Positions 1 through 64,000 of a stretch of 64,000 bases of DNA are shown here, in pieces; within the stretch, counting starts at the first letter, position 1; every line of letters starts with the position of its first letter. The position numbers and the translations under genes were made by a program. Origin of the DNA: Candidatus Omnitrophota bacterium (GTDB taxonomy: Bacteria; Omnitrophota; Gorgyraeia; Zapsychrales; JANLHA01). The notes under the pieces are model-generated. The model was not told where the DNA came from, ran no database searches, and saw only the letters and a list, made by a program, of their open reading frames with translations. The stretch is taken from contig JACKFJ010000003.1 in NCBI GenBank assembly GCA_020632535.1, positions 102,166-166,165 of the forward strand, given 5' to 3'.

Positions 1-675
1 ATTGCGCAATTTAAAACCATACATCAGCTGCGGATCACGGCAAAATGTACAAGCATTGTTGCAACCACGGCCAGTGATCAAAGTTAGAAAAGGAAACTTT
101 TTTCCCCCATCGGGATACCATTCCGGCTTAATCAACTGCCAAGCGGGAAAGGGAAGTTCCGCAACATTGACAGTCGGACCGGGTGAATTATGAACAACTT
201 TCTGCCCATCAAACCAAACCATTCCGCCGATTTTCATGGGCTCAATTCCAGCCGCCAAATCACGAAGTTGATAATCATACTCAGCTTTTAGAACATAATC
301 GACGACACCTTTGGCAATTTCAAATGTATTGTCTGGTTCAGCCGTGACATGTTGACCTACAAAAGCCACTTTGCATTTTGTTCTTTCCTTTATAACTTTA
401 GCTTGCTCAATGTCGTTATAAATCGAAGGGGTCGTGGCATGAATCACAAGAAGGTTTGGCTTAAAAGCTGAAACAATATCATACGATTGTTCAGGCGTAA
501 AATTTTGTGCTGCGGCCTCGATAAATGTAACGTCATGACCTTGATCAATCAAAATTTGAGCGGCAATAAGAAGATATTCAGGGTGACGCTGAACACGTCC
601 GCGAGATTTTGCGGACCAACGCGCGACACGAACAAAATCATCACCAAAAGACGGATTGAGAATAGCGACACGCAT
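1..675 (-). CDS. B12-binding-domain radical SAM protein (class B); the 3' part runs off the window start (partial)
   Basis: Absent from the ORF track because there is no stop in the window. My minus-strand translation from the ATG at 675-673 reads MRVAILNPSFGDDFVRVARWSAKSRG...LITGRGCNNACTFCRDPQLMYGFKLRN. A Rossmann-like B12-binding N-domain is followed by CX3CX2C (CNNACTFC). An AAGGAA SD lies just upstream. The frame is open for all 225 codons. Confidence 0.75.
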   Translation of the reverse strand, partial: MRVAILNPSFGDDFVRVARWSAKSRGRVQRHPEYLLIAAQILIDQGHDVTFIEAAAQNFTPEQSYDIVSAFKPNLLVIHATTPSIYNDIEQAKVIKERTKCKVAFVGQHVTAEPDNTFEIAKGVVDYVLKAEYDYQLRDLAAGIEPMKIGGMVWFDGQKVVHNSPGPTVNVAELPFPAWQLIKPEWYPDGGKKFPFLTLITGRGCNNACTFCRDPQLMYGFKLRN

Positions 676-802
676 ATGAATTATTTCCTTAAAAGTCATT
701 AACTTATTAATTCCTGTTTATATTAATCTGTAACATAAAAGATTGCAAGCCCAAATTCATGTGAATATTCATAAAAATCAAGCACGAATCATAAATGCAT
801 CA

Positions 803-831
803 TTGACGAGGAGGAGGCCTTTCTATATAAT
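803..831 (+). promoter_or_regulatory. sigma70-like promoter of acnA
   Basis: TTGACG (803-808), 17-nt spacer, TATAAT (826-831), about 50 nt upstream of the acnA ATG. Confidence 0.5.
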
Positions 832-879
832 ACCGTTTTCTTATTCACGGAAATTTGATTTTAATTGGAGGCCTTTGCA

Positions 880-3576
880 ATGGCGTTAAGTTCCGGCATT
901 CCTGAAGCTAAAAGAAAGTTAAAAACCAAATCAGGAACATCATTTGGTTACTATAATATCGCGGACATTCAAAAAATTGGTTTGCGCAATCCCGCACACT
1001 TGCCGTTTTCAATCAAAATTCTCTTAGAAAGCGCGGTACGCAATTGTGATCATTTTCAAGTCACAAAAGATGATATCCGCAAACTTAGCAATTGGTCACC
1101 CAAAAACTTACCTGTTACCGAAATTGCTTTTAAACCTGGGCGCGTTGTATTACAAGATTTTACCGGCGTTCCGTGTGTCGTCGATCTTGCGGCGATGCGC
1201 TCGGCCATGAAACGATTAGGTGGTGATTATCGCAAAATCAATCCCCAAGTGCCTTGCGATTTAGTCATTGACCACTCAGTACAGGTCGATGCGTTTGGTA
1301 ACAAAGCCGCGTTTGCTATCAATATCAAAAAAGAATTTGAGCGCAACCAAGAGCGTTACGAATTTTTAAAGTGGGGACAAAACGCCTTTAAGAATTTTCG
1401 CGTCGTTCCTCCGGGCACCGGCATTGTACATCAAGTTAATCTGGAATATTTGGCAACCGGTGTTTTAAAAACCAAGATCGCCAAAGAAACAATTCTCTAT
1501 CCTGATAGTCTCGTTGGGACAGACAGCCACACGACAATGATCAATGGTTTAGGCATTGTTGGTTGGGGAGTCGGTGGCATTGAAGCAGAAGCAGTTATGC
1601 TTGGCGAACCCATTTACATGCTCATTCCCGAAGTTATTGGTTTTAAACTGACGGGAGCCTTAAAAGAAGGCGTGACTGCTACCGATTTGGTTTTAACAGT
1701 TACGCAAATTTTGCGTAAAAAAGGTGTGGTTGGAAAATTTGTCGAGTTTTTAGGTTCCGGTCTTAAAAACTTAACTTTACCTGATCGGGCGACTATTGCG
1801 AACATGGCACCTGAGTACGGAGCGACAATTGGACTTTTTCCTGTTGATGATGAGACGTTACGCTATTATCGCATGACCGGCCGTTCACCGGCTCAAGTTG
1901 ACCTCATTAAACGATATATGAAAGCACAAGGCCTTTTCTACGACGGTACATCCACAGAACCCGAATTTACTGATACGCTTGAACTTGATTTATCCACGGT
2001 TGTACCAAGCTTAGCTGGACCAAAACGCCCGCAAGATCGTGTATCATTGACGGACGTGAAAAGTGTTTTCCATAAAAGTTTAACGACCCCCACCAAGGAT
2101 CGTGGCTTTGGCTTAGCGCAAGAAGCCGTTGGTTCAACTGCGACGCTTTCAAATGGTGTCAATGTGACAATTGGACATGGCGCAGTCGTGATCGCTGCCA
2201 TTACTAGCTGTACAAATACATCTAATCCATCAGTTTTAGTCGCAGCAGGATTGGTCGCAAAAAAGGCATTTGAAAAAGGCTTAAAAGTTCCAGCCTTTGT
2301 CAAAACCAGTTTTGCGCCCGGTTCACAAGTTGTCGAAGAATATCTCAATAAAGCAGGGTTACTTAAGTACTTAGAAAAACTAGGTTTTAATATCGTCGGA
2401 TATGGCTGCACAACATGTATCGGGAATAGTGGACCATTACCAGAAAAAATTGCCGCCGCAATTCAAAAAAGCGATCTTGTTGCGGCTAGCGTCTTAAGCG
2501 GAAACCGTAATTTTGAAGGACGCATCAATCCATTTACCAAAGCAAATTTTTTGGCAAGTCCGCCTTTAGTCGTGGCCTATGCTTTAGCCGGCAGCGTGGA
2601 TGTTGATTTAGTAACCGGCATTATCGGCAAAGATCAAAAAGGAAATCCCGTTTATTTACGCGACCTGTGGCCGACACAAGACGAAATTAAAGCTATTACG
2701 ACAAAAACTGTCACTGCGACCGCGTTTCGTCTGCGTTATAAAAATGTGAGTAACGGCAATACCAACTGGAACAAAATTAAAACCGTTACATCCGAATTAT
2801 TCAATTGGAAAAAGGAAAGCACATACATTCAAGAGCCACCATATTTTATTGATATGCTCAAAGAACCCGGCAAAATTCCAACAATCACTAACGCGCGCGT
2901 TTTGATAATGGTCGGAGATTCCATTACAACGGATCATATTTCACCGGCCGGTGATATTGCCCTTAATAGTTCCGCGGGTGAATATTTGATGAGCTTAGGT
3001 GTTGATAAAAACAACTTTAACAGTTATGGTTCTCGTCGCGGAAATGATCGCGTGATGACTCGCGGAACGTTTGCCAATATCCGTCTACGCAATTTGCTCG
3101 CACCCGGCACAGAAGGGTCATGGACAACATATTTGCCGGAAAATAAAGTAATGAGCATTTTTAACGCGTCAGAAATTTATAAAACCCGTGGAACCCCGCT
3201 CGTCATTCTTGCTGGCAAAGAATACGGAACCGGTTCTAGTCGTGATTGGGCCGCTAAAGGGCCGTCGCTTTTGGGCGTCAAAGTCGCGATCGCGCAAAGT
3301 TATGAGCGTATTCATCGCAGCAATTTGGCAGGCATGGGGATTTTGCCACTCGAATTTAAAGACGGCGAAAGCTATGAAACGTTGGGCTTAAAAGGTGATG
3401 AAATTTTTAACTTTATTGATCTTACTGATAATCTTAAACCCGGTCAGGAAATCACTGTGCAAGCCGCAGATAAAATATTTAAAACCAACTGCCGTCTTGA
3501 TACCCCTGTTGAAATCGAATATTTCCGCAACGGCGGCATTTTACAAACAGTCTTACGAAAGTTAGCCAAAGGTTAG
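880..3576 (+). CDS. acnA: aconitate hydratase A (monomeric AcnA/IRP type)
   Basis: The ORF-track entry starts at TTG 865, but the ATG at 880 follows GGAGG (867-871). Aconitase motifs are present: [38 protein letters not shown]. Length is about 898 aa. Confidence 0.95.
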
Positions 3577-3581
3577 TTAAT

Positions 3582-4994
3582 ATGTCAAAAACAATGTATG
3601 ACAAAATATGGGAATCCCATTTAGTCCATGATAGCGCAGGCGAAACGTCAATTATTTACGTTGACCGCCATCTTATCCATGAAGTCACAAGCCCCCAAGC
3701 TTTTGAAGGTTTACGTCTGACAAAGCGCCAAGTCCGTTGTCCAAACAAAACATTTGCAACAATGGATCATAATGTTTCGACAAAAACTAAGAATTGGTCG
3801 CTCGTCGAAGAAACATCAAAAATTCAGATGCAAAGACTTTCAGACAATTGCAAAGAATTCGGTGTAGCGCTGTATGACTTTTCTCATCAAGATCAAGGAA
3901 TTGTCCACGTTATTGGACCAGAATTAGGATTAACACAGCCGGGAATGGTAATCGTTTGCGGTGATTCTCATACGGCGACACATGGCGCATTTGGCGCATT
4001 GGCTTTCGGCATCGGGACATCAGAAGTCGAGCATGTTTTAGCAACACAAACATTGCAACAAGATAAATCCAAATCCATGCTCATTAATATCGATGGAAAT
4101 TTAGGTTTTGGCATTACCCCTAAGGATATTATCCTTTTTATCATTGGCCAAATCGGAACCGCAGGCGCAACAGGTTATGTCATGGAATATGCTGGGTCTG
4201 CAATCCGGGCACTATCCATGGAAGGCCGCATGACAATTTGCAATATGAGTATCGAAGCGGGCGGACGGGCGGGGATGATCGCTCCAGATGAAACAACATT
4301 TGCATACATCAAAGGCCGCGATTTTGCACCAAAAGGCGCGGACTGGGATAAAGCCATCGCCTATTGGAAAAAATTACCGAGCGACACCGATGCCAATTTT
4401 GACAAAGTGATCAATATCAAAGCCGAAGACATTCAACCGCAAGTGACGTGGGGAACAAGTCCCGGCCAAGTCACATCAATTGAAGGCATTGTTCCTGATC
4501 CCGAAAGTTTCACCAATCCTGTTGATCGCAGCGCGGCTCGCAACGCGCTGGATTACATGGGCCTTAAAGCGAATACGCCACTCGATGGGTTAGCTGTCGA
4601 TAAAGTTTTTCTCGGTTCATGCACAAACGGCCGTATTGAAGATTTACGTGCCGCCGCCGCCATTGTCAAAGGGAAAAAAGTTGATCCATCTGTGCAAGCT
4701 ATTGTCGTCCCCGGTTCAGGCCGTGTCCGTCGACAAGCGGAAAAAGAAGGACTGCACGATATTTTTACCGCCGCGGGCTTTGAATGGCGTTTTGCCGGCT
4801 GTTCAATGTGTCTCGGCATGAATGATGACCAACTTAAAAAAGGCGAGCGCTGTGCCTCGTCGAGTAATCGCAATTTTGAAGGACGACAAGGACCCGGTGG
4901 CCGCACACATTTGATGAGTCCCGAAATGGCCGCTCTTGCGGCATTAAAAGGTAAAATTACTGATGTTCGAAAAGCTTTAAAGGAAATAAAGTAA
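3582..4994 (+). CDS. leuC: 3-isopropylmalate dehydratase large subunit
   Basis: 470 aa. Motifs: [51 protein letters not shown]. Confidence 0.95.
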
Positions 4995-5410
4995 TGCAAC
5001 AAAAAATCTTTTATCCTGATCGTTACAATATTTCAAAAATCCTGCTTTTTACAATGATCGTGATGGTCTTGGGCATTGGGTTTTTTGTCAATTTCACAGC
5101 GATATTCTATGTCGTAGTGCTCTGCGTCCTTATTGATATTTTTATTTTAGGTGCGCTATTTCGGCTTCATTTCAATTTTGAAAAGCGTAACATAACAGGC
5201 TTGAGCCCTACATCCGGAATTTTCATTGCGACACTTTCCATTGACGACTTAGACGTCGAGGACAATGCAAAGACAGGCAAGTCAAAACAAATTCTACTAA
5301 AAAAACGAAATTCACCCGACATGATTAAAATTCAGACAGAACTTTTTTCTGATGAAACACTTACCCAAATTCGATCAATTATTAAAAACAAATTTATTCT
5401 TGGAGGTTAA
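4994..5410 (+). CDS. hypothetical small membrane protein (2 predicted TM helices plus a soluble tail) wedged between leuC and leuD
   Basis: 138-aa ORF. Its ATG overlaps the leuC TAA by 1 nt. Hydrophobic stretches are [19 protein letters not shown] and [20 protein letters not shown]. Its 3' end contains the GGAGG used by leuD. I recognise no family. Confidence 0.55.
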
Positions 5411-5417
5411 ACTTTTA

Positions 5418-6032
5418 ATGGAACCTTTTGACGTGCATACTGGCATCGCCGCACCGATCGACCGCGTCAACATTGACACGGATGCCATCATTCCAAAACA
5501 ATTTTTGCGTAAAATTGAACGCACTGGTTTTGGCAAACATCTTTTTCATGAATGGCGCTTCTTAGATTATGAAGGGACTAAAGAAAATCCCGACTTTGTA
5601 TTAAACAAACCGGCGTTTCGCAAAGCCACAATTCTTTTAGCGCGTGATAATTTTGGCTGTGGTTCAAGTCGCGAACATGCACCATGGGCATTGACTGATT
5701 ATGGATTTCGCGTCATTGTTGCCCCCAGCTTCGCCGATATCTTTTACAACAACTCCGTCAAAAATGGACTTTTACTCATTACTCTTAAAACAAATGAAGT
5801 AGATGAGCTTTTTAAGGACGCCGCGCAAAATCCCGGCGAAAGCATGACCGCGGATTTAGAAAAGCAAACGATTTCAACTCACACCGGAAAAACATATTCA
5901 TTTGAAATCAATTCCTTTTCAAAACATTGTTTGCTTAATGGACTCGACCAAATCGGATGGACGCAACAATTTAATAATGACATTACAAAATATGAAGAAA
6001 AAGTAAATAAAGAAATGCCTTGGTTGGCATAA
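5418..6032 (+). CDS. leuD: 3-isopropylmalate dehydratase small subunit
   Basis: The ORF-track entry starts at 5352, but the ATG at 5418 is preceded by GGAGG (5402-5406). The product starts [22 protein letters not shown] and contains [15 protein letters not shown]. Confidence 0.93.
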
Positions 6033-6041
6033 AGGAATGCT

Positions 6042-7727
6042 ATGTCAAAAAATGAAAATTTAGCTCGCAAACATTCTGCCAAAATTATTGATGGTTACGA
6101 ACGCGCAGCAAGTCGCGCGATGTTGCGTGCGGTTGGTTTCAAAGACGAAGATTTCAGCAAAAATCAAATCGGCATCGCCTCAACATGGAGCATGATCACT
6201 CCATGCAACATGCACATTGATAAGCTCGCTCTCAAAGCGCAAGAGGGTATTGACGCCAATGGTGGGAAGGGTTTGATATTTGGGACTATCACAATTTCCG
6301 ACGGTATTTCGATGGGAACAGAAGGGATGAAATATTCTCTCGTATCCCGTGAAGTTATTGCAGATTCGATTGAAACCGTCATGGGATGCGAAGGATTCGA
6401 TGGACTCGTTGCAATTGGCGGCTGTGATAAAAATATGCCGGGTTGCCTTATGGCTATCGCACGATTAAATCGGCCTAGTATTTTTGTCTATGGTGGAACC
6501 ATTTTGCCCGGCTGCTACAAAGATAAAAATGTTGATGTGGTTTCAGTATTTGAAGCCGTTGGTCAATTCGCCAATAAAAAGATTTCTGCCAATGATTTAA
6601 AAGATGTGGAATCATGCGCAATTCCCGGACCGGGTTCATGTGGAGGGATGTACACAGCAAACACCATGGCCTCCGCGATTGAAGCGCTCGGCATGAGTTT
6701 GCCCAACAGTTCAATGCAAGTGGCAATTTCTAAAGAAAAAGAAGACGATTGTGTCAACGCCGGAAAAGCTGTTCTAAATCTAATAAAACTTGGCATTAAA
6801 CCTAAAGATATTTTGACGCGCAGGGCCTTTGAAAACGCCATCACCGTCGTCATCGCGATCGGTGGTTCAACGAATGCCGTTTTGCATTTGTTAGCGATTG
6901 CGCATAGCGCGGGTGTCAAACTTTCCCTTGATGATTTCACGCGCATCGGAAAAAAAGTTCCGGTCTTAGCCGATCTTAAACCAAGTGGCAAGTATGTGAC
7001 CGCGGAATTGGTCAAAATTGGTGGTATCACACCTTTGATGAAAACCTTGCTTGATGCTGGATTATTACACGGGGATTGCGTGACCGTTACCGGAAAAACT
7101 TTGGCTGAAAACTTAAAGGATGTGAAGCCGTATCTCGACGGTCAGCAAATCATCAGACCTTTAAACAATCCAATCAAAAAAGACAGCCATTTGGTTATTC
7201 TCTACGGAAATTTGGCACCCGAAGGGGCCGTCGCAAAAATCAGCGGCAAAGAAGGATTACGCTTTAGCGGAACAGCCAAAGTGTATGATTCAGAAGAGAA
7301 GGCACTTCAAAAAATTCTGGATGGCACAATTAAAAAAGGTGATGTTGTCGTGGTCAGATACGAAGGCCCGCGTGGCGGACCCGGAATGCGCGAAATGCTT
7401 TCTCCAACATCCGCCGTTATGGGCAAAGGATTAGGGAAAGATGTTGCCCTCATCACCGATGGACGCTTTTCTGGTGGTAGCCATGGCTTTGTTGTCGGCC
7501 ATATTACACCGGAAGCGTATAATGGCGGCCCGCTTGCAATTATAAAAAACGGCGATACCATTATCATCGATGCTAATACCCGTGAACTCAATGTTAATAT
7601 TTCAGCTGTCGAAATCAAGCAACGACTCAAGAAATGGAAACAACCACAACCACGCTATACACGCGGTGTTCTCAGTAAATATCAAAAAGTCGTTACGTCC
7701 GCGTCACACGGTGCAGTTACCGATTAA
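6042..7727 (+). CDS. ilvD: dihydroxy-acid dehydratase
   Basis: 561 aa. Motifs: [45 protein letters not shown] upstream. Confidence 0.95.
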
Positions 7728-7734
7728 CCCAATC

Positions 7735-7807
7735 CCATCGCGAGGAGGCCAAAGGCCGACGCGGCGATCTTAAAGAGATTGCTTCGTCACTTCGTTCCTC
7801 GCAATGG
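7735..7807. repeat. nested-palindrome intergenic repeat, copy A
   Basis: Sequence: CCATCGCGAGGAGGCCAAAGGCCGACGCGGCGATCTTAAAGAGATTGCTTCGTCACTTCGTTCCTCGCAATGG. The outer arms CCATCGCGAGGA / TCCTCGCAATGG are inverted repeats. The inner arms are GCGATCT / AGATTGC. The first 36 nt match copy B (59962-) at about 28/36. Confidence 0.6.
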
Positions 7808-7866
7808 ATATAACAAAAGTTCATTTTTCTCTTTTAACATTGATAATAACATCATAAACTACACAC

Positions 7867-8931
7867 ATGGCTGGCAATTCATTTGGACAATTATTCCGGA
7901 TTACAACTTTTGGCGAAAGCCACGGTGCTGGCATCGGTGTTATTATTGATGGCGTTTTGCCAAATATTGATTTGAACGAAGCTGACATTCAAGTTGACCT
8001 TGATCGTCGTCGACCTGGGCAAAGCAAAATCACGACCCAGCGCCAAGAAAGTGATACAGCAGAAATTTTATCAGGTGTGTTTGAGGGGAAAACAACCGGC
8101 GCGCCAATTGCCATTCTAATACGCAATAGCAATCAAAGACCACAGGATTACTCCGAAATCAAAGATGTTTTCCGCCCAGGACACGCGGATTATTCTTTTT
8201 TAGCAAAATTTGGCATTCGTGATTATCGTGGCGGAGGAAGATCATCCGGACGAGAGACAGCCTGCCGTGTTGCCGCGGGAGCTGTCGCCAAAAAAATCCT
8301 ACTCAATGCCGGAATAAAAGTCATTGCATACACACTTTCGGTTGGTCGCATTACCGCCAAGAAAATTGATTTTAGTGTGATTGATAAAAATATCGTTCGT
8401 GCGCCTGATCTTGAAGTCGCCGAATTGATGATTGCCGAAATTGAAAAAGCACGTAAGGATTTAGATTCTGTCGGTGGTATCGTTGAAGCTGTTGTTCAAG
8501 GATGTCCCGCGGGTTTAGGAGATCCTGTTTTTGATAAACTCAACGCTAAACTTTCACACGCTCTTATGTCCATTGGGACCATTCGCGGCATTGAATTCGG
8601 CGAAGGATTTCGTGCCACCACGATGCGCGCGTCTGAACATAATGATCCATTCATCGCCAAATCAAAAGCAGTGCATACAAAAACAAATCACGCGGGGGGA
8701 ATTTTAGGCGGGATATCCACCGGTGAAGATATTGTTTTGCGTGTTGCGGTCAAACCACCTTCTTCAATCGCGAAAGAACAAGATACAATCAATACCAAGT
8801 TGGATCCAATAAAAATTCAAGTCAAAGGCCGGCATGATCCATGCATTTGCCCACGAGTCGTTCCCGTTGTCGAAGCCATGATCGCCGTCACTTTGGCGGA
8901 TGCTCTTTTAATTCAAAAAAGTATTAGATAA
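7867..8931 (+). CDS. aroC: chorismate synthase
   Basis: 354 aa. Motifs: FGESHG, RPGHADY, RGGGRSSGRETA. Confidence 0.95.
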   Translation: MAGNSFGQLFRITTFGESHGAGIGVIIDGVLPNIDLNEADIQVDLDRRRPGQSKITTQRQESDTAEILSGVFEGKTTGAPIAILIRNSNQRPQDYSEIKDVFRPGHADYSFLAKFGIRDYRGGGRSSGRETACRVAAGAVAKKILLNAGIKVIAYTLSVGRITAKKIDFSVIDKNIVRAPDLEVAELMIAEIEKARKDLDSVGGIVEAVVQGCPAGLGDPVFDKLNAKLSHALMSIGTIRGIEFGEGFRATTMRASEHNDPFIAKSKAVHTKTNHAGGILGGISTGEDIVLRVAVKPPSSIAKEQDTINTKLDPIKIQVKGRHDPCICPRVVPVVEAMIAVTLADALLIQKSIR

Positions 8932-8939
8932 CTCTGCTT

Positions 8940-9815
8940 ATGCCTGCACCAAAGTTTGAACCCAAAGTTATATTTATTACGGGTTGTTCCAGTGGCTTCG
9001 GTCTGCGCACCGCGGTACGGCTTGCTAAAAGCGGCCATCACGTCATTGCCACAATGCGCGATCTTAATCGCAGTGGCACACTCACCGACGAAATTCGTAA
9101 TGCCAATAAACATGTCGATCTTTTCAAAATGGACGTCACTGATAAGCGAATCATCAAGGAAGTTGTCCGTGCTGTTGCCGCAAAATACGGCTATATTGAT
9201 GTTTTAATTAATAATGCCGGTTTTGGTTTAGGTGGATTTTTTGAAGATTTGGCTGATGAAGAAATCCGAAACCAGATGGAAACAAATTTCTTTGGTGTGC
9301 AAAATGTGACGAGGGAAGTAATCCCTTGCATGCGTCAAAGACGCAGTGGAAAGATTATTAATATTTCCAGTATCGCGGGTCTATCAGCATCACCAAGTTT
9401 TAGCGCGTACAATGCGAGCAAATGGGCTCTCGAGGGCTTTTCAGAAAGCCTGCGATATGAAATGAAAATCTGGGGAATTGATGTCGTACTGATTGAACCC
9501 GGAACATATAAAACAAAAATATTTTATGAAAATGCCCGCTATGGCAAAAATTTCACCAATGCCGACAGCCCATATTTTACAATTTCATCGTTTCTTGCCA
9601 AGAAAGTAAAAACCTACGTTGATGGGTGTGATAAAAACCTTGAAGATATTCCTAAACTCATCGAAAAAATAATCAATTCAAAAAAACCGCCATTTCGCAA
9701 CATTCCCGATATTGAAACACGAATTTTGTATGGCTTACGAAAAATCCTCCCATTTCGTCTCTATAGTTTCCTGATTTACAAGACTTTATTTTCAGGATTT
9801 CAACTTCCAAAATAA
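8940..9815 (+). CDS. short-chain dehydrogenase/reductase (classical SDR)
   Basis: 291 aa. ITGCSSGFG glycine-rich motif, NNAG, and the YNASK catalytic YxxxK. Confidence 0.85.
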   Translation: MPAPKFEPKVIFITGCSSGFGLRTAVRLAKSGHHVIATMRDLNRSGTLTDEIRNANKHVDLFKMDVTDKRIIKEVVRAVAAKYGYIDVLINNAGFGLGGFFEDLADEEIRNQMETNFFGVQNVTREVIPCMRQRRSGKIINISSIAGLSASPSFSAYNASKWALEGFSESLRYEMKIWGIDVVLIEPGTYKTKIFYENARYGKNFTNADSPYFTISSFLAKKVKTYVDGCDKNLEDIPKLIEKIINSKKPPFRNIPDIETRILYGLRKILPFRLYSFLIYKTLFSGFQLPK

Positions 9816-9825
9816 AAATAAAATT

Positions 9826-10467
9826 TCACATCCGATCCTTTAGAAAACTTTCCAAATTACCAGACTGCAAATAAGGATTTGTTTTCTTTTGCTCACCCAA
9901 AGTTTCAAAAGCAACATCTCCATAATTATGTCCGGGATAAATAACTGTCGTATCAGGAAGCTTTAAAATCACATTTTGTAAACTTTTAAATAAAGTCTCG
10001 GCACTGCCGCCGGGAAGATCAACGCGTCCACAACCGTCGATAAATAAGGTGTCACCTGCAATCAAAATATCTTTATACTTAAAGCACTGACAACCGGGTG
10101 TATGACCAGGCGTATGGAGGCATTCCAATTCCAATGCACCCACCTTGAGAACAGCCCGATCCGCAACTTTTTTAAGATTTTTACATTTCGGTGTGTAGAA
10201 GGGGGCCTCATGCTCAGAAATATAAACCGAGACATCATGAGTTGTCTGCAGTTCATCAATTCCATTTACATGATCCTTATGACCGTGCGTTAAGAATATA
10301 TTCGTGATTTTATATCCCTTTTCTTTAGCATGATTGCGTAAGTATGCAACATCCCAAGCCGGGTCAATCACCGCAATTTCCCCACTAGCTTTATCACCGA
10401 TAAAATAAATAAAATTATTCATTGGTCCTATTTCCATCTGCTCGAGTATCAATTCAGGGTATTTCAT
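9826..10467 (-). CDS. metallo-beta-lactamase-fold hydrolase (glyoxalase II-like)
   Basis: 213 aa. Contains THGHKDH (HxHxDH) plus downstream His/Asp ligands (HTPGHTPG, GDTLF). Confidence 0.85.
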   Translation of the reverse strand: MKYPELILEQMEIGPMNNFIYFIGDKASGEIAVIDPAWDVAYLRNHAKEKGYKITNIFLTHGHKDHVNGIDELQTTHDVSVYISEHEAPFYTPKCKNLKKVADRAVLKVGALELECLHTPGHTPGCQCFKYKDILIAGDTLFIDGCGRVDLPGGSAETLFKSLQNVILKLPDTTVIYPGHNYGDVAFETLGEQKKTNPYLQSGNLESFLKDRM

Positions 10468-10550
10468 ATCTTTCTCCTTTTAATTTTTGTATTTTCATTA
10501 TAAAATCATTCAGCTTTTATTCAAGCCATACATTTACTAAGGAGAGCGCA

Positions 10551-11102
10551 ATGGTTTTACTCGAATCTATTCTCATTAAGCTAGGTACCACAATGCCAGA
10601 CTTCAGTCTTAACGATCCGCACGGAAAAAATTATAAAGGCAATGATCTCTTTGGCGAACGTGGACTTTTGGTCGTTTTTACATGCAATCACTGCCCATAC
10701 GCGATCGCCGTTTGGCCGCGCGTTATTGCTTTAGCCAAATATGCCAAAGCGATGAAAATCAATACCGTTGCCATTAACCCCAATATCAATCCTGCTTATC
10801 CAGACGATGCTCCCGATAAAATGATCGAAAAGATCACTGAGCTAGGCATCGATTTTCCCTATCTTGTAGATGAATCGCAAGCAACAGCACGCAGTTTTAA
10901 AGCCCAATGCACACCCGATATTTATCTTTTCAATAAAGACAAAACCTTGGCTTATCATGGCCGCATTGATGACAATTGGCAAGATGAAAGCAAAGTCACG
11001 CGCCAAGAGTTAAAAGAAGCTTTAAATAATATGGCCACCGGACAACCGCTTGATCCTATTCAACGACCCTCAATGGGGTGTTCTATCAAATGGAATAGCT
11101 AA
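10551..11102 (+). CDS. thioredoxin-fold (AhpC/TSA-redoxin-like) protein
   Basis: The ORF-track entry starts at 10422, but the ATG at 10551 follows AAGGAG (10539-10544). A CNHCP motif sits in FTCNHCPYA. 183 aa. Confidence 0.75.
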   Translation: MVLLESILIKLGTTMPDFSLNDPHGKNYKGNDLFGERGLLVVFTCNHCPYAIAVWPRVIALAKYAKAMKINTVAINPNINPAYPDDAPDKMIEKITELGIDFPYLVDESQATARSFKAQCTPDIYLFNKDKTLAYHGRIDDNWQDESKVTRQELKEALNNMATGQPLDPIQRPSMGCSIKWNS

Positions 11103-11116
11103 AATTGTAGCATTTT

Positions 11117-11154
11117 AAGCCCATAGTAATACTTTGCTGTGGGCTTGCTTTTTT
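11117..11154 (+). terminator. rho-independent terminator after the redoxin gene
   Basis: The stem AAGCCCATAG...CTGTGGGCTT (1 mismatch) is followed by GCTTTTTT. Confidence 0.6.
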
Positions 11155-11162
11155 AATATAAA
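11134..11162 (+). promoter_or_regulatory. candidate promoter of the fur-family/metal ABC operon
   Basis: TTGCTG (11134-11139), 17 nt, TATAAA (11157-11162). This implies a very short (about 10 nt) leader before the ATG at 11181, and no SD is visible. Confidence 0.35.
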
Positions 11163-11182
11163 TATGAGACACTATCTCATAT
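11162..11182. promoter_or_regulatory. 8-5-8 inverted repeat; candidate operator overlapping the -10/+1 region and the fur-family start codon
   Basis: ATATGAGA-cacta-TCTCATAT has perfect 8-bp arms. The right arm ends within the ATG (11181-11183). Confidence 0.4.
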
Positions 11183-11639
11183 GAGAAAAAAAGCAACACA
11201 CCAGCACCTTGCAGAACATACCAAATACCGGCAATACCTATTAAAAAAAGGCCTCAAACTCAGCCGAGCGCGTGAAACTGTTTTCTGGGAAGTCATGGAA
11301 GCGCATGGTCACTTCGCAGCTGAGGAACTGGTCAAGCAATGCGCAATTCGAAATCGCGGTGTCTCACGCGCCACAATTTATCGCTCTCTTAAAGAACTTT
11401 TTGGTGCCGCCGTCATCAGGGAGACAGCTTTTGGTGAAAAGCATCATCACTTTGAGCATGTATATGATGAAAAACTTCATCACCATGCTCGCTGCATTCA
11501 CTGTTACAAAATTATTGAGGTTCCATGTCTACAAGAATACAAGAAGTATCTTGAGCTTTTAAAAAAGGAACATTTTCAAGTTCTCGGACATGAACTTCAT
11601 TTTTATGGAACCTGTCAAAACTGCCTGGAGATCAAATAA
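11181..11639 (+). CDS. Fur-family metalloregulator (Fur/Zur/Mur type not resolved)
   Basis: 152 aa. wHTH N-domain (SRARETVFWEVMEAHGHFAAEEL), a His-rich site (HHHFEH..HHH), and CxxC pairs (CIHC...CQNC). Confidence 0.85.
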   Translation: MRKKATHQHLAEHTKYRQYLLKKGLKLSRARETVFWEVMEAHGHFAAEELVKQCAIRNRGVSRATIYRSLKELFGAAVIRETAFGEKHHHFEHVYDEKLHHHARCIHCYKIIEVPCLQEYKKYLELLKKEHFQVLGHELHFYGTCQNCLEIK

Positions 11640-12568
11640 TGTACGATATAAATTTGAAGCAAAAATTATCAAATTTTTCATTTCTTCTTTTATTTGCAAT
11701 GCTGTTTTTTGTGCCAGACGCATACGCGGATAAACCAATAAAAATTGTTGCAACAATCGGTCAATTGTCCGATGTCGTTGCCAACGTTGGTGGTGAGCGC
11801 GTCAAAGTCGAAGGACTCATGGGTGCTGGTGTTGATCCGCATCTTTATAAGGCCAGCGAGGGGGATGTCCGTAAATTGCGTGAAGCACAAATCATTTTTT
11901 ATAATGGCCTTTTTTTAGAAGCCAAGATGGAAGACATCTTCAAGAAAATGCAACGTCGCGTCAAAACCGTTCCCGTTGGAGAAAGTATTCCTCGCGCCGA
12001 GTTACTGGAAAGTGAAGTGTTTCACGGCCATTTTGATCCACACATCTGGTTTGATGTCACACTATGGCAAAAAGTCACAATTAAAGTCAAAGAAACTTTA
12101 TGTGAATTTGACAACTTATATTGCAAGGATTATGAAAAGCGTGCTGTAGAATATTTAGAAAAACTAACTCAGCTGGATCAATTTATCAAAACCAGAGCAT
12201 TAGAAATATCAAAAGACCAACGTATTCTAGTAACAGCACATGACGCATTCCGCTACTTTGGCCGAAAATATGATTTTCAAGTGAAAGGTTTGCAGGGCAT
12301 CAGCACACAATCCGAAGCAGGTATAAACGATGTCGTAAATCTTGCCGACTTTATCGCTGAGCACAAAATCAAAGCAATTTTTATCGAATCTTCCGTGCCC
12401 GAACGTAATATTCAAGCTGTTCGTGAAGCGGTAAAATCACGCGGATGGGATGTAAAAATTGGCGGCGAACTTTTTTCGGATGCTATGGGTCATGAAGGTA
12501 GCTTTGAAGGTACTTATATCGGCATGGTCACACATAATATTAATACCATCGTTGACTCACTCAAATAA
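11639..12568 (+). CDS. metal ABC transporter substrate-binding protein (ZnuA/TroA/MntC cluster-9 family)
   Basis: 309 aa. N-terminal signal-like hydrophobic segment; DPHLY and DPHIWFD motifs. The ATG overlaps the fur-family TAA. Confidence 0.85.
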   Translation: MYDINLKQKLSNFSFLLLFAMLFFVPDAYADKPIKIVATIGQLSDVVANVGGERVKVEGLMGAGVDPHLYKASEGDVRKLREAQIIFYNGLFLEAKMEDIFKKMQRRVKTVPVGESIPRAELLESEVFHGHFDPHIWFDVTLWQKVTIKVKETLCEFDNLYCKDYEKRAVEYLEKLTQLDQFIKTRALEISKDQRILVTAHDAFRYFGRKYDFQVKGLQGISTQSEAGINDVVNLADFIAEHKIKAIFIESSVPERNIQAVREAVKSRGWDVKIGGELFSDAMGHEGSFEGTYIGMVTHNINTIVDSLK

Positions 12569-12578
12569 AGGAAACACC

Positions 12579-13346
12579 ATGACAAACACTATGCAATCCA
12601 ATTCATTAGCCATCGAAGTAACAGATTTGACCGTGGCCTATCAAGAAAAGCCAGTACTTTGGGACGTAGACTTTAATGTCCCACAAGGCGTTTTACTTGC
12701 CATTGTCGGACCCAATGGCGCCGGTAAATCAACATTAATTAAAACCATCCTTGGCCTTGTAAAACCAGTTGCCGGCCGTATCTTAGTACTTGGCGCGCAA
12801 TATCAGGCGCGAAAGCAATTGATTGCTTATGTCCCACAGCGAAGCAGTGTGGATTGGGATTTTCCAACTAACGTGCTCGACGTTGTCTTGATGGGACGCT
12901 ACGGACATCTTGGATGGATCAGAAGACCAAGCCCTAAAGATAAGAAATTGGCGATTGAATGTTTAGAGCGTGTCGGCATGGCGGACTTTGCTGGACGACA
13001 AATCAGTCAATTATCTGGCGGACAGCAGCAAAGAGTTTTTTTAGCACGTGCTTTTATTCAAGAAGCCTCAATTTATTTAATGGACGAGCCATTTGCCGGC
13101 GTAGACGCAACAACCGAAAAAAGTATTATTGAACTTCTCCGTGAAATTAAAAAAAGTGGAAAAACTGTAATCTGTGTCCATCACGATCTGGAAACACTTA
13201 AAGAATATTTTGACTGGGTGATGCTACTAAATGTCCGCCGAGTATCTTTAGGGCCGATTGCGACAGCGCTGACGCCAGAAAACCTCAAACGTGCTTATGG
13301 CGGCCGCGCATTATTTCTCGATCAAAAAGGAGACACCCGTGTTTGA
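12579..13346 (+). CDS. metal ABC transporter ATP-binding protein
   Basis: The ORF-track entry starts at 12459, but the ATG at 12579 follows AAAGGA. Walker A GPNGAGKST, signature LSGGQQQRV, Walker B IYLMDEP. Confidence 0.9.
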   Translation: MTNTMQSNSLAIEVTDLTVAYQEKPVLWDVDFNVPQGVLLAIVGPNGAGKSTLIKTILGLVKPVAGRILVLGAQYQARKQLIAYVPQRSSVDWDFPTNVLDVVLMGRYGHLGWIRRPSPKDKKLAIECLERVGMADFAGRQISQLSGGQQQRVFLARAFIQEASIYLMDEPFAGVDATTEKSIIELLREIKKSGKTVICVHHDLETLKEYFDWVMLLNVRRVSLGPIATALTPENLKRAYGGRALFLDQKGDTRV

Positions 13347-14478
13347 GCATGTATTCCACTTAATTGCGAGCAATTATACTTTGCAAATCGTTACACTCGG
13401 AGCTTTGATTTTAGGAATTACCGCAGGCGCTTTAGGAGCTTTTGCGGTTTTGCGAGAACAAAGTTTGCTAGGCGATGCCATTTCGCATGCGACGCTTCCC
13501 GGGGTAGGTCTCGCGTTTTTGATTACGCAGGATAAAAGTCCATTGACCTTATTAATTGGTGCGGGAATCGCCGGTTGGCTTGGCACCATTTGCGTCAAAT
13601 TAATAACACAATCAACTCGAGTTACCAAAGACGCGGCATTAGGAATCATCCTTTCGGTATTTTTTGGATTTGGCCTTGTCATCATTACGATTGTACAAAA
13701 GCTACCCACCGCAACCAAAGCGGGATTGGATAAATTTTTATTCGGCAATGCAGCAACTCTCCTTAAAGAAGACGTCGTGACAATGACTTATTTAAGCAGT
13801 ATTGTTTTACTGCTACTTATTCTCTTTTGGAAAGAATTTAAATTATTAACTTTCGATAATGATTTCTTTAAAAGTCTTGGATTGCCTTTTCACATCTTTG
13901 ATATCTTGCTCACGACTTTGATCGTCTCAGCGATCATCCTCGGCTTACAAACAGTTGGTGTTGTTTTAATGAGTGCCATGATTGTGGCGCCAGCTGCAGC
14001 CGCACGACAATGGACGGATCGATTGGGGGTTATGGTGATCCTGTCCTCATTCCTAGGAGCACTCTGTTGTGTCGCTGGCGCAATCACTAGCAGTATTATT
14101 CCTAATATGCCGACAGGACCAATCATTACTGTATATTTAAGTTTAACGGTTATTATTTCCTTATTTTTGGCGCCGCATCGAGGCTTGGTATGGGATTGGA
14201 TAAGAATTTTTCATCAGCGCGCCATGATCGAAAGCGCATCGATATTACAAAATCTTCTTATTCTCTCTGAAAGCCACACGGATCCATTTCATCCCCATGA
14301 AGCGGCAGTTTTAAAAACATTAGGGACTGACACACTCCGTCGGAATATCACAAAATTAGTTAGAGCTGGTTTAATTAAACAGTACCCCGGAAATTTAATA
14401 TCCTTAACACCATTGGGGTTGAAGAAAGCCAAAGTACTTACACATAACCTACATACTGAAAGCCAAAGGTTAATTTGA
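13339..14478 (+). CDS. ABC-3 family metal permease with a C-terminal DtxR-type winged-HTH extension
   Basis: The GTG at 13339 follows AAAGGAG and overlaps the ATPase stop. A polytopic core is followed by about 100 extra aa (14176-14475): ...VLKTLGTDTLRRNITKLVRAGLIKQYPGNLISLTPLGLKKAKVLTHNLHTESQRLI. This reads like the N-terminal DNA-binding domain of DtxR/MntR repressors. Confidence 0.8.
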   Translation: MFEHVFHLIASNYTLQIVTLGALILGITAGALGAFAVLREQSLLGDAISHATLPGVGLAFLITQDKSPLTLLIGAGIAGWLGTICVKLITQSTRVTKDAALGIILSVFFGFGLVIITIVQKLPTATKAGLDKFLFGNAATLLKEDVVTMTYLSSIVLLLLILFWKEFKLLTFDNDFFKSLGLPFHIFDILLTTLIVSAIILGLQTVGVVLMSAMIVAPAAAARQWTDRLGVMVILSSFLGALCCVAGAITSSIIPNMPTGPIITVYLSLTVIISLFLAPHRGLVWDWIRIFHQRAMIESASILQNLLILSESHTDPFHPHEAAVLKTLGTDTLRRNITKLVRAGLIKQYPGNLISLTPLGLKKAKVLTHNLHTESQRLI

Positions 14479-15587
14479 TGTCACCAAGTTTAGAAATCAT
14501 AATTTTAGCTTCCTTGGTCGCACTCACATGCGCTTTACCCGGAGTATTTCTTGTCTTACGACGAATTTCATTAATGAGTGATGCGATCAGCCACGCAATT
14601 CTGCTCGGAATTGTCGTTATGTTTTTTATAACCAAAGACCTGTCTTCACCGCTTTTATTGATCGGCGCGACGATAACCGGCGTCCTGACCGTGACCGTTA
14701 CCGAAATGCTGATCCGGACACAAAAAGTTAAAAAAGATACCGCGATTGGCTTAGTGTTTCCGTTCCTATTTTCCATTGGGGTCATTTTACTTAATAAATA
14801 CGCGTCGGGAATTCATCTTGACGCAGATTGCATTCTTTTTGGTGAAATTGCCTTCGCACCATTCGATCGATTTATCTTTCAAAATGTCGATCTTGGTCCA
14901 ATCGGGTTATGGTTAATGAGCGTTGTTTTTCTACTTAATTTAACGTTCATCATCGTATTTTATAAGGAATTAAAGCTCGCAACCTTTGATCCCGCGTTAG
15001 CAGCGGCTCTTGGTTTTACACCAATTCTTTTGCATTATGCACTCATGAGTTTAGTCAGTATTACCGCGGTCGGGGCTTTTGAAAATGTCGGATCCATCTT
15101 AGTCGTTGCTTTATTCATTGCTCCGCCGGCTACGGCATATCTTTTAACCAACCGCTTGTCCGTCATGCTGATCTTAAGCGGCGCAATTGGAATCATAGCG
15201 GCAATTTCCGGATATTGGCTCGCACACTTTCTGGATGCGAATATCGCGGGTTCAATGGCGACGATGTGTGGAGTTATTTTCTTTATTGTTTTTATCTTTG
15301 CACCAGAGCACGGCTGGCTCGCACGACAATTTTTTCGCCGTTTTAAACAATGGGATTTTGCCAAAGACATCCTGACTGTTCATCTACTGCAGACAGAACT
15401 TAATCACGCGGATCAAACAGAACAAATTGTAAGTCATATGACGGATCACATGCTCTGGGATCATCCATTTACCATCGATGTCATTAGTCGTTGCTTACAG
15501 GATGGATTGATTGTGCAAGAAGGCGAAAAATTAATCCTCACAAATTACGGACGCGAAAAAGCAAAAATTTCGATTTTAAAAGGTTGA
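14475..15587 (+). CDS. second ABC-3 family metal permease, also with a C-terminal wHTH-like extension
   Basis: ATGA overlap with the upstream permease. A polytopic core is followed by about 93 extra aa (15306-15584): ...FTIDVISRCLQDGLIVQEGEKLILTNYGREKAKISILKG. Confidence 0.8.
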   Translation: MMSPSLEIIILASLVALTCALPGVFLVLRRISLMSDAISHAILLGIVVMFFITKDLSSPLLLIGATITGVLTVTVTEMLIRTQKVKKDTAIGLVFPFLFSIGVILLNKYASGIHLDADCILFGEIAFAPFDRFIFQNVDLGPIGLWLMSVVFLLNLTFIIVFYKELKLATFDPALAAALGFTPILLHYALMSLVSITAVGAFENVGSILVVALFIAPPATAYLLTNRLSVMLILSGAIGIIAAISGYWLAHFLDANIAGSMATMCGVIFFIVFIFAPEHGWLARQFFRRFKQWDFAKDILTVHLLQTELNHADQTEQIVSHMTDHMLWDHPFTIDVISRCLQDGLIVQEGEKLILTNYGREKAKISILKG

Positions 15588-15619
15588 TTCTTGAGCAGAG
15601 GCAATTATAATAGACGTCA

Positions 15620-16807
15620 ATGAAATTTGTCTCTCGCAAATCGACGAACACCGATTCCATCGCAATCTTAGCTGATCTTACCAACGATCTTCCTCTCGAA
15701 GAATGGGATGCCGGTTTTATCTTTATCTCATTTTTTAGTCGTGAATCTGCCGGACAAATCGCGAATGAACTTCAAAAAAAAATCCGCTGCCATAATTTTT
15801 TAGGATGTTCGTCTGCCGGCGTCATCACCGATACAACGGAAATCGAACATCTACCCGCGGTGTCTCTGATCCTCATGAAATTTGACCATGTGACAATGCA
15901 GCCGTTTTATTTGAGCCAGAGCGAAATTTCCGCGATGACAAAGAATGAAGAGTGGTATGAATTTCTTGATGTCTATCCTAACGAAAAGCCGAAGTTCTTT
16001 ATCTTGCCGGATCCCTTTTCTATTGATATTAATCAACTGTTGTCATCATTTAATAAAGCTTACAATCTTTGTCCTGTCATTGGTGGACTTGCCAGCGGCG
16101 GCGCTCAAGCGGGTGACAATACATTGATTCTCAATAACACATTATACGAAGACGGATGTGTCGGTTTAAGCCTACAGGGTGATATTCGTGTTGAAACCGT
16201 CGTTTCCCAAGGATGTCGACCGATCGGTGAAAGTTATATTGTAACGAAAGCTGAAGGGAATGTGATTCATGAATTGGGAGGTCGTCCTTTCTATAAAGTC
16301 CTCGAAGAAGTTTTAAGCATCAAAGCTACTGATCGAGACCGCACATTAGCACAAGAAGCAATATTCGTTGGCATCGCTATGGATGAATATAAGCACGATT
16401 TAAAAACCGGAGACTTTTTAATTCGCCTTGTCATTGGCTTAGATCAAGAAAGCGGAGCTGGAGCCATCGCGGACTATATCCGCGTCGGCCAAACGATTCA
16501 ATTTCATGTCCGTGACGCGATCTCCGCAACTCAAGAATTAACCGACCTTATGCATACACAAATCAAGCGCCATCCGACAGATAAACCGCAGGGAGCACTG
16601 CTTTTTTCCTGCAATGGGCGCGGAAAAAACCTCTTTGGCGTGAGAGACCATGATCTAAGTATCGTTAAGGAACATGTCGGCAACATTCCGGTGGCAGGCT
16701 TCTTTTGCGCAGGTGAAATCGGTCCTGTTGGCGGACAAAATTTTGTACATGGATTTACGTCGAGCATTGCTTTATTCTATCCACTCACCCCGCCAACCAA
16801 ACATTAG
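15620..16807 (+). CDS. FIST-domain (N+C) putative sensory protein
   Basis: 395 aa, soluble. The layout and stretches such as GFFCAGEIGPVGGQNFVHGFT at the C-terminus match what I recall of FIST_C. This is recalled by pattern only. Confidence 0.65.
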   Translation: MKFVSRKSTNTDSIAILADLTNDLPLEEWDAGFIFISFFSRESAGQIANELQKKIRCHNFLGCSSAGVITDTTEIEHLPAVSLILMKFDHVTMQPFYLSQSEISAMTKNEEWYEFLDVYPNEKPKFFILPDPFSIDINQLLSSFNKAYNLCPVIGGLASGGAQAGDNTLILNNTLYEDGCVGLSLQGDIRVETVVSQGCRPIGESYIVTKAEGNVIHELGGRPFYKVLEEVLSIKATDRDRTLAQEAIFVGIAMDEYKHDLKTGDFLIRLVIGLDQESGAGAIADYIRVGQTIQFHVRDAISATQELTDLMHTQIKRHPTDKPQGALLFSCNGRGKNLFGVRDHDLSIVKEHVGNIPVAGFFCAGEIGPVGGQNFVHGFTSSIALFYPLTPPTKH

Positions 16808-16858
16808 CCTAATCATCGCTGTTGAGAAATTTACTGATTTGTGTTAGTTTATATCACG

Positions 16859-17230
16859 ATGAATAATACGACACCCAACTCAACAACACAAAACGCACCC
16901 AACAAGTCTGTTGTGATTTTGACTCCAGCCGCGGTTGAAAAGGTGCGATCAATGATGCAAAAAGAAAACAAACCCGACTACGGATTACGTGTCGGTGTTG
17001 TCACCGGCGGCTGTGCAGGATTATCATATGAAATGCGTTTGCAAAAAGCGGCTTATGAAAATGATGTCATTGTTGAACAAGACGGCATTAAAATGTTTGT
17101 CAATAATGAAAGCGTCGACTTCCTCAAGGGGATTGTTATTGATTACGTTGATACATTAAAAGAAAGCGGCTTTAAATATAGCAATCCCAACGCCAAGTCC
17201 AGTTGCGGCTGCGGAACTTCCTTTAGTTAG
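16859..17230 (+). CDS. IscA/ErpA/HesB-family A-type Fe-S carrier
   Basis: The ORF-track entry starts at GTG 16841; the ATG at 16859 gives MNNTTPN. Contains GGCAGLSY and the C-terminal SCGCGTSF motif. Confidence 0.85.
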   Translation: MNNTTPNSTTQNAPNKSVVILTPAAVEKVRSMMQKENKPDYGLRVGVVTGGCAGLSYEMRLQKAAYENDVIVEQDGIKMFVNNESVDFLKGIVIDYVDTLKESGFKYSNPNAKSSCGCGTSFS

Positions 17231-19054
<1,824 letters not shown>

Positions 19055-19076
19055 AAATCTGATTTTAGAAACAAAG

Positions 19077-19112
19077 AAAAAACCTCATCGGTCATAGATG
19101 AGGTTTTTCTTG
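19077..19112. terminator. bidirectional rho-independent terminator between convergent thiC and the 610-aa ORF
   Basis: In AAAAAACCTCATC-ggtcata-GATGAGGTTTTTCTTG, an A-run and a T-run flank a 7-10 bp stem. Confidence 0.65.
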
Positions 19113-19131
19113 TTTAAATCAATAAACTCGG

Positions 19132-20964
19132 CTAAACTGAAACAAGTTGCGAATGATTTTTAAATACACTACTGTACACGTTAACAAATTCTTCAAGCCG
19201 CACTTTGAGCGCATCAAGATCCTGTAAAGCTTTCTGACGATATTCTTCCGTTTCAAGAATCATTTGTGGAAAAAGTTTTTGATAGTACTCAATTCCACCC
19301 AAAAGATTCGTACGAAATTCGTTCAAATACACAATTTGCTTTGGCGTAGGGGAAGGAAGAATCTTTTTTATTTCCCTGACGAGAAAATCAATATTTATTT
19401 TCAACTCTTTATTAAACATATTGGGTCGATATCCGGAATTCAAAAGATTAATACGCCCATAAATATGATCAACCATTTCCTTTAACGTTACAATTTTTGA
19501 AAAATACGCCAAGTTTGGACCGGGGCAAACCGCGGAAAAGCGCTTACCATTTTTAAAAACATTGTTTTTAATCAAAGCGCCCTCACCGAGATCATTACAA
19601 ATACAAGCCTTCTTAACAACCGCATCAAATTGCTTTTTATAATCAGTAAAAGCAAGCTGCAATTTTGCAAGCTGTTCAAGTTTCAGTTTTTGGTAAAGAC
19701 GAGAAGCGGTACAAATCGGCTCTTTGGTAAACTCAACATTAGAAACCAAATGTCCTTTAGGACAGGCACTGCCCGGTTTTCCAGATTCAATCTTACGATT
19801 TTTCTCATCATCACTCGGATTGTGGCGAATATTATTAAATGGTACACCTAATGGCGAAACATCACTGGTGTAAAGATCCGCCTCCGTTGCTTGCGAAAGT
19901 TGCCGCAAAGTTGGTTCATCCACATTCGTCGCCTCAGGGCAAAGAAGAAATGGTGTTCCCCAGCCCGTGCTGTCAACATTATAATATTCACGTAAAAATC
20001 TGTCTTCATTGAGCGTGCCAATCCCGCCTTGTGCCGTCAACTTAACTTCCGGAACGACAGCAGGGATCACACGATTTTTAATCTTTAAAGCTTCCGCGTA
20101 AACCGTATGAAGAGTGGAAATTAACTCACCACGCTTCGTTTTAAATTCTTCCAAAATCGGTCCCATGAGCATTCCAGCGGCTGGAAAAACGTGTCCACCG
20201 CAATTTAAACCGGATTCAACACGATACTCTGAAATCCAAATGCCCTTTTTGGCAAAGAATTTACCTTGAATGAGCGAGGAACGAAAATCGCTGACTTTCA
20301 AAATAACACGTTTTTTAATAAAGCCACTGGCGTCTGCATAAAAATCTTTAAATTCTTCGACGTAACTGTAAAGTCTTTGGTTAATGCCCGCAGAAAAAAC
20401 AATTGCTGATTGTAAAGTGCTTTCACCATAACCTCGCAAAGCCGCTAAAGCATCTGAATAAATCGAAGGGAGAGGTACGCCATCCTTAGCAAAATTGGTG
20501 CGGTCAAGCTTAGTCATAATATTGACATTGATGTCCCCGGGCGCAATCGCATTGCGAAGATCATCCTGCATTTTTTTCTTACATACCTCATCACCGGTCG
20601 CAAGCATTTCACGATAAAGTTTTTTTACAGGAGATGTTTCAGGCAAGAGTTCAAAATATTTCGTTATTTCACTACCAATAACAAAAGCAGAAGCTTTCAA
20701 ATCCGCAAATTGCTTTTTAACTATGCGGTCAAGTAAATTCAAATACGCCGTAATTCTTTTCGCGCGAAAATCTTCATCATATTTTGTGATAGGGGTATAG
20801 GGTTCACCTGTTTGCTCACAATAAAATTTACGCATGTCTTCAATTAAAGTATCATCTACCAAAGAAATAACAGACGAAATCCCGTAACGCGCCACCTTAA
20901 CTGGCGAGTCAATCGAGAATCCGGTACCCATAACGGGAATATGAAAAGTGTGCAATTTACTCAT
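19132..20964 (-). CDS. conserved-looking hypothetical protein; possible distant FMN/TIM-barrel (NMO/FabK-like) oxidoreductase with a Cys-rich C-terminal half
   Basis: 610-aa uninterrupted ORF. IPVMGTGFSIDSP near the N-terminus, RVESGLNCGGH, and LTAQGGIGT recall the PxMxG / E-x-GGH / AAGGI motifs of nitronate monooxygenase/FabK. The C-terminal half has spaced Cys residues (CPKGH, ICTAS, ACICND, AVCPGP). The function is not established. Confidence 0.55.
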   Translation of the reverse strand: MSKLHTFHIPVMGTGFSIDSPVKVARYGISSVISLVDDTLIEDMRKFYCEQTGEPYTPITKYDEDFRAKRITAYLNLLDRIVKKQFADLKASAFVIGSEITKYFELLPETSPVKKLYREMLATGDEVCKKKMQDDLRNAIAPGDINVNIMTKLDRTNFAKDGVPLPSIYSDALAALRGYGESTLQSAIVFSAGINQRLYSYVEEFKDFYADASGFIKKRVILKVSDFRSSLIQGKFFAKKGIWISEYRVESGLNCGGHVFPAAGMLMGPILEEFKTKRGELISTLHTVYAEALKIKNRVIPAVVPEVKLTAQGGIGTLNEDRFLREYYNVDSTGWGTPFLLCPEATNVDEPTLRQLSQATEADLYTSDVSPLGVPFNNIRHNPSDDEKNRKIESGKPGSACPKGHLVSNVEFTKEPICTASRLYQKLKLEQLAKLQLAFTDYKKQFDAVVKKACICNDLGEGALIKNNVFKNGKRFSAVCPGPNLAYFSKIVTLKEMVDHIYGRINLLNSGYRPNMFNKELKINIDFLVREIKKILPSPTPKQIVYLNEFRTNLLGGIEYYQKLFPQMILETEEYRQKALQDLDALKVRLEEFVNVYSSVFKNHSQLVSV

Positions 20965-21092
20965 AGTTCATCCTTTGTCAGCATGTGTAATTATACCGTG
21001 TCACAGCATATTAGCAAGGAGTTTTCTCTATCATTCATGCTACTTCAAAAGTGTTAGTATTACAGCACTTATGTATATATTTTATGAAAAAT

Positions 21093-21121
21093 TTGCGTTT
21101 TAAGTAAATTTATATTAGAAT
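21093..21121 (+). promoter_or_regulatory. sigma70-like promoter of bioB
   Basis: TTGCGT (21093-21098), 17 nt, TAGAAT (21116-21121), 26 nt before the bioB ATG. Confidence 0.45.
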
Positions 21122-21147
21122 GCTTCCACTTAAAGAAAGCTGAGAAA

Positions 21148-22272
21148 ATGAATCGCGAATTTTATTTCGGCCTGACGGATCAAAGTTTGTCAGGCAAAAT
21201 TTTAGATACCGAGACATGTGACCAAATTCTAACCTCACCGGACATTGATGTTCTTCCGCTGTTGAATGCCGCGTATGAAATTCGTAAAAAGTATCATGGC
21301 AAAGTTGTCAGTATTCATATCATTAACAATACTCAAAACGGATACTGCCCTGAAGACTGCCATTATTGCGCCCAAGCAAAATCATCGCAAGCAAACATTG
21401 AAGAATATCCGATAAAGCCAGATGCCGAAATTCTTGCGGAGGCTAAGCAAGCATATGAAAGTGGGGCATTTCGCTATTGCATGGTTTTTGCTGGTCGTGG
21501 TCCGTCGACAAAACGAACCGAACATCTTGCCAAATTGATTCGTGAAATCAAAGCGACTTATCCTTTAGAAGTTTGCGTTTCTGCAGGTTTGCTTGATCGC
21601 GAAAAGGCGCAAGTATTAAAAGATGCCGGACTTGATCGTCTCAATCACAATCTCAATACCTCTGAAAAAAATTACCCTAACATCTGCACAACCCACACAT
21701 ACGAAGACCGTTTAAATACTTTAAAAGCCGCAAAAGATGTCGGAATTGAAGTCTGCTCCGGCATGATCGTTGGTTTAGGTGAGAAAGCGCCTGATATCGT
21801 CGAAATCGCAAAAAAACTGCGCGAAGTCAAAGCCAAATCCATTCCGATCAATCTTTTAGTTTCAATTGAGGGGACAGCATTAAAAGAAAAAACAAAACTG
21901 ACTCCGGAATATTGTTTACGCGTCCTTTGTCTTTTCCGCTTTTTAAACCCAGAAGCGGAAATTCGCATTGCCGCGGGACGCGAAATTCATTTGCGCGATA
22001 TGGAAGTACTCAGTTTATACGCGGCGAACTCACTTTTTATCGAAGGGTATTTGAACACCAAAGGATCATCTCGCTTAAAAACATTGACCATGATCCGCGA
22101 CGCCGGATTCACCATCAATTCCGATCAGGATTTGACTGAACTTCTAAATAATGAAACATCGTCGACATTAACACAAGCGTTGGACGAAAAAGAATTGTTT
22201 TTAAAAAATTTACGCGACCTTCGTCCATTTCTGGAAAAAAATGTGATCAACTCAGCACGTAAAGGTGGTTAA
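21148..22272 (+). CDS. bioB: biotin synthase
   Basis: 374 aa. Radical-SAM CPEDCHYCAQ, equivalents of the [2Fe-2S] ligands (RYCMVFAG, EVCVSAG, EVCSGMIVGLGE, IRIAAGRE), and LNHNLNTS. Confidence 0.9.
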   Translation: MNREFYFGLTDQSLSGKILDTETCDQILTSPDIDVLPLLNAAYEIRKKYHGKVVSIHIINNTQNGYCPEDCHYCAQAKSSQANIEEYPIKPDAEILAEAKQAYESGAFRYCMVFAGRGPSTKRTEHLAKLIREIKATYPLEVCVSAGLLDREKAQVLKDAGLDRLNHNLNTSEKNYPNICTTHTYEDRLNTLKAAKDVGIEVCSGMIVGLGEKAPDIVEIAKKLREVKAKSIPINLLVSIEGTALKEKTKLTPEYCLRVLCLFRFLNPEAEIRIAAGREIHLRDMEVLSLYAANSLFIEGYLNTKGSSRLKTLTMIRDAGFTINSDQDLTELLNNETSSTLTQALDEKELFLKNLRDLRPFLEKNVINSARKGG

Positions 22273-22350
22273 AATCATTATTAATATTGCGCAACTGACC
22301 GAGAATGCTATAGTGATTTAATACATTTTAAAATAAAAAGGGTGAAAACA

Positions 22351-24171
22351 ATGAAAGAATCAAAAAGTTTATCGCGCTTCGAACTACTTATGGACGCGGG
22401 ATTTGGCGCGCAAAAGGCAGGAGATATTCTCATCCGTGCTTTTGCCAAAACCGGACGATACGTTTATATTGAACCTATGATCCCTGCGGAAATCAGTCCG
22501 CCCCCACGAACACGCGCGGCACTTTCCGGCGTTATCATTCGTGTCGGTGATTTTGATATCACAAACATCGGAAATGACACAGATCTTATTATTTCCTCAC
22601 ATGAAATTTGCCTCGACCGCCGTCTCGACGACGATGAAAATAACCCCAACTGCCGTATTCTCTTGGACATGGGGAACAAAGTCGGCAATGAGGATACATA
22701 CGAAAAAGTGTGTAAACGAATGGCAAAAGCAGGTCTCAATATATTTCCCTTTGAAATCGATGAGGCAGCTAAGGCTGTTATAAAAAGTTTAGGCGGTAAA
22801 GGTGAAAACATGTATTATCTCGGCATGATGAGCGCCATTTATAACATGCCCAAAGACATTCTCATCGCGGAAATCAAAATCACGTTCGGAAAGAAACTCG
22901 TTGGCAAAATTCTTGATGACAATTTACTCCTTTTCGAAAACGGATATGATTACGCTCAAAAAAATATTATGTTTTCGTTTGAAGTGCAAGGAATCGCAAA
23001 AGAGCGCAAAGACCCAATGCTCATTGATGGCAATACATCGATGAGTATGGGAATTATTGACGCGGGGATCAAACTCTTTAGCGGTTATCCCATCACACCG
23101 GCGTCATCGATCATGCATACTCTAGCAAAAGAATTACCTTCGTATGGTGGAATGGTTCATCAGGCGGAAGACGAAATTGCCGCGATCGGAACAGCAGTTG
23201 GAGCATATTTTGGCGGCATTCCGTCGGTAACATGCACATCAGGTCCGGGTTTATCTTTAAAGCAAGAATTCATTGGCTTTGCCAGCGCCGCGGAAATTCC
23301 CATTATCATCATCGATGCACAGCGTTCTGGACCTTCGACAGGAATGCCAACAAAAACTGAGCAAAGTGATTTATTCGCTGCCGCGTTTGGCAGTCACGGG
23401 GACAATACCAAAATCGTGCTTAGTGTTGCCAACATCATTGATTGCTTTTATGCGCCGCAATTAGCTCGTTACCTTACTGAAAAATTACGATTACCCGTTT
23501 TTATCATGTCGGATTTTTTAATCGCCAATAGCTACAAAGTCATTGAAAAACCCACTGTCAATCAAATCACAGACATCAATAAAATTCCTGACTTCGTTTT
23601 TGAAAGATTTCGTATCAGCCGTTTACCTCAGGACATCGGAATGGTTCGCACATTACAATCCGCACCCGGCGAACCAGAAAAAATGCGTCGCGTAACCGGT
23701 CTTAATACCGACAAAGACGGGAAGGTGAGTTATTCTGCGGAAACCAATCAAAGAGCGCATCAAATTCGCAATGAAAAAATTCATCATGTCCGTCGCGCAT
23801 TGTCAATGCCAGAAATGTTCGGTGATGATCATGGCGAAGTTCTCGTTGTTGGTTGGGGAAGCAATCGCGGTGTTATTGAAGAAGCCATCAATATGTGTAA
23901 AGCAGAAGGAATTACCTCTGCATCTGGAATGCACTTTCGCATTGTTTATCCTTTACCATTAATGCTTAAAGATGTTTTTAAGAAATTTAAAAGGGTTGTT
24001 ACAGTGGAATTAGCGTACGGAGACGATCTTAAACCACCACCACTCGCGTCATTATTGCGCATGGAAACGCTTGTTGATGTCCAACCTTTGTGGTGCGGAG
24101 CGACTGGTCGGCCGTTTCGTCCACGAGCCCTGAAACAAAAAATTGCAAATTTGATTGGAGAAATAAAATGA
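22351..24171 (+). CDS. 2-oxoacid:ferredoxin oxidoreductase, fused gamma-alpha subunit
   Basis: The ATG at 22351 (ORF track: GTG 22342). An N-terminal POR gamma-like domain is followed by alpha-domain motifs YPITPASSI, AEDEIAAIG, TCTSGPGLSL. Confidence 0.85.
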   Translation: MKESKSLSRFELLMDAGFGAQKAGDILIRAFAKTGRYVYIEPMIPAEISPPPRTRAALSGVIIRVGDFDITNIGNDTDLIISSHEICLDRRLDDDENNPNCRILLDMGNKVGNEDTYEKVCKRMAKAGLNIFPFEIDEAAKAVIKSLGGKGENMYYLGMMSAIYNMPKDILIAEIKITFGKKLVGKILDDNLLLFENGYDYAQKNIMFSFEVQGIAKERKDPMLIDGNTSMSMGIIDAGIKLFSGYPITPASSIMHTLAKELPSYGGMVHQAEDEIAAIGTAVGAYFGGIPSVTCTSGPGLSLKQEFIGFASAAEIPIIIIDAQRSGPSTGMPTKTEQSDLFAAAFGSHGDNTKIVLSVANIIDCFYAPQLARYLTEKLRLPVFIMSDFLIANSYKVIEKPTVNQITDINKIPDFVFERFRISRLPQDIGMVRTLQSAPGEPEKMRRVTGLNTDKDGKVSYSAETNQRAHQIRNEKIHHVRRALSMPEMFGDDHGEVLVVGWGSNRGVIEEAINMCKAEGITSASGMHFRIVYPLPLMLKDVFKKFKRVVTVELAYGDDLKPPPLASLLRMETLVDVQPLWCGATGRPFRPRALKQKIANLIGEIK

Positions 24172-25094
24172 CAACCGAAACGTCCAACCCCACTGCGAGC
24201 GTAACACTCAAGGACCTTCAAACAGAAAATCCGCGCTGGTGTACAGCGTGCGGTGATTTTGGAATTCTCATGGGCATGAAGCGCTTCATGGTTGATAAAA
24301 AACTATCCCAAATCACAACAGTCAATGTTTCAGGAATAGGCTGTTCTGGCCGAACACCAAACTATATGAATACCTATGGCGCCCACACCATACATGGCCG
24401 CCCAATCACATTTGCTACGGGATTAGCACTTACTCGTCCGGATTTACAAGTTTTTATACATTCTGGCGACGGAGACGCTTTAAGTATCGGCGGAAACCAC
24501 CTTATTCATGGAGTCAATAAAAACTTTAATTGCGTATTCTTAATGTACGATAATGAACTTTATGCTTTAACCAAGAGCCAATCGTCACCAACAACACGCA
24601 AAGGTCACGCAACCAATACCCAGCCTAGCGGAACGTTTATGGATCCCTTAAATGCTGTTCGCTTAGTTCTTGGCATTGGTGCATCATTTGTCGCATCAAC
24701 CGCGGATTGGATGCCGGATCACTTGGCAAAAACACTGGAAGCCGCTTATGATCACAAAGGATTTTCATTTGTGCATATTTCCCAACGTTGCCCACATTTT
24801 GATCCTAATAATTTTGCCCATAAAGAAACCAACTGGTTTTCATTCTTGACACATGAAAAAGGCATCGCGCCTGATAAACGTATCGCCGATAAAGCCGCAT
24901 TAACACCACATGATCCCAGCAATCTCCAAGATGCTTTTCGCTTTGCCGCTGATGATCGCCGCTATTTCGGACTTTTTTATCGAGATTCAAATAAACCCGT
25001 TTATGATCAAATCATGCGTGACATGGTCAAAAATGCCAAACCAAAAAATCGCGCCAATATCTTAGATAAATTTGGAATCAATGACCAAGCGTAA
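24168..25094 (+). CDS. 2-oxoacid:ferredoxin oxidoreductase, beta (TPP-binding) subunit
   Basis: The ATG at 24168 has an ATGA overlap with the alpha stop, and GGAG lies at 24157. Contains a CTACGDFG-type Cys and the SGDGDALSIGGNH TPP motif. Confidence 0.85.
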   Translation: MTTETSNPTASVTLKDLQTENPRWCTACGDFGILMGMKRFMVDKKLSQITTVNVSGIGCSGRTPNYMNTYGAHTIHGRPITFATGLALTRPDLQVFIHSGDGDALSIGGNHLIHGVNKNFNCVFLMYDNELYALTKSQSSPTTRKGHATNTQPSGTFMDPLNAVRLVLGIGASFVASTADWMPDHLAKTLEAAYDHKGFSFVHISQRCPHFDPNNFAHKETNWFSFLTHEKGIAPDKRIADKAALTPHDPSNLQDAFRFAADDRRYFGLFYRDSNKPVYDQIMRDMVKNAKPKNRANILDKFGINDQA

Positions 25095-25100
25095 ACTACC

Positions 25101-26045
25101 GTGGCAACACATAAATTAATCATTATTGGTTCAGGCCCCGCCGCGCACACTGCCGCGATTTATTCTGCGCGCGCACATCTTGCGCCACTCATGTTTGAAG
25201 GCATTATGGCTGGCGGTGTAGCCGCAGGTGGTCAACTGACCACAACAACCGAAGTCGAAAACTTCCCCGGTTTCCCTGAAGGAGTCAGCGGCCCAGAATT
25301 AATGGATCGTATGCGTGCTCAATCCATCAAGTGTGGCACAACCATCAAGACTCAAACGGTCGAAAAAGTTGATTTAAAAAATCAACCATTTAAAGTATAT
25401 TCAGATGGCGAAGTATTTGAATCACACGCGCTTATTATTGCCACTGGCGCTACAGCCAAACGCATGAACGTTCCCGGGGAGAAATTGTTTTGGCAAAAAG
25501 GAATTTCAGCGTGTGCGGTCTGCGACGGAGCATTACCATTCTTCCGGAATAAGGAACTTGTTGTCATTGGTGGAGGAGACACAGCGGCAGAAGAGGCTAC
25601 GTTTTTAACGAAATACGCCAGCAAAGTTTATGTCGTTCACCGCCGTGATACATTGCGCGCATCGCAAGCCATGCAGGATCGGCTATTGAATAATCCCAAA
25701 ATTCAGATGATCTGGAATTCAGTTCTTTTGGAAGCGACAGGAGATAAAAAATTAGAAGGCGTCAAATTACAAGACGTCAATACCAAAAAAGAAACTCTGC
25801 TTCCAGCCGGTGGATTATTTTACGCCATCGGTCATGCACCAAACACCGACTTTCTCCACGGACAAATCGAACTTGATGACGCAAAGTATATCAAAACAAA
25901 GCCGGGAACAACGCTAACAAATGTCAAAGGCGTTTTTGCCTGCGGCGATGTGCAGGATAAAGTGTATCGTCAGGCCATTACCGCCGCGGGAACCGGATGT
26001 ATGGCAGCGCTTGAGGCAGAAAAATTTTTAAACCACACCTTGTAA
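25101..26045 (+). CDS. trxB: thioredoxin-disulfide reductase (NADPH type)
   Basis: 314 aa, GTG start. Motifs: [10 protein letters not shown], redox [22 protein letters not shown]. Confidence 0.92.
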
Positions 26046-26121
26046 GCAACACCATGTCACTTGCCCAAAAACTATTCATCAGATATACTTTTTGGTATTC
26101 TTAAGTTAAAAGGAGGATGAA

Positions 26122-26679
26122 ATGACATTGACCTTTGTCGTATTACTCGTTCTAGTCGCGATCGTCTTTTTCTGGGGTGTTGGCGTTTATAACACCTTGG
26201 TAAGTCTCCGCGAGAATATTAAAAATGGCTGGTCACAAATCGATGTGCAGCTTCATCGCCGCCACGATTTAATTCCAAATCTTGTCGAAACCGCAAAGGG
26301 ATATTTGAAACACGAAAGTACCACATTAGAAAATGTAATCAAAGCTCGCCAGATGGCGGTTGACGCCAGTTCCATCCCGGATAAAATCCAAGCCGAGAAC
26401 TTTCTAACAAGTACTTTGCGCAGCCTTTTTGCCGTCAGTGAAAATTACCCTGAACTGAAAGCCAGCCAGCAAATGATCAAAGTGCATGAAGAGATTACAT
26501 CGACGGAAAACCGCATCGCTTTTGCTCGTCAGTATTATAATGATGAAGTCAATCGTTTGAATACGTCTATTCAACTTTTTCCGAATAATTTCATCGCAAA
26601 CACCTTCCGCTTTGAAAAAGCCGCGTTTTTTCATATCGACAATCCTGATGTCGCGAAAGTACCACAAGTCAAATTCTAA
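26122..26679 (+). CDS. lemA: LemA family membrane protein
   Basis: 185 aa. N-terminal TM helix; characteristic RRHDLIPNLVETAKGY and ENRIAFARQYYN. Confidence 0.85.
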   Translation: MTLTFVVLLVLVAIVFFWGVGVYNTLVSLRENIKNGWSQIDVQLHRRHDLIPNLVETAKGYLKHESTTLENVIKARQMAVDASSIPDKIQAENFLTSTLRSLFAVSENYPELKASQQMIKVHEEITSTENRIAFARQYYNDEVNRLNTSIQLFPNNFIANTFRFEKAAFFHIDNPDVAKVPQVKF

Positions 26680-26690
26680 ATGAGGGGATA

Positions 26691-28436
26691 ATGGCGTATT
26701 CATTTACCCAAATTGAAAAAGACAAAAGCCGCGTAATTGCCGCGGCTTTTTGTTTTTTAGTTTTCTTATATTTTATTGGTTTTTGGATTATCTCTCTTCT
26801 GATTACAAACTTTTATTTCTTTGGAAAATATTTTGATGAAAGCACCACTGCATTTGCTAAAGTCACGTTCCAACCACTCGGATGGATCACCAGTTTTAAA
26901 ATATTTTCTTTCGCACTTGTGCTAGCAATCGTACAATGGTTTTTTACGACTTTTCAATTAGTCGATCGTCTTATTTATCATTTTAAGGCGATGGATCCTG
27001 ACCCAGCAGACTCGACACAACAAATGTTCAAGAATATTGTTGAGGAAGTTTCGGTCGCGACAGGCGGGTCGCACATCCGTCCGATGATTATTCCCTCAAT
27101 GATGCTCAATGCCTGCGCTCTTTCTGACGGTAAGTCTATTCCCGTTATTGCCGTGACAAAAGGTTTACTTTACAAGCTTAATCGTAGTCAAATCGAAGCT
27201 GTCGTGGGACACGAAGCCGCCCACATTCTAAGTAAGGACGGCGAACACACCGCGATTATCAGCTCAATGTTTGAAATATTTGGTAGTTCGCTACGAGCCA
27301 TGTGGACAACCGTACAAGGAATTTCCGATGACTCTTCTCATAATGTTCGTATTGGTTATCCACGCAGAAGCATAAACTGGGGAGGAAGCATAAACAGCAG
27401 GCAAGGTGTATATGTCATTTTCTTTATTATTATCGTTGTTATCGTCATTTGGGTTATTAATATTTTGGCCGCATTGATGCGCATGTTTATTTCGCGCCAG
27501 CGAGAATTTCGTGCAGATGCTGTAGCAGTTCGCTTGACACGCAATCCTTTGGCACTCGCTGAGGCTCTACATATTATCAGCCATCGCCGACATTCACTTT
27601 ATGAAGGACAAGATTCACTGCAATCACTGATGATCGTAAGCCCCACGACACCTCGATTTTTCACAGAAACAGGATTAGGAGCAGAATTATTTACAACACA
27701 TCCGCCGACGGAAGAACGTATTAAAATTCTCCTAAATATGTCCTTTTCCTCGAACGAACTTCTTGATCAAGCTTTAAATAATGTCACAGCAAAAGAAGAG
27801 GAAGAACTAAAGGAACGACAAAAAATATTAGCCAAAGCACACGGAGGATTATGGTATGTGAACACACCCAATAACACATGGGTCGGACCACACAATATTT
27901 CAGCGTTTACAGCGTTTGATTGGCTCACGGCTGATACATTAGTAAAGAAAATGGGTGAGAATACCACTATACCCATCAGTCAAATCAAAGACTATATGGA
28001 TGAATACCGTAATTTATTAAAACAACATCCAACCTTTTCCTGCCCCGCTTGCGGCAGTAAACTAAACGAAATTACTTATGAAAAAAACCCAATCTTGCAG
28101 TGTAGTAAATGCCAAGGTCTTTTAATACAAGAAAATATTGTAAGTGTCATTCTTGAGCGCAGAGAAAAAACGTTCGATAATCGCATTCGGCAAATGGCAC
28201 AAGCTTTAATCATCGAGTCAAAGAATTTACCGCAAATCGGCCTTTCTTCACTTGAATCTGACAGAATGTATCGCTGCGATCTCTGTCAGAATAATCCGCG
28301 TAAAATGCGAAAAAGAATTTTTAACCGCTATTATCCAGTTGAAATTGATAAATGCATGAATTGCGGCTTAGTGTGGTTTGACAAAGACGAACTTGAAGTG
28401 ATGCAATGTATGTACGAAATGCGCAATTTAACGTAA
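26691..28436 (+). CDS. M48-family Zn metalloprotease with a C-terminal GYF_2-like domain and two zinc-ribbon modules
   Basis: 581 aa. TM helices, HEAAH (HExxH), a downstream EFRAD and THPPTEERI. The tail contains GGLWYVNTPNNTWVGPHNISAF, CPACGSKL...CSKCQGLLI and CDLCQ...CMNCGLVWFDKDELE. Confidence 0.8.
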   Translation: MAYSFTQIEKDKSRVIAAAFCFLVFLYFIGFWIISLLITNFYFFGKYFDESTTAFAKVTFQPLGWITSFKIFSFALVLAIVQWFFTTFQLVDRLIYHFKAMDPDPADSTQQMFKNIVEEVSVATGGSHIRPMIIPSMMLNACALSDGKSIPVIAVTKGLLYKLNRSQIEAVVGHEAAHILSKDGEHTAIISSMFEIFGSSLRAMWTTVQGISDDSSHNVRIGYPRRSINWGGSINSRQGVYVIFFIIIVVIVIWVINILAALMRMFISRQREFRADAVAVRLTRNPLALAEALHIISHRRHSLYEGQDSLQSLMIVSPTTPRFFTETGLGAELFTTHPPTEERIKILLNMSFSSNELLDQALNNVTAKEEEELKERQKILAKAHGGLWYVNTPNNTWVGPHNISAFTAFDWLTADTLVKKMGENTTIPISQIKDYMDEYRNLLKQHPTFSCPACGSKLNEITYEKNPILQCSKCQGLLIQENIVSVILERREKTFDNRIRQMAQALIIESKNLPQIGLSSLESDRMYRCDLCQNNPRKMRKRIFNRYYPVEIDKCMNCGLVWFDKDELEVMQCMYEMRNLT

Positions 28437-28529
28437 AACTCGCCCAACTTACCCATCAGAAGCAATCACGTCATCTTGCTCTCGTACGTTTGCCAAGCTA
28501 AGGCAAGTGTGTTAACATAAACGCTTACT

Positions 28530-29255
28530 ATGACAACATTAATAAGAAATCCAGATTATTCAAAAGCCGAATCGTGGAAGATTTTTGACACGATTTATCG
28601 CCGTTATGACTTATTAAATGCCATTTTATCATTTGGCCTCGATAAAAACTGGCGCCACAAGCTGCTCAAATTTGTACCAGCAAAGCCGGATGTTAAACTT
28701 CTTGATCTTGCAACAGGCACCAGCGATGTTGCCATTACTTTGGTACAAAATTGTGACAACATCAAATCGGCTATTGGCATTGATTTATCGGAAAATATGC
28801 TTCATTTGGGACGAGAAAAAATCACAAATCTAAACCTTTCAAACCGTATTTCATTGCAAAAAGGTGATGCAACACAACTGTCATTCTTAAATGACGAATT
28901 TGATATGGCAACCATGTCATTTGGAATTCGCAATGTTGAAAATCCTATGTTTGTCCTTAAAGAAATCTATCGCGTTCTGCGAACCAATGGTCGCGCTGTT
29001 ATCCTTGAATTTTCATTGCCAAAGAACATTGCAATAAAATTCTTTTATTTAATTTACCTAAAAATTTGCGTACCATTACTCGGCGGACTTATTTCCGGAA
29101 ACTTTAAGGCCTATATTTATCTTAACCGCACCATCGAAAAATTCCCGTATGGCGAAATGTTCATCCGCATGATGAAACAATGCGGTTTTAAAAATGTATC
29201 AGCACAATCTTTAATGCTCGGGGTCGCGACAATTTATGTCGGAGAAAAAAGCTAA
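28530..29255 (+). CDS. ubiE: demethylmenaquinone/ubiquinone C-methyltransferase
   Basis: 241 aa. YDLLNAILSFGLDKNWR and the SAM motif LDLATGTSD. Confidence 0.88.
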   Translation: MTTLIRNPDYSKAESWKIFDTIYRRYDLLNAILSFGLDKNWRHKLLKFVPAKPDVKLLDLATGTSDVAITLVQNCDNIKSAIGIDLSENMLHLGREKITNLNLSNRISLQKGDATQLSFLNDEFDMATMSFGIRNVENPMFVLKEIYRVLRTNGRAVILEFSLPKNIAIKFFYLIYLKICVPLLGGLISGNFKAYIYLNRTIEKFPYGEMFIRMMKQCGFKNVSAQSLMLGVATIYVGEKS

Positions 29256-30649
29256 TGACCATGTTATTAACAAAGAATTTTTCATTATCGCAAGCGATAG
29301 AAAAATTAATTCAAGAATTAAACGCGCTTGATATTCAAGGCCGCCTTTCCAGCACAAAAATCCATACCTATCGCGTCAAAGTTTCTGTTGAAGACATTGA
29401 TCTTCTCGCTTGGATTCACGCGCAAGAGAATGCCATCAAGATTTATTGGGAAGATCGCGAAAAAAACTTTGCTGTTGCTGGGATCGGTGCCGCGGATATG
29501 TTAATCGCAAAAACTGGGGAGGATCCATACGAAATTCTTTCCCGTATACAAAAGAATCTATCACCCAATTTCCCCGACCTAAATTATTATGGTGGTTTTT
29601 GTTTCAACTCCAAATTCCCATTACAAGGCGAATGGAAAAACTGGAGTCTCGGGCGATTTGTCTTACCGCTTATCGAAATCCGGAAATCTGGCGCAGGAAC
29701 TATTTTGGCGTGTAATATTTTCTTAAATCGAAACTTTTCCACTTCCGTAAAACTGATCACTTCCGAGCTCAACCGCTTAAGGGAAACTATAAATAAATCG
29801 TCGATAAACCTTCCACAACCTTGGAAACAAACGCATATACCTGATGAGTTGACATGGAAAGCGACTGCCGCACATATTATCAATTCCATTAATGAAACCA
29901 CCCTGCATAAAGTTGTTTTCGCGCGTTCAATCCGTCTCGATTTTAAAGACACGATCAATCCCTTTTTTATCATGTCCCGCTTACGTGAGACCACATCGAA
30001 TTGTTTTTCTTTTATTTTTCAATTTCAAGAGGGGGAAATTTTTCTTGGTGCCTCACCGGAACGACTCTATCAACGCACAGAAGAGAACATTGAAACGGAA
30101 GCTGTCGCGGGCACTCGACCACGCGGACAAGAACAGAAAGAAGATGCGTCATTACAAAGCGAACTTTTGTCCTCAGCAAAGGACAATAAGGAACAAAATT
30201 TTGTAGTCGATATGATTCATAAAAATCTCTTGCCTTTATGCACGTCGCTAAATGCTGATACCAAACCTTCACTATTAAACTGGAGCGCCGGACATCATCT
30301 GATTACGCGCTTTAATGGTCGTTTAAAAAAGAATATTAAAGATAAAATCTTACTTTCTAATCTTCATCCCACTGCGGCAATTGCGGGAACACCTGCCGCC
30401 TTAGCAGTTAAAACGATCACGCAAATGGAGGTTTTTGACCGCGGGTGGTATTCGGGACCCATCGGGTACGTCGGTTTTAAAACAAGTGAATTTGCTGTCG
30501 CGATACGCTCGGCACTCATGAAGGGTAATAGCCTTCATCTCTACGCTGGTGCCGGATTAATTCGTGAATCTTCACCTGACGCTGAATGGGAAGAAACTGA
30601 AAACAAACTTACTAATTTTTTGAAGGTCTTTAATGCCACTGAATCTTAA
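29255..30649 (+). CDS. menF: isochorismate synthase
   Basis: 464 aa. Chorismate-binding-enzyme C-terminal motifs: AGTRPRG, LHPTAAIAGTP, AVAIRSA. Confidence 0.88.
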   Translation: MTMLLTKNFSLSQAIEKLIQELNALDIQGRLSSTKIHTYRVKVSVEDIDLLAWIHAQENAIKIYWEDREKNFAVAGIGAADMLIAKTGEDPYEILSRIQKNLSPNFPDLNYYGGFCFNSKFPLQGEWKNWSLGRFVLPLIEIRKSGAGTILACNIFLNRNFSTSVKLITSELNRLRETINKSSINLPQPWKQTHIPDELTWKATAAHIINSINETTLHKVVFARSIRLDFKDTINPFFIMSRLRETTSNCFSFIFQFQEGEIFLGASPERLYQRTEENIETEAVAGTRPRGQEQKEDASLQSELLSSAKDNKEQNFVVDMIHKNLLPLCTSLNADTKPSLLNWSAGHHLITRFNGRLKKNIKDKILLSNLHPTAAIAGTPAALAVKTITQMEVFDRGWYSGPIGYVGFKTSEFAVAIRSALMKGNSLHLYAGAGLIRESSPDAEWEETENKLTNFLKVFNATES

Positions 30650-32417
30650 ATCTGCCAATATCAATAGTCTTTGGGCTGACCTTATCATTGAGGAACTATT
30701 CCGTTGTGGGGTTGAATATTTTTGTGTCGCTCCGGGTTCACGCAGCGCGCCGCTGGCTATTGCGATTTCACAAAACAAAGCCGTAAAATCTGTTATTCAT
30801 TTTGATGAAAGAGGATTAGGTTTCCATGCTCTTGGCCTTACCGCCGCAACATTAAGGCCCACGGTTGTAATAACCACGTCGGGAACAGCTGCAGCTAATC
30901 TTTTTCCGAGCATCATTGAAGCCAGCAAAAAGAAATTACCCTTGATCATCATGACGGCTGACCGTCCTCCGGAATTACGCTTTACAGGTGCCAATCAAAC
31001 CATTGATCAAATTAAGATTTTTGGAGATCATGTGCGTTTTTTCTTCGACGTCCCATGTCCAACTTTGGAAATTGCCCCTGAAGTGATCTTGACAACAATT
31101 AATCAGAGTATCGCGCGCGCTAAAGGCGAACTGCCTGGACCAATTCATCTAAATTGCATGTTCCGTGAGCCATTAGTACAGACTTCGTCCACTAAACAAA
31201 ATTTTACCGATTATCTCAAATCGATCAAAAACTGGCAAAACACAACCGAACCATATACCACATACATTAAGGGAGCATTAAACGTTTCACCGGAAATGAT
31301 CAGCAAAACCGCCCAAATCGTAAAAACCGCAAAGAGCGGAATTATCGCGGTAGGGAAGATTAGCGGAAAAAATGATGAAGCGGCTGTGCTTGCTTTGGCC
31401 GAAAAACTCAATTGGCCTATCTTTGCCGATGTGACGTCTGGAATACGCTTAGGACATGACCAGACCGGTATTATTCATCATTTTGATCATATTTTACATG
31501 CCCTTGAGGATGACATTGTTGCAAAAAACTTTTCGGTCGACTGTGTTTTACATTTGGGCGGACGCTTAACCTCGAACCGTTGGTACAACTTCATAAAAAT
31601 TGTACGCCCCCACAACTACGTTATGGTTTTAAAGCATCCTTTACGCAATGATCCAAATCATATTGTTACATTGCGTTTACAAAGTGACATTAAAGATTTC
31701 TGTGATCGATTAGCACCGCAAGTCAGCGCAAAATCCAAATCGAGTCTTTTGAAAATTTTGCAAAAAACAGACAAAATCTGTGAGACGGCTATTCAAAACT
31801 ATTTTGAAGCAGATCAAGATCAATTATCCGAACCATCTACAATACGCTGCGTTACCGAATTAGTTCCTGAGAATTCCGGACTTTTTATTGGCAACAGTAT
31901 GCCTATCCGCGATTTTAATATGTTTTCTGCGAATACTGGAAAACGAGTTCGGGTTTCCGCAAACCGTGGTGCCAGCGGAATCGATGGGAACATTGCAACC
32001 GCAGCAGGGTTCGCGAAAGGACTGCAAGCGCCTTGCACCACAGTTATCGGTGACATCGCATTCTTGCATGACATTAATTCATTAAATTTATTGCAGGATG
32101 TGAACTATCCCTTCATAATCATCGTCATTAACAATAACGGTGGGGCCATATTTTCATTCTTGCCCGTTGCCAATGTGAAAAACGGTTTCGATAAATTTTT
32201 TACCACACCTCACAACCTAACCTTTGAACAAGCAGCAAAATTATTCAATCTTTCGTATAACTCCGTTACGACAAAAACGGAGCTAAAAAAGGCGTATTTG
32301 TTAGCGATCGACAGGCCCAATGCCACCATAATTGAAGTTCATTCCGACCCAACGAATAACCTTAAATATCATCGCGACATTGAAGCTAAGATTCATTTAT
32401 TCGCTAAAAAATCCTAA
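30633..32417 (+). CDS. menD: SEPHCHC synthase (2-succinyl-5-enolpyruvyl-6-hydroxy-3-cyclohexene-1-carboxylate synthase)
   Basis: 594 aa, TPP enzyme. Contains NSLWADLIIEEL..GVEYFCVAPGSRSAPL and TADRPPELR. It overlaps menF by 17 nt. Confidence 0.9.
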   Translation: MPLNLKSANINSLWADLIIEELFRCGVEYFCVAPGSRSAPLAIAISQNKAVKSVIHFDERGLGFHALGLTAATLRPTVVITTSGTAAANLFPSIIEASKKKLPLIIMTADRPPELRFTGANQTIDQIKIFGDHVRFFFDVPCPTLEIAPEVILTTINQSIARAKGELPGPIHLNCMFREPLVQTSSTKQNFTDYLKSIKNWQNTTEPYTTYIKGALNVSPEMISKTAQIVKTAKSGIIAVGKISGKNDEAAVLALAEKLNWPIFADVTSGIRLGHDQTGIIHHFDHILHALEDDIVAKNFSVDCVLHLGGRLTSNRWYNFIKIVRPHNYVMVLKHPLRNDPNHIVTLRLQSDIKDFCDRLAPQVSAKSKSSLLKILQKTDKICETAIQNYFEADQDQLSEPSTIRCVTELVPENSGLFIGNSMPIRDFNMFSANTGKRVRVSANRGASGIDGNIATAAGFAKGLQAPCTTVIGDIAFLHDINSLNLLQDVNYPFIIIVINNNGGAIFSFLPVANVKNGFDKFFTTPHNLTFEQAAKLFNLSYNSVTTKTELKKAYLLAIDRPNATIIEVHSDPTNNLKYHRDIEAKIHLFAKKS

Positions 32418-32707
32418 ATTTTTGACTGTGTCAAGAGTTTTATTTTAAATCTAATAATACCGCACAAGCTCGCAAGATGTTTATTTGCTTGAACTTACAG
32501 ATCTGACAGTAGATTCTTTGGATTTTTAAAGCCTATTTTTGAATATTTTTTACGACAAATTTGCTTTTTCGATTTTCATAGTGCATACTTCAACTATAAT
32601 TTTTTACTGTTCTCTTCCCAGTTGTGTATCCATCATTGAAAACTTAAAGCATTTGTTCAATTTACGATTCACACTCTAAAAAATCGTGTGAAAGACAATA
32701 TATCATT

Positions 32708-34372
32708 ATGCTGACAATCGAAAAGAAAAATAAAGAACAAAAGCCGAAAATCGGTGAGATCCTTTTAGCAAATGGCCTAATCCAACATCCGCAATTGGTA
32801 CGCGCGCTGGAAAGCCAAAAGCATAATCCTCGAAAGCTTGGGGAAGTTTTAGTTGAAATGGGGTTCATTGAAGAAGTCAAGCTTGTTGAAGTACTCGCGG
32901 ACATATTCCGCTTACCCTATATAAAGTTGAATGATGTTGTTATTGACGATGCCGCTTTGCAGTTAGTTTCATCCGAATACATGCAAAGCAATAAAGTTTT
33001 ACCGATCGCCCTTAAAGACGGCGTTTTGACAATCGCAATGCGTAATCCACTTGATGTTAGTCTTTTGCAGGAGCTGCAAATCAAGTGTGGTTGTCCGATT
33101 TATCCGGTTATGGCCAGCACAACAGAGATCAATGAACATCTTCCCAAATTTGTTGCTCATGTTCAGCGGATCAAAGAGCAGGCACAGGAAAATCGCATCA
33201 AGGAACAATCGTCACCAATGGTTCGGCTTGTCAATGATTTGCTCGAGCAGGCGATCGCGGAAAAAGTTTCGGACATCCATTTACAACCGCAAAAAAAGCA
33301 TTTACGTGTCCGTTTTCGCATTGACGGCATACTTTATGACAAGACGCCAATCGAAAAAATTTTAGAACGCCAAGTTCTTTCTCGTTTTAAAGTTATGGCC
33401 GGTATGGATGTGGCTGATAATCGCAAACCGCAGGACGGCCGCGCGATGGTCACATTTCGAGGACAGAATTACGATATTCGCTTATCGACAATTCCTGATA
33501 TTCTCGGTGAAAATCTTGTCATGCGAATTTTGACAAAGGATTATTTTAATAAAGACATGTCGGCGCTTGGCTTTGATAAAGTCGAAATCGATTTGATCAA
33601 TAAGATTGTTGAACGTCCGCATGGTCTTATTTTGACAACTGGGCCAACAGGCGCAGGAAAAACGACTACATTGTATTCAATGATGGAACGTTTAAACCAG
33701 CCCGGCCGCAACATCATCACGGTCGAAGATCCTGTTGAATATGAAATGACCGGGATCACTCAAACCGCGATCAATGATTTTATCGGGTATCGATTCGCAA
33801 CCGCGATCAGACACATTTTGCGTCATGATCCGGACATCATCATGATCGGCGAAATCCGTGACGTTGAGACAGCTGAAATCGCGATTCGTGCCGCTCTGAC
33901 AGGCCATTTGGTATTATCGACAATGCACACGAATACCGCGGCGGGCGCGATCACCAGACTTTTGGAAATGGACATTGAACCTTTCCTTATTAGTACAGCC
34001 GTCAGCGCGGTTTTTGCACAACGTCTTGCGCGCGTTCTTTGTCCACATTGTAAAGAGGAATATACGCCGACACCTGAGGTACAAAAAAGTTTAAAAGCCT
34101 TTTATCCTGATGGTACGGATTTGATTTTAGCAAAACCTGAAGGTTGCGTCCGATGTTTAAACACCGGATTCGCCGGCCGAACAGGAATTTATGAAATTCT
34201 TGATGTGGATGATGATTTTCGCTCTTTAATATTAAAAAGAGCCAGCGAAAAGGAAATGATCGCGGCCGCGAATAAAAACGGAATGAACAATTTGCGCGCG
34301 TCAGGAATTAAAAAAACAATTAAACAGATAACCAGTTTAGAAGAAATTATAAGAATTACCGCACACGAATAA
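32708..34372 (+). CDS. type II secretion/type IV pilus assembly ATPase (GspE/PilB family) with an MshEN-like N-domain
   Basis: 554 aa. Walker A GPTGAGKTT, Walker B DPDIIMIGEIRD, His box LSTMHTN, and a tetra-Cys site CPHC...CVRC. The N-terminus has a tandem 24-aa motif (see findings). Confidence 0.9.
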   Translation: MLTIEKKNKEQKPKIGEILLANGLIQHPQLVRALESQKHNPRKLGEVLVEMGFIEEVKLVEVLADIFRLPYIKLNDVVIDDAALQLVSSEYMQSNKVLPIALKDGVLTIAMRNPLDVSLLQELQIKCGCPIYPVMASTTEINEHLPKFVAHVQRIKEQAQENRIKEQSSPMVRLVNDLLEQAIAEKVSDIHLQPQKKHLRVRFRIDGILYDKTPIEKILERQVLSRFKVMAGMDVADNRKPQDGRAMVTFRGQNYDIRLSTIPDILGENLVMRILTKDYFNKDMSALGFDKVEIDLINKIVERPHGLILTTGPTGAGKTTTLYSMMERLNQPGRNIITVEDPVEYEMTGITQTAINDFIGYRFATAIRHILRHDPDIIMIGEIRDVETAEIAIRAALTGHLVLSTMHTNTAAGAITRLLEMDIEPFLISTAVSAVFAQRLARVLCPHCKEEYTPTPEVQKSLKAFYPDGTDLILAKPEGCVRCLNTGFAGRTGIYEILDVDDDFRSLILKRASEKEMIAAANKNGMNNLRASGIKKTIKQITSLEEIIRITAHE

Positions 34373-34385
34373 TGAAAATTAAAAA

Positions 34386-35588
34386 ATGCCAAATTATTTA
34401 TATAAACTCAAAGACGAAAACGGTAAAAACATTTATGGCTACGGGGAGGCTCGAGACACTCGTGAATTAAAATCCCGTCTTCGGGATTTCGGCGGATACT
34501 TTATCTCCGCGAAGATCTTTGATATCAAGAATCTCAAAAAACAAAAAGTCACATTCGACGCCTTGCTCATGTTCACGCACCGCCTGACTTCTCTTATTGA
34601 GTCCGGCATTCCGATTCTCTCAGCTCTTAACATCCTTTGGAAACAAAGCGAAGAAAAAACGATGCAGTTAGTCATTAGTCGCATGTATCGTCACGTCGAA
34701 GACGGCGAGACGATTTCAGCCGCGCTTGACGAGTTCCCTAATATTTTTCCTGTTCTATATCGATCTCTTATTCACGTTGCGGAAAAAACCGGTTCCATGG
34801 TTTTTATTTTACGTAAGATTGTCGAGCATCTTGAGTATCAAAGACAATTTATCACCCGCGTAAAAAAGGCAATGATGTACCCGATGATCGTTATGGGTTT
34901 GACAATTTTAGTTTTAATTGGGATGTTCACATTCGTCGTCCCGACATTTCAAAAAGTTCTTGTCGGCCTCAATGTCGAACTGCCGCTGATTACCCGAGTC
35001 GTTCTGGGTATTTCACAAATTATGCGCAATCCATTTTTTATTGTATTTGTAATATTTGCCATTGTGGGTCTTATCGTGACATACCGTGAAATGCGCAAAA
35101 TACCAGAAATTGGTTATAAGATTGATAAATACATTTTGTCTTTCCCGTTTTTTGGCAACCTTTTCTTAACAATGGCAATCAGCCGATTTATCAACTCATT
35201 ACGAGTTTTGATCGGTTCTGGTTTACCAATTGTCGAAGGTTTAGATGTTGCCAAATCAACCGTCACAAATAAATATTTGGTTAAGCATATAACCGATGTT
35301 AAGGAAGGTGTTAAGCAAGGCCATTCGCTCTATGAAACGTTCCGCGATACCAAAGTCTTTCCCATTCTCTTGGTGGAAATGCTCGGAATTGGTGAAAAAG
35401 TCGGAACCGTAACAAAAATTCTAGAAAGTTTAGCGCATCATTTTGATGAGGAAGTTGATTATAAGCTCAACAAGTTCTTAACAATCATTGATCCAATGCT
35501 TATTGTCATCGTAGGGACAATCATTATCTTTACAATGTTGGCCATTTATATGCCGATTTTCTCAATTTGGAATAAATTGGCTTCTTAA
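34386..35588 (+). CDS. type II secretion/type IV pilus platform protein (GspF/PilC family)
   Basis: 400 aa. Two repeated cytoplasmic T2SSF-like halves with 3 hydrophobic segments. Confidence 0.9.
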   Translation: MPNYLYKLKDENGKNIYGYGEARDTRELKSRLRDFGGYFISAKIFDIKNLKKQKVTFDALLMFTHRLTSLIESGIPILSALNILWKQSEEKTMQLVISRMYRHVEDGETISAALDEFPNIFPVLYRSLIHVAEKTGSMVFILRKIVEHLEYQRQFITRVKKAMMYPMIVMGLTILVLIGMFTFVVPTFQKVLVGLNVELPLITRVVLGISQIMRNPFFIVFVIFAIVGLIVTYREMRKIPEIGYKIDKYILSFPFFGNLFLTMAISRFINSLRVLIGSGLPIVEGLDVAKSTVTNKYLVKHITDVKEGVKQGHSLYETFRDTKVFPILLVEMLGIGEKVGTVTKILESLAHHFDEEVDYKLNKFLTIIDPMLIVIVGTIIIFTMLAIYMPIFSIWNKLAS

Positions 35589-35704
35589 AAAGGAGGGAAG
35601 AGACGAGTTAAAAAGTACATTCGTAACACAAGAGTAAAAATTATCGTACGAAAACAATAAACAATAATAAACAACAAAAAACACAAACAAGGGAGAATCA
35701 AAAA

Positions 35705-36016
35705 ATGAACGTCAAAACTAACAAAAAAGGTTTCACACTTACCGAAATCCTCATCGTCTTGGTCATTGCTGGTATTTTGCTCGCCTTGATCTTACCGAAC
35801 AGTTTAAAAGCTGTCCAACGCGGTAATGTGACTGCGAACAAGTCTGACATTCAGTCTTGCAGTACTGCAGCTCTTATCTGCTATTCCGAAAATGCGAATT
35901 CATGGGCAAGCTGCGATACCGTTGCTGAACTTGTATCTGGTGACTACTTAAAATCTGCACCTGCAGGCGTCACGATGGCACAAGATCAAACAACTGGTGG
36001 ATATTCTTGCCAATAA
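35705..36016 (+). CDS. short prepilin (probable major pilin/pseudopilin), class III signal peptide
   Basis: 103 aa. MNVKTNKKG|FTLTEILIVLVIAGILLALILP has Gly at -1, Phe at +1 and Glu at +5. The mature globular part has four Cys. AAGGGAG SD upstream. Confidence 0.85.
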   Translation: MNVKTNKKGFTLTEILIVLVIAGILLALILPNSLKAVQRGNVTANKSDIQSCSTAALICYSENANSWASCDTVAELVSGDYLKSAPAGVTMAQDQTTGGYSCQ

Positions 36017-36034
36017 TTTAACAAACCCCTTTTC

Positions 36035-36068
36035 GTATCGAGTGCGGGCATAAGCTCGCACTCGATAC
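36035..36068 (+). other. strong stem-loop immediately downstream of the pilin gene
   Basis: GTATCGAGTGCG-ggcataagct-CGCACTCGATAC is a 12-bp perfect stem, extendable to about 15 bp with an ATAA loop. No U-tract follows. Confidence 0.6.
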
Positions 36069-36086
36069 CAAAAGATAAAGGATAAT

Positions 36087-37586
36087 ATGGAAAAAGGATA
36101 TTTAGGTATAGAGATCGGCGAAAAACTCATTCGTTTCGTGTATGTCACGAAACAAAAGGGTGGATATACGCTTACGCGCGCGGGACAAATTGAAGTCAAT
36201 TTAAACTTCAACAGTCCGGGAGCATTGACTCATGCCATTCGCAACGTTGTAGAGAAAGAAGAACTTCTTCCTAAAAGAATCTTTACGACCATTTCTCGAA
36301 AAGATGTCCTAATCCACCAACAATTCATGCCGCGCATGAATGCCGCTGAATTATCCGAAGTTGTCCCCGACGAGATTGAAAAAATCCCGTTCTTCTACAA
36401 TCAAGCTTTTGAATATTCGTATACCGCATTTGTTCATAATAAAGAGAAAGACCGCATTCTCTTGGTCGCGGTCGCGCAAGAATTCTTGCGTTCTGTGATC
36501 GATGAAGTCGACGGCGCAAAACTTCCATTTCGCGACATCGAAATTGCGCCGCTTAATTTAAAAGATATTTTACCAAAACAGCGCGGAGCAAATCGCTGTG
36601 AAGCCATTCTCGTTGTGCAGGAACTCTGTTCCTATTTTTGTATCTATAAGGGGGACACCTATCTTGGCATTTATCGTTCACCTGTGGGCTCTGAACAAAT
36701 CATGTCCACCGTCAACGTTAATAATCAAGATCATATGATTTCAAATTGGGTTGGCGAGTTTGAACGCGTAGTCAAATCGCACAACGTGGATCATCCCCAG
36801 ACGCCTATTGAACAGGTTTGGCTCATCGCTGATAAATCTGTTTGTTTTCAATTTAGCACCAAATTAAGCAAGAGCCTTGACATCAATACGGAAATTTTAA
36901 ACTCAACAAATATTCCTAATCTGATTGTGTCGGAAACGATTGACTGGAACCCCAAATATGCCGCGGCCTTAACACCCCTGATGTTTGCGATTACCGGCAA
37001 AAAGCCGCTTTTTGCGCTCGATCACTTTTTTGCCAAATTCCAAGCGCAAAAATATGTGATGCTTATGCTTATCAAAAGTATTATTTTTCTCGCGGTCTTA
37101 ATTTCCGGCCTCGGTGGCATGAATTATTTTGTAAAAAAAGATCTGGTTTTCTTGTCCGGGGAGACCGTACGACTAAACACAGAAATTCAATTGCTTAACC
37201 GTAAAAATAAACACCTTTTCGATGAAAAAAACGCGTATCTAGATGTCCGCAAAAAACTTCTCGCGCAGGCTGGATATGTTCAGGAAATTAATCGCACATC
37301 TTGGACGCATGTCTTGGCGTCAATTGCCACGGAATTACCAGCAGAATTGAGTTTAACCGGTTTCAAATTTGCTGAATCCGGCGATGTCCAAATCAAAGGT
37401 GAAACATTTGATATCACCAATATCGCGGAAATGATTCGCAAAATCGACCAGTCGTCGATTTTGGAAGGTGGAAAGTTTGAATTCCTCAAAGAAAAAAAAT
37501 TAGAAGAAGCTAAAATATTCGATTTTGGAATTCAAGCCAACTTAAAAGGCAAAAAGGAAGAAAATAATGGACCAAAAAAAAATTAG
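36087..37586 (+). CDS. PilM-like actin-fold protein fused through one TM helix to a PilN-like domain
   Basis: 499 aa. The N-terminus YLGIEIGEKLIRFVYV...MNAAELSEVVPDEIEKIPF is typical of PilM. It is followed by a TM helix IIFLAVLISGLGGMNYFV, then a coiled coil plus a beta-rich tail. Confidence 0.75.
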   Translation: MEKGYLGIEIGEKLIRFVYVTKQKGGYTLTRAGQIEVNLNFNSPGALTHAIRNVVEKEELLPKRIFTTISRKDVLIHQQFMPRMNAAELSEVVPDEIEKIPFFYNQAFEYSYTAFVHNKEKDRILLVAVAQEFLRSVIDEVDGAKLPFRDIEIAPLNLKDILPKQRGANRCEAILVVQELCSYFCIYKGDTYLGIYRSPVGSEQIMSTVNVNNQDHMISNWVGEFERVVKSHNVDHPQTPIEQVWLIADKSVCFQFSTKLSKSLDINTEILNSTNIPNLIVSETIDWNPKYAAALTPLMFAITGKKPLFALDHFFAKFQAQKYVMLMLIKSIIFLAVLISGLGGMNYFVKKDLVFLSGETVRLNTEIQLLNRKNKHLFDEKNAYLDVRKKLLAQAGYVQEINRTSWTHVLASIATELPAELSLTGFKFAESGDVQIKGETFDITNIAEMIRKIDQSSILEGGKFEFLKEKKLEEAKIFDFGIQANLKGKKEENNGPKKN

Positions 37587-38217
37587 CCAGATCGCTATCT
37601 CAGTGTGTGTCATCGCGGTGCTTGCCATAGGATATTGGACTAGTATCAATATCAGTGCTTTACTCAAAACACGCAATGAATGGATTAATAAGACCCATGA
37701 ATTGTCTAAGGTCAAGCATGATGTCGCGGAAATCGAACGCCTACTGAGTTTTTACAAAAAGGAAAAAAGTGAGTTCCAAAAATATCTTTTTCAAGAAAAG
37801 GATATCCCGGGATTTTTGGATGGTTTGTCCGGATTTGCACAGAGCGCTGGAATCAATATCGTTGATATGAAAACCAATAAATTTCAGGAAGTGCGATTGC
37901 CTGATGCGATGAAGGAAAGCCAAAGCGAACTTGCTCGTAAAAAGTTGGATGCCAATGGGAATCCCACAGAATTAAGCAAGGACGAAATGAACCAAATGCT
38001 AACGTTGGCCGCAATGCCGATCAATATTAAAATCAAAGGGCCATATGAGTCAATTGTCAATTTTTACCGCCACTTAGAAAATTTTAAACAGTTGATCAGC
38101 ATCGGCAATATCGATATCGCGACAGCTAATAATGCCTATCCGGCGCTGCAATGCGATTTTACATTAAAAATATACAGTTTAAAAACCCTGGAAGAACTCC
38201 AAAACCACAGACAATGA
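37567..38217 (+). CDS. PilO/GspM-like bitopic alignment-complex protein
   Basis: 216 aa. One N-terminal TM helix, a coiled-coil segment, and a C-terminal alpha/beta domain. The call rests on position and topology only. Confidence 0.5.
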   Translation: MDQKKISQIAISVCVIAVLAIGYWTSINISALLKTRNEWINKTHELSKVKHDVAEIERLLSFYKKEKSEFQKYLFQEKDIPGFLDGLSGFAQSAGINIVDMKTNKFQEVRLPDAMKESQSELARKKLDANGNPTELSKDEMNQMLTLAAMPINIKIKGPYESIVNFYRHLENFKQLISIGNIDIATANNAYPALQCDFTLKIYSLKTLEELQNHRQ

Positions 38218-38675
38218 AAAACTATAATCCTATGCCACTCTTATTTGTAATTTGCCTTTTATCCGTTATCGGATGCGAACGTATTGCTTTTATGGATGAC
38301 AAAAAATCAGACGAGAATGTCATTATCGTTACGCCAGTTGAAGATCCACAATTGGCTAAGCTGATTATTAAGCCTAACCAAAAAGCCATACAAATTCCCC
38401 GAGATCCATTTAAACCAATTTATACCAATTCCAAGAATAAAACGGATCCTAAAAAAATCGGACCAATCCGAACACAATTTAGTGATATCTACTTTATTGG
38501 CATGGTCAAAATGGACCAAGAATCGATTGCTCTCTTAAAAAACGGAGACAAAAAATTAATGCTCAAAGTCAATGAGCAATATAAGGGTTATATTGTTAAA
38601 GAAATTAACAATACCCGTGTTGTCTTCTCTGATGGACAAAATCAAATAACGCTAAAAAGAGGTGGAAAAAAGTGA
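38214..38675 (+). CDS. PilP/GspC-HR-like lipoprotein
   Basis: The ATG at 38214 has an ATGA overlap (ORF track starts at 38151). Signal peptide plus lipobox LLSVIGC. The C-terminal beta-domain is ALLKNGDKKLMLKVNEQYKGYIVKEINNTRVVF. Confidence 0.5.
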   Translation: MKNYNPMPLLFVICLLSVIGCERIAFMDDKKSDENVIIVTPVEDPQLAKLIIKPNQKAIQIPRDPFKPIYTNSKNKTDPKKIGPIRTQFSDIYFIGMVKMDQESIALLKNGDKKLMLKVNEQYKGYIVKEINNTRVVFSDGQNQITLKRGGKK

Positions 38676-40357
38676 AAAATTATTTATTAAACAATTTCCG
38701 CGGGATCGCTCTAACGCTGTTTATCAGTGTGGGTATCACCGCAATGACATTTCCGCAGACACCCGTGTTTGCCGAATATAGAACGGAGGTCAGTGCTGAC
38801 ACACAATTAGCCGCAGTTAGTAAGCCATATCTCGGCGAAAGTGATTTGCAAACAGTCGAAGCAAATACCTCAGAATTAGACGAGATCAACGCCATACTCA
38901 AAGCGACTTCACGCAAAATCGCGCTTTTAGAATCTGGTTCGAACGCGACATCCGCAAAAGAAAAGCCGATAGTCATGAGCGATCGCGCTCCGGCTGATCA
39001 AATGATGTATGCACCAAAAACAACGACTGATGACCGCTTTGAAGAAGAACTTCGTAAGCAATCTAATGAAAGCATAGTCGCGGCACAAAGCATTTCACAA
39101 GAGTATAAAAAAGCCAAAGCCATCAAATTAAAAGTCGGCACGCCGAATTCCACATACGAAGCACCAATTGCCTATGAAACTCAGGATGAAGTCATAAAGA
39201 GTGTTATCTCGGATGAAGTCCTCCGTAAAAAGGTCGATCTTGATTTTGATGAAACCGCGCTCGGAGATATTATCCAAACCATCAGCAAAATCGCGGAAGT
39301 CAATATTGTCCTTGACCCGACACTTAAAATGAATAAATTTGATTTGCATCTGACATCAGTCAGTATTCAAGAAGCTCTTTTGCTAATCGGAGATTCTTTT
39401 AAAGTTGGATACAAACGCGTCGGCGACTCCTTATATGCCACGTTGCGTGAGGAGCTTTTACAGCAAAGCCAAACATCACGCGTTTTTCAGTTGAAAAATA
39501 TCAATGTCGCGCAAGCCAAAGAGCTTTTGGGTGATATGGCCAAAAAGATTCAATCCAGCCAAGACCTCAATAGTTTGATTGCCGTCGGACAACCCGAAGA
39601 AATTGAAAAGATGGAAAAAGCCATCAATCGTTTGGATCGTCCACAACCTCAAGTTGTACTCGAAGCAAAAATTATTGAAATTACCCGTGATGGACTTAAA
39701 GACTTGGGTGTTGACTGGTCTGATCAAATCAGCACAGGCTTTCAGGAAAGTGGACGTCCCGTCAGTTTCGGAAATATCGAAAACTCACCTGACAATGCCA
39801 TTAAGCTTTATTCGTTAGCCCGCAATCCCGTGCAATTTACCGCGGCTTTGCAGATGTTAGAAAACCAAAACAAAGCAAAAATCTTGTCAAGCCCGAGTGT
39901 TTCAACGCTCAATGGGAAAGAATCCCAGATTTTCGTTGGAGACCGTATTCCATATACCACAACCAATGTGACCGGCGGCGTAGCGACAACCGACGTGCGC
40001 TGGGTTGAACCGGGTATTCGTTTGACAATTACACCAAGTATCATTGGTGAAGACTTTGTTGTCATTAAAGTACAGCCGGAAGTCAGTTTTATTTTCGCCT
40101 TCCGTGGGCCTAACAATGAATTCCCACACATCAAAACGCGTGAAGCAACAGCATATGTACGTATAAAAAACAATGAGCCGTTTGTTTTAGGTGGTTTGTT
40201 AGGACAAGAAGACAAGAAGAATCTTTATAAAGTTCCTCTTCTGGGAAATATTCCTTGGGTTGGAAATTTATTCAGCCATGAAAAAACAACAACGTCCGAT
40301 GTGGAATTGATTATCACAATCACACCGACGATTGTTTATGGAAATTTGAGTAACTAA
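38672..40357 (+). CDS. secretin (PilQ/GspD family)
   Basis: 561 aa, GTG start with a GTGA overlap. Signal-like N-terminus. An N-domain (LDFDETALGDIIQTISKIAEVNIVLDP) is followed by the secretin C-domain ending VPLLGNIPWVGNLFSHEKTTTSDVELIITITPTIV. Confidence 0.88.
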   Translation: MKNYLLNNFRGIALTLFISVGITAMTFPQTPVFAEYRTEVSADTQLAAVSKPYLGESDLQTVEANTSELDEINAILKATSRKIALLESGSNATSAKEKPIVMSDRAPADQMMYAPKTTTDDRFEEELRKQSNESIVAAQSISQEYKKAKAIKLKVGTPNSTYEAPIAYETQDEVIKSVISDEVLRKKVDLDFDETALGDIIQTISKIAEVNIVLDPTLKMNKFDLHLTSVSIQEALLLIGDSFKVGYKRVGDSLYATLREELLQQSQTSRVFQLKNINVAQAKELLGDMAKKIQSSQDLNSLIAVGQPEEIEKMEKAINRLDRPQPQVVLEAKIIEITRDGLKDLGVDWSDQISTGFQESGRPVSFGNIENSPDNAIKLYSLARNPVQFTAALQMLENQNKAKILSSPSVSTLNGKESQIFVGDRIPYTTTNVTGGVATTDVRWVEPGIRLTITPSIIGEDFVVIKVQPEVSFIFAFRGPNNEFPHIKTREATAYVRIKNNEPFVLGGLLGQEDKKNLYKVPLLGNIPWVGNLFSHEKTTTSDVELIITITPTIVYGNLSN

Positions 40358-40368
40358 AAAGTCATTGT

Positions 40369-40390
40369 TTCCTCCCACAATGGGGAGGAA
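40369..40390 (+). other. anti-SD/SD-type hairpin between the secretin and the large pilin gene
   Basis: TTCCTCCC-acaatg-GGGAGGAA is a perfect 8-bp stem, 12 nt after the secretin stop and 21 nt before the ATG at 40411. Confidence 0.5.
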
Positions 40391-40410
40391 TTAATGCTAC
40401 GATAAATTTC

Positions 40411-42537
40411 ATGAATCCAAAAAGAATATCTGGATTTACTCTGGTTGAAGCTTTAACTGGAATCGTGGTGATTGCCGCAATCAGTACCGCAAGTTGGTTT
40501 GCCGTCAGTACACTGTTTCGTGGCGAACAATTGACGCGCAATCGTACCGTCGCGATCAATCTTCTGCAAAAAAGCCAAGAAGAAATCCGCAATGCATCTT
40601 TAACTTTTTACGACACATTACAAAACTGTCAATTCCCAGGCCCGGCATTTGATGCCAATATCAATATTAATTGTGGTTTGCAAGCTTTAAATACATATTT
40701 TACCGGATACACCCGCAGTGTAAGTGTGACCCCCCATTCTGGCAGTACCGAAATCAAAAAGGCGACCATCACTGTCAACTGGACCGACCAAGGACAAACA
40801 TTATCATTGTATTCTGCCGTTCTTTTGGCGCGTCCGCCAGATCCATTACCGGGCAATATTATCGGTATCGTTCGTTCTAGTGGAACCGGAAATCCTTTAA
40901 TTAATGGTGTATCAATAAAAGTCGAGCTTGTTGGGGGTACTGTATCCCGCACAACAACGTCAAAAAATACTTTGGGTGCGAAAAATGAAAGTTTTGATTT
41001 CTTTGATGCCTCAACCGGCGCGTTTGTTCTTCCCGTTGGCACATGGCGATTAACTGCCACTCATCCAAGCTATTATGCTTACACCCATAGCGCTGATATT
41101 ACCGTGACATCAAACGCGGAAACACGCGTTGATTTTTCCATGGATCCCAAACCACAAAACGCCACAGTCAAAGTTAGATTAATCAATGGTATAACAGGAG
41201 CGCCGCTCAATAACTTTCAATATGGGACTTATTATATTCTTGATGACTATGCGACAACAAACACAATTGTCGCTTCTGCAGGAAGTACAACCGCGGGTGA
41301 TCATACGATTACTTTTAACGATAGCAATCCAAAAAGTTTTACCGTTAATACATACAATGCCTTTAAGTCAGGACAGGCCGGAAAACCAACCTGTTTATCA
41401 TATGCTTACAATTATAATGGCCAATCCACTGCTCATCTGCTTGATGACAATCTCACGACAACATGCTCGAATCCTTACAATGGTTCAAGTACCAGTGACC
41501 GCATTACGGTAAATTCCGGAGATAATAATGTTGTGGTCAAAATTCCTATTTATAATGTCCCAACAGCGACCGTCCGCGGAAAAGTTACTGATCAAAGCGG
41601 TGTACCAATCGTCGGCGCAACCCTTTACGCCAAATGGCCATCCAGCGATTTATGGATTCAAAACGGCGCTTATCAAACCGCGACAACGAATGCGCAAGGC
41701 GAATATTCATATCGCGTTCCTGCCACACAAGAGATGCTGCCGAATAATAATTCCGGAGCTTTACAAGTTTATGCATACAAATCCATGCCAATCAATGGAT
41801 GTTGTGATTCCATACAATACGTCGATCGCTATAGCACGACCGTACCTGTTACGAACCTCTTTGAAGGCGCCTTGATTACAGATGTCAATTTGACCATTAA
41901 CAGCGGTGGGAGAATCAATTGCGGCAATGTTCAGGGCAATATCAAAGATGGCGCTTCCGGCGCGGGACTCAATAGTGCGAGTGTTTCTGTGCAAGGAGTT
42001 GGAAACACCACCGCAACAGGAGGAGATTATATTTATCAATGTCCTAGCACCGGATATAGATTACCTGCTGGTCTCGCCAGATTTTATGCTTCAAAATCAA
42101 ATTATTATTCTTATGATAGCAACGGAAATAATTGGTATTCCCCAGCGGCCGGTGTCAACATCCAAGCCGACACGATGGTGGATTATTCCGCTAAACTCTG
42201 GCCTGTTGGAACAGGGACTGTCATCGTGACTGTCCTTGATGAAGGATCTGATTTTCCGATTGCAAATATCAATTTAAAACTTACTAACTATAATAGCGGA
42301 CAGATAAGTTTAACGACAGACAGTTCGGGTATCGCGACATTTAACAATACTTTAGAAACATGGCCACCGGTTGGCTTGCCGAATGATGCGTATTATTCAC
42401 GAACACCGCGTGGGCACTCTTTAGTTGCGACCGATCCGTCAGGATTTTATCCCTCAGCGTCACTTAGTATTCCAACTTTAGAAAAAGATGGCACTCTCAA
42501 TGTTACGATAAAACTTGCGCCAGCTGGAGGGACTTAA
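40411..42537 (+). CDS. giant modular pilin: a class III signal/pilin module followed by about five beta-sandwich (CarboxypepD_reg-like) repeats
   Basis: 708 aa. MNPKRISG|FTLVEALTGIVVIAAIS. A pilin-like domain runs to about aa 145. It is followed by repeated segments starting IIGIVRSSGTGNPLINGVSIKV, ATVKVRLINGITGAPL, ATVRGKVTDQSGVPIVGATLYA, GNVQGNIKDGASGAGLNSASVSV and GTVIVTVLDEGSDFPIANINLKL. Confidence 0.8.
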   Translation: MNPKRISGFTLVEALTGIVVIAAISTASWFAVSTLFRGEQLTRNRTVAINLLQKSQEEIRNASLTFYDTLQNCQFPGPAFDANININCGLQALNTYFTGYTRSVSVTPHSGSTEIKKATITVNWTDQGQTLSLYSAVLLARPPDPLPGNIIGIVRSSGTGNPLINGVSIKVELVGGTVSRTTTSKNTLGAKNESFDFFDASTGAFVLPVGTWRLTATHPSYYAYTHSADITVTSNAETRVDFSMDPKPQNATVKVRLINGITGAPLNNFQYGTYYILDDYATTNTIVASAGSTTAGDHTITFNDSNPKSFTVNTYNAFKSGQAGKPTCLSYAYNYNGQSTAHLLDDNLTTTCSNPYNGSSTSDRITVNSGDNNVVVKIPIYNVPTATVRGKVTDQSGVPIVGATLYAKWPSSDLWIQNGAYQTATTNAQGEYSYRVPATQEMLPNNNSGALQVYAYKSMPINGCCDSIQYVDRYSTTVPVTNLFEGALITDVNLTINSGGRINCGNVQGNIKDGASGAGLNSASVSVQGVGNTTATGGDYIYQCPSTGYRLPAGLARFYASKSNYYSYDSNGNNWYSPAAGVNIQADTMVDYSAKLWPVGTGTVIVTVLDEGSDFPIANINLKLTNYNSGQISLTTDSSGIATFNNTLETWPPVGLPNDAYYSRTPRGHSLVATDPSGFYPSASLSIPTLEKDGTLNVTIKLAPAGGT

Positions 42538-42538
42538 C

Positions 42539-43009
42539 ATGCAGCGCAATAAGCACGCGTTTACCCTCACCGAACTTGTGGTTGTGCTCGCCATCTTTAG
42601 CGTCTTTATCGGTTTATTTAGTACCGTCTTTGTGCATAATTGGGGAGCATATGAAGAACGTATCAAACGCGCGAATCTTTGGGGGGAAGCTAATCAATGT
42701 TTTGAACAAATGTCATTGGATGGACGCAATGCCCGCTTAATCAACGTTGCGACAACCGGCACGGACAAAACCGCAACCTTTTATAGTGGCTCCGGTGGTA
42801 CCGATATCGTATATACCATCGCCAATACCGGACAGGTCAGCCGTACCCAAGACAATACTGTAAAAATATTTACTACTCATGCGGATTTTGCCAACTCCAG
42901 TTTTACAAAAAATGGGAAAAATTTAATTGTCAATTTCCGCCTGCTGGAAACTATTTTTACACGCACTCTTCACGTTGATATGACAATGGAAATTTTACCG
43001 AGAAATTAA
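42539..43009 (+). CDS. minor pilin/pseudopilin
   Basis: The ATG at 42539 follows GGAGGG (ORF track starts at 42515). MQRNKHA|FTLTELVVVLAIFSVFIGL has Ala rather than Gly at -1 and Glu at +5. 156 aa. Confidence 0.75.
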   Translation: MQRNKHAFTLTELVVVLAIFSVFIGLFSTVFVHNWGAYEERIKRANLWGEANQCFEQMSLDGRNARLINVATTGTDKTATFYSGSGGTDIVYTIANTGQVSRTQDNTVKIFTTHADFANSSFTKNGKNLIVNFRLLETIFTRTLHVDMTMEILPRN

Positions 43010-43012
43010 AAA

Positions 43013-44281
43013 ATGACACATTATTCATTACAAAAAATACACAGTAAACGCGGCCAAATATTATTATTCAGCCTTGTTGTCATGGTTTTTCTTTCCACGC
43101 TCCTTGGCGCCGCCATGCTTCGCTCCGATGTCCAAGTCAAGGAAATCATCAATCGCAAACGATTACAAGAAGCATTTTATGCCGCAGAAACCGGCATTGA
43201 TACCGCGATTTATAACTTGCGTCAAAATTCAGCGTGGAAACCAGGACAAAACGGCGTTGCCGCAATTGTCGATCAACCCTTTAACATTACCGTCGCTGGA
43301 AGCACAACAACAATCGGTTACTATTCCATTACGGTTATTGATGCTGCCCAATTCAATGGCTGGGATAGTCGTTGGATTACGGCACAGGGCAAGGATCGTG
43401 AAGGCATCATCACACGGACGATCAAGGCTCGCGTTATCGTTGAAAGTCCGACACGATTTTTAATTTCCACATTAGGACCTTTGCATATGACTAGCGGATC
43501 GCAATTGAATGCGGATATTTTAGCAAAAGATGTTTATTTTGATGTCAATGCTTCATTGCCTTCACCGCAAAATGAAATCAATGTCAACGGCAACGTGCTT
43601 TATATCAATAGCAAAACCGGTGAAACAAATCCCGCCGTAATTTTTGGCTCCGGCAAAACAATTACAAAATCACCGTCGATCACATTCGCCGGTGTCGATC
43701 TTAATCGCTATGAACAACTTTCTCAAGATTTACAAACCCAAAATCTTGGATACCATTCAACTGGTGATTTAACAGTGAACCTCGATAATCTTTCAGCATT
43801 TAACCAAAATCCCGGAAGTTCATTTGAACCCAAAATCATTTATGCCAAAGGCAATATCTATCTTTCCGGTGAATATGACAATTCCGTTCTCATTGTTGCT
43901 GGAGGGAATGTGTATGTTAATGGCAGTATCATTGCAAACTCATCCGTGCAACCCGTCCCGCAACTTGGGATATTTGCGAAAGGCGACGTCATTATTCCCG
44001 AATCAACAATGGCCACAGGTGATTTAAACATTGAAGGTTTTATTCTCGCTGATGGCGGAACTCCCGGCAGTAAGGGCGCTTTTCTGGCAGAAGGAGCCAA
44101 ATATTCTAAAGCCACTTTAAATTTCAAAGGGTCTATTTCCGTCAGAGGAACCGGAACAAACGCTGTTGATTTGAATGTTTTTAAAAACCGCAATTATGAT
44201 TTCAACTCTGCTTTAAGTAATAACCGCACAATTCCCTTTATTCCTTTTATTGTCAATACCGTCCTGTGGCAGGAAATTTAA
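43013..44281 (+). CDS. PilX_N-like pilus-associated protein with a repetitive, probably beta-helical C-terminal region
   Basis: 422 aa. The N-terminus RGQILLFSLVVMVFLSTLLGAAMLRS...AFYAAETGIDTAIYNL resembles the PilX N-terminal domain (no Glu at +5). C-terminal repeats include GNVLYINS, GNIYLSGEYDNSVLIVAGGNVYVNGSI and GDVIIPES..GDLNIEGFILADGG. Confidence 0.6.
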   Translation: MTHYSLQKIHSKRGQILLFSLVVMVFLSTLLGAAMLRSDVQVKEIINRKRLQEAFYAAETGIDTAIYNLRQNSAWKPGQNGVAAIVDQPFNITVAGSTTTIGYYSITVIDAAQFNGWDSRWITAQGKDREGIITRTIKARVIVESPTRFLISTLGPLHMTSGSQLNADILAKDVYFDVNASLPSPQNEINVNGNVLYINSKTGETNPAVIFGSGKTITKSPSITFAGVDLNRYEQLSQDLQTQNLGYHSTGDLTVNLDNLSAFNQNPGSSFEPKIIYAKGNIYLSGEYDNSVLIVAGGNVYVNGSIIANSSVQPVPQLGIFAKGDVIIPESTMATGDLNIEGFILADGGTPGSKGAFLAEGAKYSKATLNFKGSISVRGTGTNAVDLNVFKNRNYDFNSALSNNRTIPFIPFIVNTVLWQEI

Positions 44282-44416
44282 TAGGGCAAATGAATCCTGC
44301 TGCGCTCATCAAGTAAGCTTCGCAGAATGATTTACCTTTTTCCTATAAAAACCAAGGAGAAAGGCAAATAACTTTCGCTTGGCAAGCGAGAATTTTATTG
44401 ATATATTTGTTTCACT

Positions 44417-45241
44417 ATGAAAATAAAAATCAAATGGATTAATCACGGAAATTTTACGGATATTAAATATCAAAAAACACAGGGGATCGCAAAAATTACG
44501 ATCAACCGGCCACAAGTCCGCAACGCTTTTCGACCATTAACCATTATCGAAATTTCATCAGCGTTGAGTGACAGCCGTGACGATGAAAAAATCGGCGTCA
44601 TTATTCTGACTGGCGAAGGCAAAGAAGCGTTTTGTTCCGGCGGCGATCAAAAAATCCGCGGCAATGCTGGTTACAAAGATGAAAATGGCATTCACCGTTT
44701 AAACGTTTTAGATCTCCAGCGCCAAATTCGCACATGTCCCAAACCGATTGTCGCGATGGTCGCGGGTTATGCCATCGGTGGTGGACAAATTCTACAAATG
44801 CTTTGTGATTTGACGATTGCGGCCGACAACGCGATTTTCGGGCAAACTGGTCCCAAAGTTGGTTCTTTTGATGGTGGTTATGGGTCCAGCTATATGGCTC
44901 GAATCGTTGGACAAAAGAAAGCCCGCGAAATCTGGTTTCTCTGCCGCCAGTATAATGCCAAAGAAGCGCTCGCTATGGGATTGGTAAATACCGTCGTCCC
45001 TTACAAAAATCTCGAAAGCGAAACAGTCCAATGGTGTCGTGAAATTTTAGCAAATTCGCCAATGGCAATTCGTTGCCTTAAGGCCAGCCTCAACGCGGAT
45101 TGTGATGGTCAAGCAGGCTTGCAAGAACTTGCTGGCAATGCGACCATGCTTTTTTATATGACCGAAGAAGGACAAGAAGGACGCAATGCGTTCTTAGAAA
45201 AGCGTAAACCTGACTTTTCTAAGTTTCCCAAAAGGCCGTAA
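44417..45241 (+). CDS. menB: 1,4-dihydroxy-2-naphthoyl-CoA synthase
   Basis: 274 aa, crotonase fold. Contains [27 protein letters not shown]. Confidence 0.93.
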
Positions 45242-45286
45242 AAAGCGTTTGCCGCAAGAACGAAACTCGTTACAAAACTTAATAAA

Positions 45287-46186
45287 ATGAAAATAAGCTC
45301 TTTAAAATTTTGGCTCATGGCCTGTCGACCCAAAACGTTACCGGCCGCAGTTGCGCCTGTGCTTTTGGGGACCGCGATCGCGCTTGGTGATGGCGGCATG
45401 CACTGGCCAAGTGCCGCGCTGGCTTTTCTGGGAGCAATCGCCATTCAAATCGGCACAAATCTTGCAAATGATTATTATGATTTTAAAAAAGGAACCGATA
45501 CCGCGGAACGAACCGGGCCAGTCCGCGTAACGCAAGCGGGATTGATTTCACCCGCGTCTGTACGCTTAGGATTCATTTTTACATTTGCAATCGCGGCCGT
45601 AATCGCGTTTCAACTGTCACTCCGAGGAGGATGGCCGATCCTACTCATTGGCGCCACATCAATCGCCGCCGGAATTTTGTATACCGCCGGACCAAAGCCT
45701 TTGGGTTATAACGGACTTGGTGAACTTTTTGTGTTTATTTTCTTTGGACCCGTTGCCGTCGCCGGAACATACTTTGTGCAAACACGGGAAATCAATCCCG
45801 CCGTTATTCTCGCCGGCGTGGCGCCCGGTTTAATATCCGCGGCAATTTTAGTCGTCAATAATTTGCGTGATATCGAAACTGATCGTAAAGCAAACAAGCG
45901 CACTTTAGCAGTTCGTTTCGGACCTGCGTTTACGCAAGCACAATATTTTATCTTTCTCTGCGCGGCCGCGTTTATGCCGATGATCATTTATGCGGTCATT
46001 CAAGACCGTATTCAAATTTTTATCAGCTCGATCACTTTATTTTTTGCGATACCAGCGATTCGTGCTGTTTTCAGTAAAACAGACGGCCCATCTTTGAATC
46101 AGGCGCTGGCTCACACAGGAATCCTTTTAATTATCTACTGCGTACTTTTTTCCATAGGATGGGTTTATGCGGATTTGCGATTTTAA
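45287..46186 (+). CDS. menA: 1,4-dihydroxy-2-naphthoate polyprenyltransferase
   Basis: 299 aa, polytopic UbiA-family protein. Contains NDYYDFKKGTD and NNLRDIETDR. Confidence 0.9.
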   Translation: MKISSLKFWLMACRPKTLPAAVAPVLLGTAIALGDGGMHWPSAALAFLGAIAIQIGTNLANDYYDFKKGTDTAERTGPVRVTQAGLISPASVRLGFIFTFAIAAVIAFQLSLRGGWPILLIGATSIAAGILYTAGPKPLGYNGLGELFVFIFFGPVAVAGTYFVQTREINPAVILAGVAPGLISAAILVVNNLRDIETDRKANKRTLAVRFGPAFTQAQYFIFLCAAAFMPMIIYAVIQDRIQIFISSITLFFAIPAIRAVFSKTDGPSLNQALAHTGILLIIYCVLFSIGWVYADLRF

Positions 46187-47258
46187 AATTTTTAATTATC
46201 ACGTACCCCTGTCGCGCGAGCTTCCCATTGCTGGCGCCGCAATCAAGCAAAGGGAAGGCTTCATTCTTAAACTATCGGATGAAAGCGGAAACACAGGCTT
46301 TGGTGAAACCGCGCCTTTGCACGGCGTTAGCACCGAAATGTCTGATGTTGTATTAATGCAACTCAAACAATTGCGCGACCGCTTAAACGGCCAAATGATT
46401 CCATCGCATATCGGATTAAAGAATGTCAAATTCAGTGCTTGGTTGGAGAACATGCCATTGTCTCCATCCGTTCATTTTGGTCTCGAAACAGCAATACTTT
46501 CTTTAATCGCCGCCAATACAAAAAAGTATTTAGCTCACTTACTCAACGAAAATTATCAAGAAACAATACCGATCAACGGCCTTTTACAAGGTCCTCGCGA
46601 ATCAATTTTATCGGAAGCCGAAGCATTACTTGAACAAGGGTATAAAACTTTAAAAGTAAAAGTTGGCCACGCTAAAATTCATGAGGACATTAATACCGTT
46701 AACGCTTTGACAAAACTCATTAATAACCGCGCGATTCTTCGACTTGACGCGAACAGAGCATGGTCACTAGAACAGGCTTTGGAATTTTCAAAAGCGATTG
46801 AATTTGCTGTCATTGAATACATTGAAGAACCATTAAAAGATTTTTCTAAAATCTCTGAATTTTATGAAGAAACATTAATACCCGTCGCTATTGACGAATC
46901 ACTCAAAGAACACAGTCTGCGTGAAATCAAATCTCTGGATGGACTCGAAGTTGTTATTTTGAAACCCACCATTCTTGGCGGATTTGAAAAAATCGCCCAA
47001 ATGACGCAGGAAGCACACAGTTATGGATTACGAACCGTAATCACATCATCCTTTGAAACCGGAATTGGCCTGCGCGCTTTGGCTAATCTCGCGGCATCCT
47101 TTTCCAAGCATATCCCCGTTGGGCTCGATACTGCCAAATGGCTAATCAAGGACACGGTGACGCCGCATCTAAAAACAGAACGCGGACGGTTAAACATTGA
47201 AAACTGCCAATTGAATAATCTGCACTTGGATACAGAGCAAATCCATGAATTGCATTGA
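46167..47258 (+). CDS. menC: o-succinylbenzoate synthase (enolase superfamily)
   Basis: 363 aa. Contains KVKVG, LRLDANRAW, IEEP, AIDES. It overlaps menA by 20 nt. Confidence 0.85.
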   Translation: MRICDFKIFNYHVPLSRELPIAGAAIKQREGFILKLSDESGNTGFGETAPLHGVSTEMSDVVLMQLKQLRDRLNGQMIPSHIGLKNVKFSAWLENMPLSPSVHFGLETAILSLIAANTKKYLAHLLNENYQETIPINGLLQGPRESILSEAEALLEQGYKTLKVKVGHAKIHEDINTVNALTKLINNRAILRLDANRAWSLEQALEFSKAIEFAVIEYIEEPLKDFSKISEFYEETLIPVAIDESLKEHSLREIKSLDGLEVVILKPTILGGFEKIAQMTQEAHSYGLRTVITSSFETGIGLRALANLAASFSKHIPVGLDTAKWLIKDTVTPHLKTERGRLNIENCQLNNLHLDTEQIHELH

Positions 47259-47282
47259 CCCCGATTCGTTTTTTATACACAA

Positions 47283-48629
47283 ATGATTCAACTCAAAAAA
47301 ATATCCTGCCCGATCGCAGTTTGCAATTCACGCACTCCTTGTGCCATCGCGCTGATTAGTAAATCAAGGACATTAACATATCGCCAATTGCACGAACAAA
47401 TCCAATCCACACAATCTGATTTAATTAACAAAGGTGTCCGTCGTGGAACAAAAGTTGCCATTACAAGTGCCAATTCTCCCGAATATGTCGTTTTACTTTT
47501 TGCTTTATGGCGCATCGGCGCCGTGGCGTGTCTTTTGAGTCCGCGAATACCGGCCTTACAAATAAAAAAACAAATTCGACAGTTAGGCTGCAGTACAATA
47601 ATTTCTCCGAAAGAGATTGCTTCGTCGCTACCGCTCCTCGCAACGGGAAAAAATATGGGACTGTCCCTATTTCTCGATGCACCTGCAACGATCATGTTGA
47701 CGTCCGGCAGTTCTGGAAATCCCAAAGCTGTTGTACATTCCGTCGGAAATCATTACTACAACGCGAAAGGATCAAATGAAAATATTCCCGTTGTCAAAGG
47801 CGACCGCTGGCTTTTGTCGTTACCTTTGTATCACGTCAGCGGCTTAAGCATTATATGGCGCTGTGTTTTAGGTGGAGGGACCATCGTTTTTGAACAACAC
47901 TCCGGAATCACACATATGTCTCTGGTTACAACGCAATTGCGACGATTTTTAAAAAGAAAAGCGAATATCAAAATTTTAAAATCCTTAAAAGCCATCTTAC
48001 TCGGCGGTGGACCGATTCCTCAAGAGCTCATCAAGACCATCACCACATTAAAATTGCCGGTTTTTTTAACATACGGCTTAACAGAAATGACGTCGCAAGT
48101 CGCAACAAGTCACAAAACACCACAAGGAAAAATTAAGACACTCAAATACCGTCACATAAAGATTTCAAAAACCAATGAAATTCTTGTCAAAGGCAAAACA
48201 TTATTCAAAGGATATTTGCAAAATGGAAAAGTTGCAAAAGCTGTCAATCGTGAAGGTTGGTTTCCAACGGGCGACGTGGGGGAGATAAATCAAAAGACCG
48301 GATTAAGAATATTGGGTCGCAAAGACAATATGTTTATTTCAGGTGGTGAAAATATATATCCGGAAGAAATTGAAAAGGCATTTTTAAATTGTGGTGGTAT
48401 TGACGAAGCGATCATCGTCCCAGTTAAGAATCGCGAATTTGGATTTCGACCGGTTGCGTTTGTGCGGTTTAAAAATAATAAACGTATTGCAATGCAAAAT
48501 TTAATTCCAAAACTCACAGCAACATTGCCAAACTTCAAAATTCCTGACCAAATCTATGAATTTCCCCGCGAATATTCCCCAAATGGAATCAAAGTCAATC
48601 GACAACTCTTAATCAAACTACTTTCCTAA
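47283..48629 (+). CDS. menE: o-succinylbenzoate-CoA ligase
   Basis: 448 aa. The AMP-binding motif LTSGSSGNPKAV, plus YGLTE and GDVG. Confidence 0.85.
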   Translation: MIQLKKISCPIAVCNSRTPCAIALISKSRTLTYRQLHEQIQSTQSDLINKGVRRGTKVAITSANSPEYVVLLFALWRIGAVACLLSPRIPALQIKKQIRQLGCSTIISPKEIASSLPLLATGKNMGLSLFLDAPATIMLTSGSSGNPKAVVHSVGNHYYNAKGSNENIPVVKGDRWLLSLPLYHVSGLSIIWRCVLGGGTIVFEQHSGITHMSLVTTQLRRFLKRKANIKILKSLKAILLGGGPIPQELIKTITTLKLPVFLTYGLTEMTSQVATSHKTPQGKIKTLKYRHIKISKTNEILVKGKTLFKGYLQNGKVAKAVNREGWFPTGDVGEINQKTGLRILGRKDNMFISGGENIYPEEIEKAFLNCGGIDEAIIVPVKNREFGFRPVAFVRFKNNKRIAMQNLIPKLTATLPNFKIPDQIYEFPREYSPNGIKVNRQLLIKLLS

Positions 48630-49013
48630 AGCTTTTCGCATTTCCTTTGGCAAAGGGATCTTTTTCCCAGTCTTTTTCGAAATAGTGACATGAACGGTTT
48701 TGGCAGTTCCGACCAAAATATTGCTATTCTTCAAAAGCTGATAACTAAACGAAAATGATGTCTCACCAATATGACTGACACTCACTTTAATTGTCAAACG
48801 ATCGCCAACAAAAAGCGGTTTTTTATAATCACTCTCTGCGTGAACAATCGGAAGGAAGTAACTTTTTTCCCGCAACATGACCGAAAAACCAATTCCGCGA
48901 CTATCGAGCAATTCTTCATACGCATCATGAATCAATTTGAATTGCTGACTAAAAAACAATAGCCCCGCGGCATCCGTTTCGTGAAGTTTGATTGTCGTTT
49001 TGTATGTAAACAT
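48618..49013 (-). CDS. hotdog-fold (4HBT-type) thioesterase, candidate DHNA-CoA thioesterase
   Basis: 131 aa. The ETDAAGLLFFSQ pattern is typical of 4HBT thioesterases. It is convergent with menE and overlaps it by 12 nt. The functional assignment comes from context. Confidence 0.65.
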   Translation of the reverse strand: MFTYKTTIKLHETDAAGLLFFSQQFKLIHDAYEELLDSRGIGFSVMLREKSYFLPIVHAESDYKKPLFVGDRLTIKVSVSHIGETSFSFSYQLLKNSNILVGTAKTVHVTISKKTGKKIPLPKEMRKALGK

Positions 49014-49126
49014 AAATTCTCCCGAGTAAAAGTTTTATTAAGCAAAAAAATTATAGCACAGACCTGATCATTTTTTAGGAAATCTTGAATTTTATCGTCG
49101 GTATAATTAACATTTTTTTTCTTCTG

Positions 49127-49154
49127 TTGACAAAATTTTCAAAAATTGTAAGAT
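49127..49154 (+). promoter_or_regulatory. sigma70-like promoter of aqpZ-tpx-sodA
   Basis: TTGACA (49127-49132), 16 nt, TAAGAT (49149-49154), with TG immediately upstream of the -10. Confidence 0.5.
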
Positions 49155-49193
49155 ACCTAAACTTAAGGAAAACCCACCGCAAAAAAGGAAAAA

Positions 49194-49868
49194 TTGTTGA
49201 ACTTTAAAGCCTTCATCGCAGAATTTATTGGAACTTTCACTTTGATCTTTATTGGTGTCGGCGCAATCGCCAGCAATTACCTCAACAACGGAGCAACCGG
49301 ATTAACCGGCATTGCTTTAGCGCATGGTTTAGCCATCGCAGTCATGGCTACCGCAACGGCCGCGATCAGCGGTGGTCACCTTAACCCTGCGGTTACAATT
49401 GGCCTATTATCAGCCGGCCGAATCAACATCGCAAATGCCATAGGCTATATCATCGCGCAATGTTTGGGCGCGATTGTAGGTGCTTTCCTCATTAAGCTCT
49501 GTATGCCAATAAACGCTTTAGCCGCTGTCGGTATGGGCACACCAGCCATTGGCGCGGAAATCGAACCCAGCATGGCATTGATTACCGAAATCATTTTAAC
49601 GTTCATTTTGGTCTTTGTCATTTACGGCACGGCCGTTGACAAACGTGCCCCGCAAATGGGTGGATTATATATCGGTTTGGCAGTTGCTTTAGATGTTTTG
49701 ATGGGCGGCCCCATTAGCGGCGCGGCCATGAACCCAGCTCGGCATTTAGGACCAGCACTGTTAGGCGGTGGGATGCAAAACACTTGGCTTTATTGGGTAG
49801 GACCGATTATTGGTGGAATTTTGGCCGCTCAAGTTTATGCGAATATTTTTGAAAAGAAACATTTATAA
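49194..49868 (+). CDS. aqpZ: aquaporin (MIP family, AqpZ-like)
   Basis: 224 aa. TTG start (49194 or 49197) after AAGGAA. Two NPA boxes: HLNPAVT and MNPARH. Confidence 0.9.
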   Translation: MLNFKAFIAEFIGTFTLIFIGVGAIASNYLNNGATGLTGIALAHGLAIAVMATATAAISGGHLNPAVTIGLLSAGRINIANAIGYIIAQCLGAIVGAFLIKLCMPINALAAVGMGTPAIGAEIEPSMALITEIILTFILVFVIYGTAVDKRAPQMGGLYIGLAVALDVLMGGPISGAAMNPARHLGPALLGGGMQNTWLYWVGPIIGGILAAQVYANIFEKKHL

Positions 49869-49885
49869 ATCGAGAGGAGAAGCAC

Positions 49886-50407
49886 ATGCCAGTCTTAGAA
49901 AGAAATAATATTGTCACAATGAAGGGAAATGCCATTACATTACTCGGAAACGACGTTTCCGTAGGGCAAAAAGCCCCGGAAGCGACCGTGGTTGCCAATG
50001 ATCTTTCGGAAGTTCAAATTTCCTCTTTCTTTGGAAAAAAATTGATCATTTCCGTTGTTCCGTCTTTAGATACCGGAACATGTGATTTACAAACGAAGCG
50101 TTTTAATAAAGAAGCCGGAAATCTCGGTGACACCGTAAAGATTTTAACGATCAGCATGGATCTTCCATTTGCGCAAAAGCGTTGGTGCGGGGCGACAGCC
50201 AGCGATAAAATTCAAACATTATCAGATTACCGCTATGGATCATTTGGCGAAGCGTATGGTTTGTTGATCAAAAATTTACGCCTTTTAACTCGCGCCATTC
50301 TTATCATTGATGAAACGGGAACAATTCAATATAAGCAGCTTGTCACAGAAGTGACCAAAGAACCCGATTACGAATCTGTTTTAACCGCTTTGAAATCTAT
50401 TAAGTAA
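49886..50407 (+). CDS. tpx: thiol peroxidase (atypical 2-Cys peroxiredoxin)
   Basis: 173 aa. Contains [12 protein letters not shown], holding the peroxidatic Cys. GAGGAG SD upstream. Confidence 0.9.
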
Positions 50408-50430
50408 CAGATACCGACGAGGAGGACATC

Positions 50431-51051
50431 ATGGCTTTTTCATTACCCAATTTACCCTACGCGACGAACGCGCTTGAACCGCATATTGACGCGAAAACAA
50501 TGGAAATTCATCACGGCAAACATCACGCGGCTTATGTCAATAATTTAAACAAAGCGCTTGAAGGAAAACCAGATCTTGAAAGCAAGTCCATTGAACAATT
50601 GATCAGCAAAATTTCGGACATCCCAGAAGCAATTCGCGGTGCTGTTCGCAACAATGGCGGTGGACACTGGAATCATGCGATGTTTTGGAACATTTTAAGT
50701 GCAAAGGGCGGCGGCAAACCAAGTGGCGAACTCGCGCAAGCCATTGACAAAGATTTTGGAAATTTTGATACCTTTAAGGAAAAATTTGCTCAGGCGGCAA
50801 CGACACGTTTCGGCAGTGGCTGGGCATGGCTTATTGTCAGCAACGGAAAACTTGTCATCGGTTCCACACCCAATCAGGACAATCCACTCATGGATGTTTC
50901 TGATTTTAAAGGCAAACCGATTTTCGGTCTTGATGTATGGGAACATGCGTATTATTTGAATTATCAAAATCGTCGACCTGATTACATCGCCGCGTTTTGG
51001 AATGTGATCGACTGGACGGCTGTCACGAAAAATTATACCGCCGCAAAATAA
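50431..51051 (+). CDS. sodA: superoxide dismutase, Mn-type by signature residues
   Basis: 206 aa. HHGKHH, GGGHWNH (Mn-type GGGH), NQDNPL (Mn-type Gln), DVWEHAYY. Confidence 0.9.
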
Positions 51052-51060
51052 TGCAATCAC

Positions 51061-51094
51061 TCCGATCCGGTTGCAAAACCGGATCGGAATTTTC
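51061..51094 (+). terminator. rho-independent terminator after sodA
   Basis: TCCGATCCGGTT-gcaa-AACCGGATCGGA is a perfect 12-bp stem followed by ATTTTCT. Confidence 0.8.
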
Positions 51095-51158
51095 TCTCGA
51101 GAGAGTTCTAAATTAGAAGTTTTTTTGAAAAATATTATTGACAAAGTTTTCACGTAAT

Positions 51159-51174
51159 ATACTATATCTAGTAG
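51159..51174. promoter_or_regulatory. NrdR-box-like site 1 upstream of nrdA
   Basis: ATACTATATCTAGTAG matches the recalled NrdR consensus acaCwAtATaTwGtgt at about 12/16. A TTGACA -35 hexamer lies at 51138-51143. Confidence 0.5.
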
Positions 51175-51189
51175 TTAATAATTAATTGT

Positions 51190-51205
51190 TTCCGATATAT
51201 TGTGC
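51190..51205. promoter_or_regulatory. NrdR-box-like site 2 upstream of nrdA
   Basis: TTCCGATATATTGTGC matches at about 11/16. Its centre is 31 bp from site 1, which is the expected tandem spacing. Confidence 0.5.
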
Positions 51206-51358
51206 TCTTCTCCTCATGAAAAAGTTCTTCATAAACTTAGCAGCAATCAACCAAAAAACTTAAATGAATAGTTACACCCACAAGGATTTTTTGTCTCTAA
51301 ACGCTAAAATATTAACAATATTACCGCTCTGTGGTTTTAACGAAGGAGAAATTTCCCC

Positions 51359-54300
51359 ATGTCTAAAGAAATCCTGATCCGCTCCGACCGCAAAGTTCAA
51401 AAACGCAACGGCCAATTTGTCGCCTTCAACGCGACACGTATCACAAATGCCATTGCTAACGCTTTCAAACAACATCACAATTTGCCTCGTGAAGCCCAAC
51501 TATCGGCTGATATTTTGCAAGATGTTGAGCGAGTCGCCGCCAATGTTTTTTCTGTCTTACAGGAAAAATTTGAAAGCCGTGAATCTGTCACAGTTGAAGA
51601 AATTCAAGATGATGCCATTCGTCAACTCTATGAAAGCGGATTCAAAGATATTGCTGAAATTTATGCCGATTATCGTAAAGAACGTGCCGCCAAGCGTGCC
51701 AGTCTCGATATTTATAGCAGCATCAAACGTGATGGACGTGTTGTTTCATTTAAACCAGAAAAAATCACCAATGCCGTTGCCAAAGCTTTAGCGGCACATA
51801 AAAACGGACAAATTGATGCTGATCTCCTCGCGCAAGCCGAAAAAATTTGCGCTGAGGTCGTCAACGAAATTCATCGTCAATGGCCGGAAGGTAAAGCGAT
51901 ACATATTGAAGAAATTCAAGACCTTGTCGAAAAAGCCTTGATGAAATTCAACATGCATGACGTGGCCAAAGGTTATATCCTTTACCGTGAAAATCGCGCT
52001 AAAGCTCGTCAAGATAAAATCGGAGATCTCGGTGTCACATTAGAATGGGTCAAAAAGATTAATGTCAAAGGAACCGATGGCCGCGAACGTCCTTTTAATA
52101 TCGATGAATTTCGCTTTACCATTGATACCTGCTGCCAAGGTTTAGCAAATGTCTCGACGGACAAAATCCTTTTTGAAGCTGTCAAAAGCTATTACAACGG
52201 TATCACCGAAGAAAAGATGGCCATTGCTAATATTATGTCCGCCAAGTCTTTTCTTGAAATTGAACCCAATTACACGTTCGCCGCGGCTCGACTTTTATTA
52301 CTTAAAATTTATAATGAAACATTGGAAAAGGAAGTGAGCTTTGAAGGCATCAAGGCGGAATATCCACGTTATTTTGCGACATTTATCAAAACTGCCGTTG
52401 AGCTTGAATTGTTAAGTCCTGCACTTTTGGAATTCGATTTGACCTTTTTAGGCAATAATCTTCAACCAAAACGTGACTTTCTTTTTCGCTACATGGGATT
52501 GCAAACGCTATATGATCGCTATTTTATTCATTCCAACGGACGACGTTTAGAGTTGCCGCAAATTTTCTGGATGCGCGTAGCCATGGGATTGGCGCAAGGA
52601 GAAGGGGCACAAAAAAACCAGCGTGCTGTTGAATTTTATAATATTCTGTCGTCATTCCGCTTTATTTCATCAACACCGACATTATTCAATTCCGGAACTT
52701 TGCATTCCCAATTGTCATCATGCTTTTTAACAACAATTGACGATGATCTTCTCCATATTTTCAAGTGCATCCAAGACGATGCCATGCTTTCAAAATGGAG
52801 CGGCGGGCTCGGTAATGATTGGACCAGTGTGCGCTCAATGGGAGCAAGAATCAAAGGCACCAACGGCAAAAGCCAAGGGGTTATTCCGTTCCTAAAAGTC
52901 GCCAATGACACCGCGATTGCCGTCAATCAAGGTGGGAAGCGACAAGGAGCTATGTGCGCTTACCTTGAAGTCTGGCACCATGACATTGAAGAATTTCTTG
53001 AATTACGCAAGAATACGGGTGATGATCGTCGTCGAACCCATGACATGCACACGGCAAATTGGATTCCTGATCTTTTTATGAAACGCGTCAAGGCCAATGC
53101 CAACTGGTCATTATTTAGCCCAAATGAAGCTCCTGAGTTGCATGAACTTTGCGGGAGCGCTTTTGAAAAAAAATATGAAGAATATGAACGCCTCGGTCGC
53201 AGTGGCCGCTTAAGCCTTTATAAGGAAATTCCAGCTATTCAATTATGGCGAAAAATGCTCAACATGCTTTTTGAAACTGGACACCCATGGATGACATGGA
53301 AAGATCCATCAAATATCCGTTCCCCGCAAGATCATGTCGGAGTCGTACATAGCTCAAACCTCTGTACCGAAATTCTTCTCAACACATCCAAAGAAGAAAC
53401 CGCAGTCTGCAACTTGGGTTCCATCAACCTTGCGGCTCATACGACACCCGAAGGATTAGATTTACCTAAACTTCAAGAAACAATTCGCGCCGCTGTTCGC
53501 ATGTTGGATAATGTCATTGATATTAATTATTACCCGACAGCGGAAGCTAAAACTGCTAATCAGCGTCATCGCCCAATTGGTATGGGCATTATGGCCTTTC
53601 AAGATGCTCTCTGGATCCAAAATTTAAGCTACGCGTCACAGCAAGCGGTTGAATTTAGTGATGCGAGCATGGAAGCGATCGCGTATTACGGTATTTTGGC
53701 TTCTGTTGAATTAGCCAAAGAAAAGGGAGCATACTCGACATATAAGGGTTCCAAATGGGATCGCGGCATGCTTCCACTTGATACATTAGCCTTATTAGAA
53801 AAAGAGCGCGGCGGTTATTTAAACGTTGACCGCAGTAGCCGCATGAATTGGGAACCTGTCCGTGCCGCCATCAAAGCATCAGGGATGCGCAACAGCCTTG
53901 TCATGGCGATCGCGCCAACGGCCACCATCGCCAACATCATCGGCGTAACTTCATCGGTTGAACCGCTTTATAAGAACATCTTTGTCAAAAGCAATTTGTC
54001 CGGCGAATTTACCGTTGTTAATGAGTTCCTCGTTGACGATCTTAAAAAGATCAACCTCTGGGACAAAGAAATGATTGATGACCTCAAATATTTTGACGGC
54101 AGTATTCAAGAAATTGAACGTATTCCAACAGATCTCAAACAAAAATACGCTACTGCTTTTGAAGTTGAATATGAGTGGTTGATCGAAGCGGCAAGTCGCC
54201 GTCAAAAATGGATTGATATGGGCCAATCCTTAAACCTCTATCAAGCCAAACCTAATGGACAAAAAGTCAGCGATATGTATATGTTCGCGTGGGAAAAAGG

Positions 54301-54535
54301 TTTAAAAACCACCTACTATTTGCGTTCGATGGGAGCAACCCGTATTGAAAAAAGCACTTTGGATATTGCCAATGCAAAATACAGCGGAAATATCGTTGGA
54401 AAACGAGATCGTGATGATTCCGGTAAAACTGGTATTGTCAGTTTAGACGAAGCCAGCGCACAAAACCGAGTATCTGTTAACGCAAGCAAGCCATTGAGTG
54501 TCGAACCTAAAGAAGACTGTGAAGCCTGCCAATAG
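51359..54535 (+). CDS. nrdA: ribonucleoside-diphosphate reductase alpha subunit with three N-terminal ATP-cones
   Basis: 1058 aa. Three cone-like segments (aa ~5-107, ~121-214, ~233-320), each with a K/R-R-(D/N)-G...F start and an EEIQD...Y..YR end. The catalytic core contains SNLCTEI. The C-terminal tail is CEAC. Confidence 0.95.
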   Translation: MSKEILIRSDRKVQKRNGQFVAFNATRITNAIANAFKQHHNLPREAQLSADILQDVERVAANVFSVLQEKFESRESVTVEEIQDDAIRQLYESGFKDIAEIYADYRKERAAKRASLDIYSSIKRDGRVVSFKPEKITNAVAKALAAHKNGQIDADLLAQAEKICAEVVNEIHRQWPEGKAIHIEEIQDLVEKALMKFNMHDVAKGYILYRENRAKARQDKIGDLGVTLEWVKKINVKGTDGRERPFNIDEFRFTIDTCCQGLANVSTDKILFEAVKSYYNGITEEKMAIANIMSAKSFLEIEPNYTFAAARLLLLKIYNETLEKEVSFEGIKAEYPRYFATFIKTAVELELLSPALLEFDLTFLGNNLQPKRDFLFRYMGLQTLYDRYFIHSNGRRLELPQIFWMRVAMGLAQGEGAQKNQRAVEFYNILSSFRFISSTPTLFNSGTLHSQLSSCFLTTIDDDLLHIFKCIQDDAMLSKWSGGLGNDWTSVRSMGARIKGTNGKSQGVIPFLKVANDTAIAVNQGGKRQGAMCAYLEVWHHDIEEFLELRKNTGDDRRRTHDMHTANWIPDLFMKRVKANANWSLFSPNEAPELHELCGSAFEKKYEEYERLGRSGRLSLYKEIPAIQLWRKMLNMLFETGHPWMTWKDPSNIRSPQDHVGVVHSSNLCTEILLNTSKEETAVCNLGSINLAAHTTPEGLDLPKLQETIRAAVRMLDNVIDINYYPTAEAKTANQRHRPIGMGIMAFQDALWIQNLSYASQQAVEFSDASMEAIAYYGILASVELAKEKGAYSTYKGSKWDRGMLPLDTLALLEKERGGYLNVDRSSRMNWEPVRAAIKASGMRNSLVMAIAPTATIANIIGVTSSVEPLYKNIFVKSNLSGEFTVVNEFLVDDLKKINLWDKEMIDDLKYFDGSIQEIERIPTDLKQKYATAFEVEYEWLIEAASRRQKWIDMGQSLNLYQAKPNGQKVSDMYMFAWEKGLKTTYYLRSMGATRIEKSTLDIANAKYSGNIVGKRDRDDSGKTGIVSLDEASAQNRVSVNASKPLSVEPKEDCEACQ

Positions 54536-54632
54536 GCAGACCGAAATCCCCGCGTATTGATTTTTGAACATCTGACGAGAAAATCAGCAGGGACGAAGCG
54601 TAATTAATTTTATTAAAATTAAGGAATACTCC

Positions 54633-55685
54633 ATGACCGATAAATTTCTCTGTGGCAACATGAGTAAAGACCGCGTTACGATTGACAAAAAACGAATTAT
54701 CAATAATGATCGTACCGTTGACTGCAATCAGCTTGTTCCAATCAAATATCGCTGGGCATGGAATTATTATCTTGATGGTTGTGCCAACAGCTGGATGCCG
54801 ACCGAAGTCTCCATGCAGCGCGATATTGAACAGTGGAAGGATCCCAAAGCTTTCACAAAGGAAGAACGTCACGTCGTAAAGCGCGTCCTCGGTTTCTTTG
54901 CAACCGCAGAATCCCTCGTGGGTAATAATCTTGTTTTGGCCATTTACAAATGTATCGATAATCCGGAAGCCCGTCAGTATTTATTGCGCCAAGCTTTTGA
55001 AGAAGCGGTGCATATTCACACTTTTCAATATATTGTACAATCTCTGTCCCTTGATGAGGGCGAGATGTTTAATATGTACCGCGAAATTGAAACAATTTAC
55101 AATAAAGACCAATACGCCATGAGCTGTACACACAGCGTCCTTGATCCCAATCTTGATACCACGACAAAACAAGGTCTGCAGACATTGGTCAAAAATCTCG
55201 TTGGATTATATGTTGTAACAGAAGGAATTTTCTTCTACGGCGGGTTCGTGACCATGTTATCGTTTGGACGACAAAATCGTTTGCCCGGAACATGCGAGCA
55301 AATTCAATATATTTTACGTGATGAAAGTATTCATATGAATTTTGGAATTGATCTGATCAATACCATTCGTGAAGAAAATCCTCAGATTTGGGATCAAAAA
55401 TTTGAAGCGGAAATCATCGAGTTCATAAAAAATGCGGTAACAATTGAACAAAGCTATTGTGAAGAATGCCTAGCAGAGGGCATATTAGGTTTAAATCCGC
55501 CTTTATTAAAGGAATACGTTCAATATATTGCTGATCGTCGCTTTAAGCGTCTTGGTTTACCGGAACAATATCATTCCACAAATCCATTCCCATGGATGAG
55601 CGAACTCATCGACCTCAAAAAGGAAAAGAACTTCTTCGAAACGCGTGTGACCGAATATCAAACCGGCGGCGCCCTCGAATGGTAA
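54633..55685 (+). CDS. nrdB: ribonucleotide reductase beta subunit, class Ic-like (Phe at the radical-Tyr position)
   Basis: 350 aa. The first metal ligand is Glu (FFATAESLV). The second motif, EEAVHIHTF, places Phe131 (TTT, 55023-55025) where class Ia has the radical Tyr. Confidence 0.92.
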
Positions 55686-55738
55686 AGCAATAGCAATAAA
55701 TTCGAAGCAATTCCGCGAATGTTTGCTATACTTGACCC

Positions 55739-56155
55739 ATGCCTTGCAGTGATTCCTCATCCAGCATTTTTATCAAACTCGATCACGAAGAGAAATTTGT
55801 TTCTTTTCAATTCGCCAAAATTACGTGCGGACGAGAAATCACCGCGGAAACTGCTTTTTCAAAATATCTCAAGAACAAAACCCTCGATGAAATTCTCATG
55901 CTTCCATACACAAAAGCAATCAATGATCTTCATCTTACCGATGATGAAGCCCGTTTTGTTCTGCATTTGGAATGGGATGCTTTACGTGCCGCAATTGCGC
56001 AATATTTGGGAAGACAAGAAGATGGAATTGATTTTGACCGCTGCAAGATAACTTCCATTGCTCACACCGATAGCGGCATCGAAATCGCCGAAATTGTCCT
56101 GCCACCGAAAGAAATGCCAAAAATTCTTCCCTGCAGTTTAGGCGACAAAAAATAA
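55739..56155 (+). CDS. hypothetical protein; a degenerate IscU/NifU-N-like domain with a C-terminal extension
   Basis: 138 aa. By eye it aligns to E. coli IscU from the first Cys: PCSD...FAKITCGREITAETAFSKYLKNKTLDEI against ACGD...[28 protein letters not shown]. The third scaffold Cys is replaced (LHLEW against IHCSIL). No SD is seen. Confidence 0.45.
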   Translation: MPCSDSSSSIFIKLDHEEKFVSFQFAKITCGREITAETAFSKYLKNKTLDEILMLPYTKAINDLHLTDDEARFVLHLEWDALRAAIAQYLGRQEDGIDFDRCKITSIAHTDSGIEIAEIVLPPKEMPKILPCSLGDKK

Positions 56156-56177
56156 AAATACCGTGATGGAAAGTCTT

Positions 56178-56687
56178 TTAAGTTTCTTCATGGCCGCGCG
56201 CCATAACAACTTTGCCAGTGCGGACCATTTCGATGAGATGATATTTCTTCAATGCGGACTCAAATTCATTAAGTTCGGCGGTCGTACCAGATTGCGAAAT
56301 CACCAAAACATTCTTTGTCGTATCCATGATGGTGGCTTTATATTTTTTAGTGAGTTTGGCAATATGCGGCTTTGTCGCGGGCGTAAATTTCACTTTCACA
56401 AGTGCTAATTCATGATGTACCGCATCAACATCACTGTGCTCACTCACGTGAATAACATCAATAAGCTTATTAACCTGCTTAATAATTTGATCTAATGTCT
56501 TTGGATCACCTTGAGCGGTTATTGTCATTCGTGAAAACTTTTCATTAAACGCAGGGGAGACAACCAAAGCATCGATATTGTATGCTCGTCTGGCAAAAAC
56601 TAAAGCAACACGCACAAGCACGCCCGGCTTATTAGCCACAAGCATGCTAATTGTATGAATATTCTTTTTATCAGCAATTTCATTCAT
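56178..56687 (-). CDS. ilvN: acetolactate synthase small (regulatory) subunit
   Basis: 169 aa. ACT domain HTISMLVANKPGVLVRVALVFARRAYNIDAL. Confidence 0.9.
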   Translation of the reverse strand: MNEIADKKNIHTISMLVANKPGVLVRVALVFARRAYNIDALVVSPAFNEKFSRMTITAQGDPKTLDQIIKQVNKLIDVIHVSEHSDVDAVHHELALVKVKFTPATKPHIAKLTKKYKATIMDTTKNVLVISQSGTTAELNEFESALKKYHLIEMVRTGKVVMARGHEET

Positions 56688-56691
56688 AAGC

Positions 56692-58428
56692 TTAAGTTGA
56701 ACCTGTTGGTTTTTCTAGTTTTGTCGTTGGCGCTTCAATAATCATATGATAAGCGCTTTTCCCAGCCGGCACCATCGGAAACACATTGTCCTCCTTAATC
56801 ACTTCCGCGTGAATCAATGCTGGTCCAGGATATTTCATCGCGTCCGTTAACACCTTTGTCACATTTTCAGTTTTATCAACATGAAATCCTTTGATGCCAT
56901 ACGCTTCGGCAAGCTTCACAAAATCTGGATTCCCTTCAAGATCAACACCTGAATAACGATTGTCAAAAAAGAGTTCCTGCCATTGTCGCACCATACCCAA
57001 ATATTTATTGTCAATCACTAAAATCTTAACAGGGAGCTTGTGCACAAAGATTGTGGATAATTCAGAGCATGTCATTTGAAATCCACCGTCGCCAACAATT
57101 GCGACAACAAGTTCCTTTGGCTTACCAAACTGAGCGCCAATTGCTGACGGGAAACCATAACCCATTGTTCCGGCACCGCCAGAAGAAAGCCATTTATCAC
57201 CATCATTTGTTAAATAAAACTGAGCCGCCCACATTTGATGTTGACCCACATCAGTCGTCACAATCGCATTGCCCTTGGTCACTTCATAAAGTTCATGAAG
57301 AACTTGCTGAGCGGTGAGACCTTTATCAGTTTTATATTTAAGCGGAAATTCCTTTTTGTAATAGGCTAACTCTTTTTGCCATTCCGCGGTGTCTAAAGCT
57401 TCCACATGCTTGACTAATTCGGCCACAATCTCGCTCGCATCCCCAACCAGACTCATGTCAGGCTTCACAATTTTGTTAATTTCTGCCGGATCAATATCGA
57501 TATGAAGTTTCTTGGCACCCATACAAAATTCATCATTGTTTCCATTGATACGATCATCCCAACGAGAACCAATGGAACAAATCAAATCGCAATTGACCAA
57601 TGCCTTATTTGCGTACGCCGTGCCGTGCATACCGAGCATACCCAACGACAATTTATGCGTTTCTGGAAAAGCGCCTTTACCCAAAAGCGTATTGGTCACC
57701 GGGGCATTTAACTTTTCAGCTAAAGCACGCACGGCTTGACTGGCATGAGAAATGACAGCACCATGACCGATCAACAAGAGTGGCTTTTTTGACCCTTTAA
57801 AAAGCTTTGCAAATTTTTTGATTTCAGCCGTACTCGGTCTTGCGGGAACTTTATAACCGGGAATATCCATCGCCGGATCTAAGCTATCACCAGTAAAAGG
57901 CGCAGACGTCACATCTTTAGGCAAATCAATTAACACAGGACCTGGACGACCAGTATTTGTAATATAAAAAGCTTCTTTAATAACACGAGGAATATCGTTG
58001 GTTTCTTTAACAAGATAACTGTGTTTGACAATTGGCATCGTGATACCGGCAATATCCGCTTCCTGAAACGCATCCTTGCCGAGCATCGAACGGATCGTCT
58101 GACCGGTTAAAACAATCATCGGCACCGAATCCATCATCGCAGTCAAAATTCCAGTCACAGTGTTTGTCGCACCGGGACCACTGGTCACAAGCACCACACC
58201 CGGTTTGCCTGTCGCGCGGGCATAACCATCAGCCATGTGCGTTGCGCCTTGTTCATGGCGAGTCAAAATAAGCTTTATTTTGGAACCAACCAAAGCATCA
58301 AAAATAGGAATTGCGGCTCCACCCGACAAGCCAAAAACATATTCAACGCCAAATGTTTCAAGGCACTTGATTAAGGCCTCGGCACCAGTCAGTGATTTCG
58401 ATTGTTTGGATTTATTTTTCATTTGCAA
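56692..58428 (-). CDS. ilvB: acetolactate synthase large subunit
   Basis: 578 aa from TTG 58428 (the ATG at 58422 is an equally plausible start). Contains GYARATGKPGVVLVTSGPGATN and the TPP motif GDGGFQM. Confidence 0.93.
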   Translation of the reverse strand: MQMKNKSKQSKSLTGAEALIKCLETFGVEYVFGLSGGAAIPIFDALVGSKIKLILTRHEQGATHMADGYARATGKPGVVLVTSGPGATNTVTGILTAMMDSVPMIVLTGQTIRSMLGKDAFQEADIAGITMPIVKHSYLVKETNDIPRVIKEAFYITNTGRPGPVLIDLPKDVTSAPFTGDSLDPAMDIPGYKVPARPSTAEIKKFAKLFKGSKKPLLLIGHGAVISHASQAVRALAEKLNAPVTNTLLGKGAFPETHKLSLGMLGMHGTAYANKALVNCDLICSIGSRWDDRINGNNDEFCMGAKKLHIDIDPAEINKIVKPDMSLVGDASEIVAELVKHVEALDTAEWQKELAYYKKEFPLKYKTDKGLTAQQVLHELYEVTKGNAIVTTDVGQHQMWAAQFYLTNDGDKWLSSGGAGTMGYGFPSAIGAQFGKPKELVVAIVGDGGFQMTCSELSTIFVHKLPVKILVIDNKYLGMVRQWQELFFDNRYSGVDLEGNPDFVKLAEAYGIKGFHVDKTENVTKVLTDAMKYPGPALIHAEVIKEDNVFPMVPAGKSAYHMIIEAPTTKLEKPTGST

Positions 58429-58494
58429 CCATTAAGAAATACAATTGTTATAGATAATTATGAGTTTTAATAATAACTAAAGTCCATTTAAAAT

Positions 58495-58578
58495 GCAAGC
58501 GATTTCGCTGCTTCGCTCTAGCTCGCAGCATTTCCTCGTCCGCCTGTTTTGCTTGCGCAAAAGAATGCGGACTCGGTC
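58495..58578. repeat. GC-rich nested-palindrome element, copy C (divergent relative of copies A and B)
   Basis: Sequence: GCAAGCGATTTCGCTGCTTCGCTCTAGCTCGCAGCATTTCCTCGTCCGCCTGTTTTGCTTGCGCAAAAGAATGCGGACTCGG. Internal stems are GCAAGC/GCTTGC, GCTGC/GCAGC and CGTCCGC/GCGGACT. It shares CTCTAG, CTCGTCC and GGACTCG strings with copy B. Confidence 0.45.
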
Positions 58579-58645
58579 ATAAAGTACTTGAATAATAGAA
58601 CGAATTCATTTAAGCTCTTGAAAACTAACAAGAGGCATACTTAAC

Positions 58646-59959
58646 ATGATCACAGAAAAAGAAATTCTTTCCGCCTTAAAAAACATTATCGATCCCGACT
58701 TCAACCGCGATATTGTCAGTTTAGGATTTGTACAAAATGTTAAAATTGCAGACGGCAATGTATCTTTTGATATTGCTGTCACGACGGTTGCTTGTCCAGT
58801 CAAGGATGAATTTCAAAGCAAAGCCGAGAATCTTATCAAAAATCTGCCTGGGGTTAAAAATGTAGCCATCACGATGACAACTTTGCCGCGCAAAGCGACA
58901 GCGGCTCTGCAAAACCCTAATTCAACTTTAAAAAATGTAAAATCAATTATTGCGGTTTCTTCATGCAAAGGCGGCGTTGGCAAATCGACGATCGCCGCGT
59001 ATCTCGCGCTCGAACTTGCCCGACGAGGATTTAAGGTTGGGCTCGTTGATACCGATATTCATGGTCCATCCGTACCCGCATTGTTTGATCTTAATAATGT
59101 GGAAATATATGTCAGCGAAAAAAAGCAATTTATTCCCATTGAGCAACACAATCTCAAAATCATGTCATTTGGTTTTCTCCTCGGCGAATCCCCAGCCGTT
59201 ATGCGCGGACCTATGGTCACACAATATGTACAGCAAATTTTGCATGCCACTCAGTGGGGAGAACTGGATTATCTTTTTATCGACATGCCCCCGGGAACTG
59301 GCGATGTTCAATTGACGATTACTCAAAATGTCGCGCTCAGCGGAGCTGTTATTGTGACTACTCGTCAAACATTATCATTGGTTGACGTTGCGCGTGGAAT
59401 CCTGATGTTCGAAAAAGTCAATGTCCCCATTCTTGGAATTATCGAAAACATGTCTTACTTTATTTGCAATAATTGCGATAAAAAACATTATATTTTTGGG
59501 GGAAGTGAAGAGCAGTCTTTAAAAGATCGCTTTGGCTTAGACATTCTCGCCGAAGTCCCGCTGTTGCCGCAATTTACCGCCAAAATTCACGAATCCATTG
59601 CCAATGAATTTATTATGACTGCCGTTGATAACACCATGCGCTCTTTAGGTAAAAGTAGTATTCTACAAAAACAACTCCCCGAGATCCATTTTGACGCGAC
59701 ACATACTTTTCTAAAATGGCCTGATGGCGAAGAAGCTAAAGTCAGTAATCACGATTTACGCCTTAGTTGCCGTTGTGCCATATGCGTTAATGAAATAAGC
59801 GGGGAAGTACTGCTAAAAGAAGAAAATATTAAAGCAGATATCGCGCCAACCGCAACAATGCCGCTCGGCAACTACGCGATTGGCATTAACTGGAACGATG
59901 GGCATACATCGGGAATTTATCCATATCAAACCATTCGCAAACTAAGTACCAAAAAATAA
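58646..59959 (+). CDS. mrp: Mrp/ApbC/NBP35-family Fe-S carrier ATPase with an N-terminal DUF59/MIP18-like domain and a C-terminal DUF971-like domain
   Basis: 437 aa. The N-terminus ILSALKNIIDPDFNRDIVSLGFV is followed by the deviant Walker A CKGGVGKST. The tail has HDLRLSCRCAICVNEISGE...GNYAIGINWNDGHTSGIYPY. Confidence 0.9.
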   Translation: MITEKEILSALKNIIDPDFNRDIVSLGFVQNVKIADGNVSFDIAVTTVACPVKDEFQSKAENLIKNLPGVKNVAITMTTLPRKATAALQNPNSTLKNVKSIIAVSSCKGGVGKSTIAAYLALELARRGFKVGLVDTDIHGPSVPALFDLNNVEIYVSEKKQFIPIEQHNLKIMSFGFLLGESPAVMRGPMVTQYVQQILHATQWGELDYLFIDMPPGTGDVQLTITQNVALSGAVIVTTRQTLSLVDVARGILMFEKVNVPILGIIENMSYFICNNCDKKHYIFGGSEEQSLKDRFGLDILAEVPLLPQFTAKIHESIANEFIMTAVDNTMRSLGKSSILQKQLPEIHFDATHTFLKWPDGEEAKVSNHDLRLSCRCAICVNEISGEVLLKEENIKADIAPTATMPLGNYAIGINWNDGHTSGIYPYQTIRKLSTKK

Positions 59960-59961
59960 AA

Positions 59962-60065
59962 CCATTGCAAGGAGACCTTTGGCTGACGCGGCAATCTGCT
60001 CTAGATCGCCACGCCCTTCGTGGCTCGTCCTAAAAAGGACTCGCGCTCTTCACGGCTCGCGATGG
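59962..60065. repeat. nested-palindrome intergenic repeat, copy B
   Basis: CCATTGCAAGGAGACCTTTGGCTGACGCGGCAATCTGCTCTAGATCGC...GGCTCGCGATGG. The terminal arms CCATTGC.../...GCGATGG are inverted. It starts 3 nt after the mrp stop. Confidence 0.6.
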
Positions 60066-60071
60066 AATAAT

Positions 60072-60389
60072 TTATTTTGCTGCTTCTAAAACTGCTTTCA
60101 ATTCGCCATTTTCATGCATTTCGGTCACAATGTCACATCCACCAACTAATTGACCATTGACATACAATTGTGGATATGTTGGCCATTCCGAATATTCTTT
60201 AAGTCCTTGACGAATATCTTCATCATCAAAAATATTAAATGAACTAAACGGCAAACCATAACTTTTAAGAATTGCCGCAGTTTTAGCCGAAAATCCACAT
60301 TGCGGCATCTCTGGTGTACCCTTCATAAAAAGAATAATTTTGCTGCTTTTAAGTTGATCTTCAATACGCTTTTGTAATTGTGCGTCCAT
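60072..60389 (-). CDS. grxD: monothiol glutaredoxin (Grx4/GrxD family)
   Basis: 105 aa. The CGFS active site sits in PQCGFS, followed by WPTYPQLYVNG. Confidence 0.92.
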   Translation of the reverse strand: MDAQLQKRIEDQLKSSKIILFMKGTPEMPQCGFSAKTAAILKSYGLPFSSFNIFDDEDIRQGLKEYSEWPTYPQLYVNGQLVGGCDIVTEMHENGELKAVLEAAK

Positions 60390-60400
60390 GTTATCCTCCG

Positions 60401-60667
60401 TTATAAATTGTAGTCATTTTTAACTTCCTGCCACTTTGCAGGCGTAAAAGTTTTTAACCCCAAAGCGTGTACGGAATGAAGAAGTACTTCCTTTAATGGC
60501 TTCATGATCATTTGATGCTGTTTAATCAACATCATTCCTTCGAAAACAGGACTAATCACAATCGCTTCCAAATGCTGACCATCCCGCATCGGGTCAAGAA
60601 CATAAACCGTCGATTGCGGGACGAGAGATGCGATCGTTTTTTGCAATTCGTCAACAGTCATTACCAA
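60401..60667 (-). CDS. bolA: BolA-family protein
   Basis: 88 aa. Contains DGQHLEAIVISPVFEG...KQHQMI...HALGLKTFTPAKW. Confidence 0.8.
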   Translation of the reverse strand: MVMTVDELQKTIASLVPQSTVYVLDPMRDGQHLEAIVISPVFEGMMLIKQHQMIMKPLKEVLLHSVHALGLKTFTPAKWQEVKNDYNL

Positions 60668-60915
60668 GCCTGCTTCATACGTTTCCAGTTATCCTTAAAC
60701 CACGTGATAATATCATCAGATTCATAAAGCGCTTTGCCGTCAATGACAAGGCAAGGAACTTGTGTTTTGCCGCCGATTTCCAATAATTCCTGACGATGTT
60801 TCTCATCGCTTAAAGTATCTTTCATAGGAACTTCAATGTCATTCTTCTTCATATAACCAATGACTTTTTGACAGAAGGGACATGTGGGCATGTAATATAA
60901 AGTTAAATCTTGCAT
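60661..60915 (-). CDS. dithiol glutaredoxin-like protein
   Basis: 84 aa. CPFC active site (YYMPTCPFCQKV) and TQVPCLVIDG. Confidence 0.85.
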   Translation of the reverse strand: MQDLTLYYMPTCPFCQKVIGYMKKNDIEVPMKDTLSDEKHRQELLEIGGKTQVPCLVIDGKALYESDDIITWFKDNWKRMKQAW

Positions 60916-60932
60916 TAGAAAGCCTTTCGAGT

Positions 60933-61883
60933 TTATCGTGCTTGTTTTTCGTTAACTAAACGTTCCGCGAAAACAATCACATCGTTTTCTAATTTCTTAC
61001 CTGAGAATTTATTTATTTCTTGCAAACACGTCGGAGACGTGACATTGACTTCCGTCAAATAATTACCGAGCATATCGATGCCGACAAAATATAATCCCAG
61101 TTCACGCAAACGCGGCCGTAGGGCATCAATCACTTCGCAATCACGCTTGGTGATTTTAGCAGGAAAAGCCCTGCCTCCCGAGAAAAAATTATTACGATGA
61201 TCATCCTCAGAATGTACCCGTAATACCGCGCCTAAGGGATCGCCGTTAAGAAGCAAAATACGCTTATCGCCTTTAGAGGCGGCTGGAATATAGCGCTGTA
61301 AAATAATTTCCGTCGTAAATTTCGCGCTCAATGTTTCCAGAACGACATTGGTATTGGAATCTCCGCTATTGATACGAAAAATCGCACGGCCGCCATGGCC
61401 ATTGGTTGGCTTTGCGACAACAGATTTTTCGTGCTTAATAAAAGTCAATAGTTCACTGCGATTTCGGCTAATCAAAGTCGGAGGGACTAAAGCCGTAAAT
61501 TGTGTCGCCCAAACTTTTTCATTTACCGTACGAATCCCACTGGCTCTATTGATAACTGCAACTGTTGACGGCAAACGATCTAATAACCATGTGTGCATAA
61601 GATATTCATCATCAAAGGGTGGATCAGTACGGACAAACACCACATCAACTTTATCGGCGGGAAGATCAATATTCTTTTTAAGCACAAACGGCTTGGATTT
61701 AACCCGCTGTGGAACAACATGTGTGACATGTAAAACGACTTGCCCGTTTTTTAATGTGATGCCATGTCGAGGCAAGAAATATACATCATGACCACGCGCT
61801 TTGGCACCCAACATGAGCGCGAATGTCGTATCTTTCTCAAAAACGACCGTTTCTAAAGGATCCATCAAAAATACAAATTTCAT
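60933..61883 (-). CDS. gshB: glutathione synthetase (prokaryotic ATP-grasp type)
   Basis: 316 aa. N-terminus MKFVFLMDPLETVVFEKDTTFALMLGAKARGH, with an ATP-grasp C-terminal half. Confidence 0.9.
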   Translation of the reverse strand: MKFVFLMDPLETVVFEKDTTFALMLGAKARGHDVYFLPRHGITLKNGQVVLHVTHVVPQRVKSKPFVLKKNIDLPADKVDVVFVRTDPPFDDEYLMHTWLLDRLPSTVAVINRASGIRTVNEKVWATQFTALVPPTLISRNRSELLTFIKHEKSVVAKPTNGHGGRAIFRINSGDSNTNVVLETLSAKFTTEIILQRYIPAASKGDKRILLLNGDPLGAVLRVHSEDDHRNNFFSGGRAFPAKITKRDCEVIDALRPRLRELGLYFVGIDMLGNYLTEVNVTSPTCLQEINKFSGKKLENDVIVFAERLVNEKQAR

Positions 61884-61916
61884 ACTAAAAAATATTTCCT
61901 TTTAAAGTCGATTGTG

Positions 61917-63209
61917 TCATTTGGCATTAGCCTCTAAATGAATAATTTCGCGCTGCGCCGCAATCCCTGAAATGCGAGCGAGAATACGATAAATATCAAA
62001 CACCGTCAAATTATCGTGAACACAACTCTCGCCATATTTCTTTAAATGTGGACACATCCGCTTAAACTCCGCTCCTTGTGAATTCAAATTGTCGCGTTCA
62101 CCTTTTTGCGCATGTGAGCGGTAAAATCCGCCAACAAAGTTATTATCGATTTGATATAGACAAATTTCGCTGACCTGATTATCGATGCTGTGAATCGTCG
62201 TCACACCTTCCTGAAGAAGATAACGGTCAATGATCTGCGCGCCTTTTCCAACATGCAATTTATTCTTTTCTTTACGATTCAAATCAAGTATATCTTGCGG
62301 ACTTTCGATTGCCATCACACCCATACCGTACGTTCCGGAATCAGATTTGACGACGATATACGGCTTTTCATGAATATTTTCGTTATTATATTTATCTTCG
62401 ATTTTAGCAAACAAGCGTGTCGCGGCATCAAATAATCGCTTACGATCAGCTTCTTGATTCACATCAACATTTTCGACAATATCAAAATACGCGGAAAAAA
62501 GCCACGGATCAAAATCCACAATACGGCTAAATTCTTCAATAAGTTCCTGCGTCAAACGAAAATGATGCGACTTAAGGCGAGAATGCCAACCCGCCTGCAT
62601 CGAAGGGTAAATCGGAATTTTAGAGTTTTTCAAGATTTCAGGGATACCCGTCGTTAAATCATTATTCAAAATGATAAGATCATAGTTTTCAGTGCCAGAT
62701 TCAAATTTACTTAAGAGTTTTTTGAGACAAAATATTTTGACCGATTGGCCGGTCGCGGTTTCCAATTCAGCATAATTCGCATTATCACAAAACTCCGGCT
62801 GTATTGTCAAAAACGTGGCAACTTTCGCGTTGAATCCAGCCTTCGTAATAATGTCATGCAAAATCCGGATATTTTCCAAATACCATGTATTGCGCGTATG
62901 TTCTTCAGCGATTATAAGAATATCTTTACATTGTGGGACACGCTTGAGAATCGCGGCTTTCATCAAACCAATCGCGTCCTCCAAACCATGTTCACAAAGA
63001 TTATTAAACCCAGCAGGGAAAATATTCGTATCAACAACAGAAATTTTAAAACCCGCATCACGGATATCGACAGATGAATAAAGTGGAAGTTCATTGCTGT
63101 CCCGCTCAAGACTGTTTAACCACGCATGAATCGCATCCTGTTTGGCACGAATTCGCTCTAGAATAATCGGATTGACAGTCGCGACGTGTTTTATTGATTC
63201 AATAGCCAT
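61917..63209 (-). CDS. gshA: glutamate-cysteine ligase, non-E. coli type
   Basis: 430 aa. YSSVDIRDAGFKISVVDTNIFPAGFNNL recalls the Thiobacillus-ferrooxidans-type GshA family. It lies directly upstream of gshB. The assignment rests partly on context. Confidence 0.7.
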   Translation of the reverse strand: MAIESIKHVATVNPIILERIRAKQDAIHAWLNSLERDSNELPLYSSVDIRDAGFKISVVDTNIFPAGFNNLCEHGLEDAIGLMKAAILKRVPQCKDILIIAEEHTRNTWYLENIRILHDIITKAGFNAKVATFLTIQPEFCDNANYAELETATGQSVKIFCLKKLLSKFESGTENYDLIILNNDLTTGIPEILKNSKIPIYPSMQAGWHSRLKSHHFRLTQELIEEFSRIVDFDPWLFSAYFDIVENVDVNQEADRKRLFDAATRLFAKIEDKYNNENIHEKPYIVVKSDSGTYGMGVMAIESPQDILDLNRKEKNKLHVGKGAQIIDRYLLQEGVTTIHSIDNQVSEICLYQIDNNFVGGFYRSHAQKGERDNLNSQGAEFKRMCPHLKKYGESCVHDNLTVFDIYRILARISGIAAQREIIHLEANAK

Positions 63210-63296
63210 AATTTTACTTTGTCCATAATTTTTAAAAACTCATTATCTCTTAAATCAATGTAATTGTCGAGCGCTAAGATATGGTACAATACCGCC

Positions 63297-63572
63297 ATGA
63301 AACAAATCATTACCCAATTGTTACAGGAACAATTAAAACCAACCTTACTGACCATTGAGGATGACAGCGCAAAACACGCTGACCATAATCCTGCCGCCGC
63401 ATCAGGTGGAACACATTTTGATGTGACGATTGTCTCAGAAGAATTTTATGGAAAAAGTCGCGTTCAACGCCATCGCATGATTTACAAAATTCTTGACAAT
63501 CAAATCAAGCAACAAATCCACGCCTTGGCAATCACCGCTTTAACGCCACAAGAACATCAAAAATCCGGTTGA
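63297..63572 (+). CDS. BolA/YrbA-family protein (second paralog)
   Basis: The ATG at 63297 (ORF track starts at TTG 63264). Contains DDSAKHADH...GTHFDVTIVSEEFYGKSRVQRHRMIY...IHALAITALTPQE. Confidence 0.8.
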   Translation: MKQIITQLLQEQLKPTLLTIEDDSAKHADHNPAAASGGTHFDVTIVSEEFYGKSRVQRHRMIYKILDNQIKQQIHALAITALTPQEHQKSG

Positions 63573-64000
63573 GCATACCTATCGTCATCCCACGGTTCGG
63601 CAGAATTTGAATAGCCGCGCAACTCCCAGAAGCCCCGCTGATCTTGCGGTAAAAAAATAATATCCTTAATCCACTTTGAGCCTTTCCAAGCATATTTTCT
63701 GGGTGTAATCATACGCAAAGGGCCTCCATGCTCAGTGGGAAGGGGCAAACCCTCCCACTTATGCACCAAGAGAACATCATCATCCATCGCTTCCTCAAGC
63801 CGTAAATTCGTGAAATATTCATCATAACCAGTCATTAAAACAAATTTTGCAGCTGCTTTTAGTTTTGCTTTTTCTACGATCGTAGAAAAGCGAACACCTT
63901 CCCAATGATTATCCATACGGCTCCAACCGGTCACACAATGAAAATCGGAAACATCCTTAACTTGAGGCAGAGCCTGAAATTCTTTCCAATTCATAACAAA
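63557..64000 (-). CDS. molybdopterin-dependent oxidoreductase (sulfite-oxidase/YedY-fold) domain protein; the N-terminus probably lies beyond the window end
   Basis: Contains DFHCVTGWSRMDNHWEGVRF...HGGPLRMITPRKYAWKGSKWIKDI. The frame stays open upstream of Met 63994 to the window edge, so the 5' end is not defined. The 3' end overlaps the bolA-like gene by 16 nt. Confidence 0.75.
   Translation of the reverse strand, partial: FVMNWKEFQALPQVKDVSDFHCVTGWSRMDNHWEGVRFSTIVEKAKLKAAAKFVLMTGYDEYFTNLRLEEAMDDDVLLVHKWEGLPLPTEHGGPLRMITPRKYAWKGSKWIKDIIFLPQDQRGFWELRGYSNSAEPWDDDRYAQPDF

Follow-up and report, generated by a model that had tools for sequence, protein, structure and literature searches.

DtxR-type winged-helix tails on both permeases of a Tro/Psa-type metal ABC importer: a possible transporter-attached metal-sensing module

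Psa/Tro/Znu-type ABC importers of metals act as virulence factors and are central systems of metal homeostasis; they are regarded as being controlled at the level of transcription, by DtxR/MntR, Fur and Zur. To our knowledge, two structures of such importers have been solved, both of them without a cytoplasmic appendage. Cytoplasmic appendages that bind the transported substrate and stop import are experimentally established for other ABC importers, namely the C2 domain of MetN and the C-terminal domain of ModC. Those domains are borne by the ATPase and have other folds, whereas the domains described here are borne by the permeases, and trans-inhibition can be suggested for them by analogy only. 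A winged helix with the look of a transcription factor is also found in FeoC, the small partner of the Fe2+ transporter FeoB, which is thought to work through protein-protein contact. FeoC, however, is a separate small protein on a different class of transporter, while the winged helix-turn-helix (wHTH) domains of the present locus are part of the permeases themselves; among the Pfam families listed for these domains, there was no match to FeoC.

The closest described arrangement is the chlamydial fusion of the permease YtgC to the repressor YtgR, for which both cleavage and repression have been shown (PMC5599777, PMC6504234). A second point of comparison is the TroABCD-TroR system of Treponema, which resembles the present locus in transporter family and gene order and in which TroR is a separate DtxR-type regulator; TroD has 366/367 aa and TroC 298-304 aa (PMC2628430). 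The structural reference is PsaC, which has nine transmembrane helices (TMs) with TM9 in the dimer interface, and of which a C-terminal GFP fusion served as expression construct (PMC8346216).

The window, a stretch of 64,000 nucleotides from a Candidatus Omnitrophota bacterium, encodes a Tro/Psa-type Mn/Fe/Zn ABC system in the order Fur-family regulator, substrate-binding protein (SBP), ATPase, permease 1 (P1) and permease 2 (P2) (Table 1). The ZnuA-family SBP and the ABC ATPase lie directly upstream of the permeases, with overlapping start and stop codons. The start of the ATPase at 12579 agrees with the gene call in a relative (L081). P1 (13339-14478) starts with a GTG at 13339 that is preceded by AAAGGAGA and overlaps with the ATPase stop codon. 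P2 (14478-15587; 369 aa according to gene callers) most likely starts with the ATG at 14478, in a TGATG overlap with the stop of P1. Each ABC-3 core comprises about 278 aa, PF00950 covering residues 13-277 of P1 with 233 bits and residues 9-275 of P2 with 160 bits, against a gathering cut-off of 20.1. PsaC (7kyp) matches the two permeases at E 1e-33 and 1e-30, in P1 over residues 14-281, and P2 is 100% identical to a metal ABC transporter permease (P0121) from a Candidatus Omnitrophica MAG. Read by eye in the translations, GDAISHA (P1) and SDAISHA (P2) stand at the position expected for the Asp/His metal site, which in PsaC coordinates metal through D46/H50 (PMC8346216).

Table 1. Positions of the importer genes, the permease tails and neighbouring features in the window
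Feature	Position	Strand	Basis or remark
Candidate operator or start-codon hairpin	11162..11182	+	Perfect palindrome ATATGAGA-N5-TCTCATAT over the start codon of the Fur-family gene
Fur-family regulator, gene 1 of the operon	11181..11639	+	Pfam FUR, E 1e-18
Periplasmic metal-binding protein, ZnuA/TroA/PsaA family	11639..12568	+	Pfam ZnuA, E 4e-72
ABC ATPase, 255 aa, without C-terminal regulatory domain	12579..13346	+	Pfam ABC_tran, E 8e-31
Permease 1 ABC-3 transmembrane core, residues 1-279	13339..14175	+	PF00950, E 5e-69
Tail 1 linker helix, tail residues 1-20, HRGLVWDWIRIFHQRAMIES	14176..14235	+	Basic, Trp/Arg-rich; AlphaFold2 helix 2-33
Tail 1 DtxR-type wHTH, tail residues 21-100	14236..14475	+	AlphaFold2 pLDDT 83, Foldseek, hhalign
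Tail 1 motif DPFHPHE, tail residues 36-42	14281..14301	+	Lowest-entropy segment of tail 1
Permease 2 ABC-3 transmembrane core	14478..15305	+	PF00950, E 9e-47
Tail 2 basic linker helix, tail residues 1-17	15306..15356	+	AlphaFold2 helix 2-32
Tail 2 DtxR-type wHTH, tail residues 18-93	15357..15584	+	AlphaFold2, PDB matches, hhalign; net charge -4
Tail 2 His/Glu/Trp cluster (H26, E31, E39, H44, H48, W51)	15381..15458	+	On alpha1, loop and alpha2
FIST-domain gene directly downstream of permease 2	15620..16807	+	Pfam FIST and FIST_C

An initial interpretation of this DNA, made by inspection of the letters and translations (the sequence-only reading), had proposed that both permeases run on beyond the transmembrane core into a wHTH. 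Open reading frames and translations agree with it: the PF00950 cores are followed by 100 aa in P1 (tail 1, 14176-14475) and by 93 aa in P2 (tail 2, 15306-15584), and both peptide strings that had been quoted are present. Homologues of 365-390 aa, numbering in the hundreds, can be aligned through the C-terminal end at 93-100% coverage and the AlphaFold2 models are confident (mean pLDDT 83.1 for tail 1 and 82.6 for tail 2), which identifies the tails as real conserved domains and not read-through. The models and their Foldseek matches likewise uphold the wHTH fold. In tail 1 it consists of alpha1, a beta strand, alpha2, alpha3, a beta-hairpin wing and alpha4, and the window proteins end 15-20 residues past the wing. 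Each wHTH is joined to its core by an interfacial linker helix, with a mean net charge in the family of +4.1 (tail 1) and +3.8 (tail 2); R2, G3, W6, R10 and R15 of the tail 1 linker are conserved at 90% or more. By the positive-inside rule these basic linkers, together with the topology of PsaC, place the tails in the cytoplasm.

The tail wHTHs are homologous to the N-terminal domain of the DtxR-family repressors, with the dimerisation/metal-binding domain missing. The two tails are paralogues, matching one another in hhalign at a probability of 95% (E 2e-8). A profile of the DtxR N-domain is matched by tail 1 at a probability of 95% (E 4e-8) and by tail 2 at 77%; no shuffled or reversed control exceeded 2.5%. 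The best structural matches of tail 2 in the PDB are DtxR, IdeR and MntR (1.4-1.5 A over 69 columns), which also make up most of its top 50 PDB matches; tail 1 retrieves wHTH proteins in Foldseek at probability 0.99-1.0, with DtxR at rank 38 (3.1 A). Single-sequence controls, with control sequences entered by hand, preferred DtxR/MntR over MarR, Fur, IscR and ArsR. PF02742 (Fe_dep_repr_C) has no match in either window permease, and hhalign of the tails against the DtxR dimerisation domain returns a probability below 1%. The assignment to the DtxR type and the truncation, both part of the sequence-only reading, are thereby borne out. Of the two Pfam profiles that it had named for a check, PF00950 recognises the cores (Table 1) and PF01325 (Fe_dep_repress) matches neither window tail above threshold.

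Within the tail families, PF01325 was matched by 2 of 41 tail-1 members, at E 0.095 or worse, and by no tail-2 member. A Pfam vote over the members went elsewhere, to HVO_A0261_N, DUF6429 and MarR_2 for tail 1 and to HemN_C for tail 2, so that membership of PF01325 was rejected while the remote homology still holds. Single-sequence searches of Pfam, NCBIfam and the PDB with the tails gave nothing significant (best scores HTH_20 at E 0.015, MntR NF008273 at E 0.1 and ArlR at E 0.36) and profiles were therefore needed; profile searches of PDB sequences yielded sub-significant wHTH matches only (eS10, S19e, ScaR, IclR, ZitR, DtxR, IdeR). The tails of the window permeases have no Pfam or NCBIfam family above threshold. 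No Pfam model was found for the tail domain, which makes it invisible to routine annotation, and literature searches returned no paper on truncated wHTH tails of ABC-3 permeases.

Although the sequence-only reading took the arrangement to be distinctive, the paired tails are an old and widely conserved trait of this permease clade and the norm for a large Tro-like clade. In a set of 80 related loci that spans more than 15 phyla, tail 1 is present in 78, tail 2 in 76 and both in 74. Spirochaete loci (L028, L039, L061) carry tails, and Treponema TroD matches the tail-2-bearing permease, by length alone (PMC2628430). Treponema TroC, again by length, is probably without tail 1, unlike the window with its tails on both permeases, so that the pair would not be obligatory. 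A separate full-length DtxR regulator, comparable to TroR, is encoded in 42 of the 80 loci; in the window and its closest relatives (L081, L082) its place is occupied by a Fur-family gene, which lies upstream of the transporter genes. A tblastn search of plasmids with both tails gave no match.

Rare relatives that carry the tail linker and wHTH together with a true DtxR dimerisation/metal-binding domain tie the tails to fusions of the YtgC-YtgR type. In two such proteins (P0388 and P0356), the ABC-3 core leads into a linker and wHTH resembling those of tail 1, and these are followed by Fe_dep_repr_C (residues 355-424 in P0388). The tail-1 HMM, run against the whole library, detects them at E 2.7e-8 and 1.1e-10, respectively, and the matching stretch of each can be aligned, in the same register, to a DtxR HMM of two domains; with free DtxR, the fused domain shares 36-38% identity across 78% of the query. 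A homologue search with the fused domain of P0388 returned fragments of similar fusions and free DtxR only, and no named chlamydial YtgC. The kinship with YtgC-YtgR-like fusions that had been proposed is supported by the architecture of these two proteins, from which the likeness is drawn: a TroC-like ABC-3 core continues into a cytoplasmic DtxR-type wHTH, within an operon of the SBP-ATPase-P1-P2 type. In contrast to YtgC-YtgR, the window tails stop after alpha4 and form no complete repressor domain, they are attached to both permeases and not just to the TroC-like one, and a separate regulator gene is present. The recognition helix of the tails, moreover, is not conserved, and the tails have His/Glu motifs of their own that are absent from P0388. 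A WDW in the linker was considered as a possible counterpart of the chlamydial WWW motif.

With DtxR, IdeR, MntR and TroR the tails share the N-terminal wHTH fold, a detectable sequence kinship and ties to Mn/Fe import operons. They differ in not being soluble dimeric repressors, in having no PF02742 domain and falling below the PF01325 threshold, and in a variable DNA-reading helix on domains that are mostly acidic. In both tails, conservation is lowest in the recognition helix (entropy 2.15 bits in tail 1 and 1.98 bits in tail 2; mean over the tails, 1.79), whereas in the DtxR genes that neighbour them in these loci it is highest there (1.05 bits; mean, 1.44). Over 73 pairs, the wHTHs have mean net charges of -2.1 and -1.6, compared with +4.1 for the DtxR N-domain. 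The combination of a conserved recognition helix and a basic DNA surface that characterises a DtxR repressor was not found, tail 1 of the window being exceptional at +5 overall (mean of close homologues, +1.9) and +4 over alpha3 and the wing; tail 2 of the window carries -3 over alpha3 and the wing. Charge complementarity between the tails was considered as a general trait and rejected: it holds in the window (+5/-4), but the 73 pairs show no correlation (r = -0.04).

These properties bear directly on the suggestion, first made in the sequence-only reading, that the tails constitute a heterodimeric DtxR-like DNA-binding regulator, tethered to the membrane or released by proteolysis, in which the permease dimer would stand in for the dimerisation domain. 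Such a role is consistent with the homology that relates the tails both to the part of DtxR that binds DNA and to the wHTH domains in fusions of permease and repressor. It also accords with the basic character of window tail 1, the DtxR-dimer-like geometry of a wHTH pair on a pseudo-symmetric dimer, and the precedent of YtgR, which is cut from YtgC and represses transcription (PMC5599777). The perfect palindrome at the operon head points the same way, but is more simply explained as a Fur-family operator or a hairpin; it is the only match of its kind in the window, although 27 of 100 shuffles give one or more, and its core, ATGA(G/T)ACACT(A/G)TCTCA(T/C)ATG, was found again at the equivalent site in the relative L082. 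The variability of a helix that is conserved in the real DtxR genes, the acidity of tail 2 and, on average, of both wHTHs, and the full DtxR or Fur regulator already encoded in the operons all argue against DNA binding. Nor were stand-alone tail genes found, the short matches in a representative search being gene fragments that still contain TM9. We consider heterodimeric DNA-binding regulation unlikely, although tail 1, which is basic in the window's own clade, may bind nucleic acid there.

Conservation in the tails is concentrated in His/Glu clusters that lie outside the recognition helix. In the tail 1 motif, H41 is present in 41 of 41 members, H39 in 39 and P37 in 38 (H39 and H41 are P1 residues 318 and 320). 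Tail 2 retains H26, E39 and W51 in all 44 members, E31 in 43, and H44 and H48 in 41 each. Across the GTDB loci, tail 1 H41 and tail 2 H26, E39 and W51 are near-invariant, and H44 and H48 are partly substituted; the substitution of H39 and of H44/H48 in a minority of lineages counts against a strict metal site. Judging from their helix positions, the conserved His/Glu residues are assumed to cluster in three dimensions. In the sole operon with a full DtxR metal-binding domain on P1, P1 is without DPxHxH and the P2 tail is without H44 and H48, which, like the conservation itself, speaks for a ligand site.

We give roughly even odds to the interpretation that the tails are a regulatory or metal-sensing module attached to the transporter, acting on the importer and not as a transcription factor, and providing metal feedback on transport. 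The tails would leave TM9 into the cytoplasm and lie side by side under the translocation pathway, as the position of TM9 in the permease dimer interface of PsaC suggests. Cytosolic metal would be bound by the His/Glu clusters, that is, DPxHxH in tail 1 and H26, E31, E39, H44 and H48 in tail 2, and would feed back on transport, either by trans-inhibition or by gating the cycle of the ATPase. Control of transcription would fall to the separate Fur regulator here and to DtxR in other lineages.

The tails could instead be structural remnants of an ancestral permease-DtxR fusion, kept for assembly or stability only, for example by docking onto the dimeric ATPase or by holding P1 and P2 together as a heterodimer, with neither ligand sensing nor DNA binding. 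Their faster evolution (identities of 37% and 48% for the tails, 66% and 68% for the cores) would fit, as would their matches to winged helices that do not bind DNA (HemN_C, the dimerisation domains of O-methyltransferases, HVO_A0261_N). Tail-less PsaC and ZnuB are functional, and Treponema TroC, judged by length, does without tail 1 (PMC2628430). However, invariant or near-invariant His, Glu and Trp residues recur across phyla at roughly equivalent positions of two paralogous domains, which exceeds what maintenance of a fold needs, and both tails have been kept in 74 of 80 loci; a purely structural role seems improbable. A chaperone-like hand-off, in which the tails would receive the ion on its exit from the translocation pathway and deliver it to ligands or proteins of the cytosol without inhibiting transport, appears very unlikely. 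It draws on the identical His/Glu clusters and on the fact that the tails begin at TM9, which lies in the dimer interface close to the exit on the cytoplasmic side (PMC8346216), but the present data fit metal sensing equally, the linker helices of about 20-30 residues may hold the domains away from the exit, and tail-less relatives import metal efficiently (PMC8346216).

Metal sensing by the tails can be extended to a bolder proposal, which we advance tentatively and regard as possible rather than probable. The tail pair would be a membrane-anchored, pseudo-dimeric sensor in which cytosolic Mn, Fe or Zn at the His/Glu clusters closes the importer directly, and would represent the first trans-inhibition device carried by the permeases of an ABC importer for metals. 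Contact with DNA might persist in some lineages, in addition or instead, and free DtxR, the YtgCR fusions and the tails would be stages of one series. If this is true, a DtxR-derived pair of permease domains would provide fast, post-translational feedback on metal import, and the chlamydial YtgC-YtgR fusion would be one end of an evolutionary series with truncated tails in many phyla. Should the tails be inert remnants, the finding reduces to a useful annotation note.

The surroundings of the importer are conserved as well. The Fur-family gene keeps its position in L081 and L082, and the gene order that includes the FIST-domain gene is kept in the close relatives L081, L082, L083 and L001.

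The importer of the window is encoded by a five-gene operon, delimited from the window ORFs and Pfam and set out in the table below. The genes are coupled translationally: the GTG start of the first permease gene, P1 (13339), overlaps the stop codon of the ATPase gene, and the ATG of the second, P2 (14478), shares the sequence TGATG with the stop of P1. The same genes occur on a 6.9-kb public contig, and a Candidatus Omnitrophica MAG encodes a protein with 100% identity to P2.

Genes of the metal-importer operon, in window positions
Gene product	Position	Strand
Fur-family regulator	11181-11639	+
ZnuA/TroA/PsaA-type binding protein (SBP)	11639-12568	+
ABC ATPase	12579-13346	+
P1, ABC-3 permease	13339-14478	+
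P2, ABC-3 permease, paralogue of P1	14478-15587	+

In P1 the Pfam ABC-3 domain spans residues 13-277 and in P2 residues 9-275; for the remaining 100 and 93 amino acids (tail 1 and tail 2), neither Pfam nor NCBIfam gave a family match above threshold. The sequence-only reading had placed extra C-terminal tails on both permeases at exactly these positions and is confirmed in this. Homologue searches returned hundreds of permeases of 365-390 amino acids that align through the tails, which identifies these as real, conserved domains; the precomputed Pfam annotation of the homologues consists of ABC-3 and FecCD, with a family in the tail region (HVO_A0261_N) added in two hits only. Excised into two family alignments of 41 (tail 1) and 44 (tail 2) sequences, the tails match one another with an hhalign probability of 95% (E 2e-8), a homology in line with that of the permease cores, which are paralogues too. 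Confident AlphaFold2 models (pLDDT 83.1 and 82.6) give both the same layout, in which a long helix comprising the linker and alpha1 is followed by a short strand or helix, then by alpha2 and alpha3, a beta-hairpin wing and a helix at the C-terminus, and thus predict a winged helix-turn-helix (wHTH) fold.

Single-sequence searches with the tails yielded nothing useful in assigning them to a wHTH family. Pfam votes taken across each family went to HVO_A0261_N, DUF6429 and MarR_2 for tail 1 and to HemN_C for tail 2, all of them generic or non-DNA-binding winged-helix families. Since Fe_dep_repress (PF01325) was matched in only 2 of 41 tail-1 members and other families were favoured, membership of the tails in PF01325 is ruled out; of the two profiles proposed for checking in the sequence-only reading, PF00950 is matched by both permeases and PF01325 by neither tail of the window. 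In Foldseek searches of the PDB, DtxR, IdeR or MntR make up the majority of the best 50 matches to tail 2 (69 columns, 1.4-1.5 A). With tail 1, the top ranks go to MarR-family proteins in long and loose alignments, and DtxR follows at rank 38 (3.1 A). Profile-profile comparison with 40 full-length DtxR genes adjoining related operons matched the DtxR N-domain with tail 1 at 95% (E 4e-8; 68 columns, DtxR residues 9-76) and with tail 2 at 77% (E 2e-5), whereas reversed and column-shuffled controls reached at most 2.5%; neither tail matched the DtxR dimerisation domain in this comparison. Among single-sequence controls, with provisional reference sequences for all regulators except the window's own Fur, DtxR scored 78% with tail 1 and 69% with tail 2, MntR 75% with tail 1, MarR 56% and 0.2%, respectively, and Fur, IscR and ArsR below 5%.

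Proteins intermediate between the tails and complete DtxR fusions were also recovered. The tail-1 profile, searched against 1.84 billion representative sequences, gave only ABC-3 C-termini, 278 of them at E <=0.001. Two of these, P0388 (431 aa) and P0356, carry the RGLxWxWLR linker of the tails and a wHTH matched by this profile, and after it a genuine Fe_dep_repr_C domain (E 2e-25). Their linker-wHTH stretch is in register with a two-domain DtxR HMM, and the fused domain shares 36-38% identity with free DtxR proteins across 78% of its length. Structure, profile-profile comparison, single-sequence controls and intermediates are four independent lines that agree on a DtxR affinity. It is thus well supported that the tails correspond to the wHTH half of a YtgC-YtgR-like fusion between permease and DtxR and lack the half for dimerisation and metal binding, and the initial description of them as truncated, DtxR-type and YtgC-YtgR-related finds support.

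The P0388 locus (L084, 116-2526) represents a rare operon type, in which the DtxR-like domain at the end of P1 is complete, with both wHTH and Fe_dep_repr_C, and the 372-aa P2 ends in only a tail-2-like wHTH; in evolutionary terms it looks intermediate between YtgCR-type fusions and the double-tail type. A further protein from the representative search, P0319 (1614 aa), contains eight repeated HTH_45-like winged-helix units and was matched by the tail-1 profile via the wing part.

The arrangement had been considered distinctive, which its distribution contradicts. A GTDB scan with one genome per species gave 80 loci, from Planctomycetota, Thermodesulfobacteriota, Poribacteria, Chloroflexota, Dadabacteria, Acidobacteriota, Calditrichota, Ignavibacteria, Rhodothermales, Spirochaetia, Leptospirales, Fibrobacterota, Zixibacteria, KSB1 and others. 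Tail 1 is present in 78 of these, tail 2 in 76 and both in 74, and the gene order SBP, ATPase, P1, P2 is without exception; the tails are a family-wide feature, not a peculiarity of the window. The founding Tro system probably has tail 2 and lacks tail 1, judging by the protein lengths of Treponema TroD (366/367 aa) and TroC (298-304 aa) (PMC2628430). Unlike P1 and P2, PsaC and ZnuB, the two ABC-3 permeases with solved structures, are tail-less. Our literature searches found no paper describing such truncated tails, a widespread and apparently undescribed form of the permease-DtxR fusion already known.

Tail 1 conserves P37, H39 and H41, a DPxHxH motif between alpha1 and alpha2, and tail 2 conserves H26, E31, E39, H44, H48 and W51, located in alpha1, the loop and alpha2; the two clusters occupy about equivalent positions in the tail 1-tail 2 alignment. 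In the broader set H41, H26, E39 and W51 are near-invariant, with minority substitutions at H39, H44 and H48. In the one operon (n=1) with a full DtxR metal-binding domain on P1, DPxHxH is missing from that permease and H44 and H48 from the P2 tail, an anecdote that fits the His/Glu clusters being a replacement for the lost metal site. The tail linkers are strongly basic and Trp-rich, which points to a cytoplasmic location. In PsaC, whose expression construct was a C-terminal GFP fusion, TM9, the last helix, contributes to the dimer interface (PMC8346216), so the two tails should emerge side by side under the transporter. The best explanation, in our view, is that the tails would serve as a transporter-bound module on the cytoplasmic side, whose His/Glu clusters would sense metal and feed back on transport, while transcription would be handled separately by Fur or DtxR. 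This is a concrete and testable hypothesis of how metal ABC importers may be controlled post-translationally.

Two rivals to such a feedback module are a role in metal hand-off and a purely structural remnant. The evidence leans against the proposal of the sequence-only reading, a membrane-tethered or released heterodimeric DNA-binding regulator, which is not supported: the recognition helix, the most conserved segment in same-locus DtxR genes (entropy 1.05 bits versus 1.44 overall), is the least conserved segment of the tails (2.15 and 1.98 bits versus 1.79), the mean net charge across 73 paired loci is -2.1 and -1.6 for the wHTHs versus +4.1 for DtxR N-domains, tail 2 of the window has a net charge of -4 (alpha3 and wing, -3), and the operons carry their own complete regulator. 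Tail 1 is, however, basic in the window (+5) and close relatives, and nucleic-acid binding by tail 1 is conceivable in this clade.

The operon head shows a swap of regulators. A full-length separate DtxR gene (~225 aa) is found in 42 of the 80 GTDB loci, mostly directly upstream of the SBP gene, and a Fur gene in none, whereas the window, the contig that duplicates it and a relative with 64% identity have Fur at the head together with a downstream FIST gene. A perfect 8+8 palindrome, ATATGAGA-CACTA-TCTCATAT (11162-11182), runs into the start codon ATG of the Fur-family gene. It lies only ~15 nt past the terminator (11116-11147) of the gene before, with no visible Shine-Dalgarno sequence. The 64%-identical relative has a near-identical core in the corresponding position (L082, 2603-2627); the palindrome could be a Fur-family operator or a start-codon hairpin.

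Directly 3' of permease 2, a FIST/FIST_C sensor-domain gene occurs in the window (15620-16807), in three window relatives beyond the GTDB set (L081-L083) and in the Planctomycetales locus L001, whose contig stops inside it; it was not found in the remaining 79 GTDB loci. In the window (16841-17230) and in L081-L083 it is followed by the gene of an IscA-like Fe-S assembly protein, and a link of the importer to Fe-S metabolism or signalling is possible. The 602-aa ORF 3' of the IscA-like gene (17246-19054) is, judging by its sequence, presumably ThiC, the phosphomethylpyrimidine synthase, an Fe-S radical-SAM enzyme.

Follow-up and report, generated by a model that had tools for sequence, protein, structure and literature searches.

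A probable ancient split of a menaquinone operon by a type IV filament gene cassette in Candidatus Omnitrophota

How did the genes of a menaquinone pathway come to lie in two groups on either side of a set of pilus-like genes? The question is raised by a stretch of 64,000 nt (here called the window, at its full length) from a Candidatus Omnitrophota metagenome-assembled genome (GCA_020632535.1, JACKFJ010000003.1, positions 102,166-166,165). A first-pass annotation had described ubiE-menF-menD (28530-32417) and menB-menA-menC-menE (44417-48629) on the same strand, followed by a convergent candidate DHNA-CoA thioesterase (48618-49013), and had proposed that either an ancestral operon was interrupted by insertion of the pilus locus or the two loci are co-regulated. 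Its open reading frames are all present where it had placed them, on the plus strand with the exception of the thioesterase. The menaquinone genes are as follows.

28530..29255, plus strand: ubiE/menG, demethylmenaquinone methyltransferase, first gene of the upstream men half (TIGR01934, 237.9 bits; cut-off 158)
29255..30649, plus strand: menF, isochorismate synthase (TIGR00543, 337.9 bits; cut-off 225)
30633..32417, plus strand: menD, SEPHCHC synthase, 594 aa, full length, last gene before the insert (TIGR00173, 450.5 bits; cut-off 244)
44417..45241, plus strand: menB, DHNA-CoA synthase (NF005637, 515 bits; cut-off 380)
45287..46186, plus strand: menA, DHNA polyprenyltransferase (NF004751, 340.8 bits; cut-off 264)
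46167..47258, plus strand: menC, o-succinylbenzoate synthase (TIGR01927, 214.9 bits; cut-off 131)
47283..48629, plus strand: menE, o-succinylbenzoate-CoA ligase (TIGR01923, 386.4 bits; cut-off 330)
48618..49013, minus strand: convergent hotdog-fold thioesterase, 4HBT/YbgC-type (below NCBIfam cut-offs; PDB match 4K00)

Gene identities were assigned with NCBIfam models at their curated cut-offs, which all seven men genes exceed; since all seven are also full length, the pathway is presumably functional. The overlaps and tight spacing reported for both halves are confirmed by the measured distances: ubiE and menF have 1 nt in common, menF and menD overlap by 17 nt, menB and menA are 45 nt apart, menA and menC overlap by 20 nt and menC is separated from menE by 23 nt. 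The position of ubiE before menF is kept in several other loci (L009, L011, L012, L024, L027, L002 and L008), and the window's MenD is 100% identical to MCB9771844.1, also from a Candidatus Omnitrophota MAG. The thioesterase frame overlaps the 3' end of menE by 12 nt, and its best relative of solved structure is Slr0204 (4K00, E 6.5e-19), a 1,4-dihydroxy-2-naphthoyl-CoA hydrolase; it is a probable DHNA-CoA hydrolase itself, and homologues are found convergent after menE in Zixibacteria, Chlamydiia and Omnitrophota relatives (L002, L005, L014, L021). The window thus has the same enzymes as the classical o-succinylbenzoate operon (E. coli menFDHBCE, with menA and ubiE), namely MenF, MenD, MenB, MenC, MenE, MenA and UbiE/MenG, and, like the classical set, a hotdog DHNA-CoA thioesterase; the order menF-menD-...-menB agrees with that of outgroup phyla. 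It differs from the E. coli set in that menH is found neither in the operon nor elsewhere in the 64-kb window, in that ubiE and menA lie inside the cluster, and in that an 11.6-kb non-men cassette parts menD from menB.

The region between the two men halves has the content first described for it: a 290-bp AT-rich spacer, the 11.6-kb pilus cluster and a 135-bp spacer. The cassette itself (32708-44281; 11,574 bp) consists of 10 same-strand genes resembling those of type II secretion systems and type IV pili (type IV filaments).

32708..34372, plus strand: gene 1, GspE/PilB-type assembly ATPase with an MshE-type c-di-GMP-binding N-terminal motif (PF00437, 425 bits; PF05157)
34386..35588, plus strand: gene 2, GspF/PilC platform protein (PF00482, 177.6 bits; GspF 308.6 bits, under the cut-off of 424)
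35705..36016, plus strand: gene 3, short major (pseudo)pilin (PF07963, TIGR02532)
36087..37586, plus strand: gene 4, PilM-PilN fusion of GspL-like architecture (C-terminal PilN, PF05137; weak N-terminal PilM_2, PF11104)
37567..38217, plus strand: gene 5, PilO/GspM-like protein (PF04350, 43.9 bits)
38151..38675, plus strand: gene 6, 174-aa protein, family not assigned (weak GspC match, 22.3 bits)
38672..40357, plus strand: gene 7, GspD/PilQ-like outer-membrane secretin with a FecR_C-like N-terminal domain (PF00263, 145.7 bits; PF03958; PF16344)
40411..42537, plus strand: gene 8, 708-aa giant minor pseudopilin with CarboxypepD_reg domains (PF13620; weak PF07963)
42515..43009, plus strand: gene 9, 164-aa minor pilin (PF07963, TIGR02532)
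43013..44281, plus strand: gene 10, 422-aa PilX_N-like minor pilin, marker of a small family (41 clusters)

As in Gsp (type II secretion) and Pil (type IVa pilus) clusters, the ATPase, platform protein, prepilin subunits, PilM/N/O (GspL/M-like) proteins and secretin are co-oriented. Every component, however, falls under the GspE/F/G/D and PilB/C/Q equivalog cut-offs; the ATPase scores about equally as GspE (531.9 bits) and PilB (529.3 bits), with its c-di-GMP motif above threshold (NF053729, 59.4 bits; cut-off 38), and the secretin scores 183.3 bits as GspD and 177.4 bits as PilQ. The prepilin peptidase and PilT retraction ATPase of such clusters were found neither in the cassette nor in the 64-kb window, and the PilM-PilN fusion, the 708-aa CarboxypepD_reg pseudopilin and the PilX_N-like protein are peculiarities of this set. 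The gene 3 pilin has the prepilin motif G|FTLTE, a mature length of ~94 aa, 4 Cys and ~5% aromatic residues, and the gene 8 pseudopilin has 8 Cys in invariant alignment columns. The gene 6 product, which has no Pfam match, occupies the same position in all cassette copies and is possibly PilP/GspC-like; its true start probably lies downstream of the called one, because the calls in relatives are of 151-159 aa. Some homologues of gene 10 carry PF14341, NCBI names them as PilX N-terminal domain or T2SS proteins, and every named member of the 41 clusters comes from Omnitrophota. In passages of Seymour et al. (2023; PMC10066038), T4aP-like clusters are reported from nearly all genomes of this phylum, and menaquinone pathways from some Velamenicoccia, the Zapsychrales especially, and T4aP clusters are described as co-located with type-2/3 F-type ATPases; the searched passages make no mention of T4aP genes together with men genes. 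The 64-kb window, in contrast to those loci, contains no F-type ATPase genes.

Synteny favours insertion: five other phyla keep menD and menB together, some of them with menH in between. The gap is filled by menH in Desulfobacterales, Zixibacteria, Ignavibacteriales and Bacteroidota, and in Chlamydiia menB lies within ~150 bp of menD with no gene between. In the Omnitrophota assembly GCA_001805615.1 (L012/L013) the two are adjacent, the menD stop overlapping the menB start by 4 bp (ATGA), and the upstream context is that of the window (FIST-thiC-rSAM-POR-Pyr_redox-ubiE-menF-menD). The polarity so deduced rests on few Omnitrophota genomes, direct adjacency being seen in one lineage only. In another (L024-L026) the slot holds a single PIF1 helicase gene, an orthologue of which (54% identity) follows menD in L027. 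The first-pass annotation had held that cassette-free relatives with menD and menB apart would speak against insertion; this is the state of L003 and L027, where menB is elsewhere, and not of L012 or the outgroups. Break-up of the operon after menD is thus recurrent in Omnitrophota, and the exact predecessor state of the slot is uncertain; parsimony points, with moderate confidence, to a PIF1-family helicase gene rather than a bare menD-menB junction.

Both junctions of a cassette lying between men halves are seen in three assemblies, those of the window, JGI Ga0163144_10000349 (L009/L014/L017) and GCA_964474085.1 (L011/L021), and the downstream one in GCA_964400065.1 (L022); the arrangement therefore persists in at least four genomes, among which small nearby insertions (LemA-M48, MIP) vary. 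Neighbour-joining of MenD groups the cassette clade in 200/200 bootstrap replicates, with L024 as its sister in 145/200, and unites the four Omnitrophota lineages in 200/200; the placement of L012 has weak support (80/200). Independent backing for the position of L024 comes from a gene of 610 aa on the minus strand, situated between thiC and rSAM and common to the cassette clade and L024 and absent from L012. Between the window and L009/L011 the cassette proteins are 55-87% similar and the flanking genes 55-93%, which is consistent with co-inheritance; the relatives that have this arrangement and the two junction motifs show 72-93% identity to the window in their flanking housekeeping proteins. 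An identically ordered set of these 10 genes also occurs at three unrelated sites in other Omnitrophota: beside UvrD/AddB-type genes (L015), beside Pyr_redox/SmpB/RF1 (L016), and between TPR/DUF6515 and PhoBR-Pst (L019). Among these copies the men-flanked cassettes are monophyletic.

The two junctions offer a view of how the divided operon could be expressed.

32418..32707, no strand: upstream junction spacer, 290 bp, GC 0.29 (0.418 for the window)
44282..44416, no strand: downstream junction spacer, 135 bp, GC 0.37

An island of ~49 nt before the ATPase gene (32556-32604), which contains TAGTGCATACTTCA at 32579-32592 and a promoter-like TTTTCA-16-TATAAT (32573-32600), is kept in L009/L010/L017 and L011 while the remaining spacer has diverged; it was not found 5' of the L019 cassette. 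In the downstream spacer, ~90 nt of structured sequence peculiar to the window include a hairpin resembling a terminator (44373-44391), and menB is preceded by a promoter-like TTGGCA (44379-44384), 17 nt and TGnTATATT (-10 at 44402-44407). The pattern CTTGGCAA-N12-TTGATATATT at this place is invariant in all cassette-bearing genomes (window, L014/L017, L021, L022) and occurs in no other fetched locus. These promoter calls are consensus matches, of which the scan gave 59 against 45.7 +/- 7.6 in shuffles. To judge from motif conservation, the cassette would have its own control region in the AT-rich spacer, and a clade-specific extended -10 sigma-70-type promoter may serve menBACE; as its -10 in the window ends only 9 nt 5' of the menB ATG, it would require a leaderless mRNA. 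That such islands precede both the ATPase gene and menB argues for separate transcription starts for each part, and the men halves can probably be transcribed independently of one another. No conserved terminator was found after menD in the upstream spacer, which leaves room for read-through or a single long transcript. Of the two original proposals, insertion is favoured by synteny, by the single clade and by the cassette's occurrence elsewhere, and co-regulation is neither shown nor dismissed.

Could the block be foreign, a genomic island from outside the phylum that has since lost the traces of its mobile element? Like an integrative element it sits precisely between two once-coupled genes and divides their operon exactly at an intergenic or overlap boundary; the spacer before the cassette is AT-rich, and the 5-kb window at 40-45 kb has a tetranucleotide z of 2.6. 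But the composition of the cassette is indistinguishable from that of its flanks (GC 0.416 versus 0.420 and 0.425; GC3 0.401 versus 0.394 and 0.388), tetranucleotide distance is ordinary in three of its four windows, and a housekeeping window with RNR is about as deviant (z 2.5). As the first-pass annotation had noted, there is no trace of a classical element: no integrase or transposase domains in the cassette, no tRNA gene as insertion target, no direct repeats of at least 9 nt shared by the junction zones. No Rfam family was matched, and the one inverted 12-mer present is wrongly placed for a terminal repeat and arises in 1.65% of shuffles. Its cargo, moreover, is a phylum-native housekeeping-type machine, T4P-like clusters being near-universal in Omnitrophota in the passages cited above and the PilX-like family having named members there only. 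We disfavour a foreign origin as very improbable. The first-pass annotation had judged any insertion to be either old or non-classical in mechanism; the flank-like composition, the missing element traces and the arrangement and motifs shared by relatives support both. The cassette was most likely relocated from elsewhere in the phylum, its composition fitting an intragenomic move as well as an old transfer between related Omnitrophota. Slightly less credible still is the reverse polarity, in which the split state is ancestral and the contiguity in L012 arose by cassette deletion. Deletions are common in streamlined genomes, and L012 is weakly placed relative to the cassette clade; against this, menD and menB are contiguous in five outgroup phyla, L024 and L027, with their orthologous helicase and no cassette, bracket the cassette clade, the 4-bp overlap in L012 would need a base-exact deletion, and cassette-bearing men operons are confined to a single shallow clade. 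Although the window comes from a MAG, a chimeric contig, with two pieces of a men operon wrongly joined to a pilus locus from elsewhere, is refuted for practical purposes, with a negligible chance of being correct: both junctions recur in independent assemblies (JGI, 106 kb; NCBI, 127 kb and 299 kb; ENA, 228 kb; Logan) that differ in pipeline and sample, and the junction motifs are kept though the sequence has diverged.

A functional explanation deserves somewhat more weight, speculative and unlikely as it is. Selection might maintain a supra-operon, for example because Cys-rich pilins need quinone-dependent disulfides (DsbB/VKOR to menaquinone) or because both sets answer a common signal. The 17 genes share a single strand, with no conserved terminator after menD, the arrangement outlasts the turnover of small insertions, the pilin and the giant pseudopilin have the Cys residues described above, and in Actinomyces oris menaquinone is biochemically tied to pilus assembly through oxidative folding (PMC5478893). 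The Actinomyces pili, however, are sortase-dependent and hence a different machine; the three other cassette sites have no quinone or respiratory theme, the sister lineage has this slot filled by an unrelated helicase gene, the cassette and menB each have a conserved promoter-like island in front of them, and neutral inheritance would lead one to expect persistence inside a single genus- or family-level clade.

We consider it likely, instead, that an ancestral men operon was split a single time by a relocated phylum-native cassette and was then inherited vertically. The ancestral order would have been ubiE-menF-menD-(menH)-menB-menA-menC-menE, with the DHNA-CoA thioesterase convergent behind it. 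A 10-gene type IV filament set that already existed, of the kind found at other sites in other lineages, would have entered the menD|menB slot in the ancestor shared by one Omnitrophota clade; a PIF1-family helicase gene may have occupied that slot just before. The set most likely came from the same genome or from that of a close relative, and the move presumably occurred by recombination or rearrangement without a classical mobile element. The conserved motif before menB suggests a promoter that would make up for the lost translational and transcriptional coupling to menD. The rearrangement is genuine, inherited and fairly ordinary, neither a mobile element nor a new system: a well-supported and modestly interesting disruption of an operon.

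An open reading frame map of the window reproduced exactly the gene coordinates of the first-pass annotation, together with its observation that only a 290-bp spacer (32418-32707, GC 0.29), a pilus-like cluster and a 135-bp spacer (44282-44416, GC 0.37) separate menD from menB. All seven menaquinone genes (encoding MenF, MenD, MenC, MenE, MenB, MenA and UbiE/MenG) exceed the NCBIfam curated cut-offs of equivalog or subfamily models, and the ten genes of the intervening cassette, tightly packed and in one orientation, encode a type IV filament machine.

Genes of the split menaquinone locus and of the cassette within it (window positions, strand, identity)
28530-29255, +, ubiE/menG, above NCBIfam cut-off
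29255-30649, +, menF, above NCBIfam cut-off
30633-32417, +, menD, above NCBIfam cut-off
32708-34372, +, cassette gene 1, assembly ATPase
34386-35588, +, gene 2, GspF/PilC platform protein
35705-36016, +, gene 3, 103-aa prepilin, cleavage motif G/FTLTE (cut at the stroke), 4 Cys
36087-37586, +, gene 4, PilM-PilN fusion (GspL-like)
37567-38217, +, gene 5, PilO-like protein
38151-38675, +, gene 6, 174-aa protein of unknown family
38672-40357, +, gene 7, secretin with FecR_C-like domain
40411-42537, +, gene 8, 708-aa pseudopilin with CarboxypepD_reg (Ig-like) domains, eight invariant Cys
42515-43009, +, gene 9, 164-aa minor pilin
43013-44281, +, gene 10, 422-aa PilX_N-like protein, from a family of only 41 clusters
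44417-45241, +, menB, above NCBIfam cut-off
45287-46186, +, menA, above NCBIfam cut-off
46167-47258, +, menC, above NCBIfam cut-off
47283-48629, +, menE, above NCBIfam cut-off
48618-49013, -, hotdog-fold thioesterase, putative DHNA-CoA type, convergent to menE

The closest solved structure to the thioesterase is the DHNA-CoA hydrolase Slr0204 (4K00, E 6.5e-19); its scores fall under the NCBIfam cut-offs for YbgC/FadM and MenI, and a convergent homologue is kept 3' of menE in Zixibacteria, Chlamydiia and the Omnitrophota relatives. A tblastn search of the window for menH, with the MenH-like protein of locus L003 (from a MAG labelled "PVC group" whose upstream synteny is of the Omnitrophota type) as query, found none (best E 0.12); the same query recovers menH in the menD-menB gap of four other fetched loci (L001, L002, L006 and L008). 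The organism's menH, if it has one, could sit elsewhere in the genome, outside the window. The lesson for annotation is that, in spite of the split, the pathway is complete save for menH. The MenD of the window is 100% identical to MCB9771844.1 of a Candidatus Omnitrophota MAG (299-kb contig) and the last cassette protein is 100% identical to MCB9771854.1 of the same MAG; both sequences are also present on an independent 228.6-kb ENA contig. The next MenD relatives are 60-64% identical, and beyond them lies a broad cloud at about 50%. Elsewhere the window carries ordinary chromosomal genes (aconitase, leuCD-like, ilvD, aroC, znuABC, thiC, POR, AhpC, SOD, RNR, ilvBN and gshAB).

The affiliation of the cassette was assessed against the known filament systems. 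Its scores against the T2SS (Gsp) models are low for GspE (531.9 bits, cut-off 630), GspF (308.6, cut-off 424), GspG (39.2, cut-off 88.9), GspD (183.3, cut-off 351) and GspC (22.3, cut-off 101.6), and none of its genes matches the GspH-K equivalogs above cut-off; it nevertheless resembles a T2SS in the GspL-like architecture of its PilM-N fusion and in the absence of PilT from the window. It likewise differs from the T4aP (Pil) in its scores for PilB (529.3 bits, cut-off 675.7) and PilQ (177.4, cut-off 284), but has the PilN and PilO Pfam domains. Neither PilT nor PilD is encoded in the cluster or the window, although they could sit elsewhere in the genome, and the window holds no prepilin peptidase (peptidase A24). 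Since the component scores lie below the equivalog cut-offs and tests of membership place the cassette outside both families, it fits neither the canonical T2SS nor the canonical T4aP models; it is a type IV filament system that may act like a T2SS or a non-retractile pilus. The comparison with the MSHA pilus gave a mixed outcome: the N-terminus of the ATPase (32708-32900) carries the MshE-type c-di-GMP-binding motif NF053729 (59.4 bits, cut-off 38), which predicts that filament assembly would be under c-di-GMP control, whereas the secretin scores only 134.8 bits against MshL (cut-off 250.2). The 708-aa prepilin-type protein is specific to the Omnitrophota cassette and oversized for a minor pseudopilin, and may serve as a tip adhesin. 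The 174-aa frame as listed shares 67 nt with the PilO gene (38151-38217); its relatives are called at 151-159 aa, and its real start is probably a codon further downstream. Conductive e-pilins are reportedly defined, in a criterion said to come from a 2018 study by Walker and colleagues that PMC10066038 cites, by a short mature pilin with an aromatic density of about 9% or more. With about 94 aa and 5 aromatic residues (about 5%), the mature cassette pilin is ruled out as a Geobacter-type e-pilin.

Two explanations of the arrangement had been put forward: an ancestral men operon interrupted by the pilus locus, or two co-regulated loci. Comparison with relatives supports the insertion. The cassette lies within the men operon, with both junctions covered, in the window, in JGI Ga0163144_10000349 (L009, L014 and L017) and in GCA_964474085.1 (L011 and L021); the upstream junction alone is seen on a Logan contig (L010), and in GCA_964400065.1 (L022) the partial gene 3' of the cassette is menB. 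Both L022 and a further locus, L023, reach contig ends, and the latter contributes no flanks. The cassette-in-men genomes have in common an upstream context of thiC, a 610-aa minus-strand gene, rSAM, POR and Pyr_redox, and a downstream context of AhpC, SOD and RNR. GCA_001805615.1 (L012 and L013; MenD 53% identical) has the same upstream context and an unbroken ubiE-menF-menD-menB-menA-menC operon, in which the menD stop and the menB start overlap (ATGA). The operon is also contiguous in the outgroups, which are relatives from other phyla (MenD identity of 45% or less) found by a genome-contig scan with MenD in which the clade of the window was not represented: Desulfobacterales, Zixibacteria, Ignavibacteriales and Bacteroidota share the order menD-menH-menB-menA-menC-menE, and Chlamydiia have menD-menB.

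The gap after menD is itself variable, its content differing by Omnitrophota lineage: menH, a PIF1 helicase, the ten-gene cassette, or nothing. In L024-L026 (MenD 54%) a single PIF1-family helicase gene lies between menD and menB; that of L024 (11747-13336, 529 aa) directly follows menD and is followed by menB. In L027 (GCA_015233675.1, MenD 50%) a 1082-aa helicase with DUF3857 (11797-15045) follows menD, with no menB nearby. The L024 and L027 helicases are orthologous (54% identity, E 5e-172) and come from two non-sister Omnitrophota lineages. In L003 (11749-21294) a menH-like hydrolase gene comes after menD and closes the operon; downstream, the opposite strand encodes PilZ and MsrB as well as another T2SS-like set, which comprises a PilM-N fusion and a T2SSK-domain protein.

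A neighbor-joining tree of MenD places the cassette-bearing genomes in one clade (200/200), with the helicase-bearing L024 as its sister (145/200), and unites the four Omnitrophota lineages (200/200); L024 and L027 appear as sisters in 9/200. The link between the cassette clade and L024 is backed independently by the 610-aa gene (19132-20964, minus strand, no Pfam match, between thiC and a radical-SAM/BATS gene), which is 77-88% identical in L009, L011 and L024 and is absent from L012 and L013. This frame can serve as a shared derived marker of synteny. A metagenome scan with an alignment of the 708-aa pseudopilin gave only four loci, so that the sample of cassette settings is small, with three non-men sites: beside UvrD/AddB-type genes (L015, GCA_028280285.1), beside Pyr_redox/SmpB/L31/RF1 (L016), and between TPR/DUF6515 and PhoBR-PstB-PhoU (L019). 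At each the ten genes keep an unchanged order, and in a concatenated cassette tree the men-flanked cassettes are monophyletic among those from other sites. These results define a conserved ten-gene type IV filament cassette of uncultured Omnitrophota that moves as a unit, and its presence in the men operon is well supported as a single derived insertion. In the most parsimonious history, the gap would first have held menH, which was later lost; the PIF1 helicase would next have occupied it in the Omnitrophota group, a step we propose with moderate confidence; the L012 lineage would then have deleted the helicase, and in the window's clade the cassette would have replaced it.

The first reading had concluded, having seen no integrase, tRNA or flanking direct repeats, that any insertion was old or was not mediated by a classical mobile element, and both points hold. 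No integrase, recombinase or transposase domain was detected in the cassette genes or their immediate flanks, no tRNA or tmRNA gene in the window, and no direct 9-mer common to the two junction zones; Rfam gave no match, either across the whole window at the gathering threshold or, at E<=1, in the upstream spacer (no known riboswitch or sRNA there). Terminal inverted repeats were rejected: the lone 12-nt inverted match lies across the menB ATG, is unconserved in the relatives and arises in 1.65% of shuffles. Base composition is that of the surroundings (GC 0.416 in the cassette vs 0.420 and 0.425 in the flanks; GC3 0.401 vs 0.394 and 0.388), and three of the four 5-kb cassette windows have tetranucleotide z below 0.5, the outlier (z 2.6) being comparable to an RNR window (z 2.5). 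Between the window and L009 or L011 the cassette proteins share 55-87% identity, a level similar to that of the flanking genes. A search for relics of the PIF1 helicase and menH in four sets of junction spacers (the window, L011, L017 and L021) yielded only chance-level matches; the strongest pairs MenH with the L017 spacer on the opposite strand, at E 0.005 in a very small database. Flank-like composition, like identities of cassette and flanks, and spacers devoid of repeats and relics thus all indicate that the insertion is old; it predates the split from relatives that share 72-93% identity with the window in the housekeeping proteins of the flanks. Unlike a genomic island or integrative element, the cassette has no border integrase, tRNA target, direct repeats or deviant composition. 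The inserted DNA resembled that of Omnitrophota in composition and no trace of a mobile element remains, and the best account of the mechanism would be an intragenomic or intraphylum relocation by recombination.

Two smaller differences adjoin the men genes. A LemA and M48-peptidase/zinc-ribbon pair (26122-28436) lies between the Pyr_redox gene and ubiE in the window only; in L009, L011, L012 and L024 Pyr_redox is directly followed by ubiE, and the pair appears to be a second small insertion of later date. A MIP/aquaporin gene (49194-49868) between the thioesterase and AhpC has the highest GC3 of the window (0.48), has no counterpart there in L014 and L021, and is probably a recent acquisition.

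Both junction spacers have diverged among the relatives, but each retains a conserved element. In the upstream spacer this is a block of about 49 nt (32556-32604), which holds the invariant TAGTGCATACTTCA and a promoter-like TTTTCA-16-TATAAT; the block is absent 5' of the L019 cassette, which has its own terminator and a TTGACA-type site. The downstream spacer is rich in indels save for CTTGGCAA-N12-TTGATATATT (44378-44407), which reads as TTGGCA, 17 nt and an extended -10 TGnTATATT. This motif is invariant in all cassette-bearing genomes (the window, L014/L017, L021 and L022) and was found in no other fetched locus, unbroken and helicase-bearing operons included; it looks like a promoter serving menBACE after the coupling to menD was lost. 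The menB leaders of the relatives are 28-46 nt long with an AAGGA Shine-Dalgarno sequence; this leader is missing from the window, where the -10 ends 9 nt from the ATG, so that the menB mRNA may there be leaderless. The pre-menB spacer of the window (44282-44416) has about 90 extra nt, which fold unusually well (-33.7 kcal/mol, z -2.8, 0/200 shuffles). A conserved intrinsic terminator 3' of menD was ruled out: the window alone has a hairpin there, weak and AU-rich (z -0.49), and L011 has nothing of the kind. Since no terminator is conserved there, and since the terminator-like hairpin at 44373-44391 is also confined to the window, there may be transcriptional read-through across the split halves.

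Could the association nonetheless be functional? In Actinomyces oris, menaquinone supports pilus assembly via oxidative folding (PMC5478893), the pili concerned being sortase pili. For the Omnitrophota, passages of Seymour et al. 2023 (PMC10066038) describe T4aP-like clusters in nearly all members, their co-location with unusual F-type ATPases, and a menaquinone pathway in part of the Velamenicoccia, notably the Zapsychrales; a men-pilus linkage is not mentioned in the passages searched. One could imagine that the gap after menD is a recurrent cargo-capture site in which selection has kept the cassette, its assembly needing the menaquinone pool, so that ubiE to menE would act as one functionally integrated supra-operon for quinone and surface filament. 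The Cys-rich pilins would then need oxidative folding of the DsbB/VKOR type, with electrons passing to menaquinone; the predicted c-di-GMP-binding ATPase would be an added element, and the hosts would be ultra-small, possibly host-dependent bacteria. We regard this proposal as very improbable. The varied chromosomal contexts in which the cassette is found argue against an obligate link between it and menaquinone.

The splitting of an operon by the insertion of a native gene cluster is an event of a type already known, and we add a further instance. It is a clean and datable case, in which a tightly coupled menD/menB operon was split by a large native cluster without a recognizable mobile element, and in which the downstream men half appears to have regained a promoter. 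Its biological importance is modest unless menaquinone and the pilus turn out to be functionally linked. By its synteny the arrangement marks one Omnitrophota clade, which, given what portions of PMC10066038 report, most likely lies within the menaquinone-bearing Velamenicoccia/Zapsychrales group. Two minor points of interest are that the position 3' of menD is recurrently variable and that a promoter has apparently emerged in front of menB.
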